NCBI GenBank assembly: GCA_017405765.1
Contig: JAFQZS010000005.1
Coordinates: forward strand, 25,042-89,041
Direction of reading: 5' to 3'
Origin: Clostridia bacterium
Lineage (GTDB): Bacteria; Bacillota; Clostridia; Oscillospirales; RGIG577
Length of the DNA: 64,000 nt
Part shown: positions 1 to 64,000 of the stretch, piece by piece
Position numbering within the stretch: the stretch's first letter is position 1
Layout of the letters: each line of letters begins with the position of its first letter
Translations under genes and position numbers: made by a program
Notes under the pieces: generated by a model
What the model saw: only the letters and a program-made list of their open reading frames with translations
Databases searched by the model: none
Told to the model about the DNA's origin: nothing

Positions 1-777
1 TTTGAAAATCGCAGAATCCTGTTTGATATACTCGACTACTGCAGGCAAAAGGGGATACCTACGGTTTTTTGGAACAAAGAAGACCCTATAGGCGCGCTCG
101 ACACGCGATTTGACTTCGCCGATACTGCGCTGCACTTTGACCACATATTTACTACGGCGCAGGAGAGTGTGGACGAATACCGCAGACGCGGCGGCGAGAG
201 CGTTCATGTTTTGCCTTTTATGGTAAACACGGCTGTATATTATCCCGATAACGAGATAAAAGACGACAATCGTGTGCTTTTTGCAGGCGCATGGTATGAC
301 GACTTGCCGAGGCGCTGCCGAGATACGCGCGCTTTGTTTGATTATGTGCTTTCTTTGGGCATGGATCTGGATATTTACGACAGGCATTCGGAAAGCGTAG
401 AGGAACGATTTAAGTTTCCCGAAGAATACAGAGAGTATATACATAAGTCGATCCCGACAGACCGCGTTCCGGCTCTTATGCGTAAGTACAGTAAAGCGAT
501 AAACGTAAACACGATAACTGATTCAAAGACGATGTTTTCACGCCGCGCACTGCAGCTTGCGGCGTGCGGACTGAGTGTAATAAGCAATCCGTCGGAGGCT
601 ATGCAGCGCGCTCTGGGCGGGCGAAAAGTTACTGCACCGAACGGCGAATTTCTATTGTCTATTGAGGCAAATTCGGAGATGGTGCGAAGAGAGCACGCGG
701 CTTCAAAAGCGTTTGACTATGTGTTAAACACGCTTTTGAAGGAGGGCGTTTCTATACCCGAGGAAGTGTATGCATAG
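1..777 (+). CDS. CgeB-like glycosyltransferase, C-terminal part (gene truncated by the window start)
   Basis: Frame 1 is open from base 1 (FENRRILFDILDYCRQKGIPTVFWNKEDP...), so tracked ORF 169..777 is only the tail. The motifs FWNKEDP, VLFAGAWY and NVNT.TDS.TMFSRR parallel FYSKEDPPN, VLF[AS]GSW and N[IL]NSV.DS.TMF in the two downstream paralogous modules. Confidence 0.6.
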   Translation, partial: FENRRILFDILDYCRQKGIPTVFWNKEDPIGALDTRFDFADTALHFDHIFTTAQESVDEYRRRGGESVHVLPFMVNTAVYYPDNEIKDDNRVLFAGAWYDDLPRRCRDTRALFDYVLSLGMDLDIYDRHSESVEERFKFPEEYREYIHKSIPTDRVPALMRKYSKAINVNTITDSKTMFSRRALQLAACGLSVISNPSEAMQRALGGRKVTAPNGEFLLSIEANSEMVRREHAASKAFDYVLNTLLKEGVSIPEEVYA

Positions 778-2309
778 TGGATATTATCCGAAAGTTATAC
801 AGATCTTTTAAGAAAACTATATACTGTGTACGAAGGTTTTTCGTGCTGAAAATGCGTGATGAAACGGAGTATGCGCGCCTTTTGGAGAATCGGGAAAACT
901 TCCTGACAAGTAACGGCTCGCGTTTTTATGAGCGATCGACTTACAATATCGGTATCGTTGCCGACAGATTTATATACGACGGATATAAAGACACATGCAC
1001 TCTTAGGTATCTCACTCCCGATTGGGACGAAAACGACCTTGCCGATTTAGACCTTTTGCTTATCGTTTCGTCATGGCAGGGGTTGTCAGGCGAGTGGAAA
1101 GGCGTTACTTGGGAAGGCTCGAAACAGATGGAGAGACTTGCCGAGCTTATGCGCGCCGCGAAAAACAGAAAAATACGAACGGCATTTTATTCAAAGGAAG
1201 ATCCGCCGAATTTCAGTGTATTTTTGACATTTGCGAAGGAAGCGGAGATAATTTTCACGTCAGCAGAGGAATGCATTCCGAAATATAAAAAAGAATGCGG
1301 ACACGATAATGTGCATCTGCTGAGATTTGCGGTGAATCCGCATCTTTACAATCCCATCGGGATGTATAATTCAGACAGGGACAGAGACACTGTGCTTTTT
1401 GCCGGTTCATGGATCAAAAAGTACCCGCAGCGTATGCGCGAACAGGATATGCTGTTTGGGCTTATAACAAAAAACGGACTGAAGCTGCACATTTTAGACA
1501 GAAATGACAACCGAGGCGAGCTTACATATGAATATCCGATGCGGTGGCAGAAATACGTTATGCCGGCGGTAAAATATGACGACTTGCCTTATATATATAA
1601 GCAGCATGGATGGATCCTGAACTTAAATTCGGTCTATGACAGCCGCACGATGTTTTCTATGCGCGCTTATGATGCGCTTGCATGCGGATGCCTTGTCCTT
1701 TCTAATCCAAGCGAGGGCATGGAGCTTACGCTTCCCGAAGTGCTTGTAGTAAGAAATGAAGATGATTTTCATATTGTGACCGCGATGAGCGAGGACGAAA
1801 AGGAGTCTTTGAGGCTTGCCGGCATATCGAGAGTCATGAATGGAAATACAACATACGATCGCATGGAGTATATACTTGAAAAATGCGGTCTGGACGTTAG
1901 TCCGACCAAGAGAACGGCTGCGGTGATCGCGCTCGGCAGCGATGAAGAGATAAAGCGCCTTAGAGAGCAGTTTGATGCGCAGACATATCCCGATAAAATT
2001 TTTCTTACTCTAAAAGAAATCACATCAAGAAGCGGTGGATATGACGCCTTTGCGTTTTGGGGCGGCGGCTTAAATTACGGGGCGTACTATCTTGAAGATA
2101 TGATGAACGCCTTCAAGTACACGTTGTGTTCGTATGTGACGGTTAAAAACAGAGACGGCCATTCTTATACGGATACGGCGGAAGATATTTATAAAACAGT
2201 ATTTTGGGGCGCATGTTTTTCTCCCGACGAAGCTCTGAAGCTGTCACGTCAGGGAGTACATGCCGAAGGCGGATATGTTGTGCCGATAAACTATATAAAA
2301 GATATATGA
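777..2309 (+). CDS. CgeB-like (DUF3880 / Glyco_trans_1_2-type) glycosyltransferase
   Basis: 510 aa with FYSKEDPPNF, FTSAEECIPKYKKECGHDNV, VLFAGSW and LNLNSVYDSRTMFSMRAYDALACG. It is collinear with residues ~190-665 of the 1131-aa protein at 4401, including the YYLEDMMNAFKYT region. The GTG start overlaps the previous stop (ATAGTG); an alternative ATG lies at 852. Confidence 0.65.
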   Translation: MDIIRKLYRSFKKTIYCVRRFFVLKMRDETEYARLLENRENFLTSNGSRFYERSTYNIGIVADRFIYDGYKDTCTLRYLTPDWDENDLADLDLLLIVSSWQGLSGEWKGVTWEGSKQMERLAELMRAAKNRKIRTAFYSKEDPPNFSVFLTFAKEAEIIFTSAEECIPKYKKECGHDNVHLLRFAVNPHLYNPIGMYNSDRDRDTVLFAGSWIKKYPQRMREQDMLFGLITKNGLKLHILDRNDNRGELTYEYPMRWQKYVMPAVKYDDLPYIYKQHGWILNLNSVYDSRTMFSMRAYDALACGCLVLSNPSEGMELTLPEVLVVRNEDDFHIVTAMSEDEKESLRLAGISRVMNGNTTYDRMEYILEKCGLDVSPTKRTAAVIALGSDEEIKRLREQFDAQTYPDKIFLTLKEITSRSGGYDAFAFWGGGLNYGAYYLEDMMNAFKYTLCSYVTVKNRDGHSYTDTAEDIYKTVFWGACFSPDEALKLSRQGVHAEGGYVVPINYIKDI

Positions 2310-2322
2310 GTGAAATCAAATT

Positions 2323-3138
2323 ATGGGATATTTTAAATTTTTAAAAGAATCTACGCTTGATATTTTCCGCAACATGCGGCGAATATGGTCGCTTGCGGTA
2401 TTTGAATATAAAAGAGCCAATACCGATATGTTTTTGGGCGGGCTTTGGAAGTTTTTATCCCCGCTTTTGCAGATAGGCGTGTATTGGGTCGTTTTTGGAA
2501 TAGGGTTGAGGAATAATTCCGATATGAACGGGTTCCCGTTTGTGCTTTGGCTCACCTGCGGCCTTACGCCGTGGCTTATGATGAATCAGGGCGTGAATAC
2601 AGGCGCGGCGTCTGTCTTCAGAAAGGCGGGACTTCTTACAAAGTCGAATTTAAAAATGTCTATGATACCCGTAAGTTCGGTGCTGTCGGCGATCTTGAAT
2701 CAGATATGGACGGTGCTTATTCTGTTTGCAATATTTCTCCTTACGGGAGGCAGGATCTGGTGGACGTGCCTTGACCTGATATACTACGTTGTGTTCATGT
2801 TCGTGTTCGTGTCTGCTCTTTCTCAGGTCACGGCGGCATTTGTTGTGCTTGCGCGTGATTTTCAGAAGGTAGTGCAGAATGCAATGCGATTTCTGTTTTT
2901 CTTAAGCCCTATATTTTGGGAGGCTAATCCCAATATGCCATATGTGTTCCAGGTTTTTGACAAACTCAATCCTTTCGCATATGTTATAAGAGGCTTCAGG
3001 AACGCCATGCTCTATCACGTGCCGTTTTGGCACGAGATGAAGCTCGTCTGCGCATTCTGGCTGGCCGCAATAATTCTTCATATGATCGGCATTGCGCTTC
3101 AGATGAGGCTTCGCAACAACGTATTGGATTACGTATAA
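2323..3138 (+). CDS. ABC-2 type polysaccharide/teichoic-acid exporter permease (Wzm/TagG/KpsM-like)
   Basis: 271 aa, polytopic and hydrophobic (about 6 TM). Family-typical stretches include GGLWKFLSPLLQIGVYWVVFG and LNPFAYVIRGFRNA. It sits directly upstream of its ATPase partner. Confidence 0.8.
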   Translation: MGYFKFLKESTLDIFRNMRRIWSLAVFEYKRANTDMFLGGLWKFLSPLLQIGVYWVVFGIGLRNNSDMNGFPFVLWLTCGLTPWLMMNQGVNTGAASVFRKAGLLTKSNLKMSMIPVSSVLSAILNQIWTVLILFAIFLLTGGRIWWTCLDLIYYVVFMFVFVSALSQVTAAFVVLARDFQKVVQNAMRFLFFLSPIFWEANPNMPYVFQVFDKLNPFAYVIRGFRNAMLYHVPFWHEMKLVCAFWLAAIILHMIGIALQMRLRNNVLDYV

Positions 3139-3148
3139 GGATTATATT

Positions 3149-4303
3149 ATGGACGAATATGTAATAACAGCAAAAAATATTGAAAAAGAATATAAAATAT
3201 ATAGTAAAAAATCGCAGAAGTATCTTGATTTTTTTCTGCCGAAATCCTTTGGCACATCATTTTATGCGCTTGACAACGTTTCCTTTAATGTAAAAAAAGG
3301 GGAGTCGCTTGCGCTTATCGGTCTAAACGGCAGCGGGAAAACGACGTTGGCAAATATACTTGCAGGTGCGGCGGAGGTGTCGGGCGGAGAGCTTGAGACA
3401 AAGGGCAAGGTATCTATGATAGCCGTAAACGCGGGCGTCGATCAGTTTCTTACCGGTATGGACAACATAGTCCAAAAGGGCCTCATGCTCGGCCTGGATC
3501 ACAAACAGATACAGGAGCGCATACCCGAGATACTGGAATTTGCCGACCTGGGAGACTTTATCCATCAGCAGGTAAAGACATATTCGAGCGGTATGAGGGC
3601 AAGGCTCGGATTTGCCATTTCGATAAATATAGACCCCGATATAATGATAATAGACGAGGCGCTTTCCGTGGGCGACCCCACGTTTACTGAAAAATGTCTT
3701 GCGAAGATGAATGAATTCAGAAAAAACGGTAAGACGATAATATTTGTGAGCCATTCGATACCTCAGGTGCGAATGTTTTGCGATACGGCGCTGTGGCTTG
3801 AAGGAGGAAGAGTTAGAGAAGCGGGAAACTGCATGGACGTTACGTCGAAATATGTAAAGTTTGTACGCGATTTCAACTCGCTTGATAACGCCACGAGAAA
3901 AAAATACGTAAACAGCATTCGTGAGCGTCAGAGAAGAAAGGGCGACGGCGCGGTCGCAAAAGAGATACTCGAAAGCATGGAGGGCAAAGTCGAAGAAGGC
4001 GATATCACGGAGGCAAATCCCGAGGCTTACGTTGATATACCGGAATACGAGCTCGAGCTTGAGCATAAGGATAACGGAGAGCTCGTGATGCGGGCGGCGG
4101 GCGAACGCTGCGACAGCGTGCGCTTTGCCTGGTATATATATAAAAAAGGAGAGAAGAACCCGACAGTCAAAATGCCATACAAGTATGAACAGGAGAGCAC
4201 ATATACATTTGAAGAATCCGGAACATACAGGGCAAGGCTTTTCCTTTTGGCAAACGGCGAGATCAATATGATCACATCCGATTGGTTTGAGGTGGAGTTG
4301 TAA
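3149..4303 (+). CDS. ABC exporter ATP-binding protein (Wzt/TagH/KpsT-like) with a C-terminal extension ending in the shared module
   Basis: Walker A GLNGSGKTT, signature YSSGMRARLGFA, Walker B IMIIDEALSVGD and H-loop FVSHS. About 135 extra C-terminal residues end in RFAWYIYKKG...SGTYRARLF. SD AAGGA lies upstream. Confidence 0.85.
   Translation: MDEYVITAKNIEKEYKIYSKKSQKYLDFFLPKSFGTSFYALDNVSFNVKKGESLALIGLNGSGKTTLANILAGAAEVSGGELETKGKVSMIAVNAGVDQFLTGMDNIVQKGLMLGLDHKQIQERIPEILEFADLGDFIHQQVKTYSSGMRARLGFAISINIDPDIMIIDEALSVGDPTFTEKCLAKMNEFRKNGKTIIFVSHSIPQVRMFCDTALWLEGGRVREAGNCMDVTSKYVKFVRDFNSLDNATRKKYVNSIRERQRRKGDGAVAKEILESMEGKVEEGDITEANPEAYVDIPEYELELEHKDNGELVMRAAGERCDSVRFAWYIYKKGEKNPTVKMPYKYEQESTYTFEESGTYRARLFLLANGEINMITSDWFEVEL
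4043..4300 (+). repeat. Shared protein module, copy A (tail of the ABC ATPase)
   Basis: RFAWYIYKKG -27 aa- GTYRARLF. Confidence 0.6.
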
Positions 4304-4400
4304 AGAAGGGTAATGTTTTCTTAATTAAAGAATACTGTCAACATTGAAAAAGTCTTATTAAACATACAATATTTTCTCATTATGTGTTAAGGAGAACGAT

Positions 4401-7400
4401 ATGTCTTATAACGAAAACGATACCATTAATAAAACGGAAGTCGAATCAGGCAATGAACGCAATATGCAGAGTATTTCTTCGGAAGAAAAAGAACTTGACA
4501 CTTTAAGAAACGCCTACGCCGAGCTTTTAGATAAAATAAGCGCGCTTAACAACGAAAATTTGCGTATGCAGGCGCAGCTTAAAAAATCAGATGCACAGAT
4601 GAGAAAACTGCTCGATGAGAACGGCCGTATTAAGAAGCGTCTGTCGCAGGAAAAGGCTGCTGCGGAAAAAAATCTGCGCCGCTATGAGCAGGTCAATGCA
4701 AAATATGAAGCGCTTGCGAACTCGAAGCTTGGCAGGCTTACCTTGAACCATTGGGCGAAGCAGTCAAAAAAGAAAGGCGCAGGCAAGGGGATAGCAGGAC
4801 TTCCCGCAGTGGAGAAGTATTTTGATAAGCTGCCGACTGCGCAGGAGCTTGATCCGGAAATTGCTGCCTTGGATGAAGTTCCTGTAAGCGCGGACGACGC
4901 CAATATAGACAGAAATGCGCTTGAAACTTGGGTATATAAATATGATGAGGCGATAGAAGCACTGCCGGACAGCAACGGCATACGATATTACAATAAGGCG
5001 CAGTGCAGTATAGGAATTATTGCGGACGAGTTTTTTTACGAGTCCATAAGCGACGCGGCCGATTTCGTTTATGTTACGCCCGAAAACTATGAGAGCGTTA
5101 TAGCGGGAAAAGAAATCGACGTCTTGCTTTTTGTATCTGCTTGGCGCGGGCTTAACAATGAGTGGACAGGCATGGCTCAGTTAAACTCCAATCGGCGCAG
5201 CGTTGCCCTTGACCTTATTGCAAAGTGTAAAGAAAACGCCATACCGACCATATTCTACTCAAAAGAGGATCCGCCAAACTACGAGCGGTTTATTGAATAT
5301 GCAAAGCAGTGCGACTGTGTTTTCACGTCCGCATCGGAATGTATACCGTATTACAAAGAAGATTGCGGGCATGACAGAGTATATGAGCTTATGTTCGGTA
5401 TAGATCCCGCCGTACATAATCCCATAGGATTCTATAAAGAAGAAAAAGATAAAACCGTGCTCTTTTCCGGTTCGTGGATGGAGAAGTATCCCAATAGATG
5501 CAGGGAGCTTTCTTTGATATTTAACGGTATACTGCGCTCGGATTATGACCTCCATATAGTTGACCGTAATTACGGCAATGAAAGGTATCAATATCCGCCG
5601 CAGTACAATCGCTATGCATCTCCCGCCGTAGATCATAAAAAACTTCAGAAGCTGCACAAGCAGTTTGACTGGGCCGTAAACATCAATTCCGTAACGGACA
5701 GCGAAACAATGTTCGCAAACCGCACGTTTGAGCTTCAGGCTGCGGGCGTACTTCTTTTATCAAATTACAGTGTCGGCGTAAACAATGTGCACCCGACGGT
5801 GTTCATGGCTCATGAATCGCTTGAAGTCGATAAGATACTGCAAGGATTTACGGATGAGGAGCGTTACGAACATCAGATCGCGGGCATACGCTCCGTTATG
5901 ACAGGGCATACATGCTTTGACAGGATCGAGTCGTTATTGGCGCCTATAGGTATAGACGCCGCTCAACCCAAAAGAAAGATACTTGTAATTGCACAAACGC
6001 TTGACGACGGCGTTAAGGCGTCGTTTGAGCGTCAGACGTATGAGAACAAAACGCTTATGCTGCAGTCAGAAATAAACGGCGAAGTTTTATCGCAGTATGA
6101 TATGGTAACATGGTTCGACGCCGGCGCATATTACGGAGAGTTTTATCTTGAGGATATGATAAACGCCTTTAAGTATACGGCCTGCGACTATATTACGAAG
6201 GACGCATATTTTAAGGACGATATATTGAATGCAGGCACAGAACATAATTATGTAAATAAAATGCGCAGTGCTTACCGCACCGTATTCTGGCGTGAAGCGT
6301 TCGATTCAGAATTTTTCTTAAGCGTACCCTCCGAGTGCGAGCTGCCAGGCGGATATTCTATAGACCGCTTTTCTTACCGCGAAGGCGCGCACGAGACGCC
6401 TGTCCGCGAAAAACCGTATCTTTTATCGGTGATAATTCCTGTATACAATAACGGCGCGCACCTTTACGGCAAGTGCTTTGCAAGCCTTAGACGCAGTTCG
6501 ATGTTTGACGACATGGAGATAATAATGGTGGACGACGGCTCCACCGATGAGCGGACATTGAAAATTGAAACGTATCTTTCCGACCGATATGCGAATGTAA
6601 AAAGATATGCCTTTGAAGACGGCGGAAGCGGTTCGGCTTCCCGTCCCAGAAATAAAGGCGTTGAGCTTGCTTCGGCTGAGCATATCACTTTTTTGGACCC
6701 CGACAACGAGGCTATTGATGACGGTTACGCTCAGCTTTATACATATGTGTGTGATGAAAACCTTGACATAGCGTTCGGAAATATATATCGCTGCACAGAA
6801 AAAACGCAGTTGTTTAATTATTATTACAATATCGGCAGACGCGCGGGAACGACCTTCTTTGAGCATGGGCTTAAGGAATATATGGCTCGCACCGATTTTT
6901 ATGCGGTCAGCATTCAGGCCATGATAATACGCCGTGAGATCATTATGAAAAACGGTTTTGAACAGGTGCCGGGCGCAGCCGGTCAGGATACGCTCTTCTG
7001 CTGGCAGCTTTTCTCTTGCGCAGACAGAATACGCGCTTTGGAGTTTCCAATACATATATACTATGCGCAGACGAGCGGTTCGGTAACCAATGCCGTAAGT
7101 ACGAAGTTCTTTGATAAGCTTATGCTGCTTCAGCAGCCAAAGATAGACTGGTTAATAAGTGAGAATCTATTAGAAGATTATATGCGTACGCGTCACGATA
7201 CATACGTTAAGGGTTGGATATTCCAGAAGCTGAGCCGTGCGAGAGAGGAAGAGCTGTGTACAAAGAAGGTCAAGGAAATACTGGATCTGTACGAACCGTA
7301 TTATAAGCGGACAGATGAGCTTATAAATGAGTTTATTAAGGATTGCGAAGACGAAAAGTATAACGATGCATTTTCGCTTGTAAAAAAAGAATTTGCAGAA

Positions 7401-7796
7401 ACCAAAAAACGTCCCATGCCTACGCTTGAGGAACTGACAGAACAGATAAAGGCAGATAAACAAAGGCAGAGCACGCCTAAACAGTTCGATATAAGATATA
7501 CGATAAACGGCAGCAAGGTAAGCCTTACTAATTTAAGCAGATCGAAAAAAGGCGCACAATATGCGTGGTCGGTGTTGTTTGATACTAAAACGTATAAAAA
7601 AGTATACGTATCAAAATATACAAACAGTAATAATTTTAGTTATGATTTTTCTGATCTGTCGGAGGGCAAGTATAAAATCAGAGCGTTTATAATGCGCGGC
7701 GGCGATAAAATATCTGAGGATACATTGTATATTACGCTTACGCATGATAGAATAATATTCGTAAACAAGAATTTATCATTAGCTGTCGAAGAGTAA
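4401..7796 (+). CDS. Multidomain glycosyltransferase: N-terminal coiled coil + CgeB-like GT module + GT2 (GT-A) module + C-terminal shared module
   Basis: 1131 aa. Res ~25-115 is a heptad-rich coiled coil (LDTLRNAYAELLDKISALNNENLRMQAQLKK...). The CgeB-like module has FYSKEDPPNY and VLFSGSW. The GT2 signature is SVIIPVYNNGAHL, IMVDDGSTD and FLDPDNE. The tail carries QYAWSV...GKYKIRAF. SD AAGGAG lies 8 nt upstream. Confidence 0.75.
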   Translation: MSYNENDTINKTEVESGNERNMQSISSEEKELDTLRNAYAELLDKISALNNENLRMQAQLKKSDAQMRKLLDENGRIKKRLSQEKAAAEKNLRRYEQVNAKYEALANSKLGRLTLNHWAKQSKKKGAGKGIAGLPAVEKYFDKLPTAQELDPEIAALDEVPVSADDANIDRNALETWVYKYDEAIEALPDSNGIRYYNKAQCSIGIIADEFFYESISDAADFVYVTPENYESVIAGKEIDVLLFVSAWRGLNNEWTGMAQLNSNRRSVALDLIAKCKENAIPTIFYSKEDPPNYERFIEYAKQCDCVFTSASECIPYYKEDCGHDRVYELMFGIDPAVHNPIGFYKEEKDKTVLFSGSWMEKYPNRCRELSLIFNGILRSDYDLHIVDRNYGNERYQYPPQYNRYASPAVDHKKLQKLHKQFDWAVNINSVTDSETMFANRTFELQAAGVLLLSNYSVGVNNVHPTVFMAHESLEVDKILQGFTDEERYEHQIAGIRSVMTGHTCFDRIESLLAPIGIDAAQPKRKILVIAQTLDDGVKASFERQTYENKTLMLQSEINGEVLSQYDMVTWFDAGAYYGEFYLEDMINAFKYTACDYITKDAYFKDDILNAGTEHNYVNKMRSAYRTVFWREAFDSEFFLSVPSECELPGGYSIDRFSYREGAHETPVREKPYLLSVIIPVYNNGAHLYGKCFASLRRSSMFDDMEIIMVDDGSTDERTLKIETYLSDRYANVKRYAFEDGGSGSASRPRNKGVELASAEHITFLDPDNEAIDDGYAQLYTYVCDENLDIAFGNIYRCTEKTQLFNYYYNIGRRAGTTFFEHGLKEYMARTDFYAVSIQAMIIRREIIMKNGFEQVPGAAGQDTLFCWQLFSCADRIRALEFPIHIYYAQTSGSVTNAVSTKFFDKLMLLQQPKIDWLISENLLEDYMRTRHDTYVKGWIFQKLSRAREEELCTKKVKEILDLYEPYYKRTDELINEFIKDCEDEKYNDAFSLVKKEFAETKKRPMPTLEELTEQIKADKQRQSTPKQFDIRYTINGSKVSLTNLSRSKKGAQYAWSVLFDTKTYKKVYVSKYTNSNNFSYDFSDLSEGKYKIRAFIMRGGDKISEDTLYITLTHDRIIFVNKNLSLAVEE
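7485..7739 (+). repeat. Shared protein module, copy B (tail of the 1131-aa glycosyltransferase)
   Basis: QYAWSVLFDT -30 aa- GKYKIRAF. Confidence 0.6.
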
Positions 7797-7814
7797 TTCT
7801 GAGAGGAGACTAAT

Positions 7815-8084
7815 ATGGAAATAAAAAGTATAGATGCGTTCGACCTGTTTCATAACGGTACGATCGTATTAAAAACCAATACAGAAGAGCTTTCCGAGGG
7901 GTATGTTTTCGCATGGCGCGTGATAAACAAAAAGAACGACAAAACGGTATTTAAAAGCGGATATATTTCCGATCCGTTTATATCATGTAAAATCAAAGGT
8001 TTTGGCGATTATACGATAACGGCATATGTCCTTAATGAGAAAAACGGCGAAAAAATAAGCGCTGAGACGGAGTTTACGGCAGAT
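7815..8084 (+). repeat. Shared protein module, copy C1 (stand-alone protein, first half)
   Basis: VFAWRVINKK -27 aa- GDYTITAY. Confidence 0.55.
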
Positions 8085-8390
8085 AAAAATACGTCGTACG
8101 CTCTTACGAGCGGATACAGTGAGATAGCGGAGATAGAGCCGATCGCTGAACATATAAGCGGACCGTTCTGGCGCTTTTCTCCGGATAGTGAACCGCCAAA
8201 GGACGCTCAATTTGCATGGTACATATATAAAAAAGGCGATGTCGATCCTATGCATAAGCAGATGTTTACCGAGTTTCCCACATATGAATACAAATTTACA
8301 CAGGAGGGAACGTACAGAGCAAAGCTGTTTATCAGCTTCAAAAAAGCAAAGCGCAGTGAGTTTTCGGATTGGTTTGACGTTGTGCTTTGA
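7815..8390 (+). CDS. Stand-alone protein made of two tandem copies of the shared module (no catalytic domain recognised)
   Basis: 191 aa. Copy 1 has YVFAWRVINKK...GDYTITAY and copy 2 has QFAWYIYKKG...GTYRAKLF. SD GAGGAG lies 7 nt upstream. No signal peptide or TM segment. Confidence 0.7.
   Translation: MEIKSIDAFDLFHNGTIVLKTNTEELSEGYVFAWRVINKKNDKTVFKSGYISDPFISCKIKGFGDYTITAYVLNEKNGEKISAETEFTADKNTSYALTSGYSEIAEIEPIAEHISGPFWRFSPDSEPPKDAQFAWYIYKKGDVDPMHKQMFTEFPTYEYKFTQEGTYRAKLFISFKKAKRSEFSDWFDVVL
8127..8387 (+). repeat. Shared protein module, copy C2 (stand-alone protein, second half)
   Basis: QFAWYIYKKG ... GTYRAKLF. The DNA core at 8211-8236 is 24/26 identical to 4124-4149. Confidence 0.6.
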
Positions 8391-8408
8391 TTTTGTTAGG
8401 AGTTAAGT

Positions 8409-9605
8409 ATGAAGTATCCCGTTAAAAGGCTTTCCGTGGAAGAACTCAACAAAGAACCCTTTTGCCCGGAACAGCCTACCATTTACGAAATCATCTGGGG
8501 AAAAACAAAATATGAGCTTCTCGTAAACTATGTACCCAATTCGCGAAAAATGGCAGCTTTCGGTACGGGCACGGTCAACAGGAACAGAGGTCTGCCTGAT
8601 TTTAAGCGCAACAGCTGGTACCCTGATATACCGGTCACCTCGATATGGTATGCCGACCCTACGCTTTACGAGGGGGAGTTGTCGCTTTACTGGTATTACG
8701 GCACCAACAAAAGATGGCATCTTAAGAATATTGCCTTCTTACTGGCTGCGATCGCAAAAAAGCATATGATCTCTTTGGAGGACTCTCTGTTTTTCGGTTC
8801 ATCGGGCGGGGGCTACTCTTCGCTCGTGCTTGCGACATTGCTTCACGGCAAGGCTTATGTAATAAATCCGCAGATATTTTTGGAAAATTATTTTGAGGCT
8901 CATTATAAAAAGTTCCTTGCAGACGTATTGTCAAAGGGCGAGAAGCCGGCAGAAGAACGCATAAGTATTATTTCTCTTTTTAAGGCTGAGCGTTATATAC
9001 CCAGAATACATTATGTACAGAACATGCAGTCCGTACATGATATACGTCTCCAGGTGACGCCGTTTCTTCGCGGAATATCCGAAGGAAATATGGACTGCAG
9101 CGATACTATAAGCATGGAGTTTTTCTATGCGGAGGGCGGTCATAACGCTATGCCCGACAAGGATCGTTCGCTTGTGCTGATAGCGCGCGGATTAGAGGAT
9201 AAGGCAACGGGCGTTGCGATAAACGCCGACGAGGAAAAGCATCAAAAGCTCACCTTCTTTGAACGAGTAAGCTGCGCGGATTTTAAAAATACGGGCACAT
9301 ATCTTCTGTTTGACGAGCTTGATGAATTCGGCGCAGTCTATAAGGGCGCGAAAACTGAGATATCGTCGGGAAATCTGTGTTATGATCTTGCGATCCCGAA
9401 ACGATCTGTGTCGGGATATACGTTTTCATATTATCTAATGGCAGACAAAGTAACGGCGGCCAAGCTTCCATATTCGGACAGCACAAAGGCGGAGTTTAAA
9501 CTTCTGTCGCCGGGACGATACAAGATAAAATGCTTTGTGCTGAAAGATGACGCAAAGCTTTCATTCGTATCAGACGAGATAACAGTCAAATCAACTGACG
9601 TTTAA
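8409..9605 (+). CDS. Alpha/beta-hydrolase-fold protein (putative glycan esterase/acyltransferase) with C-terminal shared module, paralog 1
   Basis: 398 aa with nucleophile elbow FFGSSGGGYSS and a candidate catalytic His in YAEGGHNAMPDK. It is ~55-60% identical by eye to the next gene over the catalytic part. SD AGGAG upstream. No signal peptide. Confidence 0.6.
   Translation: MKYPVKRLSVEELNKEPFCPEQPTIYEIIWGKTKYELLVNYVPNSRKMAAFGTGTVNRNRGLPDFKRNSWYPDIPVTSIWYADPTLYEGELSLYWYYGTNKRWHLKNIAFLLAAIAKKHMISLEDSLFFGSSGGGYSSLVLATLLHGKAYVINPQIFLENYFEAHYKKFLADVLSKGEKPAEERISIISLFKAERYIPRIHYVQNMQSVHDIRLQVTPFLRGISEGNMDCSDTISMEFFYAEGGHNAMPDKDRSLVLIARGLEDKATGVAINADEEKHQKLTFFERVSCADFKNTGTYLLFDELDEFGAVYKGAKTEISSGNLCYDLAIPKRSVSGYTFSYYLMADKVTAAKLPYSDSTKAEFKLLSPGRYKIKCFVLKDDAKLSFVSDEITVKSTDV
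9345..9602 (+). repeat. Shared protein module, copy D (tail of hydrolase paralog 1)
   Basis: TFSYYLMAD -25 aa- GRYKIKCF. Confidence 0.55.
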
Positions 9606-9619
9606 AAAGGAGTAGTTCT

Positions 9620-10819
9620 TTGGATTACGATATCAGAGAGTTAAATATAGAAGATATATATAAAGAGACGTTTAAACCAAAAAAGATCACGCTTTATAAA
9701 ATAATATGGGACGGAGTGACTTATGATTTTCTAATAAATCATGTGTCGGGCTCCAAAGTCATGGCGGCGTTCGGCACGGGAACGATGTCGAACCGTGCCC
9801 TGAAGCTTCCGTTTTTTGCAAGGTTGAGCTGGTATCAGAGTATCCCAGTGACCTCGGTGTGGTACGCAGACCCCACGCTTTATGAGGGGAAGCTGAAGCT
9901 TTATTGGTATTACGGCACGAATAAAAAATGGTATCTTGAAAACATAGCCTTTCTTTTGTCCGTCATATCGAAAAATATGGGCGTTGATGTTGCCAAGTCG
10001 CTTTTTTTCGGCTCATCGGGCGGCGGATATTCTTCGCTCGTGCTTGCAACGATGCTGCGCGGCAAGGCTTATGTGATAAACCCGCAGATTTTTTTGTACA
10101 ATTATAATGAGATACATTATAAACGTTTTGTGGCGGACAGGTGTCCCGAAGGAGAAAAACCGAAAGAAGAAAGAACGAATCTCTTAAAGCTGTGCGAGCG
10201 TGAGCGCTATATACCAAGAACATACTGCCTGCAGAATATACGCGACGTGCGTGACATTGATAAGCAAATAACGCCGTTTCTCTCTGAGATAGCCCATAAC
10301 GCCTACGATTGCGGTGAGGCTGTTACAATGGACTTTTATTACGACGAAAAAGGCCACAACGGTATGCCTGACAAGGCGACGACGCTTGAATTTATTAAAA
10401 AAGGCCTCTTGGACAAAAGAAAAGGCAAGGAGCTCTTGCTTGAGAAAAGATCCGGCAATAGTCTTAGCTTTTTTGAGCGCATTTACGATCTCAACTTAAG
10501 AAGCGCTGATGCGCATATAACGTATGCTAACAAAACGAAGCCGCACGAGATCATGAAGGGCGTAAATATCGAGTGGCAGAAGGACGGAAGCCTTTTATGC
10601 ACTGCCGAAACGTATACGCAGTCAGAGGATTATCTGTTTGCCTTTAATCTTATAAGCTCCAAAAACCGCATATACAAAAAAAGGGCATATTCTCCCGAAA
10701 AGTCGTGCCGGTTTGAAGGTATACCCGATGATACATATACATTGAATAGTTTTGTAAAATCCGGAGCCATCACCGAGATGGTAAAAGTCGTTATTCCCCC
10801 CAAAAAAACGGAGGTATAA
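9620..10819 (+). CDS. Alpha/beta-hydrolase-fold protein with C-terminal shared module, paralog 2 (tandem duplicate)
   Basis: 399 aa with FFGSSGGGYSS and YDEKGHNGMPDK. The TTG start is supported by AAGGAG 8 nt upstream and by N-terminal alignment with paralog 1. Confidence 0.6.
   Translation: MDYDIRELNIEDIYKETFKPKKITLYKIIWDGVTYDFLINHVSGSKVMAAFGTGTMSNRALKLPFFARLSWYQSIPVTSVWYADPTLYEGKLKLYWYYGTNKKWYLENIAFLLSVISKNMGVDVAKSLFFGSSGGGYSSLVLATMLRGKAYVINPQIFLYNYNEIHYKRFVADRCPEGEKPKEERTNLLKLCERERYIPRTYCLQNIRDVRDIDKQITPFLSEIAHNAYDCGEAVTMDFYYDEKGHNGMPDKATTLEFIKKGLLDKRKGKELLLEKRSGNSLSFFERIYDLNLRSADAHITYANKTKPHEIMKGVNIEWQKDGSLLCTAETYTQSEDYLFAFNLISSKNRIYKKRAYSPEKSCRFEGIPDDTYTLNSFVKSGAITEMVKVVIPPKKTEV
10559..10816 (+). 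repeat. Shared protein module, copy E (tail of hydrolase paralog 2)
   Basis: LFAFNLISS -26 aa- DTYTLNSF. This is the most divergent copy. Confidence 0.45.
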
Positions 10820-10917
10820 ACACGAACCGTTAACGGCGGTGATCTCAATTCCGCAGGACGAGCTGTTTTTTGAGAAACCGATAATCAATGGGTCTAAAAT
10901 AAATATTGACAAGCAAA

Positions 10918-13023
10918 ATGAAGAATACAGAGTATGAGTTTGTACCGTTTTCGGGTGAAGTTACTCAAAATAATTTCAAAGAAGAATTGAATAATGGCTT
11001 TTATATACCTCCTCAGTTCTATTTCAGCAGCAAAGAAATACCAAACACCGCAAAGAGCATTACGGAAGGCGTTTTGTTTGTCCATCGTGCTGTTTCGGGA
11101 GTTGAGTATGACCTTGAAACGTTCGACTGGAATTTATCGGTCTCAAAACAGGCGGAAACGTTTCAATTATATCTTCAGGCATTAACACCTGTTGCAGTGT
11201 TGGCAAGAGCATATGAGATGACCGGCAACAGGAGTTTTCTTGAGTTTGCAGAAAGAATGATCATAGAATGGTGGAAATATGCTTCTGATAAAAAGAGTTC
11301 AGATGAAAACCGCAGAGTTTGGACAGATCATTCCGTTGCGTTAAGAACGGAGATCCTTATGTATTTTGGTCGTGTGATCAAGACGGCCGGATATGGAAGT
11401 GACGAGCTATATTCTTCGCTTTATGATATACTCAATATTCAAGGTAAGTGGCTTTACGAAACGCCGGGTTATGCAAAGAATCATAATCACGGCATAATGC
11501 ACGATAAAGGCTTGTTGTTTTTAAGCGTTCAACTTAAGAAAAAAGAATGGTACCTTAGAGCAAAGAACCGTATTTTAACCCAAGAGAAATGGGCGTTCGC
11601 CGCTGATAACGTACATAAAGAAAATTCTCCCGCTTATACCGGCGTGGCAAGAAATTGGTTCATAGATATCGGCACGTTTTTGTCAGAATGGGGAGATCCG
11701 GCCGGCGATAAGATACTCAAAGACATGGAAAGGGTGCAGGAATATATCGATTGGGCTACGAAGCCTAACGGTATAATAGCGCAGGTGGGCGATACCGGAA
11801 ACATACCTGGCAAAAAATACGGTTATCCTGACAAAATGAAACGGCGATCGAAGGATATACACGCCATGTTTCCTGTAAGCGGCATATATTTCTATCGCTC
11901 AAATATCGATAGTGAAAGTATGCTTGATACATGGAAAACGATAAAGTCGGGATTCGTCAGAAAAACGCATAAGCATGCAGATGACGGTTCGTTTATTCTT
12001 TATTCAAAAGGATATGAAATTTTCGTTGACTGCGGCGTATACGGATATGCAAACGATGATTTCCGAAAATATATAATATCGGCAAAAGCGCATAATACGG
12101 TGATCGTAGACGATGAGTCATACGATATAGATGAAAAAAATGCAGAGCGCGCAGGTGTAGAGGGATGGGCGTTTTTTGAGGAATATGACCATATAAGAAC
12201 GTTTAATAATATATATCCCGGAGTACAGATAAAAAGAGATTTTTGTTCAGCCGATGATCTGACGATCATATATGATTCTTTGGAATCCGAACAACAGCAT
12301 ACTTATTCGCAGCTGTTTCATTTGGGAGAAGATATATCCGTTTTGTCTTCCGATGACAGAGAAGTCGTGATGCAGATTGCCGACACGGATCACATCGTGC
12401 GTATAAGACAGCACGGTTCTCCCGTTAAGCTGTCAATATTGTGCGGCGATTTGAGCAAATCCGATTATGGCCTTATATCGAGAGGGATAAATCATTTAGA
12501 CGTAATATCCACTCTGAAATTTGATATAAGCGGCACAAATGCAGAATTTATTACGTCAATAACAATAGAAGATACTAAAGGCAATATTAGATTGTATGAT
12601 AAAACAGTTCCTGTTGATAGTCTCGTATATAAGTCCGAAGAACGCACGTTTGAGATAGATTCGCTGAGAATAAACTGCAAAGAGGAGCTTTTTTCGGCCG
12701 GTCAGATATCGAAACGAGTATCATATGGCAACGATAAAAGTGACGCCATATGCGGTTTTGTTTACGGATACGGTTATAAAGTCGTTGAAAATGAATTAAG
12801 GTTCTCCCTTGATCTAAAAGAAGATAAGCCAAAAGACGTTGAATTTGCCTATTATTTGCTCAGCGGAGGGAAAATACTAAGAAAAGCAGGATATTCAAAG
12901 TGCGAAAGTGTGGTATTCGACGAGATAAAGCGCGGCAATAGTTATCGAATCAAATATTTCATAAAAAGAAAAACAGAAAGAATGGCGTTTGTGTTAAAAG
13001 AAACTGAAGATTTTAATATATAA
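10918..13023 (+). CDS. Heparinase II/III-like (alginate-lyase-like N-terminal plus Hepar_II_III C-terminal) protein with C-terminal shared module
   Basis: Family-typical NHNHGIMHDKGLLFL, HKHADDGSFILYSKGYEIFVDCG and AKAHNTVIVDD. No signal peptide. ATG at 10918 is preferred; the tracked ORF starts at in-frame TTG 10906. No strong SD for either start. Confidence 0.65.
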   Translation: MKNTEYEFVPFSGEVTQNNFKEELNNGFYIPPQFYFSSKEIPNTAKSITEGVLFVHRAVSGVEYDLETFDWNLSVSKQAETFQLYLQALTPVAVLARAYEMTGNRSFLEFAERMIIEWWKYASDKKSSDENRRVWTDHSVALRTEILMYFGRVIKTAGYGSDELYSSLYDILNIQGKWLYETPGYAKNHNHGIMHDKGLLFLSVQLKKKEWYLRAKNRILTQEKWAFAADNVHKENSPAYTGVARNWFIDIGTFLSEWGDPAGDKILKDMERVQEYIDWATKPNGIIAQVGDTGNIPGKKYGYPDKMKRRSKDIHAMFPVSGIYFYRSNIDSESMLDTWKTIKSGFVRKTHKHADDGSFILYSKGYEIFVDCGVYGYANDDFRKYIISAKAHNTVIVDDESYDIDEKNAERAGVEGWAFFEEYDHIRTFNNIYPGVQIKRDFCSADDLTIIYDSLESEQQHTYSQLFHLGEDISVLSSDDREVVMQIADTDHIVRIRQHGSPVKLSILCGDLSKSDYGLISRGINHLDVISTLKFDISGTNAEFITSITIEDTKGNIRLYDKTVPVDSLVYKSEERTFEIDSLRINCKEELFSAGQISKRVSYGNDKSDAICGFVYGYGYKVVENELRFSLDLKEDKPKDVEFAYYLLSGGKILRKAGYSKCESVVFDEIKRGNSYRIKYFIKRKTERMAFVLKETEDFNI
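12772..13020 (+). repeat. Shared protein module, copy F (tail of the heparinase II/III-like protein)
   Basis: EFAYYLLSGG -26 aa- NSYRIKYF. Confidence 0.55.
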
Positions 13024-13101
13024 TATTATCCTTATAGAACGATAAATGATCTGCGTGTTAAATTTGCAATACACTTTTTGAGCGGTAATTTTTTAAATGT
13101 A

Positions 13102-13131
13102 TTGCATTTTATATACGGCATATTATATAAT
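13102..13131 (+). promoter_or_regulatory. Candidate sigma-A promoter for wecB-glmS
   Basis: TTGCAT (13102-13107), 18-nt spacer, TATAAT (13126-13131), in the AT-rich gap upstream of wecB. Confidence 0.35.
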
Positions 13132-13198
13132 AAATATAATATCATTTGTCATTTTATATGCCAAATTGTATAACCTCATAAAAGAAAGGGTTATTTTC

Positions 13199-14317
13199 AT
13201 GAAAAAAGTTATGCTTGTCTTCGGAACGCGTCCCGAAGCGATAAAGATGTGCCCCCTTGTAAATGAATTAAAAAAGAGACCTTCCATCGAGACTGTTGTC
13301 TGCGTAACGGGCCAGCACAGGCAGATGCTCGATCAGGTGCTCGATGCATTTAACGTCGTGCCTGATTATGACCTCTCGGTAATGAAGGAGCGTCAGACGC
13401 TTTTTGACGTTACCTCAAATATCCTGCTTAAGATAAAAGAGGTGCTTGAGGAGGTGAAGCCCGACGTTGTGCTCGTTCACGGCGATACGTCAACTACGTT
13501 CGTTACGGCGCTGGCGTGCTTCTATCTGCAGATACCTGTCGGACATGTAGAGGCGGGTCTTCGCACCCACAACATCTATTCGCCGTTCCCTGAGGAGTTC
13601 AACCGTCAGGCCGTGGGCATAATAAGCAAGTATAACTTTGCGCCGACCAAGGCGTCGAGGGACAACCTGTTAAGAGAAGGCAAGCCGGAGGACTCTATCT
13701 TCGTTACGGGCAATACGGCTATAGACGCGCTTAAAACTACCGTAAAAGAGGACTATACTCATCCGCAGCTTGAGTGGGCGAAGGGAAGCAGACTTATCTT
13801 GATCACAGCACATCGCCGCGAAAATCTGGGACAGCCTATGCGAAATATGTTCCGCGCTATCCGCAGAGTTTGCGACGAGCATCCCGATATAAAGGCGATA
13901 TATCCGATACATATGAACCCTGTTGTACGCGAAACGGCTAATGAGGAATTGGGCGGCGACGAGCGCATTCGTATAATAGAGCCTCTTGACGTGCTTGATT
14001 TCCATAACTTTATGGCTAAGAGCTATCTCATCCTTACCGACTCGGGCGGCATACAGGAGGAGGCGCCCTCGCTTGGCAAGCCTGTGCTTGTTATGCGCGA
14101 CACGACCGAGCGCCCTGAAGGAATACGCGCCGGTACGCTTCAGCTTGTCGGCACAGAGGAAGAGAACATATATCGCACGTTCAAATCACTTTTGGAAGAA
14201 GATCAGTTATACCGCGCCATGAGTACGGCAAGCAATCCGTACGGCGACGGACAGACGAGCCGCAGAATTGCAGATATCCTCGAAGGAAAACGAGAGAATA
14301 TCACATTCGAAGGCTGA
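13199..14317 (+). CDS. wecB: UDP-N-acetylglucosamine 2-epimerase (non-hydrolysing)
   Basis: MKKVMLVFGTRPEAIKMCPL, HGDTSTT, HVEAGLRT and TDSGGIQEEAPSLGKPVLVMRDTTERPEG. The internal ATG at 13199 has SD AAAGAAAGGG upstream. The tracked 13097 start adds an implausible AT-rich extension. Confidence 0.9.
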   Translation: MKKVMLVFGTRPEAIKMCPLVNELKKRPSIETVVCVTGQHRQMLDQVLDAFNVVPDYDLSVMKERQTLFDVTSNILLKIKEVLEEVKPDVVLVHGDTSTTFVTALACFYLQIPVGHVEAGLRTHNIYSPFPEEFNRQAVGIISKYNFAPTKASRDNLLREGKPEDSIFVTGNTAIDALKTTVKEDYTHPQLEWAKGSRLILITAHRRENLGQPMRNMFRAIRRVCDEHPDIKAIYPIHMNPVVRETANEELGGDERIRIIEPLDVLDFHNFMAKSYLILTDSGGIQEEAPSLGKPVLVMRDTTERPEGIRAGTLQLVGTEEENIYRTFKSLLEEDQLYRAMSTASNPYGDGQTSRRIADILEGKRENITFEG

Positions 14318-14337
14318 TAAATAAAGGAGAAAGCAGT

Positions 14338-16200
14338 ATGTGTGGAATCGTAGGCTTTATAGGAAGACATGACGCAGCGCCGATTTTACTGGATGGACTT
14401 TCTAAGCTTGAATACCGCGGTTATGACTCGGCAGGTCTGGCGGTACGAGATGAAAAAGGGAATTTTGAAGTTGTGAAAGCCAAGGGGCGTCTTCTCAATC
14501 TTTATGAGAAAACGGATTCCGGCAAAGCGCTTCACGGAACGATAGGCATAGGCCATACGCGCTGGGCTACGCACGGCGAACCGAGCGAGACGAACGCTCA
14601 TCCCCATATATCCGGCTCCGATGTGGATGACTCCATGGTAGTCGGCGTACATAACGGCATCATAGAAAACTATGTCGAGATGAAGGACAAGCTTTTAAGA
14701 AAAGGCTATAAGTTTTACTCCGAGACTGATACCGAAGTAATGGTCAAGCTTGTAGACTATTATTACAAAAAGTATCAATGTCCTCCCGGAGAAGCTATTG
14801 CCAAGGCGATGGTGCGCGTAAGAGGTTCGTATGCTCTTGTGCTTATGTTCAAGGACCATCCCGACGAGATATGGGCTGCAAGAAAAGATTCGCCGATGAT
14901 AATAGGCATATGCGACGGGGAAACTTATGTTGCATCCGATGTGCCGGCAATTTTAAAGTATACTAAAAACGTATACTACATCGGCAATATGGAGATCGCG
15001 CGCCTTAAAGAAGGCACGGCGGAATTTTTCAATATCGACAGCGAGCCGCTCGAAAAGGAGCTCGTTGAGATAACATGGGACGCCGAAGCTGCCGAAAAGG
15101 GCGGCTACGAGCACTTTATGATGAAAGAGATACATGAGCAGCCGCGCGCTATTACCGATACGCTCAACAGTCTCATCAAGGGAGAGAGAAACGAACGCAG
15201 GATAGATTTTGAATCTATCGGAATTTCCGATGAAGATATAAAGAATATTTCTCAAATATATATCGCGGCATGCGGCTCTGCATGGCATGTCGGTATGGCG
15301 GCGCAGTATGTCCTTGAGGATCTGGCGCGCATTCCCGTTAGAGTGGAGCTTGCGTCTGAGTTCAGATACCGTGATCCCATACTTGATAAAAACGGTCTTG
15401 TTATCGTTATAAGCCAGTCGGGAGAGACGGCGGACAGCCTTGCCGCTCTAAGAGAGGCTAAGGAAAAAGGCATAAAGACGCTTGCCATAGTAAACGTTGT
15501 GGGTTCGTCTATAGCCCGTGAAGCCGACTATGTGCTTTACACCGTATCGGGTCCGGAGATAGCCGTTGCTACGACAAAGGCGTATTCAACGCAGCTTGTG
15601 GCAATGTATCTTGTGGCAATACAATTCGGCGCGGTTCGCGGTTGTATCGATGAAGAAAAGTACGCTTACTATATTTCCGAGCTTTATACGCTGCCGGATA
15701 AGATAGAGAAGATTTTTGAAACAAAAGAAAAGCTGCAGTGGTTCGCTGCCAAATTCGTAAATGTTCATGACGTTTTCTTTATCGGCAGAAGTATTGACTA
15801 CGCCGTATCGCTTGAGGGCAGTCTCAAGATGAAGGAGATATCATACGTTCATTCAGAGGCTTATGCGGCAGGTGAATTGAAGCATGGCACGATAAGCATG
15901 ATCGAAGACGGTACGCTTGTTATAAGTGTGATCACGCAGCCGCAGCTTTATGAAAAGACGATATCCAATATGGTAGAGTGCAAAGCGCGCGGCGCATATC
16001 TTGCGGCTATAACGACTTACGGGCATTACGACGTAGAGGACAGGGTAAACTTTGTTACGTATATTCCCAACGTCGATCCGCACTTTATGGGAAGCCTGAG
16101 CGTTATCCCGCTTCAGCTGTTGGGTTATTATCTGAGCCTAAGCCGCGGGCTTGACGTAGATAAGCCGCGAAATTTGGCAAAATCGGTAACGGTTGAATGA
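14338..16200 (+). CDS. glmS: Glutamine--fructose-6-phosphate aminotransferase (isomerising)
   Basis: MCGIVGFIG N-terminal Cys amidotransferase domain, two SIS domains (SQSGETADSL) and C-terminal KPRNLAKSVTVE. SD AAGGAG upstream. Only 20 nt separate it from wecB. Confidence 0.95.
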   Translation: MCGIVGFIGRHDAAPILLDGLSKLEYRGYDSAGLAVRDEKGNFEVVKAKGRLLNLYEKTDSGKALHGTIGIGHTRWATHGEPSETNAHPHISGSDVDDSMVVGVHNGIIENYVEMKDKLLRKGYKFYSETDTEVMVKLVDYYYKKYQCPPGEAIAKAMVRVRGSYALVLMFKDHPDEIWAARKDSPMIIGICDGETYVASDVPAILKYTKNVYYIGNMEIARLKEGTAEFFNIDSEPLEKELVEITWDAEAAEKGGYEHFMMKEIHEQPRAITDTLNSLIKGERNERRIDFESIGISDEDIKNISQIYIAACGSAWHVGMAAQYVLEDLARIPVRVELASEFRYRDPILDKNGLVIVISQSGETADSLAALREAKEKGIKTLAIVNVVGSSIAREADYVLYTVSGPEIAVATTKAYSTQLVAMYLVAIQFGAVRGCIDEEKYAYYISELYTLPDKIEKIFETKEKLQWFAAKFVNVHDVFFIGRSIDYAVSLEGSLKMKEISYVHSEAYAAGELKHGTISMIEDGTLVISVITQPQLYEKTISNMVECKARGAYLAAITTYGHYDVEDRVNFVTYIPNVDPHFMGSLSVIPLQLLGYYLSLSRGLDVDKPRNLAKSVTVE

Positions 16201-16212
16201 TCTATACTTTTG

Positions 16213-16240
16213 AGGCCGCTCTTGTCGGGCGGCCTTTTTA
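16213..16240 (+). terminator. Intrinsic terminator after glmS
   Basis: Stem AGGCCGC (16213-16219) pairs with GCGGCCT (16229-16235), followed by a U-run. Confidence 0.7.
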
Positions 16241-16261
16241 ATTGCTTTTTTGGATAAAACT

Positions 16262-16297
16262 ACAGCGGCGCGCTATATTCTAGCGCGCCGCTGTTTG
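16262..16297 (-). terminator. Intrinsic terminator after pck
   Basis: Perfect GC-rich hairpin CAGCGGCGCGCT-ATATTC-TAGCGCGCCGCTG. On the minus strand it is followed by TAGTTTTAT. Confidence 0.65.
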
Positions 16298-16312
16298 ATA
16301 CTGTTTTAATTT

Positions 16313-18073
16313 TTATGCCTTAAGTCTGGCTTCTAAGTCGTCAAGCTGCTGCTTTAATTCCTTGGGAAGCTTGTCGCCGAGCTTGTTGTAAAGCTCGCGC
16401 ACAGAAGCCGTATCCTCAAGCCAGAGCGCGGGATCAACGTTCAATATGTTCTTCATCGTATCGAGCGTTACGTCCGTGCCCTCAAGGTCGATATCCTCCG
16501 GCTTCGGAACGTAGCCGATAGGAGTCTTAACGGCGTCGGCCTTGCCTTCGCAGCGGTCGAGTATCCAGTTGAGGACTCTTAAGTTGTCGCCGAAGCCCGG
16601 CCATGCGAAGTGGCCTTCATCGTCAAGTCTGAACCAGTTTACGTTGAAGATCTTAGGCGGGTTCTTTATCTTTTTGCCCATCTCGATCCAATGATTGAAG
16701 TAGTCGCCCATATGGTATCCGCAGAACGGAAGCATAGCCATAGGATCGCGGCGTACAACGCCTACCGCGCCGGTAGCCGCAGCCGTCGTCTCAGACGCCA
16801 TTGCGCTGCCTACGTATACGCCGTGCTCCCAATCGAGCGCTTCGTATACGAGCGGAGCAGTCTTTGCGCGTCTGCCTCCGAAGATGATAGCCGACAGCGG
16901 AACGCCCTTCGGATTTTCAAATTCGGGCGAAATGCAGGGGCAGTTCATAGCGGGAGCGGTAAAGCGCGAATTGGGATGCGCGCCCTTTACGCCGGAATCG
17001 GGATCCCACGGGTTGCCCTTCCAGTCAAGCGAATGCTTGGGCGGATTTTTGTCAAGTCCCTCCCACCATACGGTGTTGTCGTCGAGATTGAGAGCCACAT
17101 TAGTGAATATCGTATTCTTTCTCGTAGCGGCAAGAGCGTTCGGGTTTGATTTTTCATTAGTGCCGGGAGCTACGCCGAAGAAGCCGAATTCGGGATTTAC
17201 AGCCCAAAGTCTGCCGTCCTCGCCTATGCGTATCCATGCGATATCGTCGCCTACGCACCACGTCTTATAGCCCATATCGCGATATTTCTTCGGCGGAATG
17301 AGCATGGCAAGGTTCGTCTTGCCGCAGGCCGACGGGAATGCGCCGGCGATGTATTTTACCTCGCCCTTGGGATTCTGTATGCCAAGGATCAGCATATGCT
17401 CGGCCATCCAGCCCTCGTTCTTGCCTAAGAACGAAGCAATTCTAAGCGCGAAGCACTTTTTGCCTAAGAGCACGTTGCCGCCGTAACCGGAGTTTACCGA
17501 CATTATCGTATTCTCTTCGGGGAAGTGCACTATATAGCGCTTTTCGGGGTCGAGCTGCGCTTTTGAGTGAAGACCCTTGATAAAGTCGGGGCTGTCGCCT
17601 AACTGCTTAACTACAGCCTCGCCGACGCGGGTCATTATTATCATATTCAGAACAACGTAAATGGAATCTGTAAGCTCTATGCCTATTTTTGAAAATTCGC
17701 TGCCTACCGCGCCCATTGAATAAGGGATAACGTACATTGTGCGTCCCTTCATAGAGCCGTCGTAAATACCTTTAAGCATCGACTTCATTTCATCGGGAGC
17801 CATCCAGTTATTAGTCGGTCCTGCGTCTTCTTTTTTGGAGGTGCAGATGAATGTGCGCGCTTCAACACGGGCAACATCGTTGGGATCTGTGCGATGCAGG
17901 TAGCATCCGGGAAGCTTCTCCTGGTTAAGCTTCATCATTTCGCCGGTCTTTTCGGCAGCCGCGCGAAGCTCGTTTGCCTGCGCCTCGCTTCCGTCGATAA
18001 GCACTACATTGTCGGGTTTGCACAGAGCGACCATTTCATCGACCCAGCTTTTTACGGCCTTGTTTAATTCCAT
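16313..18073 (-). CDS. pck: Phosphoenolpyruvate carboxykinase (GTP)
   Basis: 586 aa. GTP-PEPCK features include FPSACGKTNLAML (kinase-1a P-loop), WMAEHMLILG and DDIAWIR. Confidence 0.9.
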   Translation of the reverse strand: MELNKAVKSWVDEMVALCKPDNVVLIDGSEAQANELRAAAEKTGEMMKLNQEKLPGCYLHRTDPNDVARVEARTFICTSKKEDAGPTNNWMAPDEMKSMLKGIYDGSMKGRTMYVIPYSMGAVGSEFSKIGIELTDSIYVVLNMIIMTRVGEAVVKQLGDSPDFIKGLHSKAQLDPEKRYIVHFPEENTIMSVNSGYGGNVLLGKKCFALRIASFLGKNEGWMAEHMLILGIQNPKGEVKYIAGAFPSACGKTNLAMLIPPKKYRDMGYKTWCVGDDIAWIRIGEDGRLWAVNPEFGFFGVAPGTNEKSNPNALAATRKNTIFTNVALNLDDNTVWWEGLDKNPPKHSLDWKGNPWDPDSGVKGAHPNSRFTAPAMNCPCISPEFENPKGVPLSAIIFGGRRAKTAPLVYEALDWEHGVYVGSAMASETTAAATGAVGVVRRDPMAMLPFCGYHMGDYFNHWIEMGKKIKNPPKIFNVNWFRLDDEGHFAWPGFGDNLRVLNWILDRCEGKADAVKTPIGYVPKPEDIDLEGTDVTLDTMKNILNVDPALWLEDTASVRELYNKLGDKLPKELKQQLDDLEARLKA

Positions 18074-18125
18074 GACTCATTATCCTTTCTTTTTATTTGC
18101 AGGCGGCAAAGGGAACCTGCGTCTG

Positions 18126-18974
18126 CTATTTTGTTAACATGTCTGAAAGTCTTGCAAAATCCGCAAGAGACATACGCTCGCCGCGTATATCTTTATTTTT
18201 CCCCATAATTAGAAGATACTCATAAAGCTCGTTTTTGTCAAGTCCCGTCATATTGGAAAGGGCGTTTGCAAGCGTTTTTCTGCGTTGGGAGAAGGCCGCC
18301 TTTATAAGGCCGAACATATGAGCCTCGTTGTGCACAGAAACGCGGGGCTTGTCTAAAATATTCAGCCGTATTACTGCCGAATCCACGGATGGGACGGGAT
18401 AGAAATCACGTGCCGGCACGTCGAAAAGATACTCCGGCTCGCAAAAGTAGTGCACTGTAAGCGAGATCGCACCGTTATCCTTTGAATTTTCATCGGCGCA
18501 GAGACGCTTCGCCACTTCACGCTGGACCATTACGGTCAGCGCTTTAAGCGGCAGGCGCTCTTCTATGAGCCTCATTATTATCGGCGTCGTGATGTAATAC
18601 GGAAGATTTGCGCAGACGCATACTTCCATACCGGCAAATTCGCGCTCTATGAGCTCTCGTAAGTCAAGCTTCATTATATCATTGTATATGATCTTTACGT
18701 TAGGCGCGTCGGACAGCGTTTCGGAAAGTATGGGCGCAAGCTTTCTGTCTATTTCGATCGCTACCGTTTTTTCGGCTTCCTTTGAAAGCTCGCGCGTAAG
18801 GCTGCCTATGCCGGGGCCTATTTCAAGCGCTCCGCGGCCGGAGAGCTTGGCGCTTTTTGCAATATTTTTAAGAACGTCGCCGTTTATAAGAAAATTCTGG
18901 CCGTAATCTTTTTGCGCCTGAAATCCGTGGCGCCTAAGAAGTGCGCGCACCTCGTCAAAATCGCAAAGGTCCAT
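18126..18974 (-). CDS. rsmA: 16S rRNA (adenine1518/1519-N6)-dimethyltransferase
   Basis: GQNFLIN, SAM motif EIGPGIGSLT and NLPYYITTPI. Sits next to the yabE-like gene, as in Bacillus. Confidence 0.9.
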   Translation of the reverse strand: MDLCDFDEVRALLRRHGFQAQKDYGQNFLINGDVLKNIAKSAKLSGRGALEIGPGIGSLTRELSKEAEKTVAIEIDRKLAPILSETLSDAPNVKIIYNDIMKLDLRELIEREFAGMEVCVCANLPYYITTPIIMRLIEERLPLKALTVMVQREVAKRLCADENSKDNGAISLTVHYFCEPEYLFDVPARDFYPVPSVDSAVIRLNILDKPRVSVHNEAHMFGLIKAAFSQRRKTLANALSNMTGLDKNELYEYLLIMGKNKDIRGERMSLADFARLSDMLTK

Positions 18975-18985
18975 TATTTTTACCT

Positions 18986-20038
18986 CTATTCAAGAATGTA
19001 CACACGAGCGTCGCGTATACCGAAAAGAATACACTCATCCTTCGTTTCCAGGAAGAGATCTATCTTGTTTCCTTTTATCAGTCTGCCGGTATCCTCGGCA
19101 ATGCAGTAACCGTATATCCAGCTTTCACCGTCAGCGCTCTCTATGTACAGCTTGCTGCCAAGAGGTATTACGCTTGGGTCAACGGCTACGGTGCCGACCT
19201 TCGGCCATGTGCGTGTGGCGGTAACGTATCCGGTGTGCGTATAAGCCGTTGCAACTACGTCTATCGTTTTTGTATAACGCTCAATGCGTCCTTCGGAGGC
19301 AATAAGCCCGCTTGAGGCGCCGGGCGCGTCCGGCCTGTTATCGCAGACGGAGACCATACCTTCGTCTGTTTTCAGGAGTATGGCCTCGTCGGCAAGAAGC
19401 CGCTCTGTTTCAACGCCGTTCACATAATGCACCTCATACGTTGCGCGCTTTACCGCGTCGTTTAAAGAAACGGGGGTGGCGTTTTCGCTGTTTTCGCCCG
19501 CGTCAAATGTGGAAACGTCAACATTATATGTGGTGTTCAGATAATTTGTAACAGAAGGAACTATTACATCCTCTGTTTCTATCCTGACTTCTATAAAATC
19601 GACATTGAGCGTACTGCTTTCGGTCAACATTTCATCTTCGGATATCGAAAGAACATCGTCCTCATCGTAGCTTATGCCGTTATTTTCAAGGATATTTTTA
19701 ACCGTATCGGGTACGGTGCGCACAATGCGGCTTTCGCCGCCTGTTATTATTTCCACATCGAAGCTGCGGGTTATATTTATTTTTGCCTCTCTTGTTAATA
19801 GAGCGGGTGCATCGAGGACGTCGCCGTCGTTGATTATTATTCCCTCATCCTCAAGGAAGCTTTGCGTATCGCGTATATTGGTGGTATAAGTTTGAATTTT
19901 TCCGTCGTCGTTTACCGTAACGGGTATATATGTGCCCGCGTACACGTTGAAAACTATCGCACATACAGCTACGACGCCCCATACCACAATGAAGAACCAG
20001 CCTTGTCCCACAATCTTTTTTGGAAAATTAGAGCTCAT
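18986..20038 (-). CDS. YabE-like cell-wall protein (N-terminal TM anchor, DUF348/G5-like repeats, C-terminal 3D domain)
   Basis: The C-terminus VATAYTHTGYVTATRTWPKVGTVAVDPSVIPLGSKLYIE...DTGRLIKGNKIDLF is 3D/MltA-like. TM segment WFFIVVWGVVAVCAIVF. Start at 20038 (MSSNFPKK) has GGAGGAAATACC upstream. The tracked start at 20080 is rejected. Confidence 0.7.
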   Translation of the reverse strand: MSSNFPKKIVGQGWFFIVVWGVVAVCAIVFNVYAGTYIPVTVNDDGKIQTYTTNIRDTQSFLEDEGIIINDGDVLDAPALLTREAKINITRSFDVEIITGGESRIVRTVPDTVKNILENNGISYDEDDVLSISEDEMLTESSTLNVDFIEVRIETEDVIVPSVTNYLNTTYNVDVSTFDAGENSENATPVSLNDAVKRATYEVHYVNGVETERLLADEAILLKTDEGMVSVCDNRPDAPGASSGLIASEGRIERYTKTIDVVATAYTHTGYVTATRTWPKVGTVAVDPSVIPLGSKLYIESADGESWIYGYCIAEDTGRLIKGNKIDLFLETKDECILFGIRDARVYILE

Positions 20039-20231
20039 GGTATTTCCTCCTGTTTTCACAAAAACCGGGGCAAATATCAAAAATGTTTTAAGATAAAAAC
20101 AAAATTCGCCCGTTTTGATTATTATTCAAAGCGAACGAAAACAAAAAATATTAAGCTTGGAAAGGAACAAAGGAATAATAACCAAAACAACTGCCGTTTT
20201 TATATAATAATTATTTGCTGCGCATACTTCA

Positions 20232-20275
20232 AAGAATACGCCCGCCGCGCGCTGCGCGGCGAGGTATTCTTTTTT
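20232..20275 (-). terminator. Hairpin downstream of rpsI (probable terminator)
   Basis: AAGAATAC...GC-rich core...GTATTCTT. The U-rich 3' arm on the minus strand is less canonical; a T6 run follows on the plus strand. Confidence 0.5.
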
Positions 20276-20294
20276 AGCAAAAACAATCGCAAAA

Positions 20295-20696
20295 TTATCT
20301 CTTCGAGAACTGCGGCGCGCGGCGTGCTGCCTTTAAGCCGTACTTCTTTCTTTCCTTCATACGCGGATCGCGCGTGAGGAAGCCGGCCTTTTTAAGCGCC
20401 GGACGAAGCTCTGCGTCGTACTGGAGAAGCGCACGGGAAAGACCGTGTCTTATTGCGCCTGCCTGGCCGGTAAAGCCGCCGCCCGAAACCTTTGCAATAA
20501 TGTCGAACTTGCCTAAGGTATCGGTGAGCGCCAGAGGCTGGCGAACGATGAGCTTTAACGTCTCCAGACCGAAATAATCGTCGATATCTCTGTCATTTAT
20601 CGTAACATTACCGGTGCCGGGAAGGATCCTTACTCTTGCAACGGATTTCTTTCTTCTGCCGGTGCCGTAGAAATATGTCTTATCGCTTGAATACAT
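20295..20696 (-). CDS. rpsI: 30S ribosomal protein S9
   Basis: 133 aa with [12 protein letters not shown]...[19 protein letters not shown]...[25 protein letters not shown]. Confidence 0.95.
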
Positions 20697-20711
20697 TTAT
20701 ATTATCCTCCC

Positions 20712-21146
20712 TTATATTTTTCCGGTGTAAAGCACGGGCTTCTGAGCTTGATGGTTATGCTCCGCGCCGCTGTATACCTTTAAGCGTCTGATGGACTTTC
20801 TGCCTATAGAATTCTTAGGGAGCATACCCCATACTGCAAGTTCAACAGCCTTTTCGGGACGGGAAGCCATAAGTCTCTTATACTGTACTTTTTTGAGACC
20901 GCCGATCCAACCGGAATGGGTGATGTAATATTTCTTTTCAAGCTTCTTGCCGGTAAGGATGACCTTATCCGCATTGATAACTATAACGTGATCGCCGCAG
21001 TCCACATAATTTGTAAAATCGACCTTGTGCTTACCTCTGAGCATCGACGCAACAACGGCCGCAACTCTGCCGAGGGGCTTGCCTGCCGCGTCAACAACGT
21101 GCCATGCGCGCTCAACGTTTTCAACTTTTGCCATAGTCGTTGACAT
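20712..21146 (-). CDS. rplM: 50S ribosomal protein L13
   Basis: 144 aa with WHVVDAAGKPLGRVAAVVASMLRGKHK...YITHSGWIGGLK. SD GGAGGA upstream. Confidence 0.95.
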   Translation of the reverse strand: MSTTMAKVENVERAWHVVDAAGKPLGRVAAVVASMLRGKHKVDFTNYVDCGDHVIVINADKVILTGKKLEKKYYITHSGWIGGLKKVQYKRLMASRPEKAVELAVWGMLPKNSIGRKSIRRLKVYSGAEHNHQAQKPVLYTGKI

Positions 21147-21236
21147 TAAAATAATCCTCCTTAAAGTTTCATCTGATTTCTGATTTATCAGGAACGCCGC
21201 ATATTACAATACGGCCTATTCTTTTAAGCATGACTT

Positions 21237-21265
21237 ATTATACATATGGTTTCTCAGCTTGTCAA
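21237..21265 (-). promoter_or_regulatory. Consensus sigma-A promoter of rplM-rpsI
   Basis: Minus strand reads TTGACA (21265-21260), 17-nt spacer, TATAAT (21242-21237). The ~84-nt leader contains a 7-bp hairpin (GCCGTAT/ATGCGGC), a possible L13 autoregulatory leader. Confidence 0.65.
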
Positions 21266-21424
21266 CACCTTTTTTCTGATTTTTTAATTTATACTGCGCG
21301 TTCTCTTAAAATCTCTCGTTTTTGCGTTATTTCTCTCTCTGGTACGTTCGCCGTTTCATATTTTTGCGGATTTTTATGGCGAGATGCGTATCTGTTTTTT
21401 GCTTATTTTCATAAAGACAGTCAC

Positions 21425-21457
21425 AAAAAAGGGGAACGAATATTCGATCGTTCCCCT
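21425..21457 (-). terminator. Intrinsic terminator after the SLH-nuclease gene
   Basis: Minus strand reads AGGGGAACGATCGAATATTCGTTCCCCT followed by TTTTTT. Confidence 0.75.
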
Positions 21458-21473
21458 ATGTTTCGTAATCTCT

Positions 21474-22997
21474 TTAAGGTTTGCACGTGCCGCACGGCTT
21501 GTATCCCTGCGATACGGCCTCGTCGCGCGTGCCGTGGAAGAATATCTTGTTCTTTTCGGCCATCGTTTTTACGCCGGGACACGACGGCAAATGAAATATA
21601 CCGGAGTTTTTGTTTATTATGTAGTCTGCATCGGCGTCGCCCGACGTGTTATTCTCCTGTACGGCCGTTTGTGCGGCCTCGGCGCTTTCCTTATCGCCTT
21701 CCTTTATGTCGTCCGAGACGGGTTTTACATAATTCGGATCGCGCTCGCTTTCTCCCGTCGCATGGTCAATTATCACGCCGGGCTGCTCGTTAAAGCAGTA
21801 TACACAGAACATGACGCCTGCGCCGTTGTCTTCAACGGAGAGCGCCTCCATAATAACGCCGCTTGCCACTAAGTTTTCGCCCTCAAAGACGGGCGTTACG
21901 CGATAGAGCACGTGATTTTTTGTTCTTTTTACGTAATTCGCAACGATATTTTCAAACGGGAGCATCCCCTCTATGTTCAAATAGCGCGTGCCGGTGATGA
22001 GGTTCTTTTCGTTTGCGTTTTCGCCCGCAAGCATGAACGCGATAAGATGGCATCTGTTGTAGAGGTATTTATCGGATATAAGGTCGTCGTAGCGGACCGT
22101 ATGCCAGCCTGTCGGCTTTATCATGCCTATTTCGCCGCGCGCCTCATCGGGCATTATATCTATGCACACGTTAGCATAGGCGGGGCCGCATCTGCCCAGC
22201 TGATCAAGGTCGCTGTAATACTCAAAGGCGGTGAGCGCGTCCGGTGAGGACGCATCAAGATCGGGCACGTTGTTATTTAAAACGGCGTAAGGCCGGCCCG
22301 CGTATTGCGGGAGCGCCGATGCGGGCGAAAGGTGACGTTTGGACACCGAAACACGCGCATCCATATCTACCGCGCGCGTGATTATAGCAGCTGCGGCCGC
22401 GCGCGTTATCTTAAGATCGGGATAAAACGTTCCTGCTTGGTCGCTTCCGTTCAATATGCCGGCGCGGTAGAGGCATTGTATCTCGGCGGCATAGGGAGTA
22501 TCCTCGCTTACGTCGGGTATATCGGAAAGGCTTACGTCATTTATTTCGGCGTAGGCCGACTGCGGCAGCGCGTTATAGAAGATATGCGCCATCTGCGCGC
22601 GCGTTGCGGGCGCAGATGGATCTGCGTATTCGCCGTCGAACGATATGCCGCTTTCGTAGGCGTATTCAAAGTAAGGCTCGTACCAAGGCTCGCCGTTTTC
22701 AAGCGTTGAGCGTCCCGTTTTATATATTTCGTTCACGCGGTCGGCCATTACGACGGCCTGCGCCACGGTGAGGCTCTCGTCAGGCGCGAAGCGTCCGTCG
22801 GGGAGACCTTCCATAAGACCGTAGGCCGAGCAGTCGTAAATGCTTTCGTAAGCCCAATGCGAGGCGGCTACGTCCGAAAATCGCACGGCGTATGTGTTAT
22901 TCTTATCGAAGTTGTTAAGTCCCGCCGCATATGCGGGCATAATGAGCACAGATATTATAAGGATCACAGCCATGATCCGAGAGATATGTTTTTTCAT
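21474..22997 (-). CDS. Secreted SLH-domain cell-wall-anchored DNA/RNA non-specific (EndA/DNA-entry-type) nuclease with C-terminal Cys/His zinc-ribbon-like tail
   Basis: Signal peptide MKKHISRIMAVILIISVLIMPAYA. Three SLH-like repeats (FSDVAASHWAYESIYDC..., PATRAQMAHIFYNAL, TPYAAEIQCLYRAGILNG...). Nuclease core LDQLGRCGPAYA...YNRCHLIAFMLAGENANEKNLITGTRYLN. Tail FHLPSCPGV...GYKPCGTCKP. Confidence 0.7.
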   Translation of the reverse strand: MKKHISRIMAVILIISVLIMPAYAAGLNNFDKNNTYAVRFSDVAASHWAYESIYDCSAYGLMEGLPDGRFAPDESLTVAQAVVMADRVNEIYKTGRSTLENGEPWYEPYFEYAYESGISFDGEYADPSAPATRAQMAHIFYNALPQSAYAEINDVSLSDIPDVSEDTPYAAEIQCLYRAGILNGSDQAGTFYPDLKITRAAAAAIITRAVDMDARVSVSKRHLSPASALPQYAGRPYAVLNNNVPDLDASSPDALTAFEYYSDLDQLGRCGPAYANVCIDIMPDEARGEIGMIKPTGWHTVRYDDLISDKYLYNRCHLIAFMLAGENANEKNLITGTRYLNIEGMLPFENIVANYVKRTKNHVLYRVTPVFEGENLVASGVIMEALSVEDNGAGVMFCVYCFNEQPGVIIDHATGESERDPNYVKPVSDDIKEGDKESAEAAQTAVQENNTSGDADADYIINKNSGIFHLPSCPGVKTMAEKNKIFFHGTRDEAVSQGYKPCGTCKP

Positions 22998-23039
22998 TTT
23001 TATCCTCCGAAGTTTGTTTGGGGCGGCGACGCCAAGGTC

Positions 23040-23068
23040 AAGTTAGCATATTTGCGGCGTCGTGTCAA
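23040..23068 (-). promoter_or_regulatory. Candidate promoter of the SLH-nuclease gene
   Basis: Minus strand reads TTGACA (23068-23063), 17 nt, then TGcTAACTT (-10 at 23045-23040). Confidence 0.35.
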
Positions 23069-23161
23069 TGTATGGGTGATACGCTGCGCTTGACTTTCAC
23101 GAAAGGCAGGCATTTTTTATGACATTGGTTCTAAAAAATGCGCGCAGCGCCGCGTTTTCCC

Positions 23162-23190
23162 TTGAAAAATATAAAGTATTGCTTTATTAT
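23162..23190 (+). promoter_or_regulatory. Candidate promoter of trmL (and possibly the glycolytic genes)
   Basis: TTGAAA (23162-23167), 17 nt, TATTAT (23185-23190). Confidence 0.4.
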
Positions 23191-23232
23191 ATAAATATCA
23201 GAGTTTTTTTAAAAGAGAAAGTCGTAATTTAT

Positions 23233-23727
23233 ATGAATATCGTTCTTATTGAGCCCGAAATACCGCAAAATACGGGCAATATCGCGCGTACCTGCGCCGC
23301 GACACATACTCCGCTGCATATAGTGAAGCCGATGGGATTTACCGTAGACGACAAAAAATTAAAGCGGGCAGGTCTCGATTACTGGTACATGCTTGACATA
23401 ACATATTACGAAAATTATGCACAGTTTTACGAAAGCCATAAGGACTGCGAGCTTCATTTCTTTACAACAAAGGGTAAGCGCGTCCATTCCGATGTAAAAT
23501 ACGGGCCGGACGCCTATCTTATTTTCGGCAAGGAGACGGCGGGCATAGACGAGCATATATTAAAAGAAAATATGCATCGATGCGCGCGTATACCCATGTA
23601 CGGCGAGGCGCGAAGCCTTAACCTTTCGAACAGTGTTGCCGTGGCGCTTTACGAGGCGCTCAGGCAGAATGATTATGCGGGATTAAAACTTAAAGGTAAG
23701 CTTCATAATATAGAAGACGACGATTAA
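23233..23727 (+). CDS. trmL: tRNA (cytidine/uridine34-2'-O)-methyltransferase (SpoU/TrmL family)
   Basis: MNIVLIEPEIPQNTGNIARTCAAT and LIFGKETAGI...IPMYGEARSLNLSNSVAVALYEAL. The internal ATG at 23233 is preferred over the tracked 23119 start. Confidence 0.85.
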   Translation: MNIVLIEPEIPQNTGNIARTCAATHTPLHIVKPMGFTVDDKKLKRAGLDYWYMLDITYYENYAQFYESHKDCELHFFTTKGKRVHSDVKYGPDAYLIFGKETAGIDEHILKENMHRCARIPMYGEARSLNLSNSVAVALYEALRQNDYAGLKLKGKLHNIEDDD

Positions 23728-23754
23728 AAGATAAAAGAAGGAGCGTGGAAAAAT

Positions 23755-24942
23755 ATGAGTAAAAAAAGCATCAGAGATATCGATGTTGCCGGCAAAAAGG
23801 TGCTTGTGCGCTGTGATTTCAACGTGCCGCTCAGCAAGACCGACGGAACGATATCTGACGACAAGCGTATACGCGAGAGCCTGCCTACGATAAAGCATCT
23901 GCTTTCGCAGAACGCGCGTGTTATCCTGTGCTCGCATATGGGACGTCCCAAGGGCGAGAAAAACGAAAAGTATACTTTAAAACCGGTGGCAGAGCGTCTT
24001 TCCGAGATGCTGGGCTTTGAGGTGCCGCTTGCATCCGATGTAATAGGCGAAGAGGTGACCGCTCTTATAGATGCGCTGGAACCGGGACGCGCCGTGCTCC
24101 TTGAAAACGTGCGCTTTTATAAAGAGGAAGAAAAGAACGACCCCGCATTTGCAAAGGCGCTTGCCGATATGGCTGAAATATACGTAAACGACGCTTTCGG
24201 CACGGCTCACCGCGCTCACGCTTCCACTGCCGGAGTGGCGGCTTACCTGCCTGCGGTATGCGGTTTCCTTATTGAAAAAGAGCTTTCCGTTATAGGCGGC
24301 GCAATAAGCGATCCCAAGCGCCCGTTCGTAGCTATCTTGGGCGGCGCGAAGGTTTCCGATAAGATAGGCGTTATCGACAATCTTTTAAATATTGCCGACG
24401 CCGTAATAATAGGCGGAGGCATGGCGTATACCTTCCTTAAAGCACAGGGGCTTGAGATAGGAAAATCGCTTTGCGACGATGAGCGCATAGACGTGGCGAA
24501 AAAGGCTATAGAGAAGGCGAAAGAGAAGGGCGTAAAATTCTATATGCCGATAGATGTGGTATGCGCAAGCGAGATATCCGACGACGCAGAGGCGAAGACT
24601 TACGACGCGGACAAGATACCTGCGGATCTCATGGGCCTCGATATAGGCGAAAAGACGATAAAATTATACGAGGACGTTATAAAGGGCGCGAAGACCGTTA
24701 TATGGAACGGTCCTATGGGCGTTTTTGAGGTTGAGAAATTTGCAAACGGAACGCGCGCCGTGGCAAACGCCATGGCCGCTTCAGACGCCATAACCATAAT
24801 CGGCGGCGGCGACAGCGCGTCGGCGGCAGGCAAAATGGGTATCGCCGCAAAGATGACGCATATATCCACGGGCGGCGGCGCAACGCTTGAATACCTTGAG
24901 GGTATAGAGCTTCCCGGTATCGCCGCGCTTAATGATAAATAG
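23755..24942 (+). CDS. pgk: Phosphoglycerate kinase
   Basis: 395 aa with [27 protein letters not shown] and [13 protein letters not shown]. Confidence 0.95.
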
Positions 24943-25028
24943 AGAGTGAAATATAAGCGGGCGGACTTTTAAAGTTCGTCCGCCATGCCGTTTTACGGCG
25001 TTTATATACTTTGCTGCGGAGGGGAAAC

Positions 25029-25790
25029 ATGGAGAACAAAAGGAAAAAGCTCATTGCAGGCAACTGGAAGATGAACAAAACGTACGATGATGCAAAAACG
25101 CTTCTTTCGGAACTTGCCGTACTGAAATCGCCGCCGTGCGACGTGGCGGTATGCGTACCGTTTATTTACATAAAAGAAGCGGCCGATATAATGAAGGACG
25201 CCGCAGTTTCGGTAGGAGCGCAGAATGTGTGCAATAAAGAGAGCGGCGCATATACGGGCGAAGTGTCGGCGCCTCAGCTTTCATCGGTCGGCGCAAAGTA
25301 CGTTATCATAGGACACTCCGAGCGGCGCGCATACTACGGCGAGACTGACAAAAGCGTGAACGAAAAGATAAAGATCGCGCTTGAGCACGGCCTTTTCCCG
25401 ATAGTCTGCGTAGGCGAGACGCTCGAAATGCGCGAGCAGGGCATAACGGGAGAGCATATAAGCATACAGGTAAAGCTTGCGCTTTCGGGAATTGCGAAGG
25501 ACGATATGAAGCGTATCACCATAGCTTATGAGCCGATATGGGCTATAGGCACGGGCAAGACGGCCACTCCCGACGAGGCCGAGGAGGTATGCGCCCTGAT
25601 ACGCGGCGTTCTTCAGTCGCTTTACGGCGCAGATACGGCCGAGGCGACGCGCATACTTTACGGCGGCTCGATGAACGCGAAGAATGCGGCCGAGCTTTTG
25701 AAAAAGCCCGACATCGACGGGGGACTTATCGGCGGTGCGTCATTAAAGAGCGCCGACTTTTTAAAGATTGTTGAGGCGGGCAGATCGTGA
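25029..25790 (+). CDS. tpiA: Triosephosphate isomerase
   Basis: LIAGNWKMN, IIGHSERR, AYEPIWAIGTG and YGGS. ATG at 25029 has GGAGGGG upstream. Confidence 0.95.
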   Translation: MENKRKKLIAGNWKMNKTYDDAKTLLSELAVLKSPPCDVAVCVPFIYIKEAADIMKDAAVSVGAQNVCNKESGAYTGEVSAPQLSSVGAKYVIIGHSERRAYYGETDKSVNEKIKIALEHGLFPIVCVGETLEMREQGITGEHISIQVKLALSGIAKDDMKRITIAYEPIWAIGTGKTATPDEAEEVCALIRGVLQSLYGADTAEATRILYGGSMNAKNAAELLKKPDIDGGLIGGASLKSADFLKIVEAGRS

Positions 25791-27313
25791 ATACAGGCGA
25801 AAAAAAGAAAATAAATCCCGTAATGCTGATAATAATGGACGGCTACGGGTTGAATGAAGAGGAAAACGGAAATGCGATAAAGGCGGCATATACTCCGTGT
25901 CTTGACAAGCTGTTTTCAAAGTATCCTCACAGTGAGCTTCAGGCGTCGGGCCTTGCGGTCGGACTGCCCGAAGGCCAGATGGGCAACAGCGAGGTGGGAC
26001 ATACTAACATAGGCGCGGGACGCGTAGTATATCAGGAGCTTACACGCATAACGAAAGCCATAGACGACGGCGTTTTTTTTGACAACGACGCATTGAGAAG
26101 CGCTGTGTTGAGAGCAAAAATAAAAGAACAGACTCTGCACATTATGGGCCTTTTGTCCGACGGCGGCGTGCACAGCCATATAACGCACCTTTACGCGATC
26201 TTAAGGCTTGCAAAGCGTTTAGAGTTAAGGGACGTTGCAGTGCATTGCTTTTTGGACGGACGTGACGTGCCCCCGAAGAGCGCGGCGGCTTACATTGCCC
26301 AACTTGAAAAAATGATAAAAAAGATAGGCGTGGGTCGCATCGCCACGATAAGCGGCAGATATTACGCAATGGACCGCGACAACCGATTTGAGCGCTTAAA
26401 GCTTGCTTACGATGCGCTCGTATACGGGAAGGGAAAGCATGCCCGGACGCCTTTAGAAGCAATAGAAGCTTCATATGCGGACGACGTGACGGACGAATTC
26501 GTTATCCCGTGTGTGATAGGCGCGCCCATGCGAATAGCCGAGGGCGATTCCGTTATATTTTATAACTTCCGCCCCGACAGGGCAAGAGAAATCACGCGCG
26601 CGCTGGTCGATCCCGATTTTGCCGGTTTTGAATGCGAGCGGCTCGATCTTAATTACGTCTGCATGACGCAGTACGATGCGCTTATCCCGAATGTGCGGGT
26701 GGCCTTTCCGCCCGAGAGCCTTCATAATACGCTGGGACAGTACGTTTCAAAACAGGGCATAGACCAGTTCCGCATAGCGGAAACGGAGAAATACGCTCAC
26801 GTTACGTTTTTCTTAAACGGAGGCGTGGAAGCGCCGTATGCCGGCGAGGACAGGAAGCTTATCGCGTCGCCCAAGGTTGCGACTTACGACATGCAGCCGC
26901 GCATGAGCGCGCCTGAGGTCACATATGAGGCGAAACGGCGCATAGAGATAAAAAAGTACGGCCTGATAGTCTTGAATTTTGCAAATTGCGACATGGTAGG
27001 ACATACGGGAGTTTTTTCTGCGGCTGTTGAGGCTGTGTCATGCGTGGACAGCTGTTTGAACGAGATCGTGCCTACGGCTCTGGAAAACGGCTACACGCTT
27101 ATGATAACGGCAGATCACGGAAACTGCGACAGGATGTACGATACGGACGGTTCGCCTTTTACGGCGCATACGACGAACCCCGTTCCGCTCATTGTAACAA
27201 GAGAGGATATCTCGCTCAAAGACGGCCGCTTATGCGATATCGCGCCTACGCTGCTTACGCTGATGGGGCTTGAGATACCTCCGGAAATGACAGGCGAATG
27301 CTTAATAAAATAA
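25787..27313 (+). CDS. gpmI: 2,3-bisphosphoglycerate-independent phosphoglycerate mutase
   Basis: 508 aa with MIIMDGYG, GNSEVGHTNIGAGR, SDGGVHSH and TADHGN. GTG start overlaps the tpiA stop (GTGA). Confidence 0.95.
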   Translation: MNTGEKKKINPVMLIIMDGYGLNEEENGNAIKAAYTPCLDKLFSKYPHSELQASGLAVGLPEGQMGNSEVGHTNIGAGRVVYQELTRITKAIDDGVFFDNDALRSAVLRAKIKEQTLHIMGLLSDGGVHSHITHLYAILRLAKRLELRDVAVHCFLDGRDVPPKSAAAYIAQLEKMIKKIGVGRIATISGRYYAMDRDNRFERLKLAYDALVYGKGKHARTPLEAIEASYADDVTDEFVIPCVIGAPMRIAEGDSVIFYNFRPDRAREITRALVDPDFAGFECERLDLNYVCMTQYDALIPNVRVAFPPESLHNTLGQYVSKQGIDQFRIAETEKYAHVTFFLNGGVEAPYAGEDRKLIASPKVATYDMQPRMSAPEVTYEAKRRIEIKKYGLIVLNFANCDMVGHTGVFSAAVEAVSCVDSCLNEIVPTALENGYTLMITADHGNCDRMYDTDGSPFTAHTTNPVPLIVTREDISLKDGRLCDIAPTLLTLMGLEIPPEMTGECLIK

Positions 27314-27334
27314 TAAAATAATAAAATAATATAA

Positions 27335-28666
<1,332 letters not shown>

Positions 28667-28714
28667 GGCGATTTGACAAAAAGAGCGCTAAAGCGCTCTA
28701 AGACTGAAGATAAA

Positions 28715-28740
28715 GGGTCACAGAAATGTGGCCCTTTTCT
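28715..28740 (+). terminator. Intrinsic terminator after eno
   Basis: GGGTCACA-GAAA-TGTGGCCC followed by TTTTCT. A second hairpin at 28682-28699 has no U-run. Confidence 0.65.
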
Positions 28741-28946
28741 CATAAAAAGGCATTTACTCATAAACGCGGGGCGTTTTTTAGAGCGTGTTCTTATATTTCA
28801 AAAAAATAATAAACAGATTTTTTAAATTTTTATTAAATATATGCTTGCATAAATCAATACTTTATGATATCCTTTACTTTGCGCTATCAGTTTATTTATG
28901 TTTAAAATCAAAAAATAACAGTATAATATAATATGGAGGAAAGAAA

Positions 28947-29189
28947 ATGACCACTCTTCAAATCGTAATGGGTATAGTGCAGATAGTGCTCTGCGTTTTA
29001 CTTATCGCTATAATCCTTCTGCAGTCGTCCAAAACGGCGGGTCTTGCCGGCACGATAGGCGGCGGTGCAGAGACGTTTTTCGGAAAGAACAAGCAGAACA
29101 CGCTCGATGCAAAGCTTCATAAGTTTACATCGGTATGCGCTATTGTATACGTTGTCATAACGCTCATACTCGTATTTATTGCGGTATGA
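28947..29189 (+). CDS. secG: Preprotein translocase subunit SecG
   Basis: 80 aa, two TM segments, LLIAIILLQSSKTAGLAGTIGGG. SD GGAGGA upstream. Sits upstream of rnr, as in Bacillus. Confidence 0.85.
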   Translation: MTTLQIVMGIVQIVLCVLLIAIILLQSSKTAGLAGTIGGGAETFFGKNKQNTLDAKLHKFTSVCAIVYVVITLILVFIAV

Positions 29190-29210
29190 TGATATAATAC
29201 GGAGGTTCCT

Positions 29211-31259
29211 TTGCCGATGAAGAAAAAGCGCGCGCCAAGTCAGCGTAAAAGAAACACACATGCGCACGGCAGGAGCTCTCTTCGGGCGCAAAGCAGAAGA
29301 GCTTTGCCGTCCGCTAAATCAATATCGAAAACGGCAGCCGACGCCGGGGATAAAAGCTTTGTCGGCTCTTTTTCACGTACAGATAAAGGTTACGGCTTTG
29401 TGACTTCGTTTGCAGTCTCAGGCGGTGACCTTTTTGTTGCTCCGAAGAATACTCGGGGCGCGCTTTCGGGCGATACGGTACGCGCTCGCCTTGTAGCCGA
29501 TGCATCGGGAACAAGGCGAGCCGAATGCGAAATAATCGAGGTGATCTCACGCGCCGTAACGCGCGCGGCGGGAGTATACAAAAATCATAAAACGCACGGC
29601 TTTGTCAATCCGCTCGACGGTCGCCTGCCTGAAATATATATACCGCAAAAGCTCTCGCACGGCGCAAAGAGCGGACAGCTGGTCGCCGTAAGAATAAAAG
29701 ACTATGATTACAACGGAGGGCTTTTAGGTGAGATAGAAAAGAAGCTGGGGCGCTCAAACGACGAGCGCGCAGTTTATGACGCTATCCTCTACACATACGA
29801 TATTCCGACGGTGTTTTCACGTGAAGCGATGGCTTTTGCAGAGAGCCTGCCTTATGAGATCTCGCCTTTTGACATAGAAGGACGGCTGGATCTGCGCAGC
29901 GCGCGCATATTTACCATAGACGGAGAATATGCAAAGGATTTCGACGACGCCGTTTCAATAGAAAAAACGCCGCGCGGCAATTACTTGCTCGGCGTACACA
30001 TCGCGGACGTATCGCATTACGTGCGCCCGTTTTCCCCGATAGACAACGACGCGTTTGAACGCGGAACGTCTGTTTATTTTACTGACAAGGTGATACCCAT
30101 GCTTCCCGAACGCCTCTCAAGCGACATGTGTTCGCTCGTGCCGCACAAGGACAGGCTTACGCTTTCATGCATAATGGAAATAGACGGCGAGGGAGAAGTT
30201 ATAAAATATGAGATATGCGAATCCGTGATAAGAAGCGCCGAAAGGCTCATTTACGGCGATGTTTCAAAAATAATAGACGGCGAAGATGAAAAGGAACTTA
30301 AGGCGCGATACGCGCATATACTTCCCGATATCCTTTTAATGGACGAGCTTAGGCTTATATTGCAAAAGAGAAGGATACGCCGCGGCAGTCTCGATTTCGA
30401 CCTGCCGGAATCATATATAGAGCTTGACGAGGCGGGAGAGCCCGTGGATATCGGCCCGCGTGAGCGCGGTTCGGCAGATGATCTTATAGAGGAGTTCATG
30501 CTCTGCGCAAACGAGACTGTGGCGCGCCATATGCGAACGCGGGAGATACCGGCGCTTTACAGGACTCATGCGGCGCCGTCCCCCGAAAAGGCGGATGCGT
30601 TTATTGCGCTTGCCTCGCTTTTTTCGCTTCCTCTGCCGAAGAACAGAAAACTTACGGGAGAATATCTTAAAAGGATAATCGAAGCGGTAAAGGGCGAGCG
30701 CTTCGCGCAGATAATCCTCTCATCCATGCTTCGTTCGCTTATGAAGGCCGAATACGACACGGAGCCGAAAGGACATTTTGGCCTGGCGCTTGAGGATTAC
30801 TGTCATTTCACGTCGCCGATACGCCGTTATCCCGATCTGTGCGTACACCGTGCGCTCAAGGCGGATATTCGTTCTGTGGGCGGCGCACGTCCGCGCCGTA
30901 TGCGCTCCGTGAAGGATGCGGCGGCACAGTCTAACCTTACGGAAGTTCGTGCAGTCGAATGTACGCGCGCGATAGAAGACCTTTACAAGGCTGTATATAT
31001 GACAAAATTCATCGGAGATACGTTTTCCGCCATTATTTCGTCTGTAACGAACGCCGGATTTTTTGTTGAGCTTGAGAACACGGTGCGAGGGCTCGTCTCG
31101 ATGGAGGAGCTGAACGACGATTATTATATTTACGACGATAAAAAATTATGTCTTTTAGGCAAACATAAGGGCAAAAAATATCAAATCGGTGATATAATAG
31201 ATGTGGTACTTGTAAGAACGGACATTAAACTGGGTAGAATAGACTTTTCACTTGCATGA
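29211..31259 (+). CDS. rnr: Ribonuclease R
   Basis: Cold-shock-like domain KGYGFV, RNB core (TIDGEYAKDFDDAVS, HFGLALEDYCHFTSPIRRYPDL) and C-terminal S1 domain. TTG at 29211 is 5 nt after GGAGG; alternative ATG at 29217. Confidence 0.9.
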   Translation: MPMKKKRAPSQRKRNTHAHGRSSLRAQSRRALPSAKSISKTAADAGDKSFVGSFSRTDKGYGFVTSFAVSGGDLFVAPKNTRGALSGDTVRARLVADASGTRRAECEIIEVISRAVTRAAGVYKNHKTHGFVNPLDGRLPEIYIPQKLSHGAKSGQLVAVRIKDYDYNGGLLGEIEKKLGRSNDERAVYDAILYTYDIPTVFSREAMAFAESLPYEISPFDIEGRLDLRSARIFTIDGEYAKDFDDAVSIEKTPRGNYLLGVHIADVSHYVRPFSPIDNDAFERGTSVYFTDKVIPMLPERLSSDMCSLVPHKDRLTLSCIMEIDGEGEVIKYEICESVIRSAERLIYGDVSKIIDGEDEKELKARYAHILPDILLMDELRLILQKRRIRRGSLDFDLPESYIELDEAGEPVDIGPRERGSADDLIEEFMLCANETVARHMRTREIPALYRTHAAPSPEKADAFIALASLFSLPLPKNRKLTGEYLKRIIEAVKGERFAQIILSSMLRSLMKAEYDTEPKGHFGLALEDYCHFTSPIRRYPDLCVHRALKADIRSVGGARPRRMRSVKDAAAQSNLTEVRAVECTRAIEDLYKAVYMTKFIGDTFSAIISSVTNAGFFVELENTVRGLVSMEELNDDYYIYDDKKLCLLGKHKGKKYQIGDIIDVVLVRTDIKLGRIDFSLA

Positions 31260-31283
31260 AAAATATGTATGGGAGGAATTATT

Positions 31284-32660
31284 ATGGACAAGTATAGCGC
31301 TATAATCCTTGCCGGGGGAAAAGGCAGCCGCATGAAGTCGGAAAACTCAAAGGTGCTCTTTGAGCTTCTTTCAAAGCCTCTTATAGATTGGGTGATCGCA
31401 GCCCTGAAGGAAAGCGGGGCAGGCGAGTTTTGCACCGTTGTGGGACACAGGCGTGAGCTTGTAAAGGAGCACCTTCAGGAGCAGTGCGAATTTGCCGTGC
31501 AGGAGGAGCAGTTAGGAACGGGGCACGCCGTAATGATGGCGCGCGATTTTCTTAAAAAGCATAAAGACGAGTCTGTTGCGATCTTAAGCGGAGATGTGCC
31601 GCTCATTACGCCCGAGACTTTAAAAGGCGCTTTTGAGGCGCATAAATCGAGCGGCGCGGACGCTACGATAATCACATCGCGCCTTGCGGACCCGTTCGGA
31701 TACGGCCGCATTACCAGAGATGCGAGCGGCAAAGTGGAAAAGATCGTCGAGCAGCGCGACGCGACCGAGGAGCAGAAAAAGATAGACGAGGTAAATACGG
31801 GCACGTATTTCTTTAAGGCAGAAACGCTTCTTTCGGCGCTAGACAACTTAAAGACGGACAACGCTCAAAACGAGTATTATCTGACAGACGCGATAGCTTA
31901 CATAAACAATACGGGCGGCACGACCGACACGTTCGAGGTGGACGACATTACCGAGATGACGGGTATAAACGATCGCGCTCAGCTTTATGATGTAAGCGTT
32001 ATCGCAAAGGACAGGATACTTACCGCACTTATGAAAAGCGGCGTTACGATAATGGACAAGGCGTCAACATTCATAAGCCCCGACGCCGAGATAGCGCCGG
32101 ACACCGTTATACTGCCGTCTACGATAATAAAGGGACAGACAAAGATAGGCCGCGCATGCACCGTGGGGCCGAATGCCGTTTTGGAGAATGTGACACTTGG
32201 CGATAACGTTACCTTCAACGCTTCTCAAGCGTACGATTCCGTTATAGGCAACAACGTAAAGATCGGTCCGTTTTCGCATATACGTCCCGGCTGCGATATT
32301 GCGGATGACTGCAAGGTCGGCGCGTATGTTGAATTAAAGAAGGCCAAGTTCGGAAACGGCACAAAGGCGCCGCATCTTAGCTATATAGGCGACGCGGAGC
32401 TGGGCAGCGGAGTAAACTTCGCCTGCGGCTGCATTACGGTAAATTACGACGGCAAAAATAAGCATAAGACTATAATAAAGGATAAGGCGTTCATCGGCTG
32501 CAACGTAAACCTCGTTGCGCCCGTTACGGTCGAGGACGGCGCGTATATAGCTGCCGGTTCAACGATAACCGATACCGTTCCGCGCCGTGCGCTTGCGATA
32601 GCGCGCGCGCGTCAGAGCGTAAAGCCGGGATGGCGCGACAAGAGTAAGCTTGAAAAATAA
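31284..32660 (+). CDS. glmU: Bifunctional UDP-GlcNAc pyrophosphorylase / GlcN-1-P N-acetyltransferase
   Basis: AIILAGGKGSRM, LSGDVPL and a left-handed beta-helix hexapeptide region. ATG at 31284 has GGGAGGA upstream. Confidence 0.95.
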   Translation: MDKYSAIILAGGKGSRMKSENSKVLFELLSKPLIDWVIAALKESGAGEFCTVVGHRRELVKEHLQEQCEFAVQEEQLGTGHAVMMARDFLKKHKDESVAILSGDVPLITPETLKGAFEAHKSSGADATIITSRLADPFGYGRITRDASGKVEKIVEQRDATEEQKKIDEVNTGTYFFKAETLLSALDNLKTDNAQNEYYLTDAIAYINNTGGTTDTFEVDDITEMTGINDRAQLYDVSVIAKDRILTALMKSGVTIMDKASTFISPDAEIAPDTVILPSTIIKGQTKIGRACTVGPNAVLENVTLGDNVTFNASQAYDSVIGNNVKIGPFSHIRPGCDIADDCKVGAYVELKKAKFGNGTKAPHLSYIGDAELGSGVNFACGCITVNYDGKNKHKTIIKDKAFIGCNVNLVAPVTVEDGAYIAAGSTITDTVPRRALAIARARQSVKPGWRDKSKLEK

Positions 32661-32697
32661 TTAAATATATGCATTTGTTTACGGAGGATGAGAAAAA

Positions 32698-33672
32698 ATG
32701 GTAAGCAAAGGAAAAAACATAATGCTCTTTTCCGGCAACTCGAATATTGAGCTTGCAAAGGGAATAGCAAATGATCTGGGATTGTCTTTAGGTGCGGCGG
32801 ACGTTAAAAAATTCTCCGACGGCGAGGTTTCCGTAAGCCTTGGGGAATCTGTACGAGGACGCGACATTTTCGTTATACAGTCGCTTTCACAGCCGACAAA
32901 CGACAATGTAATGGAGCTCCTTATTATGCTGGACGCCTTAAAACGCGCCTCTGCGGGACGCATAACGGCTGTTATCCCGTATTTCGGATATGCGCGTCAA
33001 GACAGAAAGGCAAAGGAACGCGATCCCATTTCTGCAAAGCTGATGGCCGACATTATCACCGTTGCGGGCGCTAACAGCGTACTGACTATGGATCTTCATG
33101 CAGCTCAGATACAGGGATTTTTCAACATTCCCGTAGACAATCTTTTGGGCGTATCGGTGCTGGCGCCTTATTTTGCGGAAAAATTCGGCAAAAAGCCGGA
33201 AAACCTTGTGCTCGTTTCGCCCGATCACGGATCGGTCACGCGAGTAAGAAAATTCTCGAAATTCGTTGACGCGCCGCTGGCAATAATAGACAAGCGCCGT
33301 CCGGAGGCAAACAAGGTCGAAGTAATGAGCATAATAGGCGATGTGCGCGGCAAGGAAGTGCTGCTTATAGACGATATGATAGATACTGCCGGAACGCTTT
33401 GCAAGGGAGCGGAGGCGCTTATCGAGGTCGGCGGCGCAACTAAAGTATATGCCTGCGCTTCTCACGGCGTGCTTTCCGGTCCGGCAATGGAGCGCCTTGA
33501 AAAGAGCCCGATATCTGAACTTATACTGCTTGATACGATAAAAGCGCCCGAGAATGCCCCCGAAAAAATAAAATTCCTTTCCTCGGCCCATGTTTTTGCA
33601 GAGGCGATAAAGAGGATATATGAGGATGAATCTGTTTCTGAGCTTTCGAGCGTACAGGAGACCGAAAAATAA
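32698..33672 (+). CDS. prs: Ribose-phosphate pyrophosphokinase
   Basis: YFGYARQDRK, HAAQIQGFF and LIDDMIDTAGTL. Confidence 0.95.
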   Translation: MVSKGKNIMLFSGNSNIELAKGIANDLGLSLGAADVKKFSDGEVSVSLGESVRGRDIFVIQSLSQPTNDNVMELLIMLDALKRASAGRITAVIPYFGYARQDRKAKERDPISAKLMADIITVAGANSVLTMDLHAAQIQGFFNIPVDNLLGVSVLAPYFAEKFGKKPENLVLVSPDHGSVTRVRKFSKFVDAPLAIIDKRRPEANKVEVMSIIGDVRGKEVLLIDDMIDTAGTLCKGAEALIEVGGATKVYACASHGVLSGPAMERLEKSPISELILLDTIKAPENAPEKIKFLSSAHVFAEAIKRIYEDESVSELSSVQETEK

Positions 33673-33688
33673 TACATAAAAGCTTAAA

Positions 33689-33722
33689 GGGGCGGACGGG
33701 AAACCGTCCGCCCCGCGTTTTT
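33689..33722 (+). terminator. Intrinsic terminator after prs
   Basis: 11-bp stem GGGGCGGACGG-GAAA-CCGTCCGCCCC, then GCGTTTTT. Confidence 0.8.
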
Positions 33723-33834
33723 GGCGACCGTTGAAGCAGCGAAAGCCTTCTCCCCGAGGGAAGGCGCCCCAAAACCACTGTTCTAAAAACATACTGCGCC
33801 CGGGAGGGCGAGAAAATCACAGAGGATACACGAT

Positions 33835-34434
33835 ATGAAAATAATTGCAGGTCTGGGAAACCCGGGCCAAAAATACGCGTTTACGCGCCACAACGCCGGA
33901 TTTCTTTTTATGGATTACATATCACAGAAGTATAACATATCTATCGACAAACTGAAATTCAAGGCGCTTACTGGTCAGGGCATGATAGCAGGCGAAAAGG
34001 TAGTGCTGTTAAAGCCGCAGACGTTCATGAACTTATCGGGCGAAGCCGTATCTGCCGCGCTCGACTTCTACAAGCTTACGACAGACGACCTTATTGTCGT
34101 TTACGACGACATAACCATACCTACGGGACGTATGCGCATACGCCCGAAGGGCAGCGACGGCGGTCATAACGGTATAAAGTCGATAATATACTTAACGGGG
34201 AGCGATGAATTTGACCGTATAAAGCTGGGATGCGGAGCGCCGCACCATGAGGATTTTGATATGGTCGATTTTGTGCTGTCGTCATTTTCACAGGAAGAAC
34301 GTAAGATCCTGTTTGAAGTAATAGAAAATGCGGCCGACGCGCTTTCCCTTCTCGTGCGCGGAGAGAGGCGCGAGGCGCAGAACAAGTATAACGGGCTGGA
34401 CCTTTCACCTAAAAAGGAGGATAAAGAAGGTTAA
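33835..34434 (+). CDS. pth: Peptidyl-tRNA hydrolase
   Basis: MKIIAGLGNPG..Y..TRHNAGF and GSDGGHNGIKS. Confidence 0.95.
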   Translation: MKIIAGLGNPGQKYAFTRHNAGFLFMDYISQKYNISIDKLKFKALTGQGMIAGEKVVLLKPQTFMNLSGEAVSAALDFYKLTTDDLIVVYDDITIPTGRMRIRPKGSDGGHNGIKSIIYLTGSDEFDRIKLGCGAPHHEDFDMVDFVLSSFSQEERKILFEVIENAADALSLLVRGERREAQNKYNGLDLSPKKEDKEG

Positions 34435-34456
34435 GCCCTTCGTTTTGGAGAAAAAC

Positions 34457-37400
34457 ATGTCGCTTAAAAATATACTTGATAAAACAGGCGAATACAAAGA
34501 GGCGCTTTCCCTTATAAAAAAAGGGAGCGTAAGCGCCGTAGCCTTAAACGGATTGTCACAGGTGCATAAGGCGCATTTGTGCGCCTTTTTTTATAAGAAC
34601 ACGAAAAAAAATCTACTTGTGATCGTGCCTGACGCCATAGATGCGCGCGCATTGGCCGCCGATATTGAGGCCTTTTTGGGCGAGGAGCCGCTTATGTTTT
34701 TGTCGCGCTCACTCTTGTTTGAAGACGCGCTCTCTCGATCGTTCACAGACGAGTACGAGCGTATAAGCTCGCTTTCTGTGATGAACGAGGGAAAGAGCAT
34801 AGTTATTGCCGATGCGCCCGCGCTTATGCAGCGATTGCCCGCCCCCGCAGATTTTAAAAGGATGTGCCGCTCGTTTCATGTGGGGAATGAATATGATATC
34901 GACGAGATAGTAACATATCTTTTTGAGGCGGGCTACGAATATGCCGACGCAGTTGAGGGACGCGGCCAGTATTCGCGACGCGGATCGATAATAGATATTT
35001 TCCCGCCTGCGTTCGACTGTCCCGTAAGGCTTGACTTTTTTGATGAGACGCTTGATTCGCTCTCTACATTCGATCCGATAGGTCAAAGGCGAATCGACGA
35101 GATAAAAGAGGCGCACATAACGCCTGCGCGGGAGGTCTTTTTGCCAAAGCCTGCAAGAGACAAGCTCATAAAAAAACTTACGTCAATGTCTCATAAGGCC
35201 GATGCACAGGGCGATGAAAAGTTTTCCTCGCGCTTGTCTGACGAGGCGGAGCGTCTTAAATCGGCAATGCGCACCGTTGCGCTCGACAAGTATCTGCCTC
35301 TGTTTTCGGGCGCGTCGCTTTTCGATTATCTTGACGATGCGGTTGTTGCCGTATCGGAGTATAAGGCCGTAAAGGGCGTGTGTGAGCGTTATGAAACCGA
35401 GACGGCCGAGGATATAGCGCGCGCCGAGGAGGAGCACGCGATAGGTAAAAATACAAATAATATACTTTGCGGTTTTTATGATATTCATGCGCAAATGATA
35501 AAGCGGCCGATAATACATATGGAGTCGCTGGCGCACAATTCCTACGACCACAAGATAGGACGCGAGTTTGACGTTTCGGCATCTGTCATGCCCGCGTTTA
35601 AGTCGGAAGAGGGGCTTTCGGACGATATAAAATACTATAAGCGGCTGGGTTATGCCCAGATAATAACGGTCAAGGATGAGGCGCACGCCAGAGCGCTTAT
35701 CGACCGTCTTTATGAGTACGACGTAGCGGCCTCGTATGAGGAGTCTCCGAAGCCTGCACCGGGCAAGGCAGTAGTGACGTCCGGTACGCTTTCGACGGGA
35801 TTTATATATAAAGGCGCCTTTTTATGCGTATATGTGCAAAGCTCGGCCACGAAGCCGCGCCGCCGCACACGCGCGCCGCAGTCAAAAGATTACGATCCCA
35901 AGGCGCGCCTTCATTCGTTCACCGATCTTAGGGAAGGCGATTACGTAGTCCATCAGAATTACGGCATAGGTCAGTTTGTAGGCATTGAGCGCATGGAGGC
36001 GCACGGCGTACAAAAGGATTATCTGAAGATCGTATATGCCGGAAGCGAGGTACTCTACGTTCAGTGCGACAGGCTCGACATGATATCTAAATATATCGCG
36101 CCTTCGGGCAACGGGAAGGTGCGGCTCGGAAAGATGAGCACGGCGGAGTTTTCAAAGACGAAGGCGCGCGTTCGCGCCGCGCTTGAAACGCTGGCAGATG
36201 AGCTCATAAAGCTTTACCGCGCGCGGCAGACGGCTAAGGGGCATGCCTTTTCGCCCGATTCGGAATTGAGCCGCGACTTTGATATGAAATTCGAATATGA
36301 GGAAACGCGCGATCAGCTGAGGGCGATAGACGAGATAAAAGCCGATATGGAAAAGCCCGTGCCTATGGACAGACTTCTTTGCGGCGACGTGGGTTTCGGC
36401 AAGACAGAGGTGGCGCTTAGGGCCGTATTCAAGTGTGTGCTCGAGGGCAGGCAGGCGGCGATACTCGTGCCGACAACGATACTCGCAAGCCAGCATTATG
36501 CGACAGTTGTAAAGCGTTTTGACGGCTATCCCGTAAGCTGCGAGGTATTATCACGCTTTCGCACGGCGGCTCAGCTTAAAGAGTCAGTCGCGCGCATAGC
36601 CGACGGCCGTGCCGATATCGTTATTGGAACGCACAGGCTTTTGTCGCAGGATATTAAGTTTAAGGATCTCGGTCTTTTGGTAGTTGACGAGGAGCAGCGC
36701 TTTGGCGTTATGCATAAAGAGCGCTTAAAGGAGTTTGCGCTCGGCGTGGACGTGCTCACGCTTTCGGCAACGCCCATACCGCGCACTCTCAATATGGCGC
36801 TCTCGAACGTGCGCGACATGTCGGTCATCGAGACTCCGCCCCAAGACAGAATGCCCGTGACGACTTACGTTATCGAGGAGGACGACAGAGTTATTGCAGA
36901 CGCGATAAGGCGCGAGCTTTCGCGCGGCGGACAGGTATACTTCCTTCACAACCGCACCGAAGACATAGAGAGCGCCGCCGTGCGTATTGAGACGCTGGTG
37001 CCGGAAGCGCGCGTTGCCACGGCGCATGGACGCATGACGGAGCTTGCGCTTTCACGCATAATGAGCGACTTTATAGGCGGCGAGGCCGATGTGCTGGTCT
37101 GCACGACGATAATCGAAACGGGCATCGACATACCTAATGTAAACACACTGATCATAGAGAACGCCGACTATCTGGGGCTTGCCCAGCTTCATCAGATACG
37201 CGGGCGCGTGGGGCGTTCCTCGCGACGCGCCTACGCCTATTTTATGTATAAGCGCGGTAAAGTCGTATCCGAGGACGCGCAGAAGCGGCTTTCCGCGATA
37301 CGCGAGTTCACACAGTTCGGCGCGGGCTTTAAGCTTGCGATGCGCGACCTTGAGATAAGGGGCGCGGGCAATATGCTGGGCGTAAGCCAGCACGGCCATA

Positions 37401-37924
37401 TAGGCAATGTCGGCTACGATATGTACTTAAAGCTTTTGTCGGAGGTCATTGACGAAAAAAGCGGCAAAAAAACCGCCGTGAAGCCCGAATGCAGCGTGGA
37501 GCTTCAGACGGACGCATATATTCCGAAGGAATATATTAAGAATTCCGAGCAGCGAATAGACGTATATAAGCTTATTGCGGCGATAGACGGATTTGACGCC
37601 TCGTTCGACGTGTGCGACGAGCTTATAGACCGTTTCGGAGAGATACCGAAGCCCGTTTTAAGCCTTATAGATATCGCGCTTATACGCGCTCTTGGTGAAA
37701 AGTCGGGCATTACCGAAGTTTCGGAGCGCAGCGGCGTCATTATATTTACTGCGCCTGAATTTGATATGAACGCGGCAGGGCGGCTTTCCGATAAATTCGG
37801 ACGTAATTTTGTTTTAAGCTCCGCGAAGGACGGCGCTCTCTCATTTATGGTGCGTCCCGCGAAGGGGGCGGGCGTGTCCGACACAGCGCTTGAGGTAATG
37901 AAGACGGTAGCGGGAGAAGAATGA
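34457..37924 (+). CDS. mfd: Transcription-repair coupling factor
   Basis: CarD-like GDYVVHQNYGIG, helicase motifs GDVGFGKTEVA, VVDEEQRFG and QLHQIRGRVGRS, plus a TRG region. ATG at 34457 (MSLKNILDK) is preferred; the tracked 34328 start overlaps pth. Confidence 0.95.
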   Translation: MSLKNILDKTGEYKEALSLIKKGSVSAVALNGLSQVHKAHLCAFFYKNTKKNLLVIVPDAIDARALAADIEAFLGEEPLMFLSRSLLFEDALSRSFTDEYERISSLSVMNEGKSIVIADAPALMQRLPAPADFKRMCRSFHVGNEYDIDEIVTYLFEAGYEYADAVEGRGQYSRRGSIIDIFPPAFDCPVRLDFFDETLDSLSTFDPIGQRRIDEIKEAHITPAREVFLPKPARDKLIKKLTSMSHKADAQGDEKFSSRLSDEAERLKSAMRTVALDKYLPLFSGASLFDYLDDAVVAVSEYKAVKGVCERYETETAEDIARAEEEHAIGKNTNNILCGFYDIHAQMIKRPIIHMESLAHNSYDHKIGREFDVSASVMPAFKSEEGLSDDIKYYKRLGYAQIITVKDEAHARALIDRLYEYDVAASYEESPKPAPGKAVVTSGTLSTGFIYKGAFLCVYVQSSATKPRRRTRAPQSKDYDPKARLHSFTDLREGDYVVHQNYGIGQFVGIERMEAHGVQKDYLKIVYAGSEVLYVQCDRLDMISKYIAPSGNGKVRLGKMSTAEFSKTKARVRAALETLADELIKLYRARQTAKGHAFSPDSELSRDFDMKFEYEETRDQLRAIDEIKADMEKPVPMDRLLCGDVGFGKTEVALRAVFKCVLEGRQAAILVPTTILASQHYATVVKRFDGYPVSCEVLSRFRTAAQLKESVARIADGRADIVIGTHRLLSQDIKFKDLGLLVVDEEQRFGVMHKERLKEFALGVDVLTLSATPIPRTLNMALSNVRDMSVIETPPQDRMPVTTYVIEEDDRVIADAIRRELSRGGQVYFLHNRTEDIESAAVRIETLVPEARVATAHGRMTELALSRIMSDFIGGEADVLVCTTIIETGIDIPNVNTLIIENADYLGLAQLHQIRGRVGRSSRRAYAYFMYKRGKVVSEDAQKRLSAIREFTQFGAGFKLAMRDLEIRGAGNMLGVSQHGHIGNVGYDMYLKLLSEVIDEKSGKKTAVKPECSVELQTDAYIPKEYIKNSEQRIDVYKLIAAIDGFDASFDVCDELIDRFGEIPKPVLSLIDIALIRALGEKSGITEVSERSGVIIFTAPEFDMNAAGRLSDKFGRNFVLSSAKDGALSFMVRPAKGAGVSDTALEVMKTVAGEE

Positions 37925-37940
37925 GCGGCGGGTAAAAAAA

Positions 37941-37998
37941 TAAAAAGCCGTCCGGGGTCGCCTCCCTTGCGGGAAGCCTTGCCTCGACGGCTTTTTAT
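37941..37998. terminator. Bidirectional terminator between convergent mfd and serpin genes
   Basis: AAAAAGCCGTC...GACGGCTTTTT, with A-run and T-run flanks and an inner GC-rich structure. Confidence 0.65.
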
Positions 37999-38020
37999 AT
38001 ATAATGCCTTCGTTACGCTT

Positions 38021-39301
38021 TTACTTCGTCGGGTCGTTTATAATACCTACGAAGAGCGGAAGGTCGTCCGGGCTGCTTATAAGGAACATGAACGGCCTGT
38101 CTAAAACGAAGCCTGCATTAGGATCGGATGCGGACAGCTCGGCTTTTGCGGCCGCGCCGCCTTTCGTTCCGTTTTCATCGACAACTATGCGAAGGCTGCT
38201 TTTTATGTTCGTGATATATATACCGCCGTTTGAAGAAAGGGGCGAAAAATCGGCGGCTTCGGGGTCGAGCGCAAGCGTAACGCCGAGCTCCGGAAGCGAA
38301 CGCGCAAGGTCCGAGGTGTATGTCACGTCAAACTTCGGTACGCGAAGAACGAAGGTGCCTTTTTTCAGCTCATACGCCTGCTTTTGCACAGTGAGAAAGG
38401 CTTTAAGCTGATCGTCCGCAAGGAGCGATTCGGGCGTTATGCCCTCGTTTGGCAGGATGTACCAAATCGTACAGCCGTCCTTATAGCTTTGCGCAAGCGC
38501 GCGAAACTGCGAAAACTCGTAATATACATTTGTATACGTATCGTTGCACATAAAGTCGCAAGTTACGTCGCCCTCGGGCGTGTGGAAAACGGATTGCGAA
38601 GTGTTGCCGGAGTCAAACTTTAACAGCCATTCGTTCTCAAAGCGGAGCGTAGATATCAAGGCGGCGTACATATCGGCGTCAAACGCAGCGCCGTCCCCTC
38701 CGTTCTTTATAAGGCCGCCCGTCTGTTTGTTTATCCAGCTTGCAAGCGCCTTTTGATATGCGCCGCTCTCCGCCTTGCCTATAAACGACGAGGCATGATA
38801 TGTTTTCGCAAGACTTTCAAGAGGATTCTCATTAAAGTTTACGCGCTTGTCAAGCCAGATCGAGGCCGAGGGTATACATTTTGTGTCCGATCCATCTTTA
38901 TAAAGGGATCTAAAGAGGCGGTCCGCGCGTGTGCGCGAGGTATCAATGTCGGCGGAGTCGAGAAGCGAAAGCGCCTGAGAGCGCGTTTCCCCGTCTGTCA
39001 GCTCTGCGATCATACAAAGCTCCGTATAGGAGGCCACGGGCGAGCATAGGCGGTTTTTGTTGTCAAGGCCCCAGATGAGAGACGGCACGCTGCGGCTTAC
39101 GAAAGCGTCCATGAAATGAGCGTCTGTGGTCTCTGAAACTATTGCGGATTCTTTGGGATGTTCGGCTTCGAATATGGTGTAGGCGGAAAACGATCCGCCC
39201 GATGAAGCTGATATGGCGGCTATAACAGCGACAACGATAAGCGCGAATACCACAATGGCTATAACCGGTCCACGGCTTCGACGTCTGCGTTTCTTTTTCA
39301 T
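38021..39301 (-). CDS. Serpin-family serine protease inhibitor with N-terminal membrane anchor/signal
   Basis: 426 aa. N-terminus is MKKKRRRRSRGPVIAIVVFALIVVAVIAAISA. Serpin hinge and reactive-centre loop VDENGTKGGAAAKAELSAS-DPNAG are followed by FVLDRPFMFLI...FVGIINDP. SD AAGGGG upstream. Confidence 0.8.
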   Translation of the reverse strand: MKKKRRRRSRGPVIAIVVFALIVVAVIAAISASSGGSFSAYTIFEAEHPKESAIVSETTDAHFMDAFVSRSVPSLIWGLDNKNRLCSPVASYTELCMIAELTDGETRSQALSLLDSADIDTSRTRADRLFRSLYKDGSDTKCIPSASIWLDKRVNFNENPLESLAKTYHASSFIGKAESGAYQKALASWINKQTGGLIKNGGDGAAFDADMYAALISTLRFENEWLLKFDSGNTSQSVFHTPEGDVTCDFMCNDTYTNVYYEFSQFRALAQSYKDGCTIWYILPNEGITPESLLADDQLKAFLTVQKQAYELKKGTFVLRVPKFDVTYTSDLARSLPELGVTLALDPEAADFSPLSSNGGIYITNIKSSLRIVVDENGTKGGAAAKAELSASDPNAGFVLDRPFMFLISSPDDLPLFVGIINDPTK

Positions 39302-39376
39302 AAAAACAGCCCCTTTGTTTGATTCTTTTTTTGCGGCGCGAGCCGCTGATTATTTACATATAAAAAGTGACGATCA

Positions 39377-40369
39377 TTATTTTCTTTCTTTTAAAATATG
39401 ACGTATATCGTCTCCGTAAAGCTCCAATACGGTAAAGCTGCCCATAATGCGCGAATATATGCGCTCGTCATAAAGCTCGCTTATGTCATTGGGAGAAAGA
39501 TTTGTGCTGATGATCATTTTTTTGTTGTTCATAAGACGACCGTTTATTATTGAAAAGAGCGCGGCGCGCACAAACGGAGTCGTAAACTCACTGCCGAGGT
39601 CGTCGATTATAAGAAGGTCGCACTGTGAAAGGCGTTCGGTGCGGTAAAGCGCTTCGTCGCTCGTGCGCCCGAATCGCACGTCTTCCATAAGCGCGAAGAT
39701 AACTCCCGCAGTCTCATAGACTACGTCGAATCCGTCGTCGATAAGGGCATGGGCTATGGCGCTGGAAAGATGAGTCTTGCCAAGTCCGTTTTTGCCCGTA
39801 AAGAGAAGGTTTTGGCGTGATTTTGAAAAATCACGCACGAAAACACGGCAGGCCTTCAGCACAAGCTCTGCGTTCTCGCGCGGGGTATAGTCGGCGGACA
39901 GCGCTTCGCCCGTATAGAGCGAGGTGTCGAAGCTTTCAAACGTTGTGTCGGGCATATGCATTGAAAGATTGAACGTCTTGTGCGCTTCTGCCCTTAAAGC
40001 GTCGGCATAGCAGGAGCACATCCTGGAGCCGATGAAGCCGGCGTCATTGCATTTTTCGCAGGAATATTTAATGTCAAGATAATCCGAAGGATATCCGTAT
40101 GACGACAAAAGATCAAGCCTTTCTTTTTGAAGAGCGAGGCTTTTTTTCTCGGCCTCTTTCGCCGCCGAAGCCGTATCCTTGCCGGAAGCCACGGCGCCGA
40201 TAAGCTCGGATGCCGCAGAAGAAAGCTCATACTCGATCTGTGAAAAGCGCGCGTCTTTTTTTGCGGCTTCGGCGCGGTTGGCTATATACCGCTCCTCGGC
40301 CGAAGCGCGTTTTTTTTCAAAGGCGTCGTTTACGTTTTTAAATATCTGTTTTGAATATCTTATACTCAT
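39377..40369 (-). CDS. dnaI: DnaI/DnaC-like helicase loader ATPase
   Basis: Zn-finger-like CEKCNDAGFIGSRMCSC, Walker A GKNGLGKTHL and Walker B LLIIDDLGSE. Overlaps the upstream dnaD-domain gene by 4 nt. Confidence 0.75.
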   Translation of the reverse strand: MSIRYSKQIFKNVNDAFEKKRASAEERYIANRAEAAKKDARFSQIEYELSSAASELIGAVASGKDTASAAKEAEKKSLALQKERLDLLSSYGYPSDYLDIKYSCEKCNDAGFIGSRMCSCYADALRAEAHKTFNLSMHMPDTTFESFDTSLYTGEALSADYTPRENAELVLKACRVFVRDFSKSRQNLLFTGKNGLGKTHLSSAIAHALIDDGFDVVYETAGVIFALMEDVRFGRTSDEALYRTERLSQCDLLIIDDLGSEFTTPFVRAALFSIINGRLMNNKKMIISTNLSPNDISELYDERIYSRIMGSFTVLELYGDDIRHILKERK

Positions 40370-41247
40370 ATATTCTCATCCTTAAGACTTTTTAAATACT
40401 CGCGGTCGAGCTTGCGAATCCGGGCGTAATCGTATCGCTTTTTTGCGGGGTTTTGAGGGGCAGAAGCCTCTTTTATATTTGCTGTTTCGCAAGGCGCGCT
40501 TTTTTTTGCGTTTGCGTCTTTTATAATTATTTTATTCATATATGCGAACGGGCTGTTGCCCTTAGTATAGGGCAGACTGCGTCGGTATGCGTCGATTATG
40601 GCCTCGTCGCTTATACAGAGCTTTTCCCATGAGGCGGCAGTGCGTCGCTCGTTCTCGTTCATCGTTTCAAAGGAGATACCAAGCGCCTTTGATATGCGCT
40701 CGGCATATGCGTCGCCGCGTGTAAGCTCGTCTATATAGGCCTCCGCCGCTTTTGCGTCTTTAAGGCCGCGCTTTGACCAGTCAAGGGCGGCGCGCTCGAA
40801 GTGTCTTAATTCCGTCTGGCCCGTATCCTTTAAACGGCGCAGGAGCAGGACTATCGATTCGATCGAGAGCCCCATATTGTTATGGGCGAAGAGGAGCGCG
40901 TTGAGATGTGTACGGGAAAGCGTGCCCCAGACTGACTCCGCCTCGTTTTTTGCGAAGGAAAAATTGCTGTTGTACAGGGTTTCGGCGATCTCTTTTGCCG
41001 AAGGAGATATGTGCTTCGAAGTGGGCGGGCGAGGCACGTCGGCTTCGGAGAGCACTTTTTCGTCACGCCAGAAGTCAAGAGCGCACACAAGACGCTCCCT
41101 GTCAAAGCCGAGAGTTTTTCGCAGCTTTTCAAAGGAGACGTCGGGCGACTGTCCCAAAACGATAAGCACGCGCAAAGAATCCGCAGACGCTCTTAAAAGA
41201 GTGTCGTATGAAATTTTAGGCAGTATAAAAAAGCTTTCAGTATTCAT
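40366..41247 (-). CDS. DnaD-domain replication initiation protein (DnaB/DnaD-like, Firmicute type)
   Basis: 293 aa. The C-terminal DnaD/DnaB_2-type region includes WEKLCISDEAIIDAYRRSL...SPFAYMNKII. Paired with dnaI, as in the Bacillus dnaB-dnaI arrangement. Confidence 0.7.
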   Translation of the reverse strand: MNTESFFILPKISYDTLLRASADSLRVLIVLGQSPDVSFEKLRKTLGFDRERLVCALDFWRDEKVLSEADVPRPPTSKHISPSAKEIAETLYNSNFSFAKNEAESVWGTLSRTHLNALLFAHNNMGLSIESIVLLLRRLKDTGQTELRHFERAALDWSKRGLKDAKAAEAYIDELTRGDAYAERISKALGISFETMNENERRTAASWEKLCISDEAIIDAYRRSLPYTKGNSPFAYMNKIIIKDANAKKSAPCETANIKEASAPQNPAKKRYDYARIRKLDREYLKSLKDENI

Positions 41248-41444
41248 GGTTTATGAGACTCCGTAGTTTTACGCTTCGACATTTTTTCGGCGCATATGCT
41301 TAAAAAAGACCGTAAAGCGGCTCTATATACTTCATTGTATCAGAATTTGTCATACAGAGCAAATGAAAAAGAAATTTGCCGTGTTGCTTTTTTCGGAGAA
41401 TATGGGTAATATTAAATTACAGACTATGTTGCGAGGTGGATTTT

Positions 41445-42152
41445 ATGATATACGTTGCCGGAGATTTAAACGGTTGTCTGAACGATTGGAAGAGGCTGAT
41501 ACAAAAAATAGATCTGAAGAGTACCGACATGGTGTTTTTGACGGGCGACGTTATCGGCGGAGACGAGGAGCCTATAGCGCTTCTCTTTGATTTGATGACG
41601 CGCACAAATGTTTTCCCGCTTATGGGGTATAAGGAATTTCGCTTCGGCGAATGTATAGCGAAGATCTCACCCGACGCGGGAAAGGACAGCTTTTTTAAGG
41701 GACTTGACGAATATACTATGAACGCGCTGGCCGAATTTGTAAAGTCGGGCGGACGCACGGTCTTTGAACAATACCTTGATCTTTCGCCCGAAGACCGGGA
41801 AAGCGTGCGGGAATACTTGGAGGAGTTTACGCTGTATGAGGAGCTTAATGTAAAAAACAGAAGCTTTATTGTAACGCACAGCGGTCTTTCAAATTTTGAT
41901 AAAACACGCGATCTGAGCGATTATAAGCTGTTCGACTATCTTTTGTCCAGTCATGAGCCGGGAGAAAAGCTTTTCGACGATAAAATACTTGTATTCGGTC
42001 ATACGCCGACGTTTGAATTCGGCAAAAAATATGTCGGACGAATAATAAAGACCGACAGCTTTATAAACGTGGACTGCGGCGCCATGTATAAGGACAAGGG
42101 CGGCCGCCTGGGCTGTGTGCGCCTTGATGATCTGGAGGAATTCTACGTATAG
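41445..42152 (+). CDS. Calcineurin-like metallophosphoesterase
   Basis: MIYVAGDLNG, FLTGDVIGG and VFGHTP. ATG at 41445 has GAGGTGG upstream; the tracked 41376 start is rejected. Confidence 0.7.
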   Translation: MIYVAGDLNGCLNDWKRLIQKIDLKSTDMVFLTGDVIGGDEEPIALLFDLMTRTNVFPLMGYKEFRFGECIAKISPDAGKDSFFKGLDEYTMNALAEFVKSGGRTVFEQYLDLSPEDRESVREYLEEFTLYEELNVKNRSFIVTHSGLSNFDKTRDLSDYKLFDYLLSSHEPGEKLFDDKILVFGHTPTFEFGKKYVGRIIKTDSFINVDCGAMYKDKGGRLGCVRLDDLEEFYV

Positions 42153-42175
42153 AGGACCATATTCAATAAAAAAGT

Positions 42176-42214
42176 GCCGACCGCAATGCTTTTATTGCGG
42201 TCGGCGTCATTTTT
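42176..42214. terminator. Bidirectional terminator between the phosphoesterase and M14 peptidase genes
   Basis: GCCGACCGCAAT-GCTTTT-ATTGCGGTCGGC, with an A-run before and a T-run after. Confidence 0.75.
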
Positions 42215-42244
42215 AGAAGCGAGGTACCGATATTTTTCACATCG

Positions 42245-43201
42245 CTATATTCCGCAGACCGCAGCCGCGAGCAAAGGAAAGACTTCCGCATAAATACCGT
42301 CGAAGTCGCGAAGAGGCAGCGGGTTTTTCCCGAATCCCGCCTCTATCGTAAAGGCCGGACGTGAAAACTCGCGCACGAACCAATCGCAAAGGCCGCGGTA
42401 TGCGGCGATGCCCGATGCTTTCGCGGCGGGGTATCCCGAAAGGCGCGAAAACTCGCGAAGCCATTCGTCCGACTCCTCGGACTTAAAGGGAGAGTAGATC
42501 TCACGCCCCTGCGCATGAAGAGAGACGAGAAGCTCACAACGTCTTGCGCGAAGAAAGCGGCAGACGGCGCGCGTTTCGGGTTCGCTTTCATAATACTGTC
42601 CGCCGAATCGCGTGGGACCGGGTCCTTCTATGCCGTATTCGCTCTCTAAGCGCTTGCCTTCGTCAAAATCTGCGTTGTAATTGTGATTTAAGTCAACGCC
42701 GTGTGCATTGGCCTGCCAGATCGCGGCGGCCGTTCGGCCGCAGAGCATGTCTTCAACGCTTTCTTTAAGCGAAAGCGCCGAGCGCGTTCCGTTTATCACG
42801 ATATCGACCCCGTCGGGATTTAAAAGCGGCGCAATGTAAGCCGACGTATTTGCAAAGGCCTCGCTCACGCTTTTTTTGCCTAGTCTGCCGCCGCGCGTCT
42901 TTACGGCGCAATAGTCGGCAATGAAGCGCAGAGCTATAAGCGATGTCATCCATTCGAGCGCATGATGCGCCGCGCATATAAAAACGCGGCGCGGGCCGTA
43001 TCCCAGCCTTACAACAGGGATATCGCGCCCGAGAACGCTCTTTCCGATGCTCTCGCATGAAAGAAAGGGATACGCTTTTTTCAGTCGTTCCAAATAATGA
43101 TACGTAAGCGCGCTGTCCGTGGGATATTTTGAGCTGATTTGCGTAACATTCACTCCTTTTTGTGATATAGTATATATATGTTTATTCGTTAAGTTAGGCA
43201 A
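42245..43201 (-). CDS. M14-family zinc carboxypeptidase (gamma-D-glutamyl-diamino-acid peptidase-like)
   Basis: HxxE zinc motif AAHHALEW, GVDLNHNY and VSLHAQG. Confidence 0.75.
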   Translation of the reverse strand: MPNLTNKHIYTISQKGVNVTQISSKYPTDSALTYHYLERLKKAYPFLSCESIGKSVLGRDIPVVRLGYGPRRVFICAAHHALEWMTSLIALRFIADYCAVKTRGGRLGKKSVSEAFANTSAYIAPLLNPDGVDIVINGTRSALSLKESVEDMLCGRTAAAIWQANAHGVDLNHNYNADFDEGKRLESEYGIEGPGPTRFGGQYYESEPETRAVCRFLRARRCELLVSLHAQGREIYSPFKSEESDEWLREFSRLSGYPAAKASGIAAYRGLCDWFVREFSRPAFTIEAGFGKNPLPLRDFDGIYAEVFPLLAAAVCGI

Positions 43202-43216
43202 ATAGGAGTGATAAAT

Positions 43217-43750
43217 ATGGATTTTACCGAAAAAACGATTTCCTCAAAAATTGTGTTCAAAGGAAAGATACTGACCGTGAAGGTAGATGAGGTGGAACTT
43301 CCGAACGGAAGACGCGCAGCGCGCGAGGTGACAGAGCATTCCGGCGCCGTAGCGGTTCTTCCCGTGACGGACGACGGCAAGGCGATACTTGTTCGCCAGT
43401 TCCGTTATCCGTATAAGCAGCACCTTATAGAGATACCGGCGGGCAAGATAGACCCGGGAGAGACGCCCGATGAAGCCGTGCTGCGTGAAATGCGCGAAGA
43501 GATAAACCGCTCCTGCGGCGAGATAACGAAGCTAGGCGTCATGTACCCGGCGCCCGGAGCGCAGTATGAGCCGGTGTATATTTATCTTGCCAAAAAGCTA
43601 TCGGTATGCGACGGTAAGCCGGACGAGGACGAATTTGTGGAGTCCGTATTTATGGATATAGGCGATCTTACAGATAAAGTGATGAGCGGAGAGATACGCG
43701 ACGCTAAGACGTGTGTTGCCGTCTTAAAATATGCTCTTATGAATAAATGA
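43217..43750 (+). CDS. NUDIX hydrolase, ADP-ribose pyrophosphatase-like
   Basis: Nudix box GKIDPGETPDEAVLREMREEI and N-terminal FKGKILTVKVDEVELPNG. ATG at 43217 lies 8 nt after AGGAG; the tracked GTG at 43208 is less likely. Confidence 0.85.
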   Translation: MDFTEKTISSKIVFKGKILTVKVDEVELPNGRRAAREVTEHSGAVAVLPVTDDGKAILVRQFRYPYKQHLIEIPAGKIDPGETPDEAVLREMREEINRSCGEITKLGVMYPAPGAQYEPVYIYLAKKLSVCDGKPDEDEFVESVFMDIGDLTDKVMSGEIRDAKTCVAVLKYALMNK

Positions 43751-43762
43751 GCCGAAAATCAA

Positions 43763-43796
43763 ACAGCCGGACGGGAAGCGCCGTCCGGCTGTTTTT
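43763..43796. terminator. Bidirectional terminator between the NUDIX and abfD genes
   Basis: ACAGCCGGACGG-GAAGCG-CCGTCCGGCTGT followed by TTTTT, with AAA before. Confidence 0.8.
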
Positions 43797-43810
43797 AAAT
43801 CGTATCAAAT

Positions 43811-45259
43811 CTATTTTTCTATTCCGGCGATCTTCTTTGCAAGCTCCTTTTTCGCCTCGATGTTGCCTTGGCGCGCTATCATTACGCGCTGAGCCTGCGG
43901 GCTGCCCGCGCCGTGCATGGATTCCGTGCGGTATCCGACGGCGGCAGCTCCGAGCGTCATGTTCTCGATAAGGCGCATCACGCGCATTCTGTCCTCAGTG
44001 GAGCATATGTCGCTGCCCTTGTAATATTTCTCGATATATTTGCGCGTTGCGGGGTTCTTATAGTCGCGCTCGCTTGGCAGCGTTACCATCATGCCGCCTG
44101 CGATATCCTCGGCAAGGCGCGTTATCTCATAGGGGAAGCGCGTAACATTCTGTTTGCATACATTTGCAAGAAGAAGGTCGATAAGGAAATTTCCCGACGC
44201 CGTCTTCTTGCCCTCGCATGAGCAGGCTATGCCCGATGAATAAAGCGTTTCGTTAAGATGTACCATCTCGATAAGCTTATCCTTTATGTGCGAGGCCTTT
44301 GCCGCGCCGTTGTAGTCCGCCGCCAGCGCCGCAGCGCCAATAAGCACGTCGCCGACGCCGACTTTGCAGCCGCCGTAGCTTTGGCGGTGGTAGCCTGCAA
44401 AGCGCTCTACCATAACGCCGGAAAACTCGTATTCGCCGTCCATAAATATGCGCTCGTTCGGTACGAATACGTTATCGAATATCGTCATGGCCTCATGGCC
44501 TCCGAAGTTTTTATTACCCAGGTCTATGTCTGCACCCTCTTCAAGCTTTCTCGTGTCGCACGACTGGCGGCCGTATATGAGCGTTATGCCTTTAGTATCG
44601 GTCGGTACGGCAAACGCTACGGCGTAATCGCGGTCGGCCTCCTTCATTGACATAGTGGGCATAACTATTACTTCATGCGAGTTTATAATGCCCGTCTGAT
44701 GGAACTTCGCGCCGCGAACGACTATGCCGTCGGGACGTCTTTCAACGACGTGCAAAAAGAGATCGGGGTCCGACTGCTTGGAGGGTGCGAGCGAGCGGTC
44801 GCCCTTAGGGTCGGTCATAGCGCCGTCTACAACGAGGTCCTCGCGCTGAACGCGCGTCCAGAATTTTTTAAAACGTTCAAAGTAATTTGTACCCTTAGCG
44901 CGGTCGATCTCATATGTGGTCGAATATATGGCGTTGGCTGCGTCAAGCCCTACGCATCGCTGGAAGCAGGAGGCCGTCTTTTGTCCCATAAGACGCTGCA
45001 TTTTAACTTTTTTGATAAGATCCTCAGTGCTTTGGTGGATATGCGTAAAGCGGTTTATCGTTTCGCCCGTGAGATTCGATACAGCAGTCATAAGATCGCG
45101 GTATTCGGGATCCTGCGCAAGCTCGTAAGACATTGCTACAGAATTCAATGAAGGCCTTATTACGGGGTTATCAACGGGTGAGGTCACCTTTTCGCCGAAC
45201 ATATATACGTTGAGATTGAGCTTTCTTAAGCTTTCTATGTATTCGCTGCGCGTCATCAT
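43811..45259 (-). CDS. abfD: 4-hydroxybutyryl-CoA dehydratase / vinylacetyl-CoA isomerase (HpaB-fold)
   Basis: 482 aa. The CFQRC (C-x3-C) and HRQSYGGC (H-x6-C) spacings match the [4Fe-4S] ligand pattern known for AbfD. SD GGGAGGA upstream. Confidence 0.75.
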   Translation of the reverse strand: MMTRSEYIESLRKLNLNVYMFGEKVTSPVDNPVIRPSLNSVAMSYELAQDPEYRDLMTAVSNLTGETINRFTHIHQSTEDLIKKVKMQRLMGQKTASCFQRCVGLDAANAIYSTTYEIDRAKGTNYFERFKKFWTRVQREDLVVDGAMTDPKGDRSLAPSKQSDPDLFLHVVERRPDGIVVRGAKFHQTGIINSHEVIVMPTMSMKEADRDYAVAFAVPTDTKGITLIYGRQSCDTRKLEEGADIDLGNKNFGGHEAMTIFDNVFVPNERIFMDGEYEFSGVMVERFAGYHRQSYGGCKVGVGDVLIGAAALAADYNGAAKASHIKDKLIEMVHLNETLYSSGIACSCEGKKTASGNFLIDLLLANVCKQNVTRFPYEITRLAEDIAGGMMVTLPSERDYKNPATRKYIEKYYKGSDICSTEDRMRVMRLIENMTLGAAAVGYRTESMHGAGSPQAQRVMIARQGNIEAKKELAKKIAGIEK

Positions 45260-45294
45260 AAGAATATCCTCCCTGAAAGTTGTTTGTTATTTAT

Positions 45295-45323
45295 ATTTTA
45301 AGCCCAATTTTAGTAAGCGTCAA
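45295..45323 (-). promoter_or_regulatory. Candidate abfD promoter
   Basis: Minus strand reads TTGACG (45323-45318), 17 nt, TAAAAT (45300-45295), about 35 nt upstream of the abfD ATG. Confidence 0.45.
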
Positions 45324-45368
45324 CTTTAAGTTTTAAGATATTCTTTGGAACCTCGGTTCTAAAATTTC

Positions 45369-45388
45369 ATCTTGCTTTTAAGCAAGAT
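45369..45388. promoter_or_regulatory. Perfect 9-bp inverted repeat (candidate operator)
   Basis: ATCTTGCTT-tt-AAGCAAGAT. Confidence 0.35.
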
Positions 45389-45393
45389 AAACG

Positions 45394-45416
45394 TTTCAAA
45401 AGCAGCGCTTTTGAAA
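45394..45416. promoter_or_regulatory. Perfect 10-bp inverted repeat (candidate TetR operator)
   Basis: TTTCAAAAGC-agc-GCTTTTGAAA. Confidence 0.4.
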
Positions 45417-45463
45417 AAACTCCCCTTGCTGCGAGAGCAAAAATATCCCGCGCAATATAGCAC

Positions 45464-45492
45464 TTGAAAAAAACAAAATGCTATTATAAAAT
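45464..45492 (+). promoter_or_regulatory. Candidate promoter of the TetR-family gene
   Basis: TTGAAA (45464-45469), 17 nt, TAAAAT (45487-45492). Confidence 0.4.
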
Positions 45493-45522
45493 GAAGATAA
45501 ATAAACAGGGGAGGTGAGTGCT

Positions 45523-46068
45523 GTGGCGGATTCTCAGATAACAAAGCGCGTGCTTGCCGAAGCGATCAAGGAGCTTATGGCGCATAAGCCGCTTTCAAAG
45601 ATATCCGTCGGGGATATAGCTCAGCAATGCGGCGTAAACCGCCAGACCTTCTATTATCACTTCAGGGATAAATACGACCTTGTAAACTGGATATATTATA
45701 CGGAAACAATACAATATATAGGCATACTTACGGATAAGGACTCGTGGGCCGACGGCCTTATAAAGCTGTGTCATTATATGCAGGACAACAGGCGTTTTTA
45801 TATAAACGCGCTTAACACGCCGGGGCAGAATTCGTTTCCAGAATATCTGACGCAGTATCTTCATGAGCTGGTAGCGGTGCTGTTTTCCGGCCCGCTTGAG
45901 CGCGGCTCCATAACAAAGGCACAGCATGATATAATAAGCGATTATTATACGTTTGCCATAGTGGGCGTTATCTCAAAGTGGGCTAAAAACGGCATGAAAG
46001 AGCCGCCGGAGGAATTTATCGATACGATACGAGATCTTACATTTCCCTCATTTATAAAGAACGAATAA
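45523..46068 (+). CDS. TetR/AcrR-family transcriptional regulator (DhaS-like)
   Basis: HTH ISVGDIAQQCGVNRQTFYYHFRDKYDL. GTG at 45523 lies 8 nt after GGGGAGG. The tracked start at 45514 sits within the SD and is less likely. Confidence 0.7.
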   Translation: MADSQITKRVLAEAIKELMAHKPLSKISVGDIAQQCGVNRQTFYYHFRDKYDLVNWIYYTETIQYIGILTDKDSWADGLIKLCHYMQDNRRFYINALNTPGQNSFPEYLTQYLHELVAVLFSGPLERGSITKAQHDIISDYYTFAIVGVISKWAKNGMKEPPEEFIDTIRDLTFPSFIKNE

Positions 46069-46093
46069 AAGCTGCCAAAAACAGGCAGCTTTT
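46068..46093. terminator. Bidirectional terminator between the TetR and zincin-like genes
   Basis: AAAGCTGCC-AAAAAC-AGGCAGCTTT with A/T flanks. Confidence 0.7.
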
Positions 46094-46094
46094 A

Positions 46095-46532
46095 TTATTT
46101 ATTTCTGTTTCGTCCTATTTGAAAGTCGTCAAGCCGGCGCGCGCCGCTTTTGCGTCTGCGCTTTCGCAGCTCGTGCCGCCAAAGATAGTCGGCTATCTCT
46201 TCTTCGTCTTCTACTTCCAGATCGCGCTGTCCCGCAAGTCCTTCAAGATGATGGCGAAACTCATGGCGGAGCACCTGGCGCAATTCTTTTTTAAGACGCT
46301 GCTCGGAAATATTGGGATAAAGCTTTTCAAACGAGCCGTAAAATATTACTATCTGCCGCCCCATCTCGCTGCGCCTGTATTCTCCCATGATATAAAGATC
46401 GTCGGCAACGCTTTGGCTGTGATACGGAGCCTCGTCGGATATTATTATGCCGCCGTTCAGATCGGCGTAAAATTCCTCGGGCAACTCGCAGGCGACCTCG
46501 TCCAAAAGGCGCTCAAAAACATCTCTGTCCAT
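46095..46532 (-). CDS. Small zincin-like metallopeptidase-fold protein (DUF1025-like)
   Basis: 145 aa with an HExxH motif in VLRHEFRHHLE. Start lies 1 nt after the stop of the upstream membrane-protein gene. Confidence 0.55.
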   Translation of the reverse strand: MDRDVFERLLDEVACELPEEFYADLNGGIIISDEAPYHSQSVADDLYIMGEYRRSEMGRQIVIFYGSFEKLYPNISEQRLKKELRQVLRHEFRHHLEGLAGQRDLEVEDEEEIADYLWRHELRKRRRKSGARRLDDFQIGRNRNK

Positions 46533-46533
46533 A

Positions 46534-47307
46534 TTATTTCACGCTCTCTCGTTTTACAAACAGAAGTACAGCTATCGCATAGAAGCATTCAGCTGCGCCT
46601 AAGATCCCCTGAAGGCTTGCCGCAGTAAATTGACCGTTAAAAACGGCATATAAAAGAGGAGCGATGTAGGCAGCGCAATTGGCAACCGCCGCAAAGGATG
46701 ATGAAACGATCGCTCCGCGCGCGCACGACGCGCCGCTTAAAAACTTCGCCAGATAATAGAAGCAAAGCACGTTTGAAAGTTGGGCGATTATAAGGTATCC
46801 ATACTGCGCGGGAGTAGCCATCTGAGTTACCGAAATGTAATTTACTATGAGCATAACTGCAGTTATGAATACGGGTACGAGCGCTGCGGGTATCAGCGAC
46901 GTTTTATATTTGCCCGAGCCGAAAAACACGGCGAGAGGCAAAAATGTAAACGCCATTACGGCCGACAAAAGCACCATTACCGCAATGCGCATTTCAAATC
47001 TTTGTCCCATTCCCGCCGCTATATAGCCTACGGCTGAGATAATACAGGACGCGAGCATAATAAACGACATTGCTTTGCCGTATTTATATACAGAAGACTG
47101 TTTTTTTATATCGAATGCGCCGAATTTATCCTTTTTTAAGTTCAAAAGTATAGAAAGCACAAAAAACAGCAAAAGTACTGCCGAAAGCGCATAAGTGAGA
47201 GGATGCCCCTTTATAAACAGACCGTCGGGCTCCATGGCGATATTTAGCCTCAAAATAGAGAGCACGAGCGCCGCCGCGGAAAATATGACCGTAAGTATGA
47301 CCTGCAA
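46534..47307 (-). CDS. Polytopic membrane protein, unknown function
   Basis: 257 aa with about 8 hydrophobic segments. TTG start has GAAGGA upstream. No recognisable motif. Confidence 0.5.
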   Translation of the reverse strand: MQVILTVIFSAAALVLSILRLNIAMEPDGLFIKGHPLTYALSAVLLLFFVLSILLNLKKDKFGAFDIKKQSSVYKYGKAMSFIMLASCIISAVGYIAAGMGQRFEMRIAVMVLLSAVMAFTFLPLAVFFGSGKYKTSLIPAALVPVFITAVMLIVNYISVTQMATPAQYGYLIIAQLSNVLCFYYLAKFLSGASCARGAIVSSSFAAVANCAAYIAPLLYAVFNGQFTAASLQGILGAAECFYAIAVLLFVKRESVK

Positions 47308-47345
47308 TTATATCATCGTCCTTCTTTAGTATTATTAAAGCTTCT

Positions 47346-48746
47346 TTAATTTTGTGCCGTTACCGAAGGGCTTTCGTAATCGGTCCTTTCGCTCATAGGC
47401 ATATAAACGCGTGTTTTTGCAATATTTTTGTACGCCGGACGGATTATCTTAGTACCCGACAAAAGCTCCTCAACTCTGTGCGCCGACCAGCCGGCTATTC
47501 TCGCAATTGCGAAAAGCGGAGTATAGAGCTCCATAGGTATGTTGAGCATACGGTAAACAAAGCCCGAATACATATCGACATTTGCGCATACGACCCTGTG
47601 CGCGCCCATCTTTTTATTGAGTATTGCCGGAGCAAGTCGCTCGACCCTGTCGAGAAGCTCGAATTCGTCAAGCATGCCTTTTTCCAATGCGAGCTCGCGC
47701 GCGGCCTTCTTTAAAAGCACTGCTCTGGGATCGCTTTTCGTATATATCGCATGTCCCATGCCGTAGATAAGGCCGCTTTTGTCGCCGACTTCTTTTCTGA
47801 GTATACGCTCAAGATAATCAGAGACCTCATCGTCGTCGCGCACGTCATGCACGTCCTGTTTCATCGTTTCAAACATATTATGGACCTTTATATTGGCTCC
47901 GCCGTGACGATAGCCGCGAAGCGAACCTATTGCGGCCGATATCGCGGAATATGTGTCGGTGCCTGCGCTGGTAAGTACTCGCGTGGTAAAAGTGGAGTTG
48001 TTACCGCCGCCGTGCTCTGCGTGCAGAACGAGCGCGAGATCGAGTATGCTCTCTTCGCTTTCGGTGAACTTTTTGTCCGGGCGAACGGCGTTTAAGAAGT
48101 TGCCGGCCGTTCCGTATTTCGCCTTGGGCAAATGTATATAAAGACTCTTTCTGTCATAGAAGTGGCGTTTAACGTGAAAGGCATGCGCCGCGATTATTGG
48201 CAGCCTTGCCGTAAGCTCTATGCACTGCCTAAGTACGTTCTCTACCGATAGATTGGACGGGTCGGGATCGTAGGAATACATTGCAAGTACGCTTCTCGCC
48301 ATCTTATTCATTATGTCCGAGCTGGGCGCTTTTATTATCATGTCCTCGGTAAAACCCTTGGGCAGATCGCGAAGCTTTGTGAGCATGCTGCCGAATATTT
48401 CAAACTCTTCGGCGTTTGGCAGGCTGCCCAAAAGCAGAAGATGAGCCACTTCCTCAAAACGGCGGTTCTTGGGACCGTCGTAGCCTTCTACCATATCCTT
48501 TATATTTATACCACGATAATAGAGCTCGCCGTCAATGGGCATTCTGTCGCCCTCATTTATAAGATAACCGTGTACGTTACCGATAACCGTAACGCCGGCC
48601 ATGACGCCCGTGCCGTCGGCGTTTCTGAGGCCGCGTTTTATATTGGTGTTGTCAAAAGCGCTTGGATCTATAGTAGTATAGTCCGTAAATTTCTTATAAA
48701 GCTTATCAAGATACGCCTGGTTAATCATATAGTTCTCAACTGGCAT
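47346..48746 (-). CDS. Citrate synthase
   Basis: LHAEHGGGNNSTF, GSLRGYRHGGANIKV and GMGHAIYTKSDPRA. ATG at 48746 has GGAGGTGAAAAT upstream; the tracked start at 48770 is rejected. Confidence 0.85.
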   Translation of the reverse strand: MPVENYMINQAYLDKLYKKFTDYTTIDPSAFDNTNIKRGLRNADGTGVMAGVTVIGNVHGYLINEGDRMPIDGELYYRGINIKDMVEGYDGPKNRRFEEVAHLLLLGSLPNAEEFEIFGSMLTKLRDLPKGFTEDMIIKAPSSDIMNKMARSVLAMYSYDPDPSNLSVENVLRQCIELTARLPIIAAHAFHVKRHFYDRKSLYIHLPKAKYGTAGNFLNAVRPDKKFTESEESILDLALVLHAEHGGGNNSTFTTRVLTSAGTDTYSAISAAIGSLRGYRHGGANIKVHNMFETMKQDVHDVRDDDEVSDYLERILRKEVGDKSGLIYGMGHAIYTKSDPRAVLLKKAARELALEKGMLDEFELLDRVERLAPAILNKKMGAHRVVCANVDMYSGFVYRMLNIPMELYTPLFAIARIAGWSAHRVEELLSGTKIIRPAYKNIAKTRVYMPMSERTDYESPSVTAQN

Positions 48747-48847
48747 ATTTTCACCTCCGGATGAGTACATAAAAAAATATATATAAAAATATTTTAACTG
48801 AATAAATATAAAGCGTCAAGCACAACAGAGAATCGGAAGGAGAAAAT

Positions 48848-49828
48848 ATGAAAAGAATTTTGCTGTTTATTACGTTTATTTGGATGGTGTTACTTCTTTT
48901 ACCGCCGATTTTGTGCAGAATTACGCAAGACGCTCCCTCTCGGGCGGAGAATATTTCGGGTGATGAAAGAATAATTATAAGTCTTATGCACACGGATACC
49001 GGCGAGCTCGAGGATATAAGCTTAAGGGATTATTTAACGGGCGTCGTTATGGCGGAGATGCCTGCTTCATTTGAGGATGATGCGCTTATGGCGCAGGCTG
49101 TAGCCGCGCGCAGCTATACTTATAATAAATATATTGAAAACAGGGCGCAGCCGGGAATATTCCCCTCGCACAACGGAGCCGACGTATGCACCGATCCCGC
49201 CCATTGCAAGGCTTATATGACGCTTTCGGACGCACGGGGAAAGTGGGGAGGAGAGTGGGAGGAGAAGTATTATGAAAAAATATGCGACGCTGTGGAGAAC
49301 ACCGACAAAGAGATACTTACATATGACGCTAAGCCGGTAAACGCCGTTTTCCACAGCGCGTCATATGGGCGCACGGAAAACTCACGCGACGTCTGGGGCG
49401 GCGACCTGCCTTATCTTAAAAGCGTGGAGTCGCCGCTGGGCGAGGCCGCCGAAGGGCAAATAACGAGAGTAGTTCTGAGTGCCGATGAATTTAAGGCACA
49501 GTTTTGCGAGGCTTATCCTGAGGCCGTTTTCGGGGACGACGCGTCCGAATGGGTGAACCATGTTGTAAGGAGCGAGGGCGGCAGTGTGCTTTCGGTAAGT
49601 ATAGGCGGCGTAACGCTCAGAGGCAACGAGGTGCGCGCCTTGTTTTCGCTTAAAAGCGCGAACTTTATCGTGACGGTGGGCGAGAATGTATGCTTTGAGG
49701 TGTATGGTTCGGGACACGGCGTAGGCATGAGCCAGTACGGCGCGAACGCGCTTGCAAAGGACGGATACGACTACCGCGCGATACTTGCGCATTATTATAC
49801 AGATACGCAAATATCGCAATGGGAGTAA
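48848..49828 (+). CDS. spoIID: Stage II sporulation protein D (lytic transglycosylase)
   Basis: N-terminal anchor, AQAVAARSYTY, AVFHSASYGRTE and GHGVGMSQYGA. SD GGAAGGAGA upstream. Confidence 0.85.
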   Translation: MKRILLFITFIWMVLLLLPPILCRITQDAPSRAENISGDERIIISLMHTDTGELEDISLRDYLTGVVMAEMPASFEDDALMAQAVAARSYTYNKYIENRAQPGIFPSHNGADVCTDPAHCKAYMTLSDARGKWGGEWEEKYYEKICDAVENTDKEILTYDAKPVNAVFHSASYGRTENSRDVWGGDLPYLKSVESPLGEAAEGQITRVVLSADEFKAQFCEAYPEAVFGDDASEWVNHVVRSEGGSVLSVSIGGVTLRGNEVRALFSLKSANFIVTVGENVCFEVYGSGHGVGMSQYGANALAKDGYDYRAILAHYYTDTQISQWE

Positions 49829-49843
49829 ATTTTTGATTTTTGC

Positions 49844-49871
49844 TTGACTTTTTAAAAACATGTGGTATCAT
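49844..49871 (+). promoter_or_regulatory. thiW promoter (extended -10)
   Basis: TTGACT (49844-49849), 16 nt, then TGgTATCAT (-10 at 49866-49871). Confidence 0.55.
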
Positions 49872-49877
49872 ATGTAT

Positions 49878-49933
49878 AAGTCATATGAATGGGGCACACC
49901 ACCGCGGGTGTGAACTTTCGTATGACTTTTTTT
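49878..49933 (+). ncRNA. Structured thiW leader: small aptamer-like hairpin embedded in an intrinsic terminator (candidate HMP-PP / thiS-motif-like riboswitch)
   Basis: Outer 10-bp stem: 49878-49887 pairs with 49919-49928 (one G-U). Internal loops are AAUGGGG and AACUUU. Apical hairpin is CACACC-ACCGCG-GGUGUG. A U7 tract spans 49927-49933. No TPP-aptamer motifs are present. Confidence 0.4.
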
Positions 49934-49972
49934 GTTAAATAAGAAAAACAATATTACTCGGAGGTATATATC

Positions 49973-50464
49973 ATGTCCAAGACGAGAAAGCTTGCGATGT
50001 CGGGCATACTTATTGCGGTGGGCGTAGTCTGCGCTCCGTTTTCGATACCTATCGGCGCGGCGCGCTGCCTTCCCGTGCAGCATATGATAAACGTGCTGGC
50101 AGCAGTTATCTTAGGCCCCGGATATGCTGTGGGAATGGCGTTTATAACTTCTCTTATACGCGTTGCCACAGGCACGGGCACACTTTTGGCGTTTCCGGGC
50201 AGCATGGTCGGCGCGCTTTGTGCGGGACTTATGTATAAATACGGGAAAAAGCTGGGCTTTGCCTTCGTGGGCGAGGTCGTCGGCACGGGAATTTTGGGCG
50301 CGATCCTCGCATATCCCGTGGCTACGCTTCTTATGGGACGTGAGGCTGCGCTTTTAGGATTTGTTGTACCCTTCCTTGTAAGCACGATAGGCGGATCGAT
50401 AATCGCAACTATAATAATTCTTGCTCTGGAAAAGACGGGGCTTATGAAGAAGCTTAAAAGCTGA
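49973..50464 (+). CDS. thiW: ECF-transporter S component ThiW (thiazole precursor uptake)
   Basis: 163 aa, 5-6 TM, with LAMSGILIAVGVVCAPFSIPIGAARCLPVQHMINVLAAVILGP. SD GGAGG at 49960-49964. Confidence 0.8.
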   Translation: MSKTRKLAMSGILIAVGVVCAPFSIPIGAARCLPVQHMINVLAAVILGPGYAVGMAFITSLIRVATGTGTLLAFPGSMVGALCAGLMYKYGKKLGFAFVGEVVGTGILGAILAYPVATLLMGREAALLGFVVPFLVSTIGGSIIATIIILALEKTGLMKKLKS

Positions 50465-50479
50465 TGATGAATAAATGCG

Positions 50480-50515
50480 CCTCCCACGGTAAATGATACC
50501 GTGGGAGGTGTTTTT
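50480..50515 (+). terminator. Intrinsic terminator after thiW; its 3' arm contains the SD of the next gene
   Basis: CCTCCCACGGT-AAATGAT-ACCGTGGGAGG followed by TGTTTTT. GGGAGG (50503-50508) lies 9 nt upstream of ATG 50518. Confidence 0.75.
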
Positions 50516-50517
50516 AT

Positions 50518-51300
50518 ATGAACGATAACAGAGATAATGACGGATCCTCAAGGAAGTATGGACTGCATCAGGCGGGATTTTACGCTGTTTTGCTCGTTTT
50601 GGTGGCGGCAGTATGCATAACGGCGCTTGTATTGCAGCAAAACGAGCGTTCCAAAGAGGCGCTGCCCGATCCTTCGGAAGTGACGCTTGACGCAGAGGGC
50701 AGTCTGCCCGGCTTGCCTAAAGCCGAAGAAGCAGTCGGGCTGAATGAAGCTTCAAGAGAAAACGAAGCCGCGTTAAAACACGATGATGAAAAACCCGGGG
50801 CCGAAATAAGAGCGCGTTCGGATGAAAATGATCGAGCGGAGAACGCTGACAAGGAGAGCATACCGACTTTTGGGATCATTACGGCAAATCAGTATTCGCG
50901 TCCCGTTGCGGGCGCGCTGATATGGGGGTATTCTAAAGATGAACTGGTGTATTCAAACACTTTTGATGACTGGCGCGTACACACGGGCGCAGATTATAAG
51001 GCTTCTCCCGGCGAGGCGGTGAGGGCAATAGCCGACGGCACGGTAAAGAGCGTTTACAGCGACGAAATGTGGGGCAAATGCATAAGCGTTTCGCATGAGG
51101 GCGGGCTTGTGTCATACTACTGCGGCCTTGCGCCCGAGGTCGGTGTAAAAGAAGGGGCGCGTGTAAAAGCCGGAGATACGCTTGGCGCGGCGGGAACGAG
51201 CGCTGCGGCAGAGGCGGCAGAAGAGCCGCATGTGCATTTGGAGGTCACTAAGGACAATAAACGGATAGACCCGGAATCACTGTTTGCGCCGCTTGAATAA
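50518..51300 (+). CDS. Membrane-anchored M23/LytM peptidase (SpoIIQ-like candidate)
   Basis: TM segment GFYAVLLVLVAAVCITALVL. Intact LytM motifs HTGADY (HxxxD) and PHVHLEV (HxH). Sits just downstream of spoIID, as spoIIQ does in Clostridia. Confidence 0.7.
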   Translation: MNDNRDNDGSSRKYGLHQAGFYAVLLVLVAAVCITALVLQQNERSKEALPDPSEVTLDAEGSLPGLPKAEEAVGLNEASRENEAALKHDDEKPGAEIRARSDENDRAENADKESIPTFGIITANQYSRPVAGALIWGYSKDELVYSNTFDDWRVHTGADYKASPGEAVRAIADGTVKSVYSDEMWGKCISVSHEGGLVSYYCGLAPEVGVKEGARVKAGDTLGAAGTSAAAEAAEEPHVHLEVTKDNKRIDPESLFAPLE

Positions 51301-51410
51301 AATGAGTCTGCCGCGTGCGGCAAGGCGGGTGAGGCGAAGAAAAGCGGGATCAATAAAGCGGCGTTATGTGATATTGGCATAGATGAGCTTTTTGATTTAT
51401 TATCTTCATT

Positions 51411-51450
51411 AAAAGAAAAAGACGCAAAGGCTATTGCCCTTGCGTCTTTT
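51411..51450. terminator. Bidirectional terminator between the M23 peptidase gene and the E1-beta gene
   Basis: AAAAGAAAAA-GACGCAAAGG-CTATTG-CCCTTGCGTC-TTTT. Confidence 0.75.
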
Positions 51451-51466
51451 ATAATATCAGAGTTGA

Positions 51467-52441
51467 TTATTTTGCAAGTTCCTTTAAAGCTGCGAGGTAG
51501 TCTTCCTTGAAGGGATAGAGATACTTCGGGCCGGTGTCGCCGAATGCGGACGGAGCGTTGTGAGCGCCGACACGCTTTACGGGCTTCTTTAAGGACTCGA
51601 GGCAGTTCTCTGCGATAAGAGCGGAGAGGCACTGCATCATGGAGTTTCTCTCAGGAGCTTCCGTTACGAGAAGAACCTTACCGGTCTTCTTTACGGACTC
51701 GAATATCGGAGCCGTATCGAACGGAACGAGCATTACGGTGTTGAGGATCTCAACGGAGAGGCCGGTCTCCTTCTCGAACTCTTCAACAGCTGCGGTAGCG
51801 TTTACGAGTGCGGAATGATAACCGATAAGGGTGATGTCCTTACCTTCCTTCATCTTGAGAGTACCCTGCTCAAGAGTCGGAACCGGAAGATCGTCCGGTA
51901 CTTCGCCCATAAGACCTAACTGGCTCTTATCGAAGTAGAAGCATACCGGGTCGTCGTCGCGAACTGAAGCCTGCAGATAAGCCTGAACCTCTGCGGGATA
52001 AGTCGGAGCGCATACCTTAAGACCGGGAACGTTTGCGAACCAAGCCTCGTTGTTCTGGGTATGCGTGCAGCCGCTCTTACCTTTACCTATCGGGAGAAGG
52101 TAAGTAACGGGGCAGGAGAACTGACCGCCGGTGTTGTATCTCTGCTTTGCAGCGATGTTAGCGATACCCTCGTAACCGTAGGTTGCGAAGTCACCGAACA
52201 TGAACTCAACGATGGGTCTGAAGCCTGCCATTGCAGCGCCGATTGCGAAAGTGGTGTACATGGTCTCAGCAAGAGGCATGTCAAGGACTCTGTCCTTACC
52301 GTACTTCTTGTCGAAGCCTACGAAGTAACCGTATGCACTGCCTGCGGAAGCAGCAAGACCAAGAAGGATAACCTTCTCATCTGCATCAAACGACTTGGTT
52401 AAACCAGCGTTTATAGCTCTAATTAACGGAATAGTAGCCAT
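51467..52441 (-). CDS. 2-oxoacid (pyruvate/acetoin-type) dehydrogenase E1 component, beta subunit
   Basis: 324 aa with a transketolase-like Pyr domain (DMPLAETMYTTFAIGAAMAGFRPIVEFMFGDF) and a C-terminal domain. Start overlaps the E1-alpha stop (TAATG). Confidence 0.85.
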   Translation of the reverse strand: MATIPLIRAINAGLTKSFDADEKVILLGLAASAGSAYGYFVGFDKKYGKDRVLDMPLAETMYTTFAIGAAMAGFRPIVEFMFGDFATYGYEGIANIAAKQRYNTGGQFSCPVTYLLPIGKGKSGCTHTQNNEAWFANVPGLKVCAPTYPAEVQAYLQASVRDDDPVCFYFDKSQLGLMGEVPDDLPVPTLEQGTLKMKEGKDITLIGYHSALVNATAAVEEFEKETGLSVEILNTVMLVPFDTAPIFESVKKTGKVLLVTEAPERNSMMQCLSALIAENCLESLKKPVKRVGAHNAPSAFGDTGPKYLYPFKEDYLAALKELAK

Positions 52442-53430
52442 TAGATTGCACCTCCTGCTTTATTCGACCAAACAGCAGAGAAGGCAAGAGCCTGCTCTCT
52501 CGTAGGATCGGGCTGCTTGAAGCCTTCCTCGAAAGCGGCAACCATAATGTCGTCCTGCTCTTTAGCTATCTTCTGAAGACCTGCGTCGTCTATGATACCC
52601 ATTTCCTTGATAACCTTCTCGTATCTTGCAACCGGATCAAGATCAGCAAGCTTCTCTCTATACTTGGGATCTCTGTAACCCTGCGGGTCGCCGACGAAGT
52701 GACCTTCGAATCTGGTGCACTTAACTTCGAGTACGTTCGGCTGGCCCTTAGCTGCGAGGTCAATAGCCTCAATAAGAGCTTCTGCAACTGCAACGGGGTC
52801 GATACCGTCAACGGTAACGCCTCTCATGCCGCAGCCCTGTGCGCGGAGCGCAAGGTCTTCAACCGGATACTCTTTTTCAGCGGAGCTCTGCATAGCAAAG
52901 CCGTTGTTCTCGATAAAGAATACAACGGGGAGCTTGTAGATAGCAGCCACGTTCATAGCCTCGTAGGTTACGCCCTCGGAAGTAGCGCCGTCACCGTAGA
53001 TAGCGATAACAACTTCAGGATTGCCCTGTGCTCTTCTTGCCCAAGCATAACCAACTGCCCACGGCCATGCGCCGCCGAGGATACCCTGTGCGGGAAGGAA
53101 GCCAACGTCGAGCTTCATTACGTGATACTCGCCTGCGAGGCCCTTGCAGGGACCGGTCTGCTTGCAGAGCATCTCGTTGATGAAGTTCTGAAGACCCATT
53201 CTCTTGGAGTTAGCGGGCTGGTCTCTGTGAGTACCAACTGCTGCGGTCTTGTGAGGAGTGTACTTAGCAGCCATGATAAGACCTGCCTGTACGCCTTCCT
53301 GGCCATAGGGGGAGTGGATAGCACCGGCTATTTTACCGGCCTTGATGTAGTAAATTATTCTCTCACCGAAAGCTCTCGCGTATCTTAAATACTCGTAAAT
53401 TTCGATGTATTGCTCATTAGTAAAGCTCAT
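52441..53430 (-). CDS. 2-oxoacid dehydrogenase E1 component, alpha subunit (TPP-binding)
   Basis: 329 aa with TPP motif YGDGATSEG...FFIENNGFA. SD GGAGGTG upstream. Confidence 0.85.
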   Translation of the reverse strand: MSFTNEQYIEIYEYLRYARAFGERIIYYIKAGKIAGAIHSPYGQEGVQAGLIMAAKYTPHKTAAVGTHRDQPANSKRMGLQNFINEMLCKQTGPCKGLAGEYHVMKLDVGFLPAQGILGGAWPWAVGYAWARRAQGNPEVVIAIYGDGATSEGVTYEAMNVAAIYKLPVVFFIENNGFAMQSSAEKEYPVEDLALRAQGCGMRGVTVDGIDPVAVAEALIEAIDLAAKGQPNVLEVKCTRFEGHFVGDPQGYRDPKYREKLADLDPVARYEKVIKEMGIIDDAGLQKIAKEQDDIMVAAFEEGFKQPDPTREQALAFSAVWSNKAGGAI

Positions 53431-53553
53431 TTACTCTTGCACCTCCATCTTAATTTTTGATTATTGTTATTTAACGGCATAAGCTGCGCAAAAGGCGTGC
53501 GCCTTTTGCGCTTTTTATCAGTACGCTGACGGCTAGCCGTTTAGCCGCTGAAA

Positions 53554-53784
53554 TTATTCGATTTCAGCAAGAAGATCTCCGTTAGCAGCGGTTTCACCAA
53601 CCTGCTTGTAGATCTTGGTGAGCGTACCGGATACGGGAGCCTCGATCTCCTGGGTCAGCTTCTCGGAAGAAAGCTCATATAAGGGCTCGCCCTCCTTAAC
53701 AGCATCGCCTACGTTCTTGAACCACTTCTCGATGGTAACGTCGAGATTGGTCTGTCCCAGCGTGGGAACGATTACCTGAGTCAT
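53554..53784 (-). CDS. Free-standing lipoyl-domain protein (76 aa; no E2 catalytic core)
   Basis: Lipoyl/biotinyl-attachment fold MTQVIVPTLG...GEPLYELSSEKLTQEIEAPVSGTL with candidate lipoyl-Lys at K42. ATG at 53784 has AAGGAGGTG upstream; the tracked 53814 start is rejected. Confidence 0.7.
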   Translation of the reverse strand: MTQVIVPTLGQTNLDVTIEKWFKNVGDAVKEGEPLYELSSEKLTQEIEAPVSGTLTKIYKQVGETAANGDLLAEIE

Positions 53785-54070
53785 TGTCGATTGCACCTCC
53801 TTCTCATAACACAATATTATACCTTAATGATACATTATCGTTCCGTTCTTTCCAATAGGAAATAAGTATGATATTTATTTTTTAAAACTATTTAAAAAAG
53901 CTTATAAAAACTCAAAAATCCATGCGGACATTTCGGAGGCGGGCTTGCTTTTTGGGCAAAAAATACAGTGACTGCGCGCATATTGGGCAGGCTTCGCTTG
54001 TTTTTTATTATAGCATACTATCCGCATAAGAAAAAATGAGTATAAAACGTAAAAAATATAAGTTCGCATT

Positions 54071-54098
54071 AAAAAAACGCGCAAAAGCGCGTTTTTTT
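54071..54098. terminator. Bidirectional terminator after ilvE
   Basis: AAAAAAACGCGC-AAAA-GCGCGTTTTTTT. Confidence 0.8.
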
Positions 54099-54117
54099 AA
54101 TACTAAAGTATTACTAA

Positions 54118-55188
54118 TTATTTTACCTCGACAGTCCAATTAAAGCGGTCGGCTATTTTGCCCGTCTGAATGCCGGTTATTTCATTGTAGAGCATCTGAG
54201 CTACGGGACCTATCTTGAAATCGTTTATAACCATCTTATTGCCCTCGTAATTTATCTCGCCGACGGGGGAGATAACGGCAGCCGTGCCGGTGCCGAACGC
54301 CTCTTCGAGCTTGCCGTTCTTATGAGCCTCCGTAAGCTCCTGTACGCTTACTCTGCGCTCCTCAACGGTATAGCCCTTGTCGCGCAGCACGTTTATAACG
54401 GAATCTCTCGTAACGCCCGGAAGCACGCTGCCCTCAAGGAAGGGGGTAACTACCTTGCCGTCTATCTTGAAGAATACGTTCATCGTGCCTACCTCGTCGA
54501 TGTACTTGCGCTCAACGCCGTCGAGCCACAGTACCTGAGTATAGCCAAGATCGTGCGCTTTTACCTGCGACTTTATCGAAGCGGCGTAATTCGCGCCCGC
54601 CTTTGTAAAGCCCAGACCGCCGCGAACGGCGCGCACATACTCCGTCTCTATGTATATCTTAACGGGATTTATGCCTTCCGGATAATATGCGCCGACAGGT
54701 GAAAGGATTATTGCGAACAGATATGTGTCTGAGGGCTTAACGCCGATGAACGGGTCGGTGGCGATCATAAAGGGCCTGATGTAAAGCGAGGTCTCGTCGC
54801 CTTCGGGGATCCAATCCTTTTCCACCTTTATGAGCTCCAAAAGCGCCTGCAGGAAATCGTCCTCGGGCACTGCGGGCATACATAAGCGGTCGAGCGAACG
54901 GTTCATACGAGAGATGTTTTTGTCCGGTCTGAAAAGAAGCACCTTGCCGTCCTTCGTTTTATACGTCTTCATACCTTCGAATACTTCCTGAGCATAGTGG
55001 AATACCATAGAGGAAGGATCTAAAGAAAGGGGACCGTAGGGAACGATACGTGCATCGTGCCAGCCTTCCTTGGAAGAATAATTCATAAGAAACATGTGGT
55101 CCGAGAATAATCTTCCGAATCCGAGAGAATGCGGGTCCGGCTTCGGCTTGGGAGCCTTCGTTTTTTCGATCCTGATATCAAGTGACAT
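54118..55188 (-). CDS. ilvE: Branched-chain amino acid aminotransferase (class IV)
   Basis: 356 aa with GFGRLFSDHMF, EGMKTYK and GTGTAAVISPV. Confidence 0.9.
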   Translation of the reverse strand: MSLDIRIEKTKAPKPKPDPHSLGFGRLFSDHMFLMNYSSKEGWHDARIVPYGPLSLDPSSMVFHYAQEVFEGMKTYKTKDGKVLLFRPDKNISRMNRSLDRLCMPAVPEDDFLQALLELIKVEKDWIPEGDETSLYIRPFMIATDPFIGVKPSDTYLFAIILSPVGAYYPEGINPVKIYIETEYVRAVRGGLGFTKAGANYAASIKSQVKAHDLGYTQVLWLDGVERKYIDEVGTMNVFFKIDGKVVTPFLEGSVLPGVTRDSVINVLRDKGYTVEERRVSVQELTEAHKNGKLEEAFGTGTAAVISPVGEINYEGNKMVINDFKIGPVAQMLYNEITGIQTGKIADRFNWTVEVK

Positions 55189-55386
55189 AAAAATTCCTCC
55201 GTCCTGCTTTTAATATATATTTTCAGCATATATAAGCTTAAAAATTCTATTTTTTATTTTATACCAACGTTTAAAAAAATGCAACAAAACGCGCTATTTT
55301 TTCGTCGAAAGTTGAAGTTTTAAAAAAAATATGAGATAATTTAAAAGTATAAATACATAATAAGTTAAGAGATGAGACGGTGAACA

Positions 55387-56502
55387 ATGAATAAGAAACG
55401 CCACATCGCGCTGTTTGCGCTTGCGGTTTTCGCGCTTTCATGCGCCCTGTCTTCGGGCGGCGCGTTTGCGGTCATGGATATTTCGCTGGGAATAAATGAT
55501 TCGCTCGTCGATCCGCCCAGGGGCATACGCCCCGTTTTTGCGGGCAACGTGTGCTATGTGCCGATAGAGGTCTTTACGGGCAATTTTGCGCTTTCATACA
55601 GCTACGACGGCGTATCGAAGACTCTTTCGGTATCGGGAGGGCGTCATTCGCTGACGTTCAATATGATCCAGAATATAGCCACGGATGAAAACTACGAAGT
55701 ATATTATGTTACGTGTTACTATGAGAATTCGACCTTTATGGTGCCGGCGCGCGTGATGTGCGAAGTGTTCGGCTTAAGATACAGCTTTCTTTCATCAATA
55801 AATACGGTGAGGATATCCCTTCGCGCAGCAGCTTTGAGCGACCGTGAGTTTACGGAAAAATATAAGGCCGAGCTCCTTCCCAAGGAGCCGGAAGCCCTGC
55901 CGCAGACGCAGACGGATACGTCCGCGGCGCAAAGTCCTCCCCCTGCGGTCGAGGACGAGCCGAAGGAAGACGAGACGCCGGACGTTTATCTTATGTTCGC
56001 TTCGCCGCAGCATGAAAGCCTACCCGTGATACTGGACGCGCTCGACGCCGCAGGCGCGCGCGCCACGTTCTTCCTTTCGGAGGAGTATCTTAAAAGCGAT
56101 CCCGAAAGCGCGGCGCGCATACTTGCTTCGGGAAACGAGCTAGGAATAGACCTTTCGGGCGAGGATGTGTCAGACGCTTCGGCGCTTGCGGCGAAAGCGG
56201 AGGATACGGCCGAGGTCATGGCGCTTATTTATAAGGCCTGTGTAAACTCCGTGTATCTTTCTGCGGCGCAGTATGATGCGCTTTCTGCAGACGCCGCCGC
56301 AGCTTTAAACGATGCGGGCTTTAAGATCTGGCGTGCCCGCGTGACTGCGGGCTTAAGCCTGTCGTCGGTAACGGACAGGCTAAAGGGTACGGCGCGCACA
56401 TCCGTACTTTTAAAGGATGAAAGCCTTATTTCGGGCATATCGGGATTTGTTGCGGAGAAGGACGCCGCATTTATAACAATAAAGCTCACATCAAGACCGT
56501 AG
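55387..56502 (+). CDS. Secreted protein: copper-amine-oxidase-N-like stalk domain + Pro/Glu linker + degenerate NodB (polysaccharide deacetylase)-like domain
   Basis: Signal peptide MNKKRHIALFALAVFALSCALSSGGAFA. Stalk-like VCYVPIEVF...TFMVPARVMCEVFGL. NodB-like VYLMFASP...AGARATFFLSEEY...SGNELGIDL, where the canonical TFDDG and H-x-x-x-H residues are replaced. Confidence 0.5.
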   Translation: MNKKRHIALFALAVFALSCALSSGGAFAVMDISLGINDSLVDPPRGIRPVFAGNVCYVPIEVFTGNFALSYSYDGVSKTLSVSGGRHSLTFNMIQNIATDENYEVYYVTCYYENSTFMVPARVMCEVFGLRYSFLSSINTVRISLRAAALSDREFTEKYKAELLPKEPEALPQTQTDTSAAQSPPPAVEDEPKEDETPDVYLMFASPQHESLPVILDALDAAGARATFFLSEEYLKSDPESAARILASGNELGIDLSGEDVSDASALAAKAEDTAEVMALIYKACVNSVYLSAAQYDALSADAAAALNDAGFKIWRARVTAGLSLSSVTDRLKGTARTSVLLKDESLISGISGFVAEKDAAFITIKLTSRP

Positions 56503-56524
56503 AATAAGTACAGGAGGTGCTTTT

Positions 56525-57364
56525 ATGATGAAGGTAACGAGAGCTGAGATGAAAAGGAACGCGAAGGCCTCGCTGAAAGGGCGCTGGGGCCTTGCGATAG
56601 GGGTCACGGTATTATTCACTGCTATAATCCTCATTTTGAGCTGGATAGTGCAGATGCCGTTTAAGGAAGAGCTTGACCTCTACACATACTATATGCTTAA
56701 CGGGATAGAGTTTGAGCCGGACCCCGCCGTTATGAGCGGATATTACATCCTCACTATAATTATGGACATAGTGATATCGCCCATAGTTATCGGCGTGATG
56801 GTCGTGTTCATGCGCATTTCACGCGGGCAGGAGGCGCGCGTGGGCGATATGTTCACTCCGATAAGCAGGTTTTTAAAGATAGCGGGACTTTTCCTTTTGG
56901 TATTTATTAAAACGTTTTTATGGACGCTTTTATTTATAATCCCCGGCATAATTGCGGCGTACAGATACTCGATGGCGTTTTATATCATGGCGGAAAACCC
57001 TGATATAGGAATAGTGGAAGCCATTGAACGCTCCAAAGTCATGATGAAGGGCAACAAATGGCGCCTTTTCGTGCTGCAGCTCAGCTTTATAGGCTGGATG
57101 CTTCTCGCGCCGTTCACCTTCGGTATACTGCTTTTGTGGCTCTTACCGTATATGGAGACGACGTTCATGAACTTCTACAATGCGCTTATTTTGGAGCAGA
57201 GCGCGCGCATCGATATAGGAACGCCGAACGCCGAAGGTCAGTCGTTCGGCGGCGGACAGAATGAAAACAGGGGATATGACGAAACGGACCGCTATGACAG
57301 AGACGGCGACCGGGGCGACAAGTATTCGGAATCTGAAGATGCGGACGACAAAAACGACTGGTAA
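56525..57364 (+). CDS. DUF975-family integral membrane protein with acidic C-terminal tail
   Basis: N-terminus KRNAKASLKGRWGLAIGVTVLF is typical of DUF975. About 5 TM segments. C-terminus is D/E/R-rich. Confidence 0.65.
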   Translation: MMKVTRAEMKRNAKASLKGRWGLAIGVTVLFTAIILILSWIVQMPFKEELDLYTYYMLNGIEFEPDPAVMSGYYILTIIMDIVISPIVIGVMVVFMRISRGQEARVGDMFTPISRFLKIAGLFLLVFIKTFLWTLLFIIPGIIAAYRYSMAFYIMAENPDIGIVEAIERSKVMMKGNKWRLFVLQLSFIGWMLLAPFTFGILLLWLLPYMETTFMNFYNALILEQSARIDIGTPNAEGQSFGGGQNENRGYDETDRYDRDGDRGDKYSESEDADDKNDW

Positions 57365-57393
57365 AGCATTTTTGGTCTGAAAGGAGAGGGACT

Positions 57394-59109
57394 ATGGATC
57401 ATATGAAAAAATATAATACGTGGCTTGCATCCGTAAAAGACGAGGCGATCCTTAAAGAGCTGCGTATGATGGCAAAAGACGACGGGGAGATAAGTCAGAG
57501 ATTCGGGCGCAGTCTTCAGTTTGGCACGGCGGGACTTCGAGGCATAATGGGAGCCGGCACTTCGCGCATGAATATATATACCGTAGGTCACGCAACGCAG
57601 GCAATGGCAAGGCTTATAATGTCAAACGGCAGCGAGGCCATGGCGCGCGGCGTGTGCATAGCTTACGACAGCCGCAGACACTCGGAAGAATTTGCGCGTC
57701 ATGCCGCCTGCGTACTTGCGGCAAACGGCGTAAAGACTTATATTTTCGAGTCGCTCCGCCCAACGCCGGAGCTTTCGTTCGCAGTGAGATACAAAAACGC
57801 GATAGCAGGTATAAATATAACTGCAAGCCATAATCCGAAGGAGTACAACGGATATAAGGCTTACTGGGAAGACGGCGCACAGATGTCGCTTGAAAATTCG
57901 AAAAAAGTATCGGACATAATGGAAGCGACAGACATTTTTTCGGATGTCAGAGCTGTCGATTTTGATACGGCTCTCGGCAAAGGGATAATAGAGCTTTTGG
58001 GTCGTGAAACAGACGAGGCGTATCTTAAGTGCGTTCTTTCGGAGGCCGTGGATATTACAGATGTTGAAAAAGCCGAGCTCAAAGTAGTATATACGCCGTT
58101 TCACGGCGCGGGGTATAAGCTCGTGCCCGAGGTGCTCGGGCGTATAGGAGTAAAGAATATCATTCCGGTCGAGGCTCAGTTTATGCCGGACGGCGATTTT
58201 CCCACGGTAAAATCGCCGAACCCCGAAAATCCGGAGAGCTTTGAACTGGCGCAGAGGCTTGCCGAAAGCGCACACGCCGATATCGTGATAGGCACGGACC
58301 CCGATTCGGACAGGATAGGCGTGCTTGCGCCGCGCGGGGGAGAGTATTGCCATTTGAACGGAAATCAGGTGGGCGTGCTGCTTTTGGATTATGTTATTAA
58401 GGGATTAAAAAGACAGGGCAAAATGCCTGCGCATCCTGCGGCGATAAAAACGATAGTAAGCTCCGAGCTGTTTAGACGCATTGCCGAAAAAAACGGAGTT
58501 AAGCTTTTTGAGGTGCTTACGGGCTTTAAGTTTATCGGCGAAAAGATACTCCAGTTCGATAATACGAAAGAATACGAATATATATTCGGCTATGAGGAAA
58601 GCTACGGCTATTTAAAGGGCACATACTGCCGCGACAAGGACGCCGTTGTATCTGCTATGCTCGTGTGCGAAGCGGCGGCGCATTACAAGATGCGCGGCAT
58701 GACGCTTTGGGACGCGCTCGATAAAATATATGACGAATACGGCTGTTCTCTGGAAGGGATAATAAACGTGACAGATCCTGCATTCGTTACGCCTGCCCAG
58801 ATGGGCGAGGTCATGGCGCGTATAAGGAAAAACACGCCCGAGAGTATCGGCGGATACAGGGTCTTTGCGGTGCGCGATTATAAAAAGGGCATTCGCCGCG
58901 ATATGGCAACGGGAGAAGAGACGCGCCTTAAGCTTCCCAAGTCCGATGTGCTTTACTATGAGCTCTCCGACGACTCGCGGTTTATTATGCGCCCGTCCGG
59001 TACTGAGCCTAAGGTAAAAATATATTTCCTCGTAAACGGAAAGGACACGGATGAGTGCGAGGCGAAGATAGAGCGGTTCAAGGCTTACGCCCGTGAGATA
59101 ATAAAGTAG
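57394..59109 (+). CDS. Phosphoglucomutase/phosphomannomutase (alpha-D-phosphohexomutase)
   Basis: 571 aa with active-site TASHNPKEYNGYK, metal loop GTDPDSDR and sugar-binding GYEESYG. Confidence 0.9.
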   Translation: MDHMKKYNTWLASVKDEAILKELRMMAKDDGEISQRFGRSLQFGTAGLRGIMGAGTSRMNIYTVGHATQAMARLIMSNGSEAMARGVCIAYDSRRHSEEFARHAACVLAANGVKTYIFESLRPTPELSFAVRYKNAIAGINITASHNPKEYNGYKAYWEDGAQMSLENSKKVSDIMEATDIFSDVRAVDFDTALGKGIIELLGRETDEAYLKCVLSEAVDITDVEKAELKVVYTPFHGAGYKLVPEVLGRIGVKNIIPVEAQFMPDGDFPTVKSPNPENPESFELAQRLAESAHADIVIGTDPDSDRIGVLAPRGGEYCHLNGNQVGVLLLDYVIKGLKRQGKMPAHPAAIKTIVSSELFRRIAEKNGVKLFEVLTGFKFIGEKILQFDNTKEYEYIFGYEESYGYLKGTYCRDKDAVVSAMLVCEAAAHYKMRGMTLWDALDKIYDEYGCSLEGIINVTDPAFVTPAQMGEVMARIRKNTPESIGGYRVFAVRDYKKGIRRDMATGEETRLKLPKSDVLYYELSDDSRFIMRPSGTEPKVKIYFLVNGKDTDECEAKIERFKAYAREIIK

Positions 59110-59148
59110 GCTTTGAGATCCATTTTAATATGTTTTCTGCATTTAAAT

Positions 59149-59180
59149 AAGGCGGACGCTTTTTTGCGCCCGCCTTAAAA
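59149..59180. terminator. Bidirectional terminator between the phosphohexomutase gene and yebC
   Basis: AAGGCGG...CCGCCTT with T-rich and A-rich flanks. Confidence 0.6.
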
Positions 59181-59188
59181 GCATCATC

Positions 59189-59920
59189 TTATTCCGGCTC
59201 GTTTTCCATGTTGTGATAAACGTTCTGTACATCGTCGTTGTCGTCGAGCATCTCAAGGAGCTTTCGCATTGATTCTATGTCGTCTTCGCTTTCGACGGTG
59301 ATGTAATTCTGGGGCACCATCTCTATCTCGGCATATTCCGTAGCGAAGCCCGCATCGGAAAGGCCTGCTCTCACCGCGTCGAAATCTTCGGGAGCCGTGA
59401 GTATCTCATAGGATCCATCCTCTGTCGAAAAGTCGAGCGCGCCCGCATCGAGCGCCGCCATCATAACGTCGTCTTCGCTGCCTGCATCGGCCGATACAAC
59501 GATGACGCCGCGTTTATCGAACTGCCACGACACCGCTCCGGGAGCGGCAAGTCCTGCGCCGAATTTGTCAAAATAGTGGCGCATTTCGCCTGCAGTACGG
59601 TTTTTATTGTCTGTAAGCGTTTCCACGATTATGCCGACGCCGCTTTTGCCGTAGCCCTCATATGTCATCGATTCGTAATTGTTGGAATCCTTGCCCTCCT
59701 GCGCGCGCTTTAAGAGACGCTCTATATTGTCGTTAGGCACGTTGTTCTGCTTTGCCTTGGCGATAAGGTCTCTGAGCTTGGAGTTGGAGGCGGGATCTGC
59801 GCCGCCGTCTCGTATTACTATTATCATTTCTTTTGATATCTTAGTAAAAACCTTTGCTCGCTGGGCGTCCGTTTTGCCCTTTTTATGCATTATATTTTTC
59901 CATTTGGAGTGTCCAGACAT
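59189..59920 (-). CDS. yebC: YebC/PmpR-family transcriptional regulator
   Basis: MSGHSKWKNIMHKKGKTDAQRAKVFTK... Confidence 0.9.
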   Translation of the reverse strand: MSGHSKWKNIMHKKGKTDAQRAKVFTKISKEMIIVIRDGGADPASNSKLRDLIAKAKQNNVPNDNIERLLKRAQEGKDSNNYESMTYEGYGKSGVGIIVETLTDNKNRTAGEMRHYFDKFGAGLAAPGAVSWQFDKRGVIVVSADAGSEDDVMMAALDAGALDFSTEDGSYEILTAPEDFDAVRAGLSDAGFATEYAEIEMVPQNYITVESEDDIESMRKLLEMLDDNDDVQNVYHNMENEPE

Positions 59921-60061
59921 TCATTTTCCCACCTTAATTTTATTCATAAAGTCATTTTAACATAGAAACATGTTTATTTTCAAGTGAAAAAGAGTCCTGA
60001 TGCGAGAGAACGTGTATTTTCTGACATTTTCACGGCAGTCGGCGCGTGCAGGCGCAGCGTA

Positions 60062-61039
60062 TTAGAATAAACTGCATACGGGCCTGCGTGCGCTTATGCG
60101 CGAAGATGCAGTTACATACGCTTTTTTTACCGTGTCGTAATACAGCCTGTCGAATGTAAAAAGACCGTATCCGTAGCTTTCGTCACGCCCGATGTCTCCC
60201 AGGTTTTCGGCATACATATGTAAAAGCAGCCTTATCTCCGAAGGCGTGAGCCTGCGCCCGTAGCGGACACGCGCTTTTGCCTGAAGCAGCGCTATTGAGC
60301 CGGTAATAACAGGCGTAGCCATAGATGTGCCGGAAAGCGTTGCGTATGCGTTGCCCTTGTAGCAGGAATATATATCGGTGCCGGCGGCGCAGACCTCGGC
60401 CTTTTTGCCGGCTGTGGAGAACGGCGCCCGCCGCTTTTTGATATCGACTGCCGTTACGGCAACGCATTCCTCAAAGCGCGCGGGATAGCCCATCATATTT
60501 GCTCCCTCGCCGTCGTTGCCGGCCGCAGATACGATGCAAATGCCGCGCTCATACGCCATACGTATAAGCGCGGCGAAACGTTTTGTTGTGCGCGAGGCAC
60601 AGAAGGACATGTTGATAACGTGAACATCCAGGGAGATGAGCCATTCCAGCGCGCGCTCCACATTTTCTATTTTTGCGCTGCCGTCCGCCTCAAACGCGCG
60701 CGCGACGTAAAGCGAGCACAGGGGAGCTACTCCTACCACGCCTACGCCGTTCTGCCTTGCCGCTATTATGCCCGCGACGTGTGTGCCGTGGCCGTTTGGG
60801 TCGGCGGGGAGCGCTTCGCATGCGCTTGTAAAATCGCGGTTTTCAGCGACTGCGCCCAAAAGGTCCTCGTGGTCAGATTCGGCGCCCGTATCTATCACGC
60901 CCACGCGTATGCCCGCGCCGCCCTGCGTTTCCTCCCATTCGAGCGGCGCGCCCACCATCTGCACGCCGTAGTCTATCACTTCTTTTTTGCCGTTTGTCGA
61001 TATTTTGACCACGCCGAAGTCGGTAAGTTTAAAGCACAT
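60062..61039 (-). CDS. S8 (subtilisin-like) serine peptidase without a recognisable signal peptide
   Basis: Catalytic triad contexts VGVIDTGAESDH (Asp), HGTHVAGIIAA (His) and SGTSMATPVITG (Ser). Only ~45 residues precede the Asp, with no hydrophobic leader. Confidence 0.85.
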   Translation of the reverse strand: MCFKLTDFGVVKISTNGKKEVIDYGVQMVGAPLEWEETQGGAGIRVGVIDTGAESDHEDLLGAVAENRDFTSACEALPADPNGHGTHVAGIIAARQNGVGVVGVAPLCSLYVARAFEADGSAKIENVERALEWLISLDVHVINMSFCASRTTKRFAALIRMAYERGICIVSAAGNDGEGANMMGYPARFEECVAVTAVDIKKRRAPFSTAGKKAEVCAAGTDIYSCYKGNAYATLSGTSMATPVITGSIALLQAKARVRYGRRLTPSEIRLLLHMYAENLGDIGRDESYGYGLFTFDRLYYDTVKKAYVTASSRISARRPVCSLF

Positions 61040-61107
61040 AAGACGCTCCGTTAAGTTGATAAGTCTTTTGTATAATATGTTCGCGCCAGAAAAACCGACA
61101 CCGGGTT

Positions 61108-61968
61108 TTATGATCCGTATCGCTTGAATCCTTCGCCAAACACTTCTCCCGCGCTTATTATTACGGCGAAAGAAGATGGGTCGGCATTTTTGATTATTTC
61201 TTTAAGACGCGGCGTCTCGCGTGTTTTTACCACGACCATGAGTACACTGTACTCTTCGCCCGAATACATTCCGACCGCGTTTATGGCGGTAGCGCTGCGG
61301 TGAAGCTCATTTATTATGTTTAAAGACATTTGAGTTGGCTTTTTTGTGATGATATACGCCGCTTTTGACATGTCAAAGCCCGTAAGGAGCGCGTCAATGA
61401 CCTTGGTTTCGATAAATATCTCTATCGCGGCGAAAAGCGCGGCGTTGATATCGCCGTATACGGGTATTGACAGAAGTACGACTATGCTGTCAATAATAAA
61501 TATAAGCCTGCCCATGGATATGCCCGAGCGTCGGTTTATGAGGCGCGCGGCAAGGTCGCTGCCGCCGCTCGTTGCGCCTCCGTAGAATATGAGCGACATT
61601 CCTGTGCCGGCAGCCGCGCCGCCGTAAACGGCACAGAGCGCGCGCTCATCGGTAACGGCGGGAAGAAAGTCGAGAAAATCAATGAAAAACGACATAACAA
61701 GAGTAGCGGCAAATGTTCTCAGCGTAAAATAAACGCCCATCTTTTTTGCTGCGGCAATATAGAGCGGCACGTTCATAAGCAGTACGAGACCGCCTGCCGG
61801 AAGATCCCAAAGATAATTCATAAGCGCGGCCACGCCGGTAAGGCCGCCGGGAACGACGTGCGCGGGACGCAGGAATATATTGAAGGCAAGCGCGAATGAT
61901 GCGCCGCCCAAAAATATGAGAGTATAGTTTTTAACATGGCGAAGAACTGTTTTTTTCAATGGTCCCAC
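61108..61968 (-). CDS. YitT-family membrane protein (DUF2179 C-terminal domain)
   Basis: 286 aa with 5-6 TM segments, then a soluble C-terminus ...YSVLMVVVKTRETPRLKEIIKNADPSSFAVIISAGEVFGEGF. Confidence 0.8.
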   Translation of the reverse strand: MGPLKKTVLRHVKNYTLIFLGGASFALAFNIFLRPAHVVPGGLTGVAALMNYLWDLPAGGLVLLMNVPLYIAAAKKMGVYFTLRTFAATLVMSFFIDFLDFLPAVTDERALCAVYGGAAAGTGMSLIFYGGATSGGSDLAARLINRRSGISMGRLIFIIDSIVVLLSIPVYGDINAALFAAIEIFIETKVIDALLTGFDMSKAAYIITKKPTQMSLNIINELHRSATAINAVGMYSGEEYSVLMVVVKTRETPRLKEIIKNADPSSFAVIISAGEVFGEGFKRYGS

Positions 61969-62238
61969 CTCCGTATTTATTTTTGTGCATAAGGAGAGAA
62001 TATATAAGCGAAGCGGCGGTATAAAACGGAGTTTTGATCAAAGCAAGTTTCTAAAGAGCGCGGAGCTTTGCCTTAAAGGTTTTTTAAGCTCTTGTCGGCG
62101 GTTTAGAGAAAAATCAAATGTTTTTCTTTTAAAAGCAAACTCCCTCGATTTGATTTGTACGCAAGCCTGATGTAAAATAAACCATAATGTTATGCACAGC
62201 GCGCCGCGCATTTTGCGGCAGGGAAAAAGGAGAACGAT

Positions 62239-63276
62239 ATGATGCAAAAAAGAATACTGGCCGTTTTGCTGACGGCCGTTATGGCGTGCGCACTGTTCGG
62301 ATGCGCCGCAAAGGACGGCGATACGAAAGCCGAAGAGGACGCTTCGCCAAAAAGCGGCGTTTCGCCGCAGAGCGGCGCTTCATATTATTTTATCGGCGGA
62401 AATCTTGTGGGAAGCCTTGAAAACGGCGTGTTTGTAAGTGCGGTCGATACCGAAAGAGCATACGACGATGAGCGGCGTTATCATAAATACACCTTAAAGG
62501 AATTGTTTTCGCATGGATATATTTATTTTGACCGAGACCGCGCCTGCGGAAAAGCAAACGAAGCCGCCGTGTATACGGGCGAGGGACCGGGCGGCTTCGG
62601 CGAGGATATGAGCGCGTCGTTTGCACCGTATGCGTCAAGAACGATGCAGGACGGTCCGTTTGCCGTGCTTTCGCTGCCGTGCGAGCTTACGGGGGAACTT
62701 GCCGCGACATATGCGCCGGAGTATGGGTTTTATGTAAACATATACAAGGATATCGACGATCTGTCGTATTATCCTGCGCTTGCGACCAATTACGAAGACG
62801 CGCGCCTGCCCGACGCGCTGTCGTGGGATAACGGATACTCCCGCCGCGATGAGAGAGAAATCGAAAGAACGCTTTCATATGCGGGCATAAGCTACGGCGA
62901 GGCCGATATATTAACTGTATCGGGTGATTTTGACTCCGACCAAAGAACGGAAAGCGTAATATTTGCAAACACCGCCGTTGACGCCGAGGGCTTTTTAAAG
63001 CTCGACGCCTCAAGGGACGAAGCGCCCTTCGGCCTTATTCTTTTTTGCGACGACAATGAGGAATACGAGACAGTATACCTTCGCACGGGAGAGCCGCTTT
63101 CAGATGTGACCGAGCATTTTCGCATACTTCCCGTGGGTATTTTCGACCTCGACGGCGACGGCGATTTTGAAATAGCAGCCGCGTCGCATGAATGGGAATG
63201 GGGCTCGACATTTGTGCTTTCAAGAAACGACGCGGGAGCATGGGACATAGTTATGACTGCCGAATGGGGCACTTGA
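62239..63276 (+). CDS. Lipoprotein of unknown function with C-terminal FG-GAP/VCBS-like Asp-Gly motif
   Basis: Lipobox ACALFGC after MMQKRILAVLLTAVM. Also FDLDGDGDFEIAAASHEW. SD AAAGGAGA upstream. Confidence 0.6.
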   Translation: MMQKRILAVLLTAVMACALFGCAAKDGDTKAEEDASPKSGVSPQSGASYYFIGGNLVGSLENGVFVSAVDTERAYDDERRYHKYTLKELFSHGYIYFDRDRACGKANEAAVYTGEGPGGFGEDMSASFAPYASRTMQDGPFAVLSLPCELTGELAATYAPEYGFYVNIYKDIDDLSYYPALATNYEDARLPDALSWDNGYSRRDEREIERTLSYAGISYGEADILTVSGDFDSDQRTESVIFANTAVDAEGFLKLDASRDEAPFGLILFCDDNEEYETVYLRTGEPLSDVTEHFRILPVGIFDLDGDGDFEIAAASHEWEWGSTFVLSRNDAGAWDIVMTAEWGT

Positions 63277-63335
63277 CTCAGGGTTTCGCGTTGAGGTATG
63301 ATCTTTTTAGAAGCTCTTTTACCGGAGGATATATT

Positions 63336-64000
63336 ATGTCAACAAAACATGACGTGCTCGATATTTTAAAAAAGAATACAGACCGCGAAATGTCCGGCCA
63401 GCAGATAGCCGATATTTTGGGCTTATCACGCGCCGCCGTTTGGAAGGCCGTAAAAGCGCTGAGGAGCGAGGGCTTTGAAATAGAAGCGGCAACAAAGCGC
63501 GGATATGTTTTAAAGGGCGGTGCGGACGAGCTTTCATCACAGAATGTGAGAAGTTTTCTTCCGGATAAATATAAGGATATAAGCCTTAATGTGTTAAAAA
63601 GCGTAGATTCGACAAATACGCGCTTAAAGGAGATGGCCGCCTCGGGCGCGCCGTCAGAGAGCGTGCTGATAGCGCAGACGCAGACAGCGGGACGCGGCCG
63701 TCAGGGAAGGAGCTTTTATTCTCCGCCGAATACGGGACTTTATATGAGCATATTATTAAGGCCGAAGGGCAGTTTTAATGACGCGCAGCTTGCAACTATA
63801 CGCGCCGCCGTAGCGGTAAGGCGCGCGCTGTTTAACACTGTCGGCATAGAAAGCGAGATAAAGTGGGTAAACGACGTATATTACAAAAATAAGAAGGTAT
63901 GCGGCATACTTACAGAAGCCGCAATGGATTTTGAGAGCCAAGGAGTAGATTATCTGGTAACCGGTATAGGAATAAACTGCACTACAAAGGAGGAGCAGTT
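63336..64000 (+). CDS. birA: Bifunctional biotin--[acetyl-CoA-carboxylase] ligase / biotin operon repressor (3' end outside window)
   Basis: Not in the ORF track because there is no stop in the window. My own translation from ATG 63336 (GGAGG at 63324) gives MSTKHDVLDILKK...SGQQIADILGLSRAAVWKAVKALRSEG (HTH), ...QTAGRGRQGRSFYSP... and KWVNDVYYKNKKVCGILTE. Confidence 0.9.
   Translation, partial: MSTKHDVLDILKKNTDREMSGQQIADILGLSRAAVWKAVKALRSEGFEIEAATKRGYVLKGGADELSSQNVRSFLPDKYKDISLNVLKSVDSTNTRLKEMAASGAPSESVLIAQTQTAGRGRQGRSFYSPPNTGLYMSILLRPKGSFNDAQLATIRAAVAVRRALFNTVGIESEIKWVNDVYYKNKKVCGILTEAAMDFESQGVDYLVTGIGINCTTKEEQ

Follow-up and report, generated by a model that had tools for sequence, protein, structure and literature searches.

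What is made by a cluster of genes built around CgeB-type glycosyltransferases and an ABC transporter, and where on the cell does the product go? The question is raised by positions 1-16200 of the window (the whole 64-kb stretch of DNA that was analysed); the source is the metagenome-assembled genome of a gut Clostridia bacterium, and the polymer is predicted from its genes. The answer that we consider rather probable is that the locus directs the synthesis and ABC-transporter-dependent export of an anionic cell-wall glycopolymer that resembles teichuronic acid and contains N-acetylmannosaminuronic acid (ManNAcA).

The ORF list of the window contained the eleven tightly spaced, co-directional genes of the original prediction, all on the + strand of 1-16200 with intergenic gaps of -1 to 98 nt. 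The set comprises three paralogous PF13524 (CgeB-type) modules, one GT2 module, Wzm/Wzt, four accessory genes, wecB and glmS, and its features are as follows (Ig-like domains without a family accession were scored with a locus-domain HMM).

1-777, + strand: 3' 258 codons of the gene for a 382-aa cytoplasmic glycosyltransferase, paralogue of the CgeB-type (PF13524) modules
777-2309, + strand: 510-aa CgeB-type glycosyltransferase (PF13524, 51 bits)
2323-3138, + strand: Wzm/TagG-type ABC-2 permease (PF01061, ABC2_membrane, 51.7 bits)
3149-4303, + strand: Wzt/TagH-type ATPase, with a nucleotide-binding domain (residues ~1-260), a linker and a C-terminal Ig-like domain
4034-4300, + strand: Ig-like domain of Wzt (106.7 bits)
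4401-7796, + strand: 1131-aa multidomain transferase and candidate polymerase (PF13524, PF00535 and an Ig-like domain)
4473-4736, + strand: coiled coil of the 1131-aa transferase, from heptad a/d enrichment
4971-6362, + strand: its CgeB-type module (PF13524, 34.6 bits, residues 391-514)
6417-7088, + strand: its GT2 module (PF00535, 73 bits, residues 673-896)
7479-7748, + strand: its Ig-like domain (104 bits)
7815-8390, + strand: 191-aa cytoplasmic protein with two Ig-like domains (7815-8099, 100.7 bits; 8121-8387, 105.4 bits)
8409-9605, + strand: 398-aa alpha/beta-hydrolase (hydrolase residues ~1-275; C-terminal Ig-like domain at 9315-9602)
9620-10819, + strand: 399-aa alpha/beta-hydrolase, 45% identical to its 398-aa paralogue (Ig-like domain at 10553-10816)
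10918-13023, + strand: 701-aa cytoplasmic heparinase II/III-like protein (PF07940, 92.6 bits; C-terminal Ig-like domain at 12739-13020)
13199-14317, + strand: wecB/mnaA, non-hydrolysing UDP-GlcNAc 2-epimerase (TIGR00236, 527 bits)
14338-16200, + strand: glmS, glutamine--fructose-6-phosphate transaminase (TIGR01135, 752 bits)
16212-16236, + strand: terminator-like hairpin that ends the + strand unit (consensus scan only)

As had been expected, the locus runs on upstream of base 1. The 10 kb upstream, read from an identical contig (74 kb together with the window), holds three further genes, for a GT2, a UDP-ManNAc-dehydrogenase-like protein and the full 382-aa glycosyltransferase (8853-10001 of the stretch read), and directly upstream of the locus on the same strand lie the genes of two SLH-domain proteins (650 and 390 aa). 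At the downstream end a convergent - strand hairpin at 16294-16262, also from the consensus scan only, faces that at 16212-16236. The locus deviates from its surroundings in composition, and the deviation is real but modest: G+C is 43.6% over 1-13023 and 49.8% in the rest of the window, a significant difference gene by gene (Mann-Whitney p = 5e-5), with the shift starting at base ~777, not upstream of there, and the lowest value in the heparinase-like gene (G+C 0.393, GC3 0.387). Hand counts of 20/60 G+C (12481-12540) and 36/60 (16801-16860), from which the locus had been called AT-rich, were both exact; the AT-richness is mild and belongs to the variable part, 1-13023, whereas wecB-glmS is near average (0.472, between 0.436 for 1-13023 and 0.498 for the rest).

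The only exporter in the locus is Wzm/Wzt. Wzm alone among the locus proteins has TM-like hydrophobic segments and none of the proteins has a signal peptide, which places the enzymes in the cytoplasm. Wzt matches PF00005 (ABC_tran) at 76 bits, and its best NCBIfam matches are TagH N-terminal models (337 and 294 bits, both below the equivalog cut-offs); no match to Wzt_C (PF14524) was found in it. The ABC2_membrane, ABC_tran and TagH-like matches bear out the proposed Wzm/TagG-like permease and Wzt/TagH-like ATPase. Pfam searches of the large ORFs of the 64-kb window and of the genes in the 10 kb upstream found no Wzx, Wzy, TagO/WecA/WbaP, TagA, CsaB or LCP domains. The absence of Wzx/Wzy, priming transferase and LCP ligase first seen in 1-16200 extends through these parts of the window and its upstream flank. 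The prediction of an ABC-dependent, Wzx/Wzy-free locus around CgeB-type modules, whose polymer would be finished in the cytoplasm and exported whole, is supported.

The stop of the 382-aa glycosyltransferase gene overlaps the start of the 510-aa gene by 1 nt. Against PF13524 (Glyco_trans_1_2, the CgeB/YkvP-type family), with a threshold of 25 bits, the 1-777 fragment scored 23.4 bits and the full 382-aa protein 22.3 bits, so that two of the three predicted CgeB-like modules exceed the threshold and the first falls below it, yet is a paralogue by its similarity to the 510-aa protein (33% identity across 233 residues, E 2e-37). The 510-aa protein aligns with residues 191-654 of the 1131-aa protein (39% identity, E 6e-112), which also has its ~130-aa C-terminal domain. 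A word-indexed search of 5.8e9 proteins returned 148 homologues of the 510-aa protein; these come from Clostridia MAGs or, in Micrococcaceae and Salinicoccus, are fusions of PF13524 and GT2 with a length of ~880 aa. The one GT2 module expected in 1-16200 was found within the 1131-aa protein and is structurally like TarP (6h1j) and other GT2 structures, and the coiled coil of that protein has a heptad a/d enrichment of 0.45 vs 0.16+-0.07 in shuffles.

The two modules above the PF13524 threshold could suggest a spore-surface (crust or exosporium) glycan, since in B. subtilis the putative transferase CgeB glycosylates the crust protein CgeA (PMC13577073). The genome also has spoIID, hence the organism may sporulate. 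However, the targets of crust glycosylation are proteins in the mother cell, for which no Wzm/Wzt exporter is required, the surroundings are housekeeping genes and SLH wall proteins, with no Cge, Sps or Cot genes nearby, and related gene sets occur in Paenarthrobacter and Salinicoccus, which we take to be non-sporulating genera. We regard a spore glycan as very improbable. Where the original prediction had left the choice between wall polysaccharide and spore glycan, a vegetative wall polymer is favoured because of these related sets (with heparinase-like genes in Paenarthrobacter and an LCP gene in Salinicoccus) and the SLH neighbours; the spore half of the proposal goes back to a Pfam family name only.

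Which sugar the polymer contains is suggested by the precursor genes. The identities proposed for wecB and glmS are supported by their TIGRFAM matches, and the true wecB start is likely Met35 of the ORF that begins at 13097: the TIGR00236 alignment begins at residue 37, and the 34 codons ahead of Met35 are AT-rich and encode a hydrophobic stretch. No glmS ribozyme or any other Rfam family was found anywhere in the 64-kb window. Their composition is near average, a 175-nt spacer precedes them and two of the relatives do not have them in the cassette, so wecB-glmS may be a housekeeping unit of its own that does not belong to the cassette. The upstream dehydrogenase scored 364 bits with the UDP-ManNAc dehydrogenase model (below the NCBIfam equivalog cut-off of 459 bits), vs 161 bits for AglM and 119 bits for the UDP-glucose dehydrogenase TuaD; WecB and this WecC-like enzyme would supply UDP-ManNAc and UDP-ManNAcA. 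A polymer of ManNAc or GlcNAc had been predicted, which needs correcting: with the dehydrogenase-like gene and a uronate-type heparinase II/III-like enzyme, ManNAcA is the more likely diagnostic sugar, and the polymer probably contains it and not just ManNAc or GlcNAc. ManNAcA in turn points to a teichuronic-acid-like anionic polymer.

The "modifying enzymes" mentioned originally resolve into the two-domain Ig-like protein, two paralogous hydrolases and the heparinase II/III-like protein, of which the latter and the hydrolase family had been missed. Only 32 homologues of the 398-aa hydrolase came up in the word-indexed search of 5.8e9 proteins, 0 with a Pfam match; at least 90% of the sequences keep S132 (in GSSGGG), D211 and H245, and esterases and lipases top the Foldseek results (E ~1e-7) for its AF2 model (pLDDT 94.6). 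By these residues and folds, both hydrolases are predicted Ser-Asp-His alpha/beta-hydrolases of a tiny unnamed family. The heparinase-like ORF, 705 aa when counted from TTG at 10906, aligns with heparinase III (4mmh, E 2.6e-4) at the N-H, Y and H motifs, and the catalytic Asn, His and Tyr residues are conserved: N194, Y244, H355, H357, H396 and N397 are invariant in 23 homologues, including two from Paenarthrobacter. An 878-aa protein of an Oscillospiraceae MAG fuses the hydrolase to the heparinase-like protein (44% identity, E 2e-75 and 1e-179 for the halves), and further relatives of the heparinase-like protein carry a fused polysaccharide deacetylase or methyltransferase domain. Uronic-acid exopolysaccharide clusters often include a cognate lyase, and the product might instead be a capsule or exopolysaccharide that is released or only loosely bound to the cell. 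The heparinase-like enzyme would then be a lyase with a housekeeping task, trimming or removing polymer that has gone astray, like AlgL in the making of alginate. The lack of an LCP ligase in the 74 kb and the variation of accessory modules among relatives, as in capsule loci, fit this reading, but the 701-aa protein has no signal peptide or TM segment and is cytoplasmic, which known housekeeping lyases are not, TagH is the nearest match of the transporter, and an LCP gene lies beside the Salinicoccus version; we think a capsule unlikely.

The order DH-GT38x-GT5xx-wzm-wzt-GT11xx-2xIg-(hydrolase)-heparinase-like was found in at least three other Clostridia lineages and, judged by this gene order, the core is not a strain-specific island. 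The original view of a variable accessory locus therefore applies to the accessory modules, which differ between relatives, and not to the core. Sets that lack the Ig-like tag occur in Paenarthrobacter ureafaciens (a closely related one, with Wzm, Wzt, PF13524+GT2 transferases, sugar dehydrogenase, wecB and two heparinase-like genes) and in Salinicoccus roseus, where a related locus adjoins an LCP gene. In an Oscillospiraceae relative the gene next to the cassette is of the O-antigen-ligase type (Wzy_C). This gene and the two SLH-domain proteins encoded upstream raise the possibility that a lipid-carrier-linked chain is exported by Wzm/Wzt and transferred to those proteins, in the manner of the slg clusters known from Geobacillus and Aneurinibacillus; in Geobacillus stearothermophilus, ABC-transporter-dependent S-layer glycan clusters adjoin the S-layer gene. 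An S-layer glycan is nonetheless doubtful, as no Wzy_C, WsaB or PglL-type transferase was found in the window or 10 kb upstream, and the Micrococcaceae and Salinicoccus cassettes have no SLH genes in the fetched stretches, with an LCP ligase gene beside that of Salinicoccus.

The Ig-like domain, the heparinase-like enzyme and the hydrolase family are the most unusual features of the locus, and the first of these had also been overlooked. Seven copies of this ~85-residue Fn3/PKD/Y_Y_Y-like domain were found in the locus and no further copies elsewhere in the 64 kb with the locus-domain HMM: one each on Wzt, the 1131-aa transferase, both hydrolases and the heparinase-like protein, and two in the 191-aa protein, so that the transporter and most, not all, soluble locus proteins are tagged. 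The AF2 model of the Wzt copy (pLDDT 91) is an 8-strand sandwich with the Fn3 domain of POMGNT2, fibronectin Fn3 and PKD as closest PDB folds, and a confident Fn3/PKD-like sandwich fold is thus predicted. A profile search with the domain retrieved genuine Y_Y_Y repeat proteins and, among the top 150 representatives, about 20 clusters of ~183-198-aa two-domain proteins. Orthologues of the 191-aa protein were found in related loci, and in all Clostridial versions seen the big transferase is followed by a two-domain protein of ~190 aa. Relatives carry the same decoration, N- or C-terminal by lineage; Wzt of two related lineages has no Ig-like domain, so that the domain cannot be a general requirement for export. 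Within the locus the copies are 9-36% identical, vs 30-85% to their positional orthologues, which marks them as old and separately maintained.

Most likely, the domain is a recognition module that tethers the proteins to the growing chain or to each other. A rival reading, which we put forward tentatively as the lesser possibility, is that the copies are protein-protein docking modules and not glycan binders, through which, with the 191-aa protein as adaptor, several enzymes would gather into one complex at the transporter. Conservation lies mainly at core residues, for which a structural or docking role fits as well as glycan binding, and docking is further favoured by the low identity among the copies, by each enzyme keeping its own orthologous copy across lineages, by the free two-domain protein persisting even where Wzt is domainless, and by the closest paralogue of the Wzt copy being domain 2 of the 191-aa protein (36% identity). 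In contrast, the Fn3 domain of POMGNT2, the best structural analogue, contributes to acceptor recognition, and proteins that handle glycans commonly contain PKD and Y_Y_Y domains. Docking and glycan-binding roles are not mutually exclusive.

Taken together, these data suggest the following route to a wall polymer. The chain would begin on undecaprenyl phosphate, through a TagO/WecA-type enzyme whose gene lies elsewhere, and then be lengthened by the upstream GT2, 382-aa and 510-aa proteins, and polymerised by the bifunctional CgeB-type and GT2 1131-aa protein, whose N-terminal coiled coil may set geometry or chain length. The polymer would then be edited in the cytoplasm by the two Ser-Asp-His hydrolases, which may either add or remove O-acyl groups, and by the heparinase-like enzyme, which may take the C5 proton from a uronate, leading about equally probably to C5 epimerisation (ManNAcA to L-GulNAcA) or to chain cleavage. 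Export by Wzm/Wzt would be followed by attachment to the wall through an LCP-type ligase encoded elsewhere, a step that we infer from the Salinicoccus neighbourhood and general knowledge. Such a route would be a variation on the known ABC-transporter-dependent glycopolymer pathway, here with an Ig-like tag and a cytoplasmic heparinase-like enzyme. In E. coli O8/O9a, Wzt carries an unrelated C-terminal carbohydrate-binding module, and the Ig-like domain on Wzt here would fill the same role.

Assignment of the locus ORFs with Pfam and NCBIfam models gave eleven co-directional genes on the plus strand at 1-16200, separated by gaps of -1 to 98 nt, as listed below.

Genes of the locus in the window, with family scores
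1-777, plus strand: 3' part of a transferase (PF13524 23 bits, under the 25-bit threshold)
777-2309, plus strand: PF13524 transferase of 510 aa (51 bits)
2323-3138, plus strand: ABC-2 permease, Wzm (PF01061 51.7 bits, cut-off 26.9)
3149-4303, plus strand: TagH/Wzt-like ATPase with about 125 additional C-terminal residues (PF00005 76 bits)
4401-7796, plus strand: 1131-aa protein with a PF13524 module (residues 391-514, 34.6 bits) and a GT2 module (residues 673-896)
7815-8390, 8409-9605 and 9620-10819, plus strand: three ORFs without significant family in Pfam or NCBIfam (the 191-, 398- and 399-aa proteins)
10906-13023, plus strand: Hepar_II_III_C protein, here called heparinase-like (PF07940 92.6 bits)
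13097-14317 as ORF, plus strand: wecB (TIGR00236 527 bits, cut-off 210)
14338-16200, plus strand: glmS (752 bits)

Two of the three PF13524 modules scored above the 25-bit cut-off (the 510-aa protein at 51 and the 1131-aa protein at 34.6 bits), and the 382-aa transferase, at 22-23 bits, fell short of it. The 382-aa and 510-aa proteins share 33% identity (E 2e-37), and the 510-aa protein aligns with residues 191-654 of the 1131-aa protein at 39% identity (E 6e-112); by sequence comparison the three modules are true paralogues. The gene set of the original prediction was thus borne out in ORF number and family assignment, and its two hand counts of G+C were exact. Its claim that the locus is AT-rich relative to its neighbors held as to the shift, which is real, and less so as to its size, which is modest: G+C is 0.436 at 1-13023, 0.472 for wecB-glmS and 0.498 in the remaining window, with a significant per-gene difference (Mann-Whitney p = 5e-5). 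The drop begins at the 510-aa gene (base ~777), the three genes upstream being at 0.48-0.49. The idea that the whole locus is a horizontally acquired island was rejected because the composition shift begins within the operon; mobility genes or flanking repeats were not seen, and the order of the core genes is kept across several lineages.

The alignment of the wecB model (TIGR00236) begins at ORF residue 37, so that the true start is probably Met35 (13199), which would leave an AT-rich spacer of 175 nt behind the heparinase-like gene. The first 34 codons of the ORF (13097-13198, MYCILYTAYYIINIISFVILYAKLYNLIKERVIF) resemble a spurious AT-rich extension. Since glmS begins 20 nt past wecB, the two are probably co-transcribed. 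A terminator-like hairpin lies 3' of glmS at 16212-16236; the hairpins past glmS were the only noteworthy result of promoter and terminator scans, whose counts were otherwise at chance level. Rfam at gathering thresholds returned no RNA family in the 64 kb, and hence not the glmS ribozyme that one would expect there; ARAGORN found no tRNA in the window.

That the locus continues 5' of base 1, as had been proposed, was confirmed by an exact-protein look-up, which returned contigs with an identical 510-aa protein in the same gene order. The contig L002 extends 10 kb 5' of the 510-aa gene, about 9.2 kb past base 1, and adds three genes encoding a 353-aa GT2 protein, a 413-aa nucleotide-sugar dehydrogenase and the full 382-aa transferase. 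The top model for the dehydrogenase was UDP-ManNAc dehydrogenase (364 bits, under its cut-off of 459), well ahead of the UDP-glucose dehydrogenase models AglM (161) and TuaD (119) and of TviB (152 bits). Ahead of these three genes, ~3.6-6.9 kb 5' of base 1 (L002 3121-6373), are the genes of two wall proteins with SLH domains (650 and 390 aa); they carry long poly-glycine and Asn/Asp-rich linkers, are candidates for S-layer or wall proteins and may partner the polymer. Large ORFs scanned with Pfam across the resulting 74 kb gave no match for TagO/WecA/WbaP, TagA, LCP, CsaB, Wzx or Wzy, in agreement with the predicted absence of Wzx/Wzy, a priming transferase and an LCP ligase. A priming gene away from the locus is usual for wall teichoic acid and many O-antigens. 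A classical SLH ligand of the pyruvylated-ManNAc type was set aside as the product, CsaB not being found within the 74 kb.

The remaining window is ordinary Clostridia core genome, with pckA, ksgA, rpsI, rplM, pgk, tpi, gpmI, eno, rnr, glmU, prs, mfd, dnaI and spoIID. Judging from genes for a SpoIID-family protein (48848-49828) and an M23 peptidase (50518-51297), the organism may be an endospore former. Amid the housekeeping genes, adjoining dnaI- and dnaB-like genes, a 426-aa bacterial serpin is encoded at 38021-39301 on the minus strand (PF00079 168 bits); serpins are uncommon in bacteria, yet known from some gut Firmicutes. A 507-aa protein (21474-22997, minus strand) combines SLH, non-specific DNA/RNA endonuclease and Ada-type zinc-binding domains; it looks like a nuclease anchored to the wall, and its C-terminal domain is unusual. 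At 55387-56502 on the plus strand, a 371-aa protein with copper-amine-oxidase N-terminal-like and CE4 polysaccharide deacetylase domains is probably a wall-modifying enzyme with no relation to the locus. Finally, a 482-aa HpaB-family protein (43811-45259, minus strand) is encoded ~250 nt from a TetR regulator gene of opposite orientation; in anaerobes the HpaB family is often 4-hydroxybutyryl-CoA dehydratase, not hydroxylase.

Gene content shows the predicted pathway to be ABC-transporter-dependent, without Wzx/Wzy. Wzm is an ABC-2 permease by PF01061 with hydrophobic segments, and the top NCBIfam models for Wzt were those of TagH, whose equivalog cut-offs (538 and 320 bits) lie above the scores obtained (337 and 294 bits), so that Wzt is TagH-like rather than a TagH equivalog. 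Pfam gave no match to the Wzt_C jelly-roll (PF14524) on Wzt at E <= 0.01. Of the eleven locus proteins, Wzm alone has membrane-like segments, and the locus enzymes are therefore taken to be cytoplasmic. Residues 25-112 of the 1131-aa protein, the candidate polymerase, carry a significant coiled-coil heptad pattern (0.45 vs. 0.16+-0.07 in shuffles); in Paenarthrobacter a separate 131-aa protein, coiled-coil-like by eye over its N-terminal 90 residues, is encoded 5' of the homologous transferase.

Reading of the translations revealed a recurring segment of ~85 residues with the pattern x-F/Y-A-W/F/Y ... G-x-Y-x-I/A-x-x-F. Because Pfam gave only sub-threshold Y_Y_Y and PKD matches (Y_Y_Y on single copies at best E 4.6e-5, whole proteins at 17-19 bits against a threshold of 26.6), an HMM was built from the seven copies in the locus and run on all six-frame ORFs. 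It marked six proteins, lying at the C-termini of Wzt, the 1131-, 398- and 399-aa proteins and the heparinase-like protein and occurring twice in the 191-aa protein; elsewhere in the 64 kb it found no copy, the next best match having E 0.7. A PDB sequence profile search with the domain gave a PKD domain (2c26, E 0.003), AlphaFold (AF2) predicted a confident beta-sandwich in two models (the Wzt domain alone, pLDDT 91; the 398-aa protein, pLDDT 94.6), and the top structural neighbors were generic Fn3 and PKD domains, the first being the Fn3 domain of the glycosyltransferase POMGNT2.

The same Ig-like domain was then found outside the HMM seed. A scan of GTDB genomes with the 510-aa transferase gave one relative, a sheep-gut Clostridia MAG, whose copies lie on Wzt, on the two-domain protein, at both ends of a 1044-aa transferase and at the end of a 1309-aa transferase; additional relatives came from protein searches and exact-protein look-ups. 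When 1.84 billion cluster representatives were searched exhaustively with the profile, 400 proteins came up at E <= 0.001, some of them genuine extracellular Y_Y_Y repeat proteins and others with the architectures of the locus (Wzt, heparinase-like, hydrolases, transferases), including ~20 clusters of ~190-aa two-domain proteins among the best 150 of the 400 representatives. In one matched Wzt, five stretches fit the profile, and the ATPase domain is preceded by at least one of these. Copies of the same locus share 9-36% identity, the nearest paralogue of the Wzt copy being domain 2 of the 191-aa protein, compared with 30-85% between each copy and its positional orthologue in a relative, so the copies are old, diverged and separately maintained. 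Profile matching shows one predicted Ig-like module to be common to the exporter and five other soluble locus proteins. By analogy with the unrelated C-terminal module of the O8/O9a Wzt, the domain may be a polymer binder; another possibility is that it docks the locus proteins to one another, with the 191-aa protein as adaptor. The E. coli O8/O9a module can also work as a separate polypeptide.

The 398- and 399-aa proteins are paralogues (45% identity) in a family that counted 32 members in a word-indexed search of 5.8 billion proteins, all unnamed and free of Pfam matches; those bearing organism names all come from Clostridia MAGs. The motif GSSGGG (with S132), D211 and H245 are kept in at least 90% of family sequences, and Foldseek placed the AF2 model of the 398-aa protein (pLDDT 94.6), an alpha/beta-hydrolase, nearest to esterases and lipases (E ~1e-7, TM ~0.5). 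By model and residue conservation the 398-aa protein is a member of the alpha/beta-hydrolase superfamily, with a triad predicted from the conserved residues. Neither the 398-aa hydrolase nor the 510-aa transferase gave anything useful when searched by sequence against the PDB.

In the heparinase-like protein, the N-H, S-P-x-Y and H-x-x-D-D/N-G-S/T-F motifs align with those of heparinase III (4mmh), and 23 homologues, two of them from Paenarthrobacter, all keep N194, Y244, H355, H357, H396 and N397, which shows a lyase-fold enzyme with an intact predicted active site. Neither a signal peptide nor a TM segment was found in it, and no signal-peptide-like N-terminus was seen in the homologues read (Paenarthrobacter, Clostridia MAGs). 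Fusions in relatives link it to hydrolases. In the Oscillospiraceae locus L010 (17228-19864) an 878-aa protein matches the hydrolase over residues 1-263 (44% identity, E 2e-75) and the heparinase-like protein over residues 307-876 (44% identity, E 1e-179); one further relative begins with an Asp2-like or S9-like hydrolase domain, and in other homologues the fusion partner is a CE4 polysaccharide deacetylase or a methyltransferase domain. The 1272-aa protein of L005, another Clostridia locus (13637-17455), is a tandem double heparinase-like protein with an Ig-like domain between its halves. The fusions imply a substrate shared by the hydrolase and the lyase-fold enzyme, and they show the predicted lyase-fold enzyme to be functionally tied to the alpha/beta-hydrolase. 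Animal glucuronyl (heparan) and dermatan C5-epimerases have a heparinase II/III-type lyase fold; by this analogy the enzyme may be a C5-epimerase, or alternatively it may be a chain-trimming lyase.

Gene order in relatives among the Clostridia is as follows.

Corresponding loci in Clostridia relatives (numbers are lengths in aa; DH, nucleotide-sugar dehydrogenase)
L009 (GCA_965336215): GT2, DH, 373, GT528, Wzm, Wzt (275), GT1161, two-domain Ig-like protein (189), hydrolase (360), 722, heparinase-like
L010 (Oscillospiraceae, GCA_028691385): DH, 378, GT494, Wzm, Wzt (272), GT1152, two-domain Ig-like protein (190), hydrolase::heparinase-like fusion
L001 and L005: the same plan, with a second polymerase of 1302 aa, two more two-domain proteins and a tandem double heparinase-like protein

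Across these loci the core thus keeps its genes and their order, while the accessory end is modular. The Ig-like domain is N-terminal in the accessory enzymes of L009, and the Wzt proteins of L009 and L010 are without it. Directly past the cassette of L010, and there only, lies an O-antigen-ligase/Wzy_C-family gene (19936-21309, minus strand), which could encode a ligase or a protein O-oligosaccharyltransferase; a counterpart was not found in the window.

Beyond Clostridia, PF13524+GT2 fusions of ~880 aa occur in Micrococcaceae and Salinicoccus. In Paenarthrobacter ureafaciens (CP094489, 3.30-3.33 Mb) the fusion stands with Wzm, Wzt, a second PF13524+GT2 protein, a sugar dehydrogenase, wecB and two heparinase-like genes, and the Salinicoccus roseus locus has Wzm, an ATPase, a dehydrogenase and an OatA-type acyltransferase, with an LCP ligase gene adjoining; the Ig-like domain was not found in either locus. 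Among the matches listed for the PF13524+GT2 transferase, the nearest cultured carriers are Micrococcaceae, with M. luteus absent. The cassette thus occurs in genera that we take to be non-sporulating, which weakens the spore glycan that the original prediction had offered as an alternative product and whose sole basis is the name of a Pfam family.

Family assignments show predicted genes for UDP-ManNAc synthesis to be present, and genes for UDP-ManNAcA (N-acetylmannosaminuronic acid) synthesis are probably present as well. We infer an anionic product that contains ManNAcA and can be compared to the teichuronic acid of M. luteus (PMC3005890). Its chain would be built on a lipid carrier primed by an enzyme encoded elsewhere, polymerized by the 1131-aa protein, edited in the cytoplasm, exported through Wzm/Wzt and then ligated to the wall. 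Further comparable polymers would be the mannosaminuronic-acid secondary wall polymers of Geobacillus. Of the other destinations for the polymer, the glycan of an S-layer glycoprotein ranks first, against which an oligosaccharyl:protein transferase (WsaB/Wzy_C type) was not found in the window or the upstream 10 kb; a free capsule comes second and the spore glycan last.

A bolder combination, which we hold to be rather improbable when its parts are taken jointly, is a cytoplasmic polymer-editing factory. The diversified Ig-like domain would be a shared address label that gathers the exporter, the polymerase, the acyl-editing hydrolases and the lyase-fold enzyme on a single nascent ManNAcA chain; the heparinase-like protein would be a polymer-level C5-epimerase converting ManNAcA to L-GulNAcA, the equivalent in bacteria of the heparan and dermatan epimerases with their lyase fold; and it would cooperate with the hydrolase or deacetylase that is fused to it or lies next to it, as N-deacetylation precedes epimerization in heparan sulfate. 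If all this were true, the tag-free version in Micrococcaceae would be the long-sought genes of ManNAcA-type teichuronic acid synthesis.

The pathway type is already known. The new elements are a conserved gene set built on PF13524+GT2 polymerases, cytoplasmic heparinase-like editing enzymes, an unnamed hydrolase family and, foremost, the Ig-like tag on the transporter and most soluble locus proteins, none of which we found described in the searchable literature. No paper joins "teichuronic acid" with "heparinase" or "heparinase II" with "N-acetylmannosaminuronic acid", and searches on the genes for Micrococcus teichuronic acid and on guluronic-acid-containing wall glycopolymers of Arthrobacter brought up no paper naming the genes or describing the set. 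The locus appears to represent a conserved uronic-acid wall-polymer cassette, for which we found no description, spanning gut Clostridia, Micrococcaceae and Staphylococcaceae and supplying candidate genes for the synthesis of ManNAcA-type teichuronic acid. It raises the questions of what task a cytoplasmic heparinase-fold enzyme has in a biosynthetic operon and why one Ig-like module is carried by the exporter and most soluble proteins of the locus. The surface glycopolymers of the abundant gut Clostridia affect phage susceptibility and host immune recognition and are almost unstudied.

Compared with known systems, the locus has in common with the Wzm-Wzt and WbdA/WbdD of E. coli O8/O9a and the TagGH/TarGH of B. 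subtilis and S. aureus an ABC-2 permease and a TagH/Wzt-like ATPase with an additional C-terminal domain, cytoplasmic transferases, a coiled coil on a biosynthetic protein, a priming enzyme encoded elsewhere and the lack of Wzx/Wzy. Its transferases are of the PF13524 type, whereas those systems use GT4 or TagF-type enzymes, and its Wzt extension is an ~85-aa Fn3/PKD/Y_Y_Y-like domain in place of the O8/O9a jelly-roll. Unlike in either system, this domain recurs on the polymerase, the three editing enzymes and a free two-domain protein, an arrangement for which we know of no precedent. The tua operon of B. subtilis makes an anionic uronic-acid wall polymer, as we infer for the locus, and it is of the Wzx/Wzy type (TuaB, TuaE), with TuaA starting the chain and TuaD supplying UDP-GlcA; the locus has none of TuaA, TuaB, TuaD and TuaE, and the likeness of its GT2 modules to TuaG is weak (69.8 bits for the upstream GT2 and 39.9 bits for the 1131-aa protein, far under the equivalog cut-offs). 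PF13524 is the family of the locus modules and also of B. subtilis CgeB, which we take to be a member. CgeB, 317 aa long, putatively O-glycosylates the protein CgeA (PMC13577073). Unlike CgeB, the modules of the locus are 380-510 aa long or part of the 1131-aa polymerase, and are coupled to an exporter.

The hydrolases resemble N. meningitidis OatC and streptococcal Asp2, alpha/beta-hydrolase-type O-acetyltransferases of surface glycans, in their cytoplasmic alpha/beta-hydrolase fold, their place in a glycan locus, and a GxSxG nucleophile with conserved Asp and His, sequence similarity to either being undetectable; the reaction of the locus hydrolases may be acyl transfer or ester hydrolysis. 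With heparinase II/III and alginate-lyase-type lyases, the heparinase-like protein shares Hepar_II_III_C and the Asn-His/Tyr/His motifs; the bacterial members known so far are catabolic lyases, either secreted or periplasmic, whereas the locus protein is without a secretion signal and lies within a biosynthetic operon. The teichuronic acid of M. luteus, [4-beta-ManNAcA-1,6-alpha-Glc]n, is made by a membrane-associated bifunctional synthetase whose genes are not named in that report (PMC3005890). Ig-like tags and alpha/beta-hydrolases set the Clostridia locus apart from the actinobacterial one; M. luteus teichuronic acid and the Clostridia locus probably have in common UDP-ManNAcA precursor genes and a bifunctional, two-transferase polymerase.

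Follow-up and report, generated by a model that had tools for sequence, protein, structure and literature searches.

An Ig-like module shared by the exporter ATPase and predicted polymer-acting proteins of a clostridial glycopolymer locus

How glycan pathways that depend on an ABC transporter bring chain growth, chain modification and export into step is, to our knowledge, understood only in a small number of Gram-negative O-antigen prototypes, in which a module fused to Wzt reads the chain cap. A locus of an uncultured ruminant-gut Clostridia bacterium raises the question of what it means when one domain is carried by the exporter ATPase and also by the proteins encoded next to it. We analysed a 64,000-nucleotide stretch of DNA, referred to as the window, in which seven homologous segments of ~85 aa are found in six consecutive cytoplasmic proteins. 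The module is fused to the ATPase and to predicted polymer-acting proteins, namely a coiled-coil dual-glycosyltransferase polymerase, a pair of hydrolase-like modifiers and a protein of lyase/epimerase-like type. Related bacteria show the same layout, and the module therefore probably tethers the proteins that make, modify and export the polymer, either to a common substrate or to one another.

The locus encodes a cell-wall glycopolymer pathway of the ABC-transporter-dependent kind, with a TarGH/TagGH-like exporter and precursors of the ManNAc/uronic-acid type, and the genes described here within the window lie on the + strand. Genes for a GT2 glycosyltransferase and a UDP-sugar dehydrogenase, both without the module, are located directly upstream of the window. 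Two glycosyltransferase genes of the Glyco_trans_1_2/DUF3880 type were assigned with Pfam: the 3' part of a 382-aa gene at 169-777, whose full form is visible in L001 and which lacks the module, and a 510-aa gene at 777-2309 with no profile match to it. The polytopic TagG/Wzm-like ABC-2 type permease (2323-3138; PF01061, E 1.1e-13; 42 hydrophobic windows in a hydropathy scan) has no module either. The TarH/TagH-like ATPase (3149-4303) consists of a nucleotide-binding domain (NBD, aa 1 to ~255), a charged linker (~256-298) and the Ig-like tail. It is followed by the 1131-aa dual glycosyltransferase (4401-7796), in which Pfam models identify a Glyco_trans_1_2-like module and a GT2 module ahead of the Ig-like tail, and whose N-terminus is probably a coiled coil (aa ~24-115, nt ~4470-4745) according to weak matches to coiled-coil families. 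The 191-aa two-module protein (7815-8390) contains domains d1 and d2 joined by a flexible linker. Then come a 398-aa hydrolase-like protein with a GSSGGG motif and weak XcbB/CpsF similarity (8409-9605), its 399-aa paralog (9620-10819) and a cytoplasmic heparinase II/III-like protein without a signal peptide (10906-13023; PF07940, E 3.6e-26), the start of which is placed by gene callers at 10918 (701 aa) and not at 10906. WecB, a UDP-GlcNAc 2-epimerase (13097-14317), and GlmS (14338-16200) are precursor enzymes that share an operon-like block with the tailed genes and carry no module. Pfam and NCBIfam models recognised no capping enzyme in the window, that is, no methyltransferase, kinase or Kdo-transferase terminator.

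The homology of the seven segments was examined by leave-one-out scoring, in which a profile of six copies had to find the seventh among the 1,188 ORFs that the window yields when translated in six frames. The left-out copy was recovered in the ATPase tail (4043-4300, aa 299-384; E 1.5e-12), near the C-terminus of the dual glycosyltransferase (7485-7739; E 7.9e-9), in d1 and d2 of the 191-aa protein (7815-8084, E 1.3e-6; 8127-8387, E 9.6e-11), in the 398-aa protein (9345-9602; E 9.7e-9) and its paralog (10559-10816; E 3.2e-7), and in the heparinase-like protein (12772-13020; E 1.7e-7), whereas the best non-members reached E 0.5-2.2 and at most 6.7 bits. Positions and reading frames agree with those in the initial annotation, which had described the module from its motifs. 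A profile of all seven copies found nothing further in the 64 kb (next match E 0.74), and if six tailed genes were placed randomly among ~55 genes, the chance that all would adjoin is ~2e-6. Identity between copies of the locus is only 15-43%. All seven keep the patterns [FY]-[AS]-[WFY]-x-[VIL] and G-x-Y-x-[AILV]-x-x-[FY], the alternation of which corresponds to core positions of a beta-sandwich. The claimed DNA core with 24 of 26 nucleotides identical between 4124-4149 and 8211-8236 is real, and the 191-aa protein indeed consists of two modules and nothing else, as seen both in the leave-one-out scans and in its AlphaFold2 (AF2) model. Two statements of the initial annotation needed narrowing: six consecutive proteins are tailed, but WecB and GlmS downstream are not, so the tail does not mark every downstream enzyme; and the module does not strictly end each host, as 18 further residues follow it in the dual glycosyltransferase. 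Transmembrane segments and signal-like N-termini are absent from the six tailed proteins, as had been stated (maximum 19-residue hydropathy no more than 1.25, compared with 2.49 in the permease), and the fusion to the NBD makes a cytoplasmic location of the ATPase tail obligatory.

In fold and sequence the module belongs to the Ig-like (Fn3-like) beta-sandwiches of Y_Y_Y/PKD type, among which it is a divergent, cytoplasmic branch. Single window copies score 17-23 bits on the Y_Y_Y model PF07495, with a maximum of 22.6 for the copy in the 398-aa protein, and the two-copy protein of L008 reaches 25.4, against a Pfam gathering cutoff of 26.6. The seven-copy profile nevertheless pulls out bona fide Y_Y_Y proteins that themselves score 57-137 bits on PF07495. 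Judged by these sequence scores, the module is best described as a divergent branch within the Y_Y_Y superfamily, and we do not call it a PF07495 member. The AF2 model of the ATPase tail (pLDDT 82) is all-beta with eight strands, and that of the 191-aa protein (pLDDT 91.3, pTM 0.52, low confidence at aa ~91-110) has two all-beta domains. Foldseek places both models among Fn3/Ig-like sandwiches; the best 50 PDB matches are Fn3 domains, including that of the glycosyltransferase POMGNT2, and none is a Wzt carbohydrate-binding domain (CBD). A profile search of PDB sequences returned nothing significant, the best match being the PKD domain of 2C26 (E 0.12). The suggested resemblance to Y_Y_Y is thus borne out by sub-cutoff PF07495 scores, by retrieval of genuine Y_Y_Y proteins and by the Fn3/Ig-like models. 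A failure of the segments to align, named in the initial annotation as the outcome that would speak against homology, did not occur, since they align significantly in profile comparison and the AF2 folds are beta-sandwiches.

At the superfamily level the domain is generic, with many relatives in secreted multi-repeat proteins, and it is the cytoplasmic branch that is concentrated in glycan loci. PF07495 is found in hybrid two-component sensors of Bacteroides and in secreted Firmicutes enzymes. Relatives of the module include secreted GH18 and subtilase enzymes and arrays of 4-12 tandem repeats in surface proteins, and the module is also found behind ~10 transmembrane helices on GT-C-type proteins. 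Classical Y_Y_Y members share the motif pattern and Ig-like fold but are extracytoplasmic, whereas those of the window reside in the cytoplasm as parts of glycan-assembly proteins.

The initial annotation had regarded the ATPase tail as the exporter's recognition-type domain, which in the family sense does not hold. Neither the ATPase nor its tail matched Wzt_C at a threshold as loose as E<=10, and the solved Wzt of A. aeolicus (7K2T/8DKU, 404 aa) aligns only to ATPase residues 10-246, i.e., the NBD. Given this and the Fn3-like fold, the possibility that the tail is a Wzt C-terminal CBD was ruled out. The ATPase matches TarH (6JBH) with E 8e-88 over aa 3-262 and scores 337 and 294 bits on the NCBIfam teichoic-acid export ATPase models PRK13545 and PRK13546, which falls short of the equivalog cutoffs (538 and 320, respectively). 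By sequence it is closer to TarH/TagH than to Wzt, with teichoic acid or another glycopolymer as the candidate substrate. It shares NBD homology and an adjoining ABC-2 permease gene, here directly upstream, with TarGH/TagGH, but differs in the domain appended C-terminal to the NBD, for which the three best-matching solved TarH/TagH chains (264-280 aa) have no room. B. subtilis TagH bears a different extension. With d1 and d2 profiles from which window sequences were left out, the ATPase tail is of the d2 type (77.6 bits versus 33.6 for d1).

Proteins of ~190 aa with two copies of the module form a conserved family that is annotated in no database, comprises at least 22 clusters at 50% identity and includes some members with precomputed PF07495 matches. 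A two-copy protein is present in every module-bearing locus examined and is the most constant element of such loci. When the 191-aa protein and the seven-copy alignment were used as queries in word-indexed protein searches, nothing beyond proteins of the organism itself came back. A genome scan with the ATPase yielded one close relative, L008, and ten distant TagH-like loci, all of the latter without the module, and a metagenome scan with a d2 alignment yielded no more than four loci, of which two belong to near relatives. A survey of related genomes, proposed in the initial annotation, did find that a tailed ATPase recurs together with tailed neighbouring enzymes (L008/L019, L021, L022). The sister MAG (L008/L019) has at least 15 module copies across 11 consecutive proteins; in L021 and L022 the ATPase is tailed, though not with a d2-type module, and is accompanied by a two-copy protein and by a membrane glycosyltransferase of GtrII-like type with four copies. 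L021 also holds a methyltransferase-GT2 fusion. A tailed deacetylase-like or heparinase-like enzyme is found in L020, L023 and L024, but the ATPase there is tail-less; L025 is a further locus in which the pattern recurs. The coiled-coil part of the dual glycosyltransferase is a separate 130-aa ORF in L020. Concerted evolution, which would make tails of one locus alike, was considered and rejected because tails cluster by host protein and not by locus; for example, copy 2 groups with the glycosyltransferase tails of L008/L019, and the L019 ortholog of the 399-aa paralog retains its tail (72% identical). The dN/dS of the tails is 0.09-0.19, indicating purifying selection comparable to that on catalytic cores.

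The reading we favour, to which we would give a little less than an even chance, is that the modules are putative CBM-like tethers that recognise the polymer. Through its tail, each polymer-acting enzyme, like the exporter, would stay on the growing undecaprenyl-linked chain, with higher processivity and a coupling of modification to export as the result. In position, the ATPase tail would stand in for the Wzt CBD, and the free two-domain protein, whose d2 is of the ATPase-tail subtype, might deliver the chain to the transporter or hold it there in trans. Consistent with this, tails are found only on polymer-acting proteins and are missing from WecB, GlmS, the UDP-sugar dehydrogenase and single-module glycosyltransferases. 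The homology of the copies, their restriction to the locus, the cytoplasmic location of the tailed proteins, recurrence with differing enzyme sets and purifying selection on the tails also argue for tethering, as does the Fn3 domain of POMGNT2 among the fold matches. Further support comes from precedents in known glycan systems. The Wzt CBD (E. coli O9a, R. terrigena, A. aeolicus), a jelly-roll that dimerises by swapping its C-terminal strand, binds glycan and can also act in trans when it is a polypeptide of its own (PMC9445017). Its trans action parallels the free two-copy protein here, but it is unrelated in sequence to the Fn3/Ig-like module and, unlike the latter, is not shared with biosynthetic enzymes. 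TarS, the S. aureus beta-GlcNAc transferase, is by description alike in being cytoplasmic, in acting on a lipid-linked polymer with TarGH-type export and in its C-terminal tandem Ig-like CBM-like domains, which raise processivity on teichoic acid and form a trimer; those domains, however, are similar to the starch-binding modules of CBM48/CBM68, and there is no report of them on the exporter or neighbouring enzymes (PMC5156392). ORF6, the terminator/polymerase of the ABC-dependent K. pneumoniae O7 pathway, is like the window's dual glycosyltransferase a large coiled-coil dual-glycosyltransferase protein with an Ig-like domain, a putative CBM, but there the domain is flanked by the kinase and the coiled coil and is not shared with Wzt (PMC11231755). 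A coiled-coil terminator and a binding module on the transporter are the hallmarks of capped-glycan ABC systems, and the dual glycosyltransferase, through its weak coiled-coil family matches, is a candidate ruler, although terminating activity is not recognisable from its sequence. Cytoplasmic heparinase-like proteins may act as epimerases in biosynthesis; a literature search linking the two found nothing.

Several observations speak against tethering. The residues conserved across the copies alternate like beta-sandwich core positions, and one identical ligand predicts otherwise than diverged copies that group by host protein. The tail is unrelated to the Wzt CBD, a recognisable capping enzyme is absent from the window, the lineage of L020, L023 and L024 does without an ATPase tail, and we know of no established role for a cytoplasmic non-catalytic bivalent glycan binder. 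A rival explanation is a docking code, in which modules would pair Ig-to-Ig and join polymerase, modifiers and exporter in one cytoplasmic machine, with the free protein as a bivalent adaptor whose d2 pairs with the ATPase tail and d1 with the enzyme tails. Host-specific tail identities kept under purifying selection are expected of specific docking surfaces, the ATPase tail of the window is specifically d2-type, and in the constant two-copy protein a flexible linker connects two domains that are both well folded. In hybrid two-component sensors of Bacteroides, it is at the dimer interface that the Y_Y_Y domain is located. The Ig-like domains of TarS make its trimerisation interface (PMC5156392) and Wzt CBDs dimerise (PMC9445017). 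Confident d1-d2 packing, sought as a proxy for docking, was however not seen in AF2 (pTM 0.52), and the ATPase tails of L021/L022 are not d2-type. Moreover, the module occurs on probably extracytoplasmic GtrII-like parts and on secreted enzymes, beyond the reach of any cytoplasmic docking code; such a distribution, not confined to a cytoplasmic complex, fits substrate binding better. We regard docking as possible but rather unlikely, and favour polymer recognition over it.

Two further explanations were weighed. The module could be a passive or self-oligomerising appendage with no function at the level of the system, spread by duplication and fusion and used separately by each protein for solubility, spacing from the membrane or homo-oligomerisation. 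Ig-like and Fn3-like domains are common spacers, the relatives include tandem-repeat surface proteins, the copies are strongly diverged from one another and some related loci have a tail-less ATPase. We nevertheless consider this improbable, given the selective presence of tails on polymer-acting proteins and the exporter and not on precursor enzymes, the recurrence of this pattern across lineages with different enzyme sets, the conservation of a catalytically empty two-copy protein as a family of its own, and purifying selection on the tails comparable to that on catalytic cores. That the resemblance reflects chance or composition, or a domain spread randomly through the genome, is very improbable. 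Several pairs are only 15-23% identical and single copies stay under Pfam thresholds, but chance similarity is refuted for the window by the leave-one-out scans, in which members gave E-values from 1e-6 to 1e-12 and the best non-members nothing better than 0.5, no copy occurs in its other ~55 kb, the beta-sandwich models are confident and orthologous tails are conserved in other genomes.

A literature search found no description of Y_Y_Y/Ig-like tails common to a glycan exporter and its enzymes. The arrangement is a variant of a known theme, represented by binding modules fused to exporters and by TarS with its Ig-like tail, and not a new category; what distinguishes it is that a different domain takes the position of the Wzt CBD on a TarH-like ATPase, also decorates enzymes and is accompanied by a stand-alone two-domain protein. 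A bolder proposal, which we find doubtful enough to offer only tentatively, is a cytoplasmic "Ig-tag" assembly code, in which polymerase, modifiers and exporter of a Gram-positive glycopolymer pathway would all be labelled by members of one domain family, and a two-domain adaptor family would use these tags to build a synthesis-modification-export machine or to hand the finished chain to the transporter. Such a code, if true, would couple the steps by a mechanism other than the reading of a cap by the Wzt CBD. Should the tags bind the polymer or one another, they would offer a simple, testable handle on coupling in Gram-positive cell-wall polymer assembly and, in addition, a sequence signature by which polymer-acting enzymes of unassigned function could be picked out in Clostridia of gut and rumen; the hydrolase-like and heparinase-like proteins of this locus are examples.

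The glycopolymer locus is a single block of closely packed genes on one strand (169-16200) in an uncultured Clostridia MAG. Its first genes encode two Glyco_trans_1_2/DUF3880-type glycosyltransferases (GTs). They are followed by genes for an ABC-2 permease (2323-3138) and the exporter ATPase (3149-4303). Next comes a protein of 1131 aa (4401-7796), which combines two GT modules with a probable coiled coil at its N-terminus, and then one of 191 aa (7815-8390). Two paralogs of ~398 aa (8409-9605 and 9620-10819) and a heparinase II/III-like protein (10906-13023) come before WecB and then GlmS, which complete the block. A sheep-gut metagenome contains an identical contig (L001), on which the block continues upstream with a GT2 and a UDP-sugar dehydrogenase.

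Translation of the window agreed with the initial annotation's description of seven related segments in six consecutive proteins. In the most similar pair, the tail of the ATPase and the second half of the 191-aa protein are 43% identical over 60 aa; at the other end of the range, pairwise similarity is marginal. Common origin was supported by leave-one-out profiles, which recovered all seven copies at E values of 1.3e-6 to 1.5e-12 when scored against the six-frame translation of the whole window, where the best unrelated ORF reached only E ≥0.5. The identical DNA core of 24/26 nt was also confirmed, and a search of the 64 kb with the full seven-copy profile yielded no eighth copy. As originally described, all six proteins lack hydrophobic segments and signal-like N-termini, and the ATPase copy is cytoplasmic because it is fused to the ATPase. 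The proposal that every downstream enzyme is tagged held for the exporter and five proteins but not for WecB and GlmS, which lack the module, as do the dehydrogenase and the upstream GTs. Therefore, the tag is limited to the exporter and the five proteins that precede the precursor genes.

The fold of the module was modelled. AlphaFold2, run on the seven-copy alignment, predicted an all-beta domain of eight strands (pLDDT 82), whose top PDB matches (E ~2e-3, TM-scores 0.6-0.68) were fibronectin type III (Fn3) domains, including that of the glycosyltransferase POMGNT2. The suspected resemblance to Y_Y_Y was found in Pfam, but below threshold (up to 22.6 bits, where 26.6 are required), together with other sub-threshold Ig-like matches to PKD, PKD_3 and MtxA_IG-like. 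When modelled together with 22 homologs, the 191-aa protein consists of two Ig-like domains (d1 and d2; pLDDT 91.3) joined by a low-confidence linker and resembles tandem-Fn3 proteins; no confident mutual orientation of d1 and d2 was obtained in this model (pTM 0.52). The tail is thus a divergent Y_Y_Y/PKD-type Ig-like domain. The initial annotation had likened it to the carbohydrate-binding domain of Wzt, which occupies the same place on the ATPase, but the two are unrelated: the Pfam search gave no Wzt_C match, and full-length A. aeolicus Wzt aligns with the window ATPase over the nucleotide-binding domain (NBD) only. This NBD is itself closer to TarH (6JBH, E 8e-88) and TagH than to Wzt.

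Tailed ATPases with tailed neighbours occur again in related genomes (L008/L019, L021 and L022). In RGIG5637, a sister MAG of sheep-duodenum origin (L008, with L019 as its continuation), the ATPase is 90% identical to that of the window, the upstream genes are the same and the downstream set is larger. At least 15 module copies are present there in 11 consecutive proteins. These are the ATPase, two dual GTs (one of 1044 aa with copies at both termini, one of 1309 aa), both hydrolase-like paralogs, a two-copy protein of 202 aa and two others of this kind, a double heparinase-like protein of 1272 aa with an internal copy, a 750-aa protein with a weak match and a 516-aa protein. The 1272-aa protein (L019 11225-15043) carries its one copy between two heparinase II/III-like units, and the locus has three distinct two-copy protein genes. 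The more distant L021 and L022 encode a tailed ATPase with a two-copy protein directly after it and 921-aa Glucos_trans_II (GtrII-like) membrane GTs (L021 14075-16840, L022 12011-14776), in which four tandem C-terminal copies follow ~10 TM helices; L022 also encodes an 852-aa protein with two copies. L020, L023 and L024 form a lineage in which the 269-aa ATPase has no tail and the coiled coil is encoded by an ORF of its own (130 aa); besides a 676-aa GT and a two-copy protein, these loci have one tailed enzyme, either deacetylase-like or heparinase-like. L025 has five tailed proteins and two two-copy proteins. The module was absent from all 10 distant TagH-like loci of unrelated phyla.

In the 1131-aa dual GT, the coiled-coil-like segment takes up ~90 aa at the N-terminus (~4470-4745) and recalls the coiled-coil rulers of O-antigen terminators. 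Its counterpart in L020, L023 and L024 is the 130-aa ORF (L020 7557-7949), which ends ...YEDLANSKLGKL... and overlaps the end of the tail-less ATPase gene. For the ~398-aa paralogs (8409-10819), neither a Pfam family nor a sequence relative in the PDB was found. They share a GSSGGG motif resembling a nucleophile elbow and a weak similarity to the XcbB/CpsF capsule proteins, and may be an uncharacterised family of acyl- or esterase-type polymer modifiers.

Searched with a profile of the module, 1.84 billion representative proteins gave 394 matches at E≤1e-3, of which the best 150 were broken down. About 71 of these 150 have signal-peptide-like N-termini, 22 are two-copy proteins of ~190 aa, and 13 share catalytic core types with the window, including dual GTs, hydrolase-like and heparinase-like proteins, the tailed ATPase and another ATPase that has four copies at its N-terminus. 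Many of these matches carry tandem repeats of 4-12 copies; all seven multi-repeat matches compared with Pfam were genuine Y_Y_Y proteins (57-137 bits), some of them fusions with subtilase, GH18 or LRR domains. Therefore, the superfamily is generic, yet one cytoplasmic branch is linked to enzymes of the window type. The ATPase with four N-terminal copies (P0089, 964 aa; NBD at aa 476-714) shows the reverse arrangement of modules and NBD compared with the window ATPase, and its C-terminus is proline-rich and extensin-like.

Across genomes, module instances cluster by host-protein type and not by locus, which indicates that the fusions are old and have been kept vertically; recent shuffling or gene conversion as their source was ruled out by this clustering. 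The tails are under selective constraint, with dN/dS between the window and L008/L019 of 0.09-0.19, compared with 0.06-0.15 for the catalytic cores; between the window and L008 ATPases, identity is 85% in the tail and 94.5% in the NBD. Profiles of d1 and d2 were built on two-copy proteins from other organisms. By these, the window and L008 ATPases have tails of the domain-2 type (78 bits versus 34-37), while every other tail scored 9-34 bits with either profile. The ATPase tails of L021 and L022 are of another type.

Outside the block, the window consists of housekeeping genes (those of glycolysis, RNase R, GlmU-like, Mfd), and amid such genes lies a bacterial serpin (38024-39301, minus strand; PF00079, E 4.8e-49). 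The GC content of the block is 0.41-0.47, against mostly 0.47-0.54 in the remaining window, and a phage-type integrase gene adjoins the start of L020, L023 and L024 (positions 1-700). These two features suggest that the glycan locus is a variable, possibly mobile island. The protein encoded at 21477-22997 (minus strand) combines SLH domains with a non-specific endonuclease and an Ada Zn-binding domain. SLH domains attach proteins to pyruvylated, ManNAc-containing cell-wall polysaccharide, so the SLH-anchoring polymer could be a product of the locus.

Glycan-binding modules fused to exporters and Ig-like tails on teichoic-acid enzymes are already known, and an Ig-like putative carbohydrate-binding module is reported for one O-antigen terminator, whose authors remark that they know of none in other terminators (PMC11231755). 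In the literature we found no description of one domain family common to an exporter ATPase and a series of enzymes encoded beside it, nor of the two-copy protein family, whose annotation consists of nothing beyond occasional weak Y_Y_Y matches.

The analysis establishes which domain this is, that it lies in the cytoplasm, that it is spread selectively over the locus, that it recurs in other genomes and that its sequence is constrained. As for what the modules bind, we infer and favour that they would tether the enzymes and the exporter to their substrate, the polymer, because the tag is found on proteins that would be expected to work on the lipid-linked polymer and because polymer-binding beta-sandwich modules fused to an exporter or enzyme have precedents: Wzt has a carbohydrate-binding domain that binds the polymer and also functions in trans (PMC9445017), and in TarS, Ig-like domains increase processivity (PMC5156392). 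Against one common epitope, the residues common to all copies look like core positions and the copies of one locus are strongly divergent. The main alternative is a docking code, in which the two-copy protein would be the adaptor. It is supported by the bivalence of this protein and its lack of a catalytic part, by the d2 type of the ATPase tail and by the way in which tails are conserved according to their host protein. Tethering to the polymer is further favoured because the module also occurs on secreted enzymes and on probably extracellular protein parts, since the four copies on the GtrII-like proteins of L021 and L022 probably lie outside the cytoplasm. If they do, one module serves both sides of the membrane within a single locus.

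Follow-up and report, generated by a model that had tools for sequence, protein, structure and literature searches.

A conserved family of predicted two-domain Ig-like proteins in Clostridia surface-glycan clusters, with a possible adaptor role in Wzm/Wzt export

A 191-aa protein, hereafter p191, is encoded at positions 7815..8390 (+ strand) of the stretch of Clostridia DNA analyzed here (64,000 nucleotides, called the window). By sequence, it is a member of a conserved and real gene family, and not a remnant. Its two domains are related but distinct: the first, or N-type domain, is found only in this two-domain family, while the second, or C-type domain, also forms the tail of the Wzt/TagH-like ATPase encoded in the same cluster. 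On this basis we propose, with less than even confidence, that p191 acts in trans as a non-catalytic adaptor coupling the nascent polymer, or the enzymes that make it, to the exporter. The family and its fusions are firmly established and offer a testable way into how polymerization is coupled to export in uncultured Clostridia; the function is our proposal.

The p191 gene opens with an ATG, according to the open reading frame list and its translation, and its product is identical to P0001; the identical protein was found on eight metagenomic contigs. Reading the sequence upstream of the start, we found a Shine-Dalgarno motif, AGGAG, at 7804..7808 (+), 6 nt before the ATG. The start lies 18 nt past the stop of a gene for a 1131-aa GT, and the next gene begins 18 nt after the end of p191. 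The protein matches no catalytic family in Pfam or NCBIfam, and has neither a signal peptide nor a transmembrane segment. The initial annotation, which had described a catalysis-free protein with a good Shine-Dalgarno sequence, is borne out on both points. Because it lacks a signal peptide, p191 is presumably cytoplasmic. A word-indexed search with p191 alone returned a single match, p191 itself, whose record calls it a hypothetical protein from a Clostridia MAG.

p191 lies in a surface-glycan cluster of the ABC-transporter-dependent type. Two DUF3880/Glyco_trans_1_2-type GTs, the first of which is cut by the window edge, lie upstream of a Wzm-like ABC-2 permease (2323..3138, +; Pfam ABC2_membrane, E=1.1e-13). 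The permease is followed by a 384-aa Wzt/TagH-like ATPase (3149..4303, +; Pfam ABC_tran, NCBIfam TagH), which matches the NCBIfam TagH models at 2e-100 and 1e-87, yet remains under their curated cut-offs. Then comes the 1131-aa polymerase-like GT (4401..7796, +; from Pfam and the translation), composed of an N-terminal coiled coil, a Glyco_trans_1_2 region (GT4-like) and a GT2 domain. On the other side of p191 are hydA, encoding a 398-aa alpha/beta-hydrolase-like protein (8409..9605, +), and its paralogue hydB, of 399 aa (9620..10819, +). Both proteins have a GSSGG elbow and a weak match to XcbB/CpsF, a search of PDB sequences with hydA gave nothing significant, and these hydrolase-like proteins could be acyltransferases. 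The initial annotation had placed p191 between the polymerase-like gene and the hydrolases; the position is right, but the flanking 'hydrolases' are only hydrolase-like. Further downstream are a 705-aa Hepar_II_III-like protein (10906..13023, +; Pfam Hepar_II_III_C, E=3.6e-26), a WecB-like UDP-GlcNAc 2-epimerase and then GlmS.

A consensus terminator scan detected no terminator-like hairpin of any strength on the + strand before 16212, and p191 therefore lies in the middle of a long operon. The first strong hairpin, just past glmS at 16212..16236 (+), is likely the end of this operon. A longer contig containing the same DNA (L001) has an additional GT2 and a UDP-sugar dehydrogenase upstream. 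Judging from the precursor genes, the polymer probably contains ManNAc or a uronic acid. As a side observation, P0002 and the window ORF at 34328-37924 both have 1198 aa and are unrelated.

The cluster is marked by a module of about 85 aa, of which the module HMM detects seven copies in six proteins, all within 3149-13023, and no further copy in the rest of the 64-kb window. Two are in p191 (aa ~4-95 and ~101-190, separated by about 15 residues). The others are found at the C-terminus of the ATPase (aa ~296-383; 4034..4297, +; 100.6 bits), at that of the large GT (aa ~1024-1118; 7470..7754, +; 108.5 bits), in hydA (aa 301-398; 9309-9602, +), in hydB (aa 309-399; 10544-10816, +) and in the Hepar_II_III-like protein (aa 611-704; 12736-13017, +). 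The two p191 copies are only 22% identical, with an E value of 0.39 in BLAST. Homology between them is nevertheless robust when profiles are compared. With p191 excluded from the profiles, a C-type HMM gives 36.6 bits with the N half of p191 (maximum over 500 shuffles, 5.7), and an N-type HMM 27.3 bits with its C half (shuffle maximum 7.1). An HMM of the five enzyme tails gives 31.7 and 39.7 bits with the two halves, against shuffle maxima of 9.1 and 6.7. Copy 2 is 36% identical to the ATPase tail over 91 aa (E=2e-14); no other module of the window matches it nearly as well. Nearly all of the conserved positions (FAWY, G-x-Y, K-x-F) are common to every module, and are probably structural.

Scanning 1.84 billion representatives in full with HMMER, the module profile matched 411 proteins, among which some 20 representatives (of clusters at 50% identity) are 183 to 198 aa long and have exactly two modules. 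A profile search with the two-module alignment added 22 relatives. This brings the family to more than 40 distinct relatives of p191 of about 186 to 198 aa, 22 to 49% identical to it and aligning from end to end; in all of them an N-type domain precedes a C-type domain, with the domain starting at residue 1. No signal peptide (crude test) and no transmembrane segment were detected in these more than 40 members. About 40 columns remain conserved across the family sequences down to 22% identity. Among the conserved features are an N-terminus of the form M-x-I-x-E-I-E-x-F-D-L-x-G-D-G-T-L-V-L-K-T-N, a T-S-P-x-L motif past domain 1 (TSYAL in p191), the opening of domain 2, H-I-S-G-x-F-W-R-F, and, within domain 2, F-A-W-Y-I-Y and G-x-Y-x-V-K-L-F. 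The two G-x-Y motifs of p191, G64-D-Y66 and G165-T-Y167, are invariant or nearly so. The initial annotation had named a pseudogene remnant in relatives as one finding that would refute it. We found the opposite, as the relatives keep an intact gene of the same length with two domains, which indicates that p191 is a real, selected gene.

All relatives found come from uncultured organisms, and in the loci examined they lie in sugar-polymer export clusters of gut and rumen Clostridia. A genome scan with a 10-sequence family alignment yielded one locus, and a metagenome scan yielded contigs of 1.7 to 2.7 kb only. Pfam and NCBIfam have no model for the standalone architecture of an N-type followed by a C-type domain. 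Full-text searches of papers returned no description of the standalone family, and nothing relevant on Y_Y_Y or FN3 domains in ABC-transporter-dependent glycan assembly.

The two domains belong to different types, as shown with N-type and C-type HMMs built from the N and C halves of 21 relatives, leaving p191 out. In p191, the N-type domain spans aa 2-92 (7818..8090, +; strands at 3-89 in the AlphaFold2 model) and scores 95 bits with the N-type HMM versus 34 with the C-type HMM. The linker, aa 93-108 by alignment (8091..8138, +), opens with TSYAL, and the C-type domain, aa 109-191 (8139..8387, +), scores 94 bits with its own HMM versus 24 with the other. The halves of every family member split as cleanly (roughly 100 to 127 bits for the own type versus roughly 25 to 35 for the other). 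Both domains are Ig-like, of Y_Y_Y/PKD-like type. The C-type domain also occurs in fusions: on Wzt (the window tail, representative P0038, has 75.3 bits with the C-type versus 26.6 with the N-type HMM), at the C-terminus of the GTbig-like P0101 (60.5 bits) and on the GSSKGG hydrolase-like P0125 (58.5 bits). The tails of the window GT, hydA, hydB and Hepar-like proteins are generic, with 15 to 30 bits for both HMMs; the GT module scores almost equally with the two (24 bits N-type versus 26 bits C-type).

These results refine what the initial annotation had made of the module. Its description of p191 as two module copies joined by a linker of about 15 aa is confirmed by the cross-profile scores (27 to 40 bits against a shuffle maximum of 9). 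Its statement that copy 2 is the closest relative of the ATPase tail is correct within the window, and the link itself is strengthened, the tail being a bona fide C-type domain (75 versus 27 bits). The view that p191 contains two copies of one shared module has to be divided: the copies are homologous, but they are not equivalent, since they are of two distinct types, one of them restricted to the family.

The two domains also differ in conservation. Among 42 members, pairwise identity averages 44% in the N domain, against 33% in the C domain and 24% in the linker, and N-domain identity exceeds C-domain identity in 82% of the 861 pairs. The Wzt tail is 33 to 40% identical to the C domains of many genomes and 36% identical to the C domain of p191 itself. 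We therefore rejected the possibility that this tail is a recent in-genome copy of the p191 C domain. Given that the tail is no closer to the p191 C domain than to foreign ones, there is also no sign of a ligand specificity shared within this genome.

According to the model, p191 is a rigid pair of FN3/Ig-like sandwiches. A single-sequence AlphaFold2 model was poor (pLDDT 55), and we used instead the model based on the family alignment (pLDDT 96.4, pTM 0.70), which shows two beta-sandwiches of 7 to 8 strands. The last strand of domain 1 (80-89) is followed by a short helix (101-104) and the first strand of domain 2 (109-115); the linker is short and ordered, with a pLDDT of about 90 to 93. The best matches of the model in a Foldseek search of the PDB are tandem FN3/Ig pairs (tissue factor, IL-10R2, fibronectin Fn7B8, phage lambda gpJ FN3), and the Wzt CBD is absent from the top 50.

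By sequence, the module is a divergent Y_Y_Y/PKD domain. p191 scores 17.3 bits with Y_Y_Y (PF07495; E=0.0044, cut-off 26.6 bits), which 15 of 22 family members match at E<=0.01, the best at 2.5e-9, and several members have precomputed PF07495 matches. For PKD (tested as PF00801 / PF16820), p191 reaches 19.5 bits with PKD_3 (cut-off 26.3 bits), and the L008 orthologue scores 31.6 bits with Pfam PKD, above the cut-off of 23.5 bits. With the family profile, the sole match of solved structure in the PDB is the PKD domain of 2c26, aligned to the C domain (E=6.5e-4); 2c26 is a PKD-CBM44 fragment, and it is the PKD part that is matched, not the CBM. The module profile found nothing significant among PDB sequences. 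Neither p191 nor the 384-aa ATPase matches Wzt_C (PF14524) at E<=0.1, and no Pfam CBM family is matched by p191 at E<=0.1 or by any of 22 family members at E<=0.01. In net charge and pI, neither the modules nor the domains of the family display a consistent basic or acidic signature, so that a simple electrostatic binder of polyanions or membranes is not supported.

We then compared the genomic surroundings of the standalone gene in the 13 loci with usable context (the window/L001, L008, L009, L011, L013 to L016 and L022 to L026). In all 13 it lies inside the same kind of polysaccharide cluster, with a UDP-sugar dehydrogenase, a WecB-like epimerase, DUF3880/Glyco_trans_1_2 GTs and usually a Hepar_II_III-like protein. 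Wzm/Wzt genes can be seen in 10 of these loci; the stretches available for the other three end too early to show them. The standalone gene directly follows the polymerase-like GT in six cases (window, L008, L011, L015, L016 and L023), the GT of L011 being 44% identical to GTbig aa 183-657. It directly follows a tail-bearing Wzt in L013, L014, L024 and L026, and elsewhere it is preceded by another module-bearing gene. Spacing to the neighboring stops and starts is often 0 to 30 nt, or an overlap. L009, L022 and L025 have the standalone gene in two or three paralogous copies. The other module-bearing proteins differ widely from cluster to cluster, and every locus examined has at least one; the standalone gene is the constant element. 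Five loci (L008, L011, L015, L016 and L023) combine it with a Wzt of 266 to 272 aa that has no tail. The initial annotation had suggested that the protein competes with, or bridges, the ATPase tail; as a general function this does not hold, because at least five related clusters associate the two-domain gene with a tail-less Wzt.

The question arises as to what p191 does in such clusters. We envisage it as a cytoplasmic, non-catalytic subunit of the Wzm/Wzt cell-surface polysaccharide pathway, whose two domains would have different roles. The N-type domain may dock on invariant machinery, either the polymerase-like GT that in most cases precedes the gene or the Wzm/Wzt core. The C-type domain would be a portable recognition unit, working in cis when fused to Wzt, a GT or a hydrolase-like protein, and in trans within p191. 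In this way p191 might hold the lipid-linked polymer, nascent or finished, or else the enzyme that carries it, and couple polymerization and tailoring to export. Such a role would parallel that of the Wzt CBD in function, with another fold and on a polypeptide of its own. Capped O antigen is not exported without the Wzt CBD, and a separate CBD restores transport by a CBD-less WzmWzt (PMC9445017). The methyltransferase-GT fusions encoded in L013 and L024 resemble chain-capping enzymes, which would fit a CBD-like logic. On the other hand, the closest characterized relatives of the domains are not glycan binders: the Y_Y_Y domain of BT4663 is a spacer and dimerization domain (PMC5121618). The missing match to Wzt_C and to CBM families, the sharing of nearly all conserved positions by every module, the Wzt tail being no closer to the C domain of p191 than to foreign ones, and the want of a consistent charge signature suited to an anionic polymer also count against the proposal. 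Moreover, simple replacement of the tail in trans cannot be the whole story, as the organism studied here keeps p191 even though its Wzt has a C-type tail.

Two extensions of the adaptor proposal deserve mention. An unlikely one is that p191, built from Ig-like and not from jelly-roll domains, belongs to a new class of substrate receptors or coupling subunits, soluble and cytoplasmic, that serve type-V (Wzm/Wzt) exporters. The C-type domain would then recognize the finished polymer and the N-type domain would dock on the exporter or the polymerase; the separate polypeptide would license export, and the Wzt-fused tail found here would be a secondary fusion of that subunit. In a bolder variant, the shared modules would be a cytoplasmic self-assembly code of the cohesin-dockerin kind, with p191 as the scaffold.

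The main alternative to the adaptor, possible but rather doubtful in our opinion, is that the modules are protein-protein connectors, and that p191, with its two different heads, is the hub of a membrane-proximal glycan factory and makes no contact with glycan. The characterized role of Y_Y_Y as spacer and dimerization domain (PMC5121618) is in keeping with it, as are the use of PKD domains as linkers in multidomain enzymes and the tandem-FN3 elbow, typical of protein-binding receptors. So is the presence of another module-bearing protein at every locus examined, and in several loci (L016 to L021, L023) the standalone gene comes right after a gene that ends with a module and right before one that starts with a module. 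The module can also stand between two enzyme parts: the fusion P0140 opens with a hydA-like part, has modules after it at aa ~300-365, and shows a match to the Hepar-like protein as well. However, the set of tagged enzymes is very variable and sometimes reduced to one protein, and in L011, L015, L016 and L023 the adjoining polymerase-like GT has no module. The N-type and C-type HMMs give the generic tails equally low scores, and hence no hint of dedicated pairing classes. Generic modules are, moreover, found in many long multi-repeat proteins whose N-terminus has a hydrophobic stretch, a possible signal peptide (crude test); the module is thus not a dedicated docking system.

Another candidate partner is suggested by gene order: a Hepar_II_III-like gene lies at most two genes downstream of the standalone gene in 7 of the 13 loci, and overlaps its stop by 14 nt in L013 and L014. 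p191 could then be a subunit, or a restraining inhibitor, of this cytoplasmic lyase/epimerase-type protein or of a deacetylase, and time the cutting or modification of the polymer; Hepar-like or deacetylase proteins are indeed often module-bearing. We consider this improbable, since two genes separate p191 from the Hepar-like gene in the window, the downstream gene is a different one in L011, L016 and L023 (a deacetylase or an unrelated 705-aa protein), and the C-type fusions involve Wzt, a GT and a hydrolase-like protein, not a Hepar-like one. The 705-aa gene that follows the standalone gene in L016 had been a candidate Hepar-like protein, and was rejected as unrelated. More improbable still is a lectin-like protein, extracellular or wall-associated, that would reach the outside by a non-classical route and bind the mature polymer there. 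Generic modules are frequent in the long repeat proteins flagged as possible signal-peptide carriers, and a GtrII-like protein in L013 and L014 has four modules behind its membrane domain, at a C-terminus that, given the topology of its family, would presumably face outward. Yet the hydropathy count of the L013 protein is ambiguous (about 10 segments), none of the more than 40 family members has a signal peptide or a transmembrane segment, the N-terminus M-x-I-x-E-I-E-x-F-D-L is itself a conserved beta-strand, and the C-type domain is fused to a cytoplasmic ATPase. Finally, the want of a catalytic motif in p191 might suggest a non-functional leftover of module duplication, either a remnant or an unexpressed ORF. 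Yet more than 40 sequences agree in length, domain order, start position and some 40 columns, which effectively refutes this, and several clusters keep two or three paralogues; we give it almost no credence.

How a chain is judged finished, and how it is handed over from the polymerase to the exporter, is understood for only a few Gram-negative O-antigen systems among the ABC-transporter-dependent pathways, in which a jelly-roll domain on Wzt reads the terminal cap. In the present cluster that position on Wzt is taken by a different domain, an Ig-like one, which also makes up half of a standalone protein that persists where Wzt is tail-less. If p191 is a recognition or coupling subunit, then the licensing of export can be delegated to a separate soluble protein, and the family offers a way into the study of surface-glycan assembly in uncultured gut and rumen Clostridia, which are abundant. 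If p191 is a scaffold, it provides an example of a cytoplasmic biosynthetic complex organized by Ig domains.

Among known systems, the Wzt CBD of E. coli O9a, Raoultella terrigena and Aquifex aeolicus is the one to which the adaptor proposal is nearest. A non-catalytic beta-sandwich, it is attached C-terminally to the nucleotide-binding domain of Wzt, and the window Wzt has its C-type module in the equivalent C-terminal position (aa ~296-383), p191 being a separate polypeptide. The CBD works in trans as a separate polypeptide (PMC9445017), and the C-type domain likewise occurs both on Wzt and in the standalone protein. The differences are several. p191 and the ATPase have no sequence match to Wzt_C; the CBD is a jelly roll that dimerizes by exchange of its C-terminal strand, whereas p191 is predicted to be an FN3/Ig-like sandwich; the standalone protein adds a second, family-specific N-type domain; and its hosts are Gram-positive-type Clostridia. 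The CBD binds the capped non-reducing terminus of the polymer and is required for export.

The best Pfam relative is Y_Y_Y (PF07495), from hybrid two-component sensors of Bacteroides such as BT4663, with which p191 has in common a predicted all-beta Ig-like fold and the G-x-Y motif described for that domain (PMC5121618). The sensor version is periplasmic, placed after beta-propellers, and serves as membrane spacer and dimer contact; the version seen here is apparently cytoplasmic and occurs in tandem, as a standalone protein, or fused to glycan-assembly enzymes. The PKD domain of C. thermocellum Cel9D-Cel44A (2c26) is similarly an Ig-like accessory module on polysaccharide-acting enzymes, but extracellular ones that degrade their substrate, whereas the context of p191 is biosynthetic and apparently cytoplasmic. 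Tandem FN3 proteins (tissue factor, class II cytokine receptors, fibronectin pairs) have a similar two-domain shape, with Foldseek TM scores of 0.5 to 0.6, but this is an analogy of fold only, with 7 to 13% identity and unrelated biology. Taken together, the closest functional analogue of p191 appears to be the Wzt CBD, and its ancestry appears to be that of a Y_Y_Y/PKD-type Ig-like domain.

Some clusters carry two or three paralogous standalone genes, each encoding an N-type and a C-type Ig-like module like the 191-aa protein of the window. Such paralogues lie at 3017-3625, 10001-10567 and 10613-11191 in the related locus L009, where one of them is flanked by two genes resembling the large, polymerase-like glycosyltransferase (GT), and at 2526-3711 in L022 and 3014-4195 in L025. 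The presence of several paralogues in one cluster suggests a diversified specificity.

The gene 3' of the standalone gene often encodes an N-terminal module followed by a region of about 620 aa that has no Pfam match (L016 10576-12693, L023 7674-9791, and the downstream genes of L017-L021). Possible relatives of its product are proteins of 750-753 aa encoded in L009 and L022, the one in L009 with a weak hint of GATase_7. The module-first product might be a polymer-amidating enzyme.

Both tandem 'hydrolase' paralogues of the window (8409-9605 and 9620-10819) possess a G-S-S-G-G nucleophile elbow. Their sole family match, to the XcbB/CpsF capsule family, is weak (E=5e-4, far under the cut-off), and a search for a sequence relative in the PDB found none; a related 516-aa protein of L009 matches Asp2 weakly. 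The two could be polymer-tailoring O-acyltransferases or esterases rather than hydrolases. Biosynthetic clusters with the standalone gene also contain, almost constantly, a Hepar_II_III-like (lyase/epimerase-type) protein, found at 10906-13023 in the window and further in L008, L009, L013-L015, L022 and L025, its gene being duplicated or fused to a deacetylase in some clusters. It has no signal peptide, and would be a cytoplasmic polysaccharide lyase-like enzyme within a biosynthesis operon.

The module occurs on other architectures as well. A 921-aa polytopic membrane protein, GtrII-like (PF14264), bears four copies after its membrane domain (L013 14075-16840, L014 12011-14776). Its hydropathy count is ambiguous as to the side faced by the C-terminus; if this were outward, the module would be active on both sides of the membrane. 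P0056, a 964-aa module-bearing protein from the full HMMER scan, has five copies, at least three of them within the first ~300 residues, and one region 47% identical to the nucleotide-binding domain of the window Wzt.

As listed, the WecB-like epimerase ORF (13097-14317) opens with a hydrophobic N-terminal extension of about 35 aa, MYCILYTAYYIINIISFVILY…, after which comes the family-typical start M-K-K-V-M-L-V-F-G-T-R-P-E; the true start is probably an internal Met near 13199. Strong terminator-like hairpins on both strands converge at 16212-16294, between glmS (+) and the PEPCK gene (-), where the glycan operon probably ends on its downstream side.

The large GT opens with a long coiled coil (window 4401-4800, GT aa ~25-125), ending in the motif Y-E-A-L-A-N-S-K-L-G-R-L-T-L-N-H-W and then a basic stretch. 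In relatives whose Wzt lacks the C-terminal module, this element (…YEDLANSKLGKLQRFWWRKRR) is held by a separate ORF of 129-142 aa that overlaps the wzt stop (L011 7557-7949, with similar ORFs in L015, L016 and L023). One possibility is that the element represents a split coiled-coil or membrane-anchor piece with a coupling to the exporter; it recalls coiled-coil chain-length rulers.

Follow-up and report, generated by a model that had tools for sequence, protein, structure and literature searches.

The HMP-PP riboswitch class (thiS motif) was described by Atilho et al. (2019, eLife 8:e45210; PMC6478431) as almost exclusively linked to thiS operons. In the mechanism given there, the P2 stem is common to both states of the RNA. 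In the OFF state the left arm and the 3′ arm pair with each other, completing the terminator. In the ON state a 5′ strand holds the left arm in P1, and HMP-PP fixes the RNA in this state during the pause of the polymerase on the U tract. The logic ascribed to the class is that the thiazole side of the pathway is turned on when the pyrimidine pyrophosphate awaits its partner (PMC6478431). The published gene table contains 12 occurrences of thiW, and the thiW leader of Clostridium lundense was used experimentally (Figure 6 of PMC6478431). In two of the four parts of that table, the cases with thiW as the first gene (NZ_FOOE01000023.1 and NZ_GG666044.1) sit in a tandem TPP + HMP-PP block, and the stand-alone members nearly all have thiS first (PMC6478431). 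Neither a solved structure of the HMP-PP aptamer nor a described P1-less variant was found in the literature searched.

The leader analyzed here precedes a thiW gene in a stretch of DNA of 64 kb, the whole of which is referred to as the window. Its likeness to the HMP-PP class extends to the core (GAA, GGGG, NNN-ACCACC, N-CG, GGU-NNN and UU-C), to P2, to a terminator-embedded layout followed by a U run, to occurrence in Firmicutes/Clostridia, and to association with the control of a thiazole-branch gene. The window element differs in standing alone before a monocistronic thiW, at least by comparison with those two parts of the gene table; in having a less common extra U before GGGG and AACU rather than UUUU opposite GGGG; and in having a predicted promoter that overlaps the 5′ strand of P1. 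With the tandem TPP + HMP-PP switch of C. lundense thiW it has in common the thiW family and an HMP-PP element placed as the promoter-distal gate. However, the window has no TPP aptamer, and its leader would therefore be a one-input ON switch and not the two-input “converse nonimplication” gate of C. lundense. Moreover, thiM (PRK09355) follows thiW in the C. lundense operon, whereas thiW stands alone in the window. The TPP riboswitch (RF00059) found upstream of thiW in the relatives L006 and L161 resembles the window element in its position in the orthologous SpoIID-ThiW-M23 locus and in the use of transcription termination, but it has another aptamer, another ligand and the opposite sign (TPP turns the gene off, HMP-PP turns it on).

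Measured against the same two parts of the table, finding an HMP-PP switch by itself before a monocistronic thiW slightly widens the range of genes known to go with the class. The kind of element has already been described and experimentally validated; new here is a previously unannotated copy in a slightly unusual arrangement. If read correctly, the leader is a documented case, from rumen and gut Clostridia, of an HMP-PP switch that acts alone on a monocistronic gene for a thiazole importer; similar arrangements are seen in four other thiW-linked leader types (L040/L107/L109, L008, L009 and L099).

The thiW Locus

The original prediction named the gene downstream of the leader as thiW, and Pfam agrees (PF09512, E = 6.6e-55). 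The gene occupies positions 49973-50464 of the plus strand, encodes 163 aa and is monocistronic. The 90%-identity protein cluster that holds the window ThiW also carries the ThiW name in its sources. The family annotation makes ThiW the substrate-binding (S) component of an ECF transporter that takes up the thiazole precursor. Its Shine-Dalgarno sequence, GGAGG (49960-49964, +), lies 8 nt ahead of the ATG. The leader had been described as running from a U tract to this sequence over about 30 nt; the order is as described, and the spacing from the U tract to GGAGG is 26 nt.

A SpoIID-domain gene lies upstream of thiW and an M23 peptidase gene downstream. The spoIID gene ends at 49828, and a terminator scan detected no terminator between it and the leader hairpin. 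The same scan places a strong intrinsic terminator with a 15-bp stem, predicted to end the thiW transcript, at 50477-50511 (+). This GC-rich hairpin separates thiW from the M23 peptidase gene, and the scan calls a minus-strand terminator there too. No thiamin gene besides thiW was found among the 26 ORFs scanned in the 64-kb window, which comprised three genes around the leader, 10 ORFs at 38-59 kb, 10 ORFs of a size compatible with ThiM, ThiE, ThiD or ThiC, and three with known Pfam families. The sole other thiamin-related feature seen in the window is a TPP-dependent E1 dehydrogenase (PF00676; PF02779/PF02780), whose alpha and beta subunits are encoded at 51467-53430 on the minus strand, about 1 kb downstream of thiW and past the M23 peptidase gene.

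Match to the HMP-PP Riboswitch Class

Searches with Rfam 15 at the gathering score returned no match anywhere in the 64-kb window. Note that loci scoring 51 to 61 bits against the HMP-PP model described below (including L004, L005, L008, L009 and L040) likewise gave no Rfam match, because of which Rfam 15 seems to hold no thiS-motif family. Silence from Rfam is therefore uninformative about the HMP-PP class. Annotation based on Rfam misses this validated class, and a leader such as the present one would be labeled a bare terminator or left blank. Models were therefore built from the published alignment (the Stockholm file in the supplement of Atilho et al. 2019; PMC6478431), with the window left out.

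For the sequence profile, 97 published rows were used, and the 64-kb window was searched with nhmmer at maximum sensitivity. A single significant match was obtained, at 49877-49932 (43.6 bits, E = 9e-13); all others had E values above 1. For the covariance model, designated R1, 74 published rows were realigned and the published aptamer-state structure (P1 of 5 bp, P2 of 3+6 bp) was transferred to them. In these rows, 87.9% of the cells of the transferred structure are paired, versus 33% to 58% when the partners are slid, and the observed covariation score was reached in 0 of 500 shuffles. The pairs of P2 covary among the published sequences. R1 matched positions 49867-49933 (+) over its full length (model positions 1-68 of 68), with 53.1 bits and E = 1.8e-10, and 14 of 14 pairs are canonical. 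Either E value puts the resemblance to the published family well outside what chance would give.

The next best R1 match within the 64-kb window scores 16 bits. Matches at about that level, with E values of about 0.2, lie at 41342-41393 (+) and 34550-34592 (+); both look like terminators, with a hairpin and a U run but no GGGG/ACCACC core, and match the terminator part of the model by chance. Apart from such 16-bit matches, the R1 search found no second copy of the motif in the window.

All core nucleotides that are more than 97% conserved in the class are present at 49887-49919 (GAA, GGGG, ACCACC, GGU and UUC), and a U run follows. P2 is formed by 49895-49900 with 49907-49912 and by 49887-49889 with 49917-49919, all pairs being canonical. 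The apical part, CACACC/GGUGUG (+), encloses the loop ACCGCG (49901-49906) and is given alike by the sequence, the fold and the covariance model; the class-conserved ACCACC...GGU is carried by this stem and loop (49895-49912). Inspection against the published numbering indicates that G49892 and G49893 can pair with C49903 and C49902, respectively, in a predicted pseudoknot contact. In the alignment, G49893 corresponds to G26 of the published construct, whose function is abolished by the mutations G26C and C35G (PMC6478431). The core as a whole is almost identical to that of the published member NZ_KB976103.1 (GGGGCACACCACCU-CG-GGUGUG-AACU-UU-CGU). In addition, the gene directly downstream encodes ThiW, and the class goes with genes for making, importing or using HET-P.

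From the unique, full-length model matches and the intact core, we therefore assign the element to the known HMP-PP class: positions 49867-49933 very probably represent a stand-alone member that controls the monocistronic thiW. The original prediction had offered two readings of the hairpin, a member or variant of the HMP-PP class and a novel thiamin-precursor switch. The first is the one that the models built from the published alignment support, and the second is not needed, since the hairpin matches a known class.

Hairpin Architecture and Proposed Function

Read from 5′ to 3′, the leader consists of TTGACT, 16 nt, TGgTATCAT, ATGTAT, AAGUCAUAUG, AAU, GGGG, CACACC, ACCGCG, GGUGUG, AACU, UUC, GUAUGACUU and more U's. 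A basal stem of 10 bp, read from the sequence, is formed by 49878-49887 (AAGUCAUAUG) with 49919-49928 (CGUAUGACUU) on the plus strand. The left arm of the terminator (49878-49889, +) includes the 3′ strand of the candidate P1 (49882-49888) as well as GAA (49887-49889), a conserved element that forms the foot of P2. GGGG (49891-49894, +), the proposed pseudoknot partner of the loop C's in the class, is preceded by the extra U49890 when aligned to the published consensus. Opposite GGGG lies the variable linker AACU (49913-49916, +), which also occurs in the published members NC_015873.1 and NZ_KB976103.1 and is similar to the M3 change made in the published work. In the right arm (49917-49928, +), UUC closes P2 and GUAUGACUU pairs with 49878-49886. 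The U7 tract of the intrinsic terminator occupies 49927-49933 (+). The terminator configuration is that of the class, an extended hairpin that embeds the aptamer followed by U7 (six or more U's in the class).

The minimum-energy fold (ViennaRNA) is a nearly continuous 19-bp hairpin. The 106-nt leader was more stable than 200 of 200 dinucleotide shuffles (z = −3.8), and the hairpin at 49878-49928 alone has a folding energy of −26.5 kcal/mol. Sequence and fold agree with the original prediction on the places of the 10-bp stem, the apical hairpin and U7. They agree only in part with its description of purine/pyrimidine internal loops, because the class model pairs G49887-A49888-A49889 with U49917-U49918-C49919.

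By analogy with the published class, the leader is likely to be an ON switch in which HMP-PP prevents termination. If so, the full hairpin would form in the absence of ligand, and transcription would stop about 55 nt past the start. With the polymerase at the U tract, abundant HMP-PP would bind the newly made aptamer; the terminator would then not complete its lower stem, and thiW would be transcribed. The presumed outcome is that the thiazole moiety is imported when the pyrimidine moiety is in excess. In canonical members it is P1 that keeps the lower stem open, and the equivalent in the window would be UCAUAUG (49868-49874) with CAUAUGA (49882-49888).

Related thiW Leaders

ThiW-based scans covered 80 genome loci and 70 metagenome loci. 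Few of these have the R1 motif immediately before thiW (L004, L005, L008, L009, L040, L084, L086, L087, L099, L107 and L109). L040, L107 and L109 reach 61 bits against R1, and L009, L008 and L099 are further carriers of the motif directly upstream of thiW in other lineages. In L040/L107 and L008 the promoters are placed so that P1 is transcribed.

At 90% identity, the window ThiW falls into a single cluster, made up of 11 sequences from Clostridia MAGs; cattle and sheep duodenum are the sources of the clade's two genome hits. The cluster contains three leader types, all from close relatives: that of the window, that of L004/L084/L086/L154-160, and that of L005/L087. Protein search, cluster listing and contig look-ups revealed no further leader type in the clade. 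The core is invariant across the three types, and changes fall at the loop N position, in the linker and at one base of the lower stem. The stretch between the U tract and the Shine-Dalgarno sequence and the sequence upstream of the −35 box have diverged strongly.

Minimal HMP-PP leaders are found upstream of thiW at L009:2906-2971 and L099:288-340. In these, GGGG pairs with UCCC or CCCC and a U-rich tract follows directly; the lower stem, GAA/UUC and P1 are absent. A near-consensus promoter lies 17-21 nt before GGGG in both, and in L099 the Shine-Dalgarno sequence is about 13 nt past the hairpin. The window clade differs from these two leaders in having a long, 12-bp lower stem together with an abutting promoter, whereas L009 and L099 have no lower stem.

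Promoter Position and P1

A promoter scan placed the −35 hexamer of the predicted thiW promoter, TTGACT, at 49844-49849 (+) and an extended −10 element, TGgTATCAT, at 49863-49871 (+; hexamer TATCAT at 49866-49871), with a spacer of 16 nt and 10 of 12 matches plus TG. Transcription is predicted, from the scan and the sequence, to start at A49878 (+), which lies 7 nt past the −10 element, where the terminator stem begins. TTGAC(A/T) is invariant and in the same register in the sister leaders L004/L154 and L005. Their −10 boxes are TGtTATTAT and TGgTAATAT, the 16-nt spacer is identical, and an A lies 7 nt downstream in each; the scores are 11/12 plus TG for L154 and 10/12 plus TG for L005. The original prediction of a TTGACT-16-TGgTATCAT promoter with a start at the base of the stem (about 49878) is thus reproduced by the scan and kept in the sister leaders. 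A second candidate upstream, TTGATT-17-AAACAT (start at about 49868), was rejected as the main promoter, being weak (7/12) and absent in L004 and L005.

That earlier reading missed a clash between the placement of the promoter and the P1 anti-terminator helix of the class. The candidate 5′ strand of P1, UCAUAUG (49868-49874, +), which extends the strand assigned by the covariance model, lies in and just past the −10 box, overlapping the −10 hexamer and the 6 nt beyond it, and its transcription is doubtful. With a start at about 49878 this anti-terminator strand is not transcribed, and therefore P1 cannot form. When the R1 search was started at 49878, the score was 44.3 bits versus 53.1 bits.

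R1 assigns P1 to AUAUG (49870-49874) with CAUAU (49882-49886). Extended outward, the helix of the window has 7 bp (UCAUAUG/CAUAUGA) and a 7-nt loop (−6.0 kcal/mol). Its geometry is that of the canonical L040 (GUAC/GUAC, −2.5 kcal/mol), with a 7-nt loop directly 5′ of GAA. The potential for these 7 bp follows from a CATATG palindrome together with a TCATATG repeat. L004 and L005 have no stable P1 at this place (3/5 and 4/5 pairs, respectively; 0.0 kcal/mol), and the window-specific bases C49869 and G49874 each create a P1 pair. In all three leader types the promoter spacer also contains CAU(G/A)UG, a second candidate for the 5′ strand, with complementarity to the invariant left arm; this stretch and the two window-specific bases speak for a real P1.

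The direct repeat TCATATG has one copy at 49868-49874, within the −10/discriminator region, and a second, 13 nt further on, at 49881-49887 in the terminator's left arm. At the site of the first copy the sister leaders have only ATAT or TATAT.

We rate the chances as even that transcription starts at the foot of the hairpin and that the switch then works without P1 or works poorly. If no P1 competes with it, a 12-bp lower stem should, under the published mechanism, terminate transcription whether or not ligand is present. A canonical P1 is somewhat doubtful, and would require an upstream start or read-through from spoIID, which is without a terminator of its own. If the conflict between promoter and P1 is real, the clade would be a natural test of how much “terminator-embedded aptamer” switching needs.

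Among the alternatives to a canonical class member, the one that survives best is a P1-less variant that abuts its promoter, although we consider it unlikely. In such a variant the RNA would begin at about A49878, and HMP-PP would control read-through by a route other than strand exchange with P1; the P2/pseudoknot domain, once it has bound ligand, might for instance keep the lower stem from zipping up. The register of TTGAC(T/A)-16-TGnTAnnAT, which is kept in the window, L154/L004 and L005 though spacer and flanks diverge, speaks for this arrangement, as does the A found 7 nt past the −10 box in 3/3 leader types, and the core alone retains its 44.3 bits when the search begins at 49878. On the matter of P1 the leaders point in different directions: a stable helix is absent in L004 and L005, whereas the window itself has the 7-bp helix of −6.0 kcal/mol with canonical L040 geometry, to which both of its private bases, C49869 and G49874, contribute pairs. 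L009 and L099 have near-consensus promoters at 17-21 nt before GGGG and no P1, but their U tract directly follows the GGGG:CCC pairs, so that no P1 is needed there, in contrast to the 12-bp lower stem of the window. Note also that the start at 49878 is itself a prediction. An AAGU (49878-81)/ACUU (49914-17) helix was considered as a closing helix for a P1-less aptamer and was rejected, as it is not kept in L004 or L005. If a P1-less reading is true, HMP-PP, from its place in the P2/pseudoknot domain, would have to counteract a 12-bp lower stem and suppress termination in a way that has yet to be described, and the whole switch from promoter to terminator would span about 90 bp.

A second alternative is that the hairpin is an ordinary intrinsic terminator, for example that of spoIID, or a decayed riboswitch relic that is thiS-like by descent and no longer senses a ligand. 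The end of spoIID at 49828, with no other terminator before the hairpin, would suit the first of these, but a strong conserved promoter between spoIID and the hairpin indicates that the hairpin belongs to the thiW leader. If P1 is untranscribed the hairpin may terminate constitutively; against this, a transporter gene that is otherwise intact and conserved would be silenced by a constitutive terminator 40 nt ahead of it. The ligand pocket of the class has kept all of its nucleotides here, and the substitutions fall elsewhere. The clade is young (ThiW 93-96% identical), so that conservation of the core is weak evidence for selection. The loop and internal-loop sequences match the ligand-binding consensus at E values of about 1e-10 to 1e-12, which a plain terminator does not predict. 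We judge this alternative quite improbable, and retain assignment to the HMP-PP class.

TPP Aptamers and Exchange of the Regulator

TPP control of thiW is common, and the nearest relatives outside the clade carry TPP aptamers (L006, 60.1 bits; L161, 54.0 bits), yet it is extremely improbable that the window leader is a TPP riboswitch or a thiamin-related aptamer for another ligand such as HET-P or HMP-P, given that the window has no TPP match at the gathering score and the leader none at E ≤ 10, that CUGAGA is absent, that a leader of about 95 nt is too short for a TPP aptamer, that validated HMP-PP aptamers have the very same binding-core nucleotides, and that cells accumulating HMP-P do not activate the HMP-PP class (PMC6478431). 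At E ≤ 10, the Rfam 15 search of 49780-50020 returned no thiamin-related family, and gave four unrelated chance matches (MIR2593, FasX, Srn266 and MAT2A_B). A THI-box aptamer (CUGAGA ... ACCUGA ... pyrophosphate-sensor helix, at least 54.3 bits) was not found in the 64-kb window. As a positive control, the TPP model (RF00059) detects aptamers ahead of thiW at 9 of 20 related loci and also, at 54.0 bits, in L161. The original claim that the leader is not a TPP riboswitch therefore stands, since the same model that is silent in the window detects TPP aptamers at other thiW loci.

The next relatives, L161 and L006, have ThiW proteins 72-74% identical to that of the window and the same SpoIID-ThiW-M23 gene order, with a TPP riboswitch instead. 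In L006 it lies at L006:921-1036; in L161 it lies at L161:800-909, with a score just below the gathering score of 54.3 bits. As judged by sequence comparison, the regulator has been exchanged at an orthologous SpoIID-ThiW-M23 locus, a predicted TPP OFF-switch on one side and a predicted HMP-PP ON-switch on the other. Such an exchange is of relevance to the sharing and salvage of vitamin B1 precursors among gut anaerobes. In a rough survey by regular expression of the 450 nt upstream of thiW in 78 genome loci, a TPP-like core was found in 28, the HMP-PP core alone in five and both in none. The intergenic region of L161 is 450 nt long and contains more structured-looking sequence past the TPP terminator.
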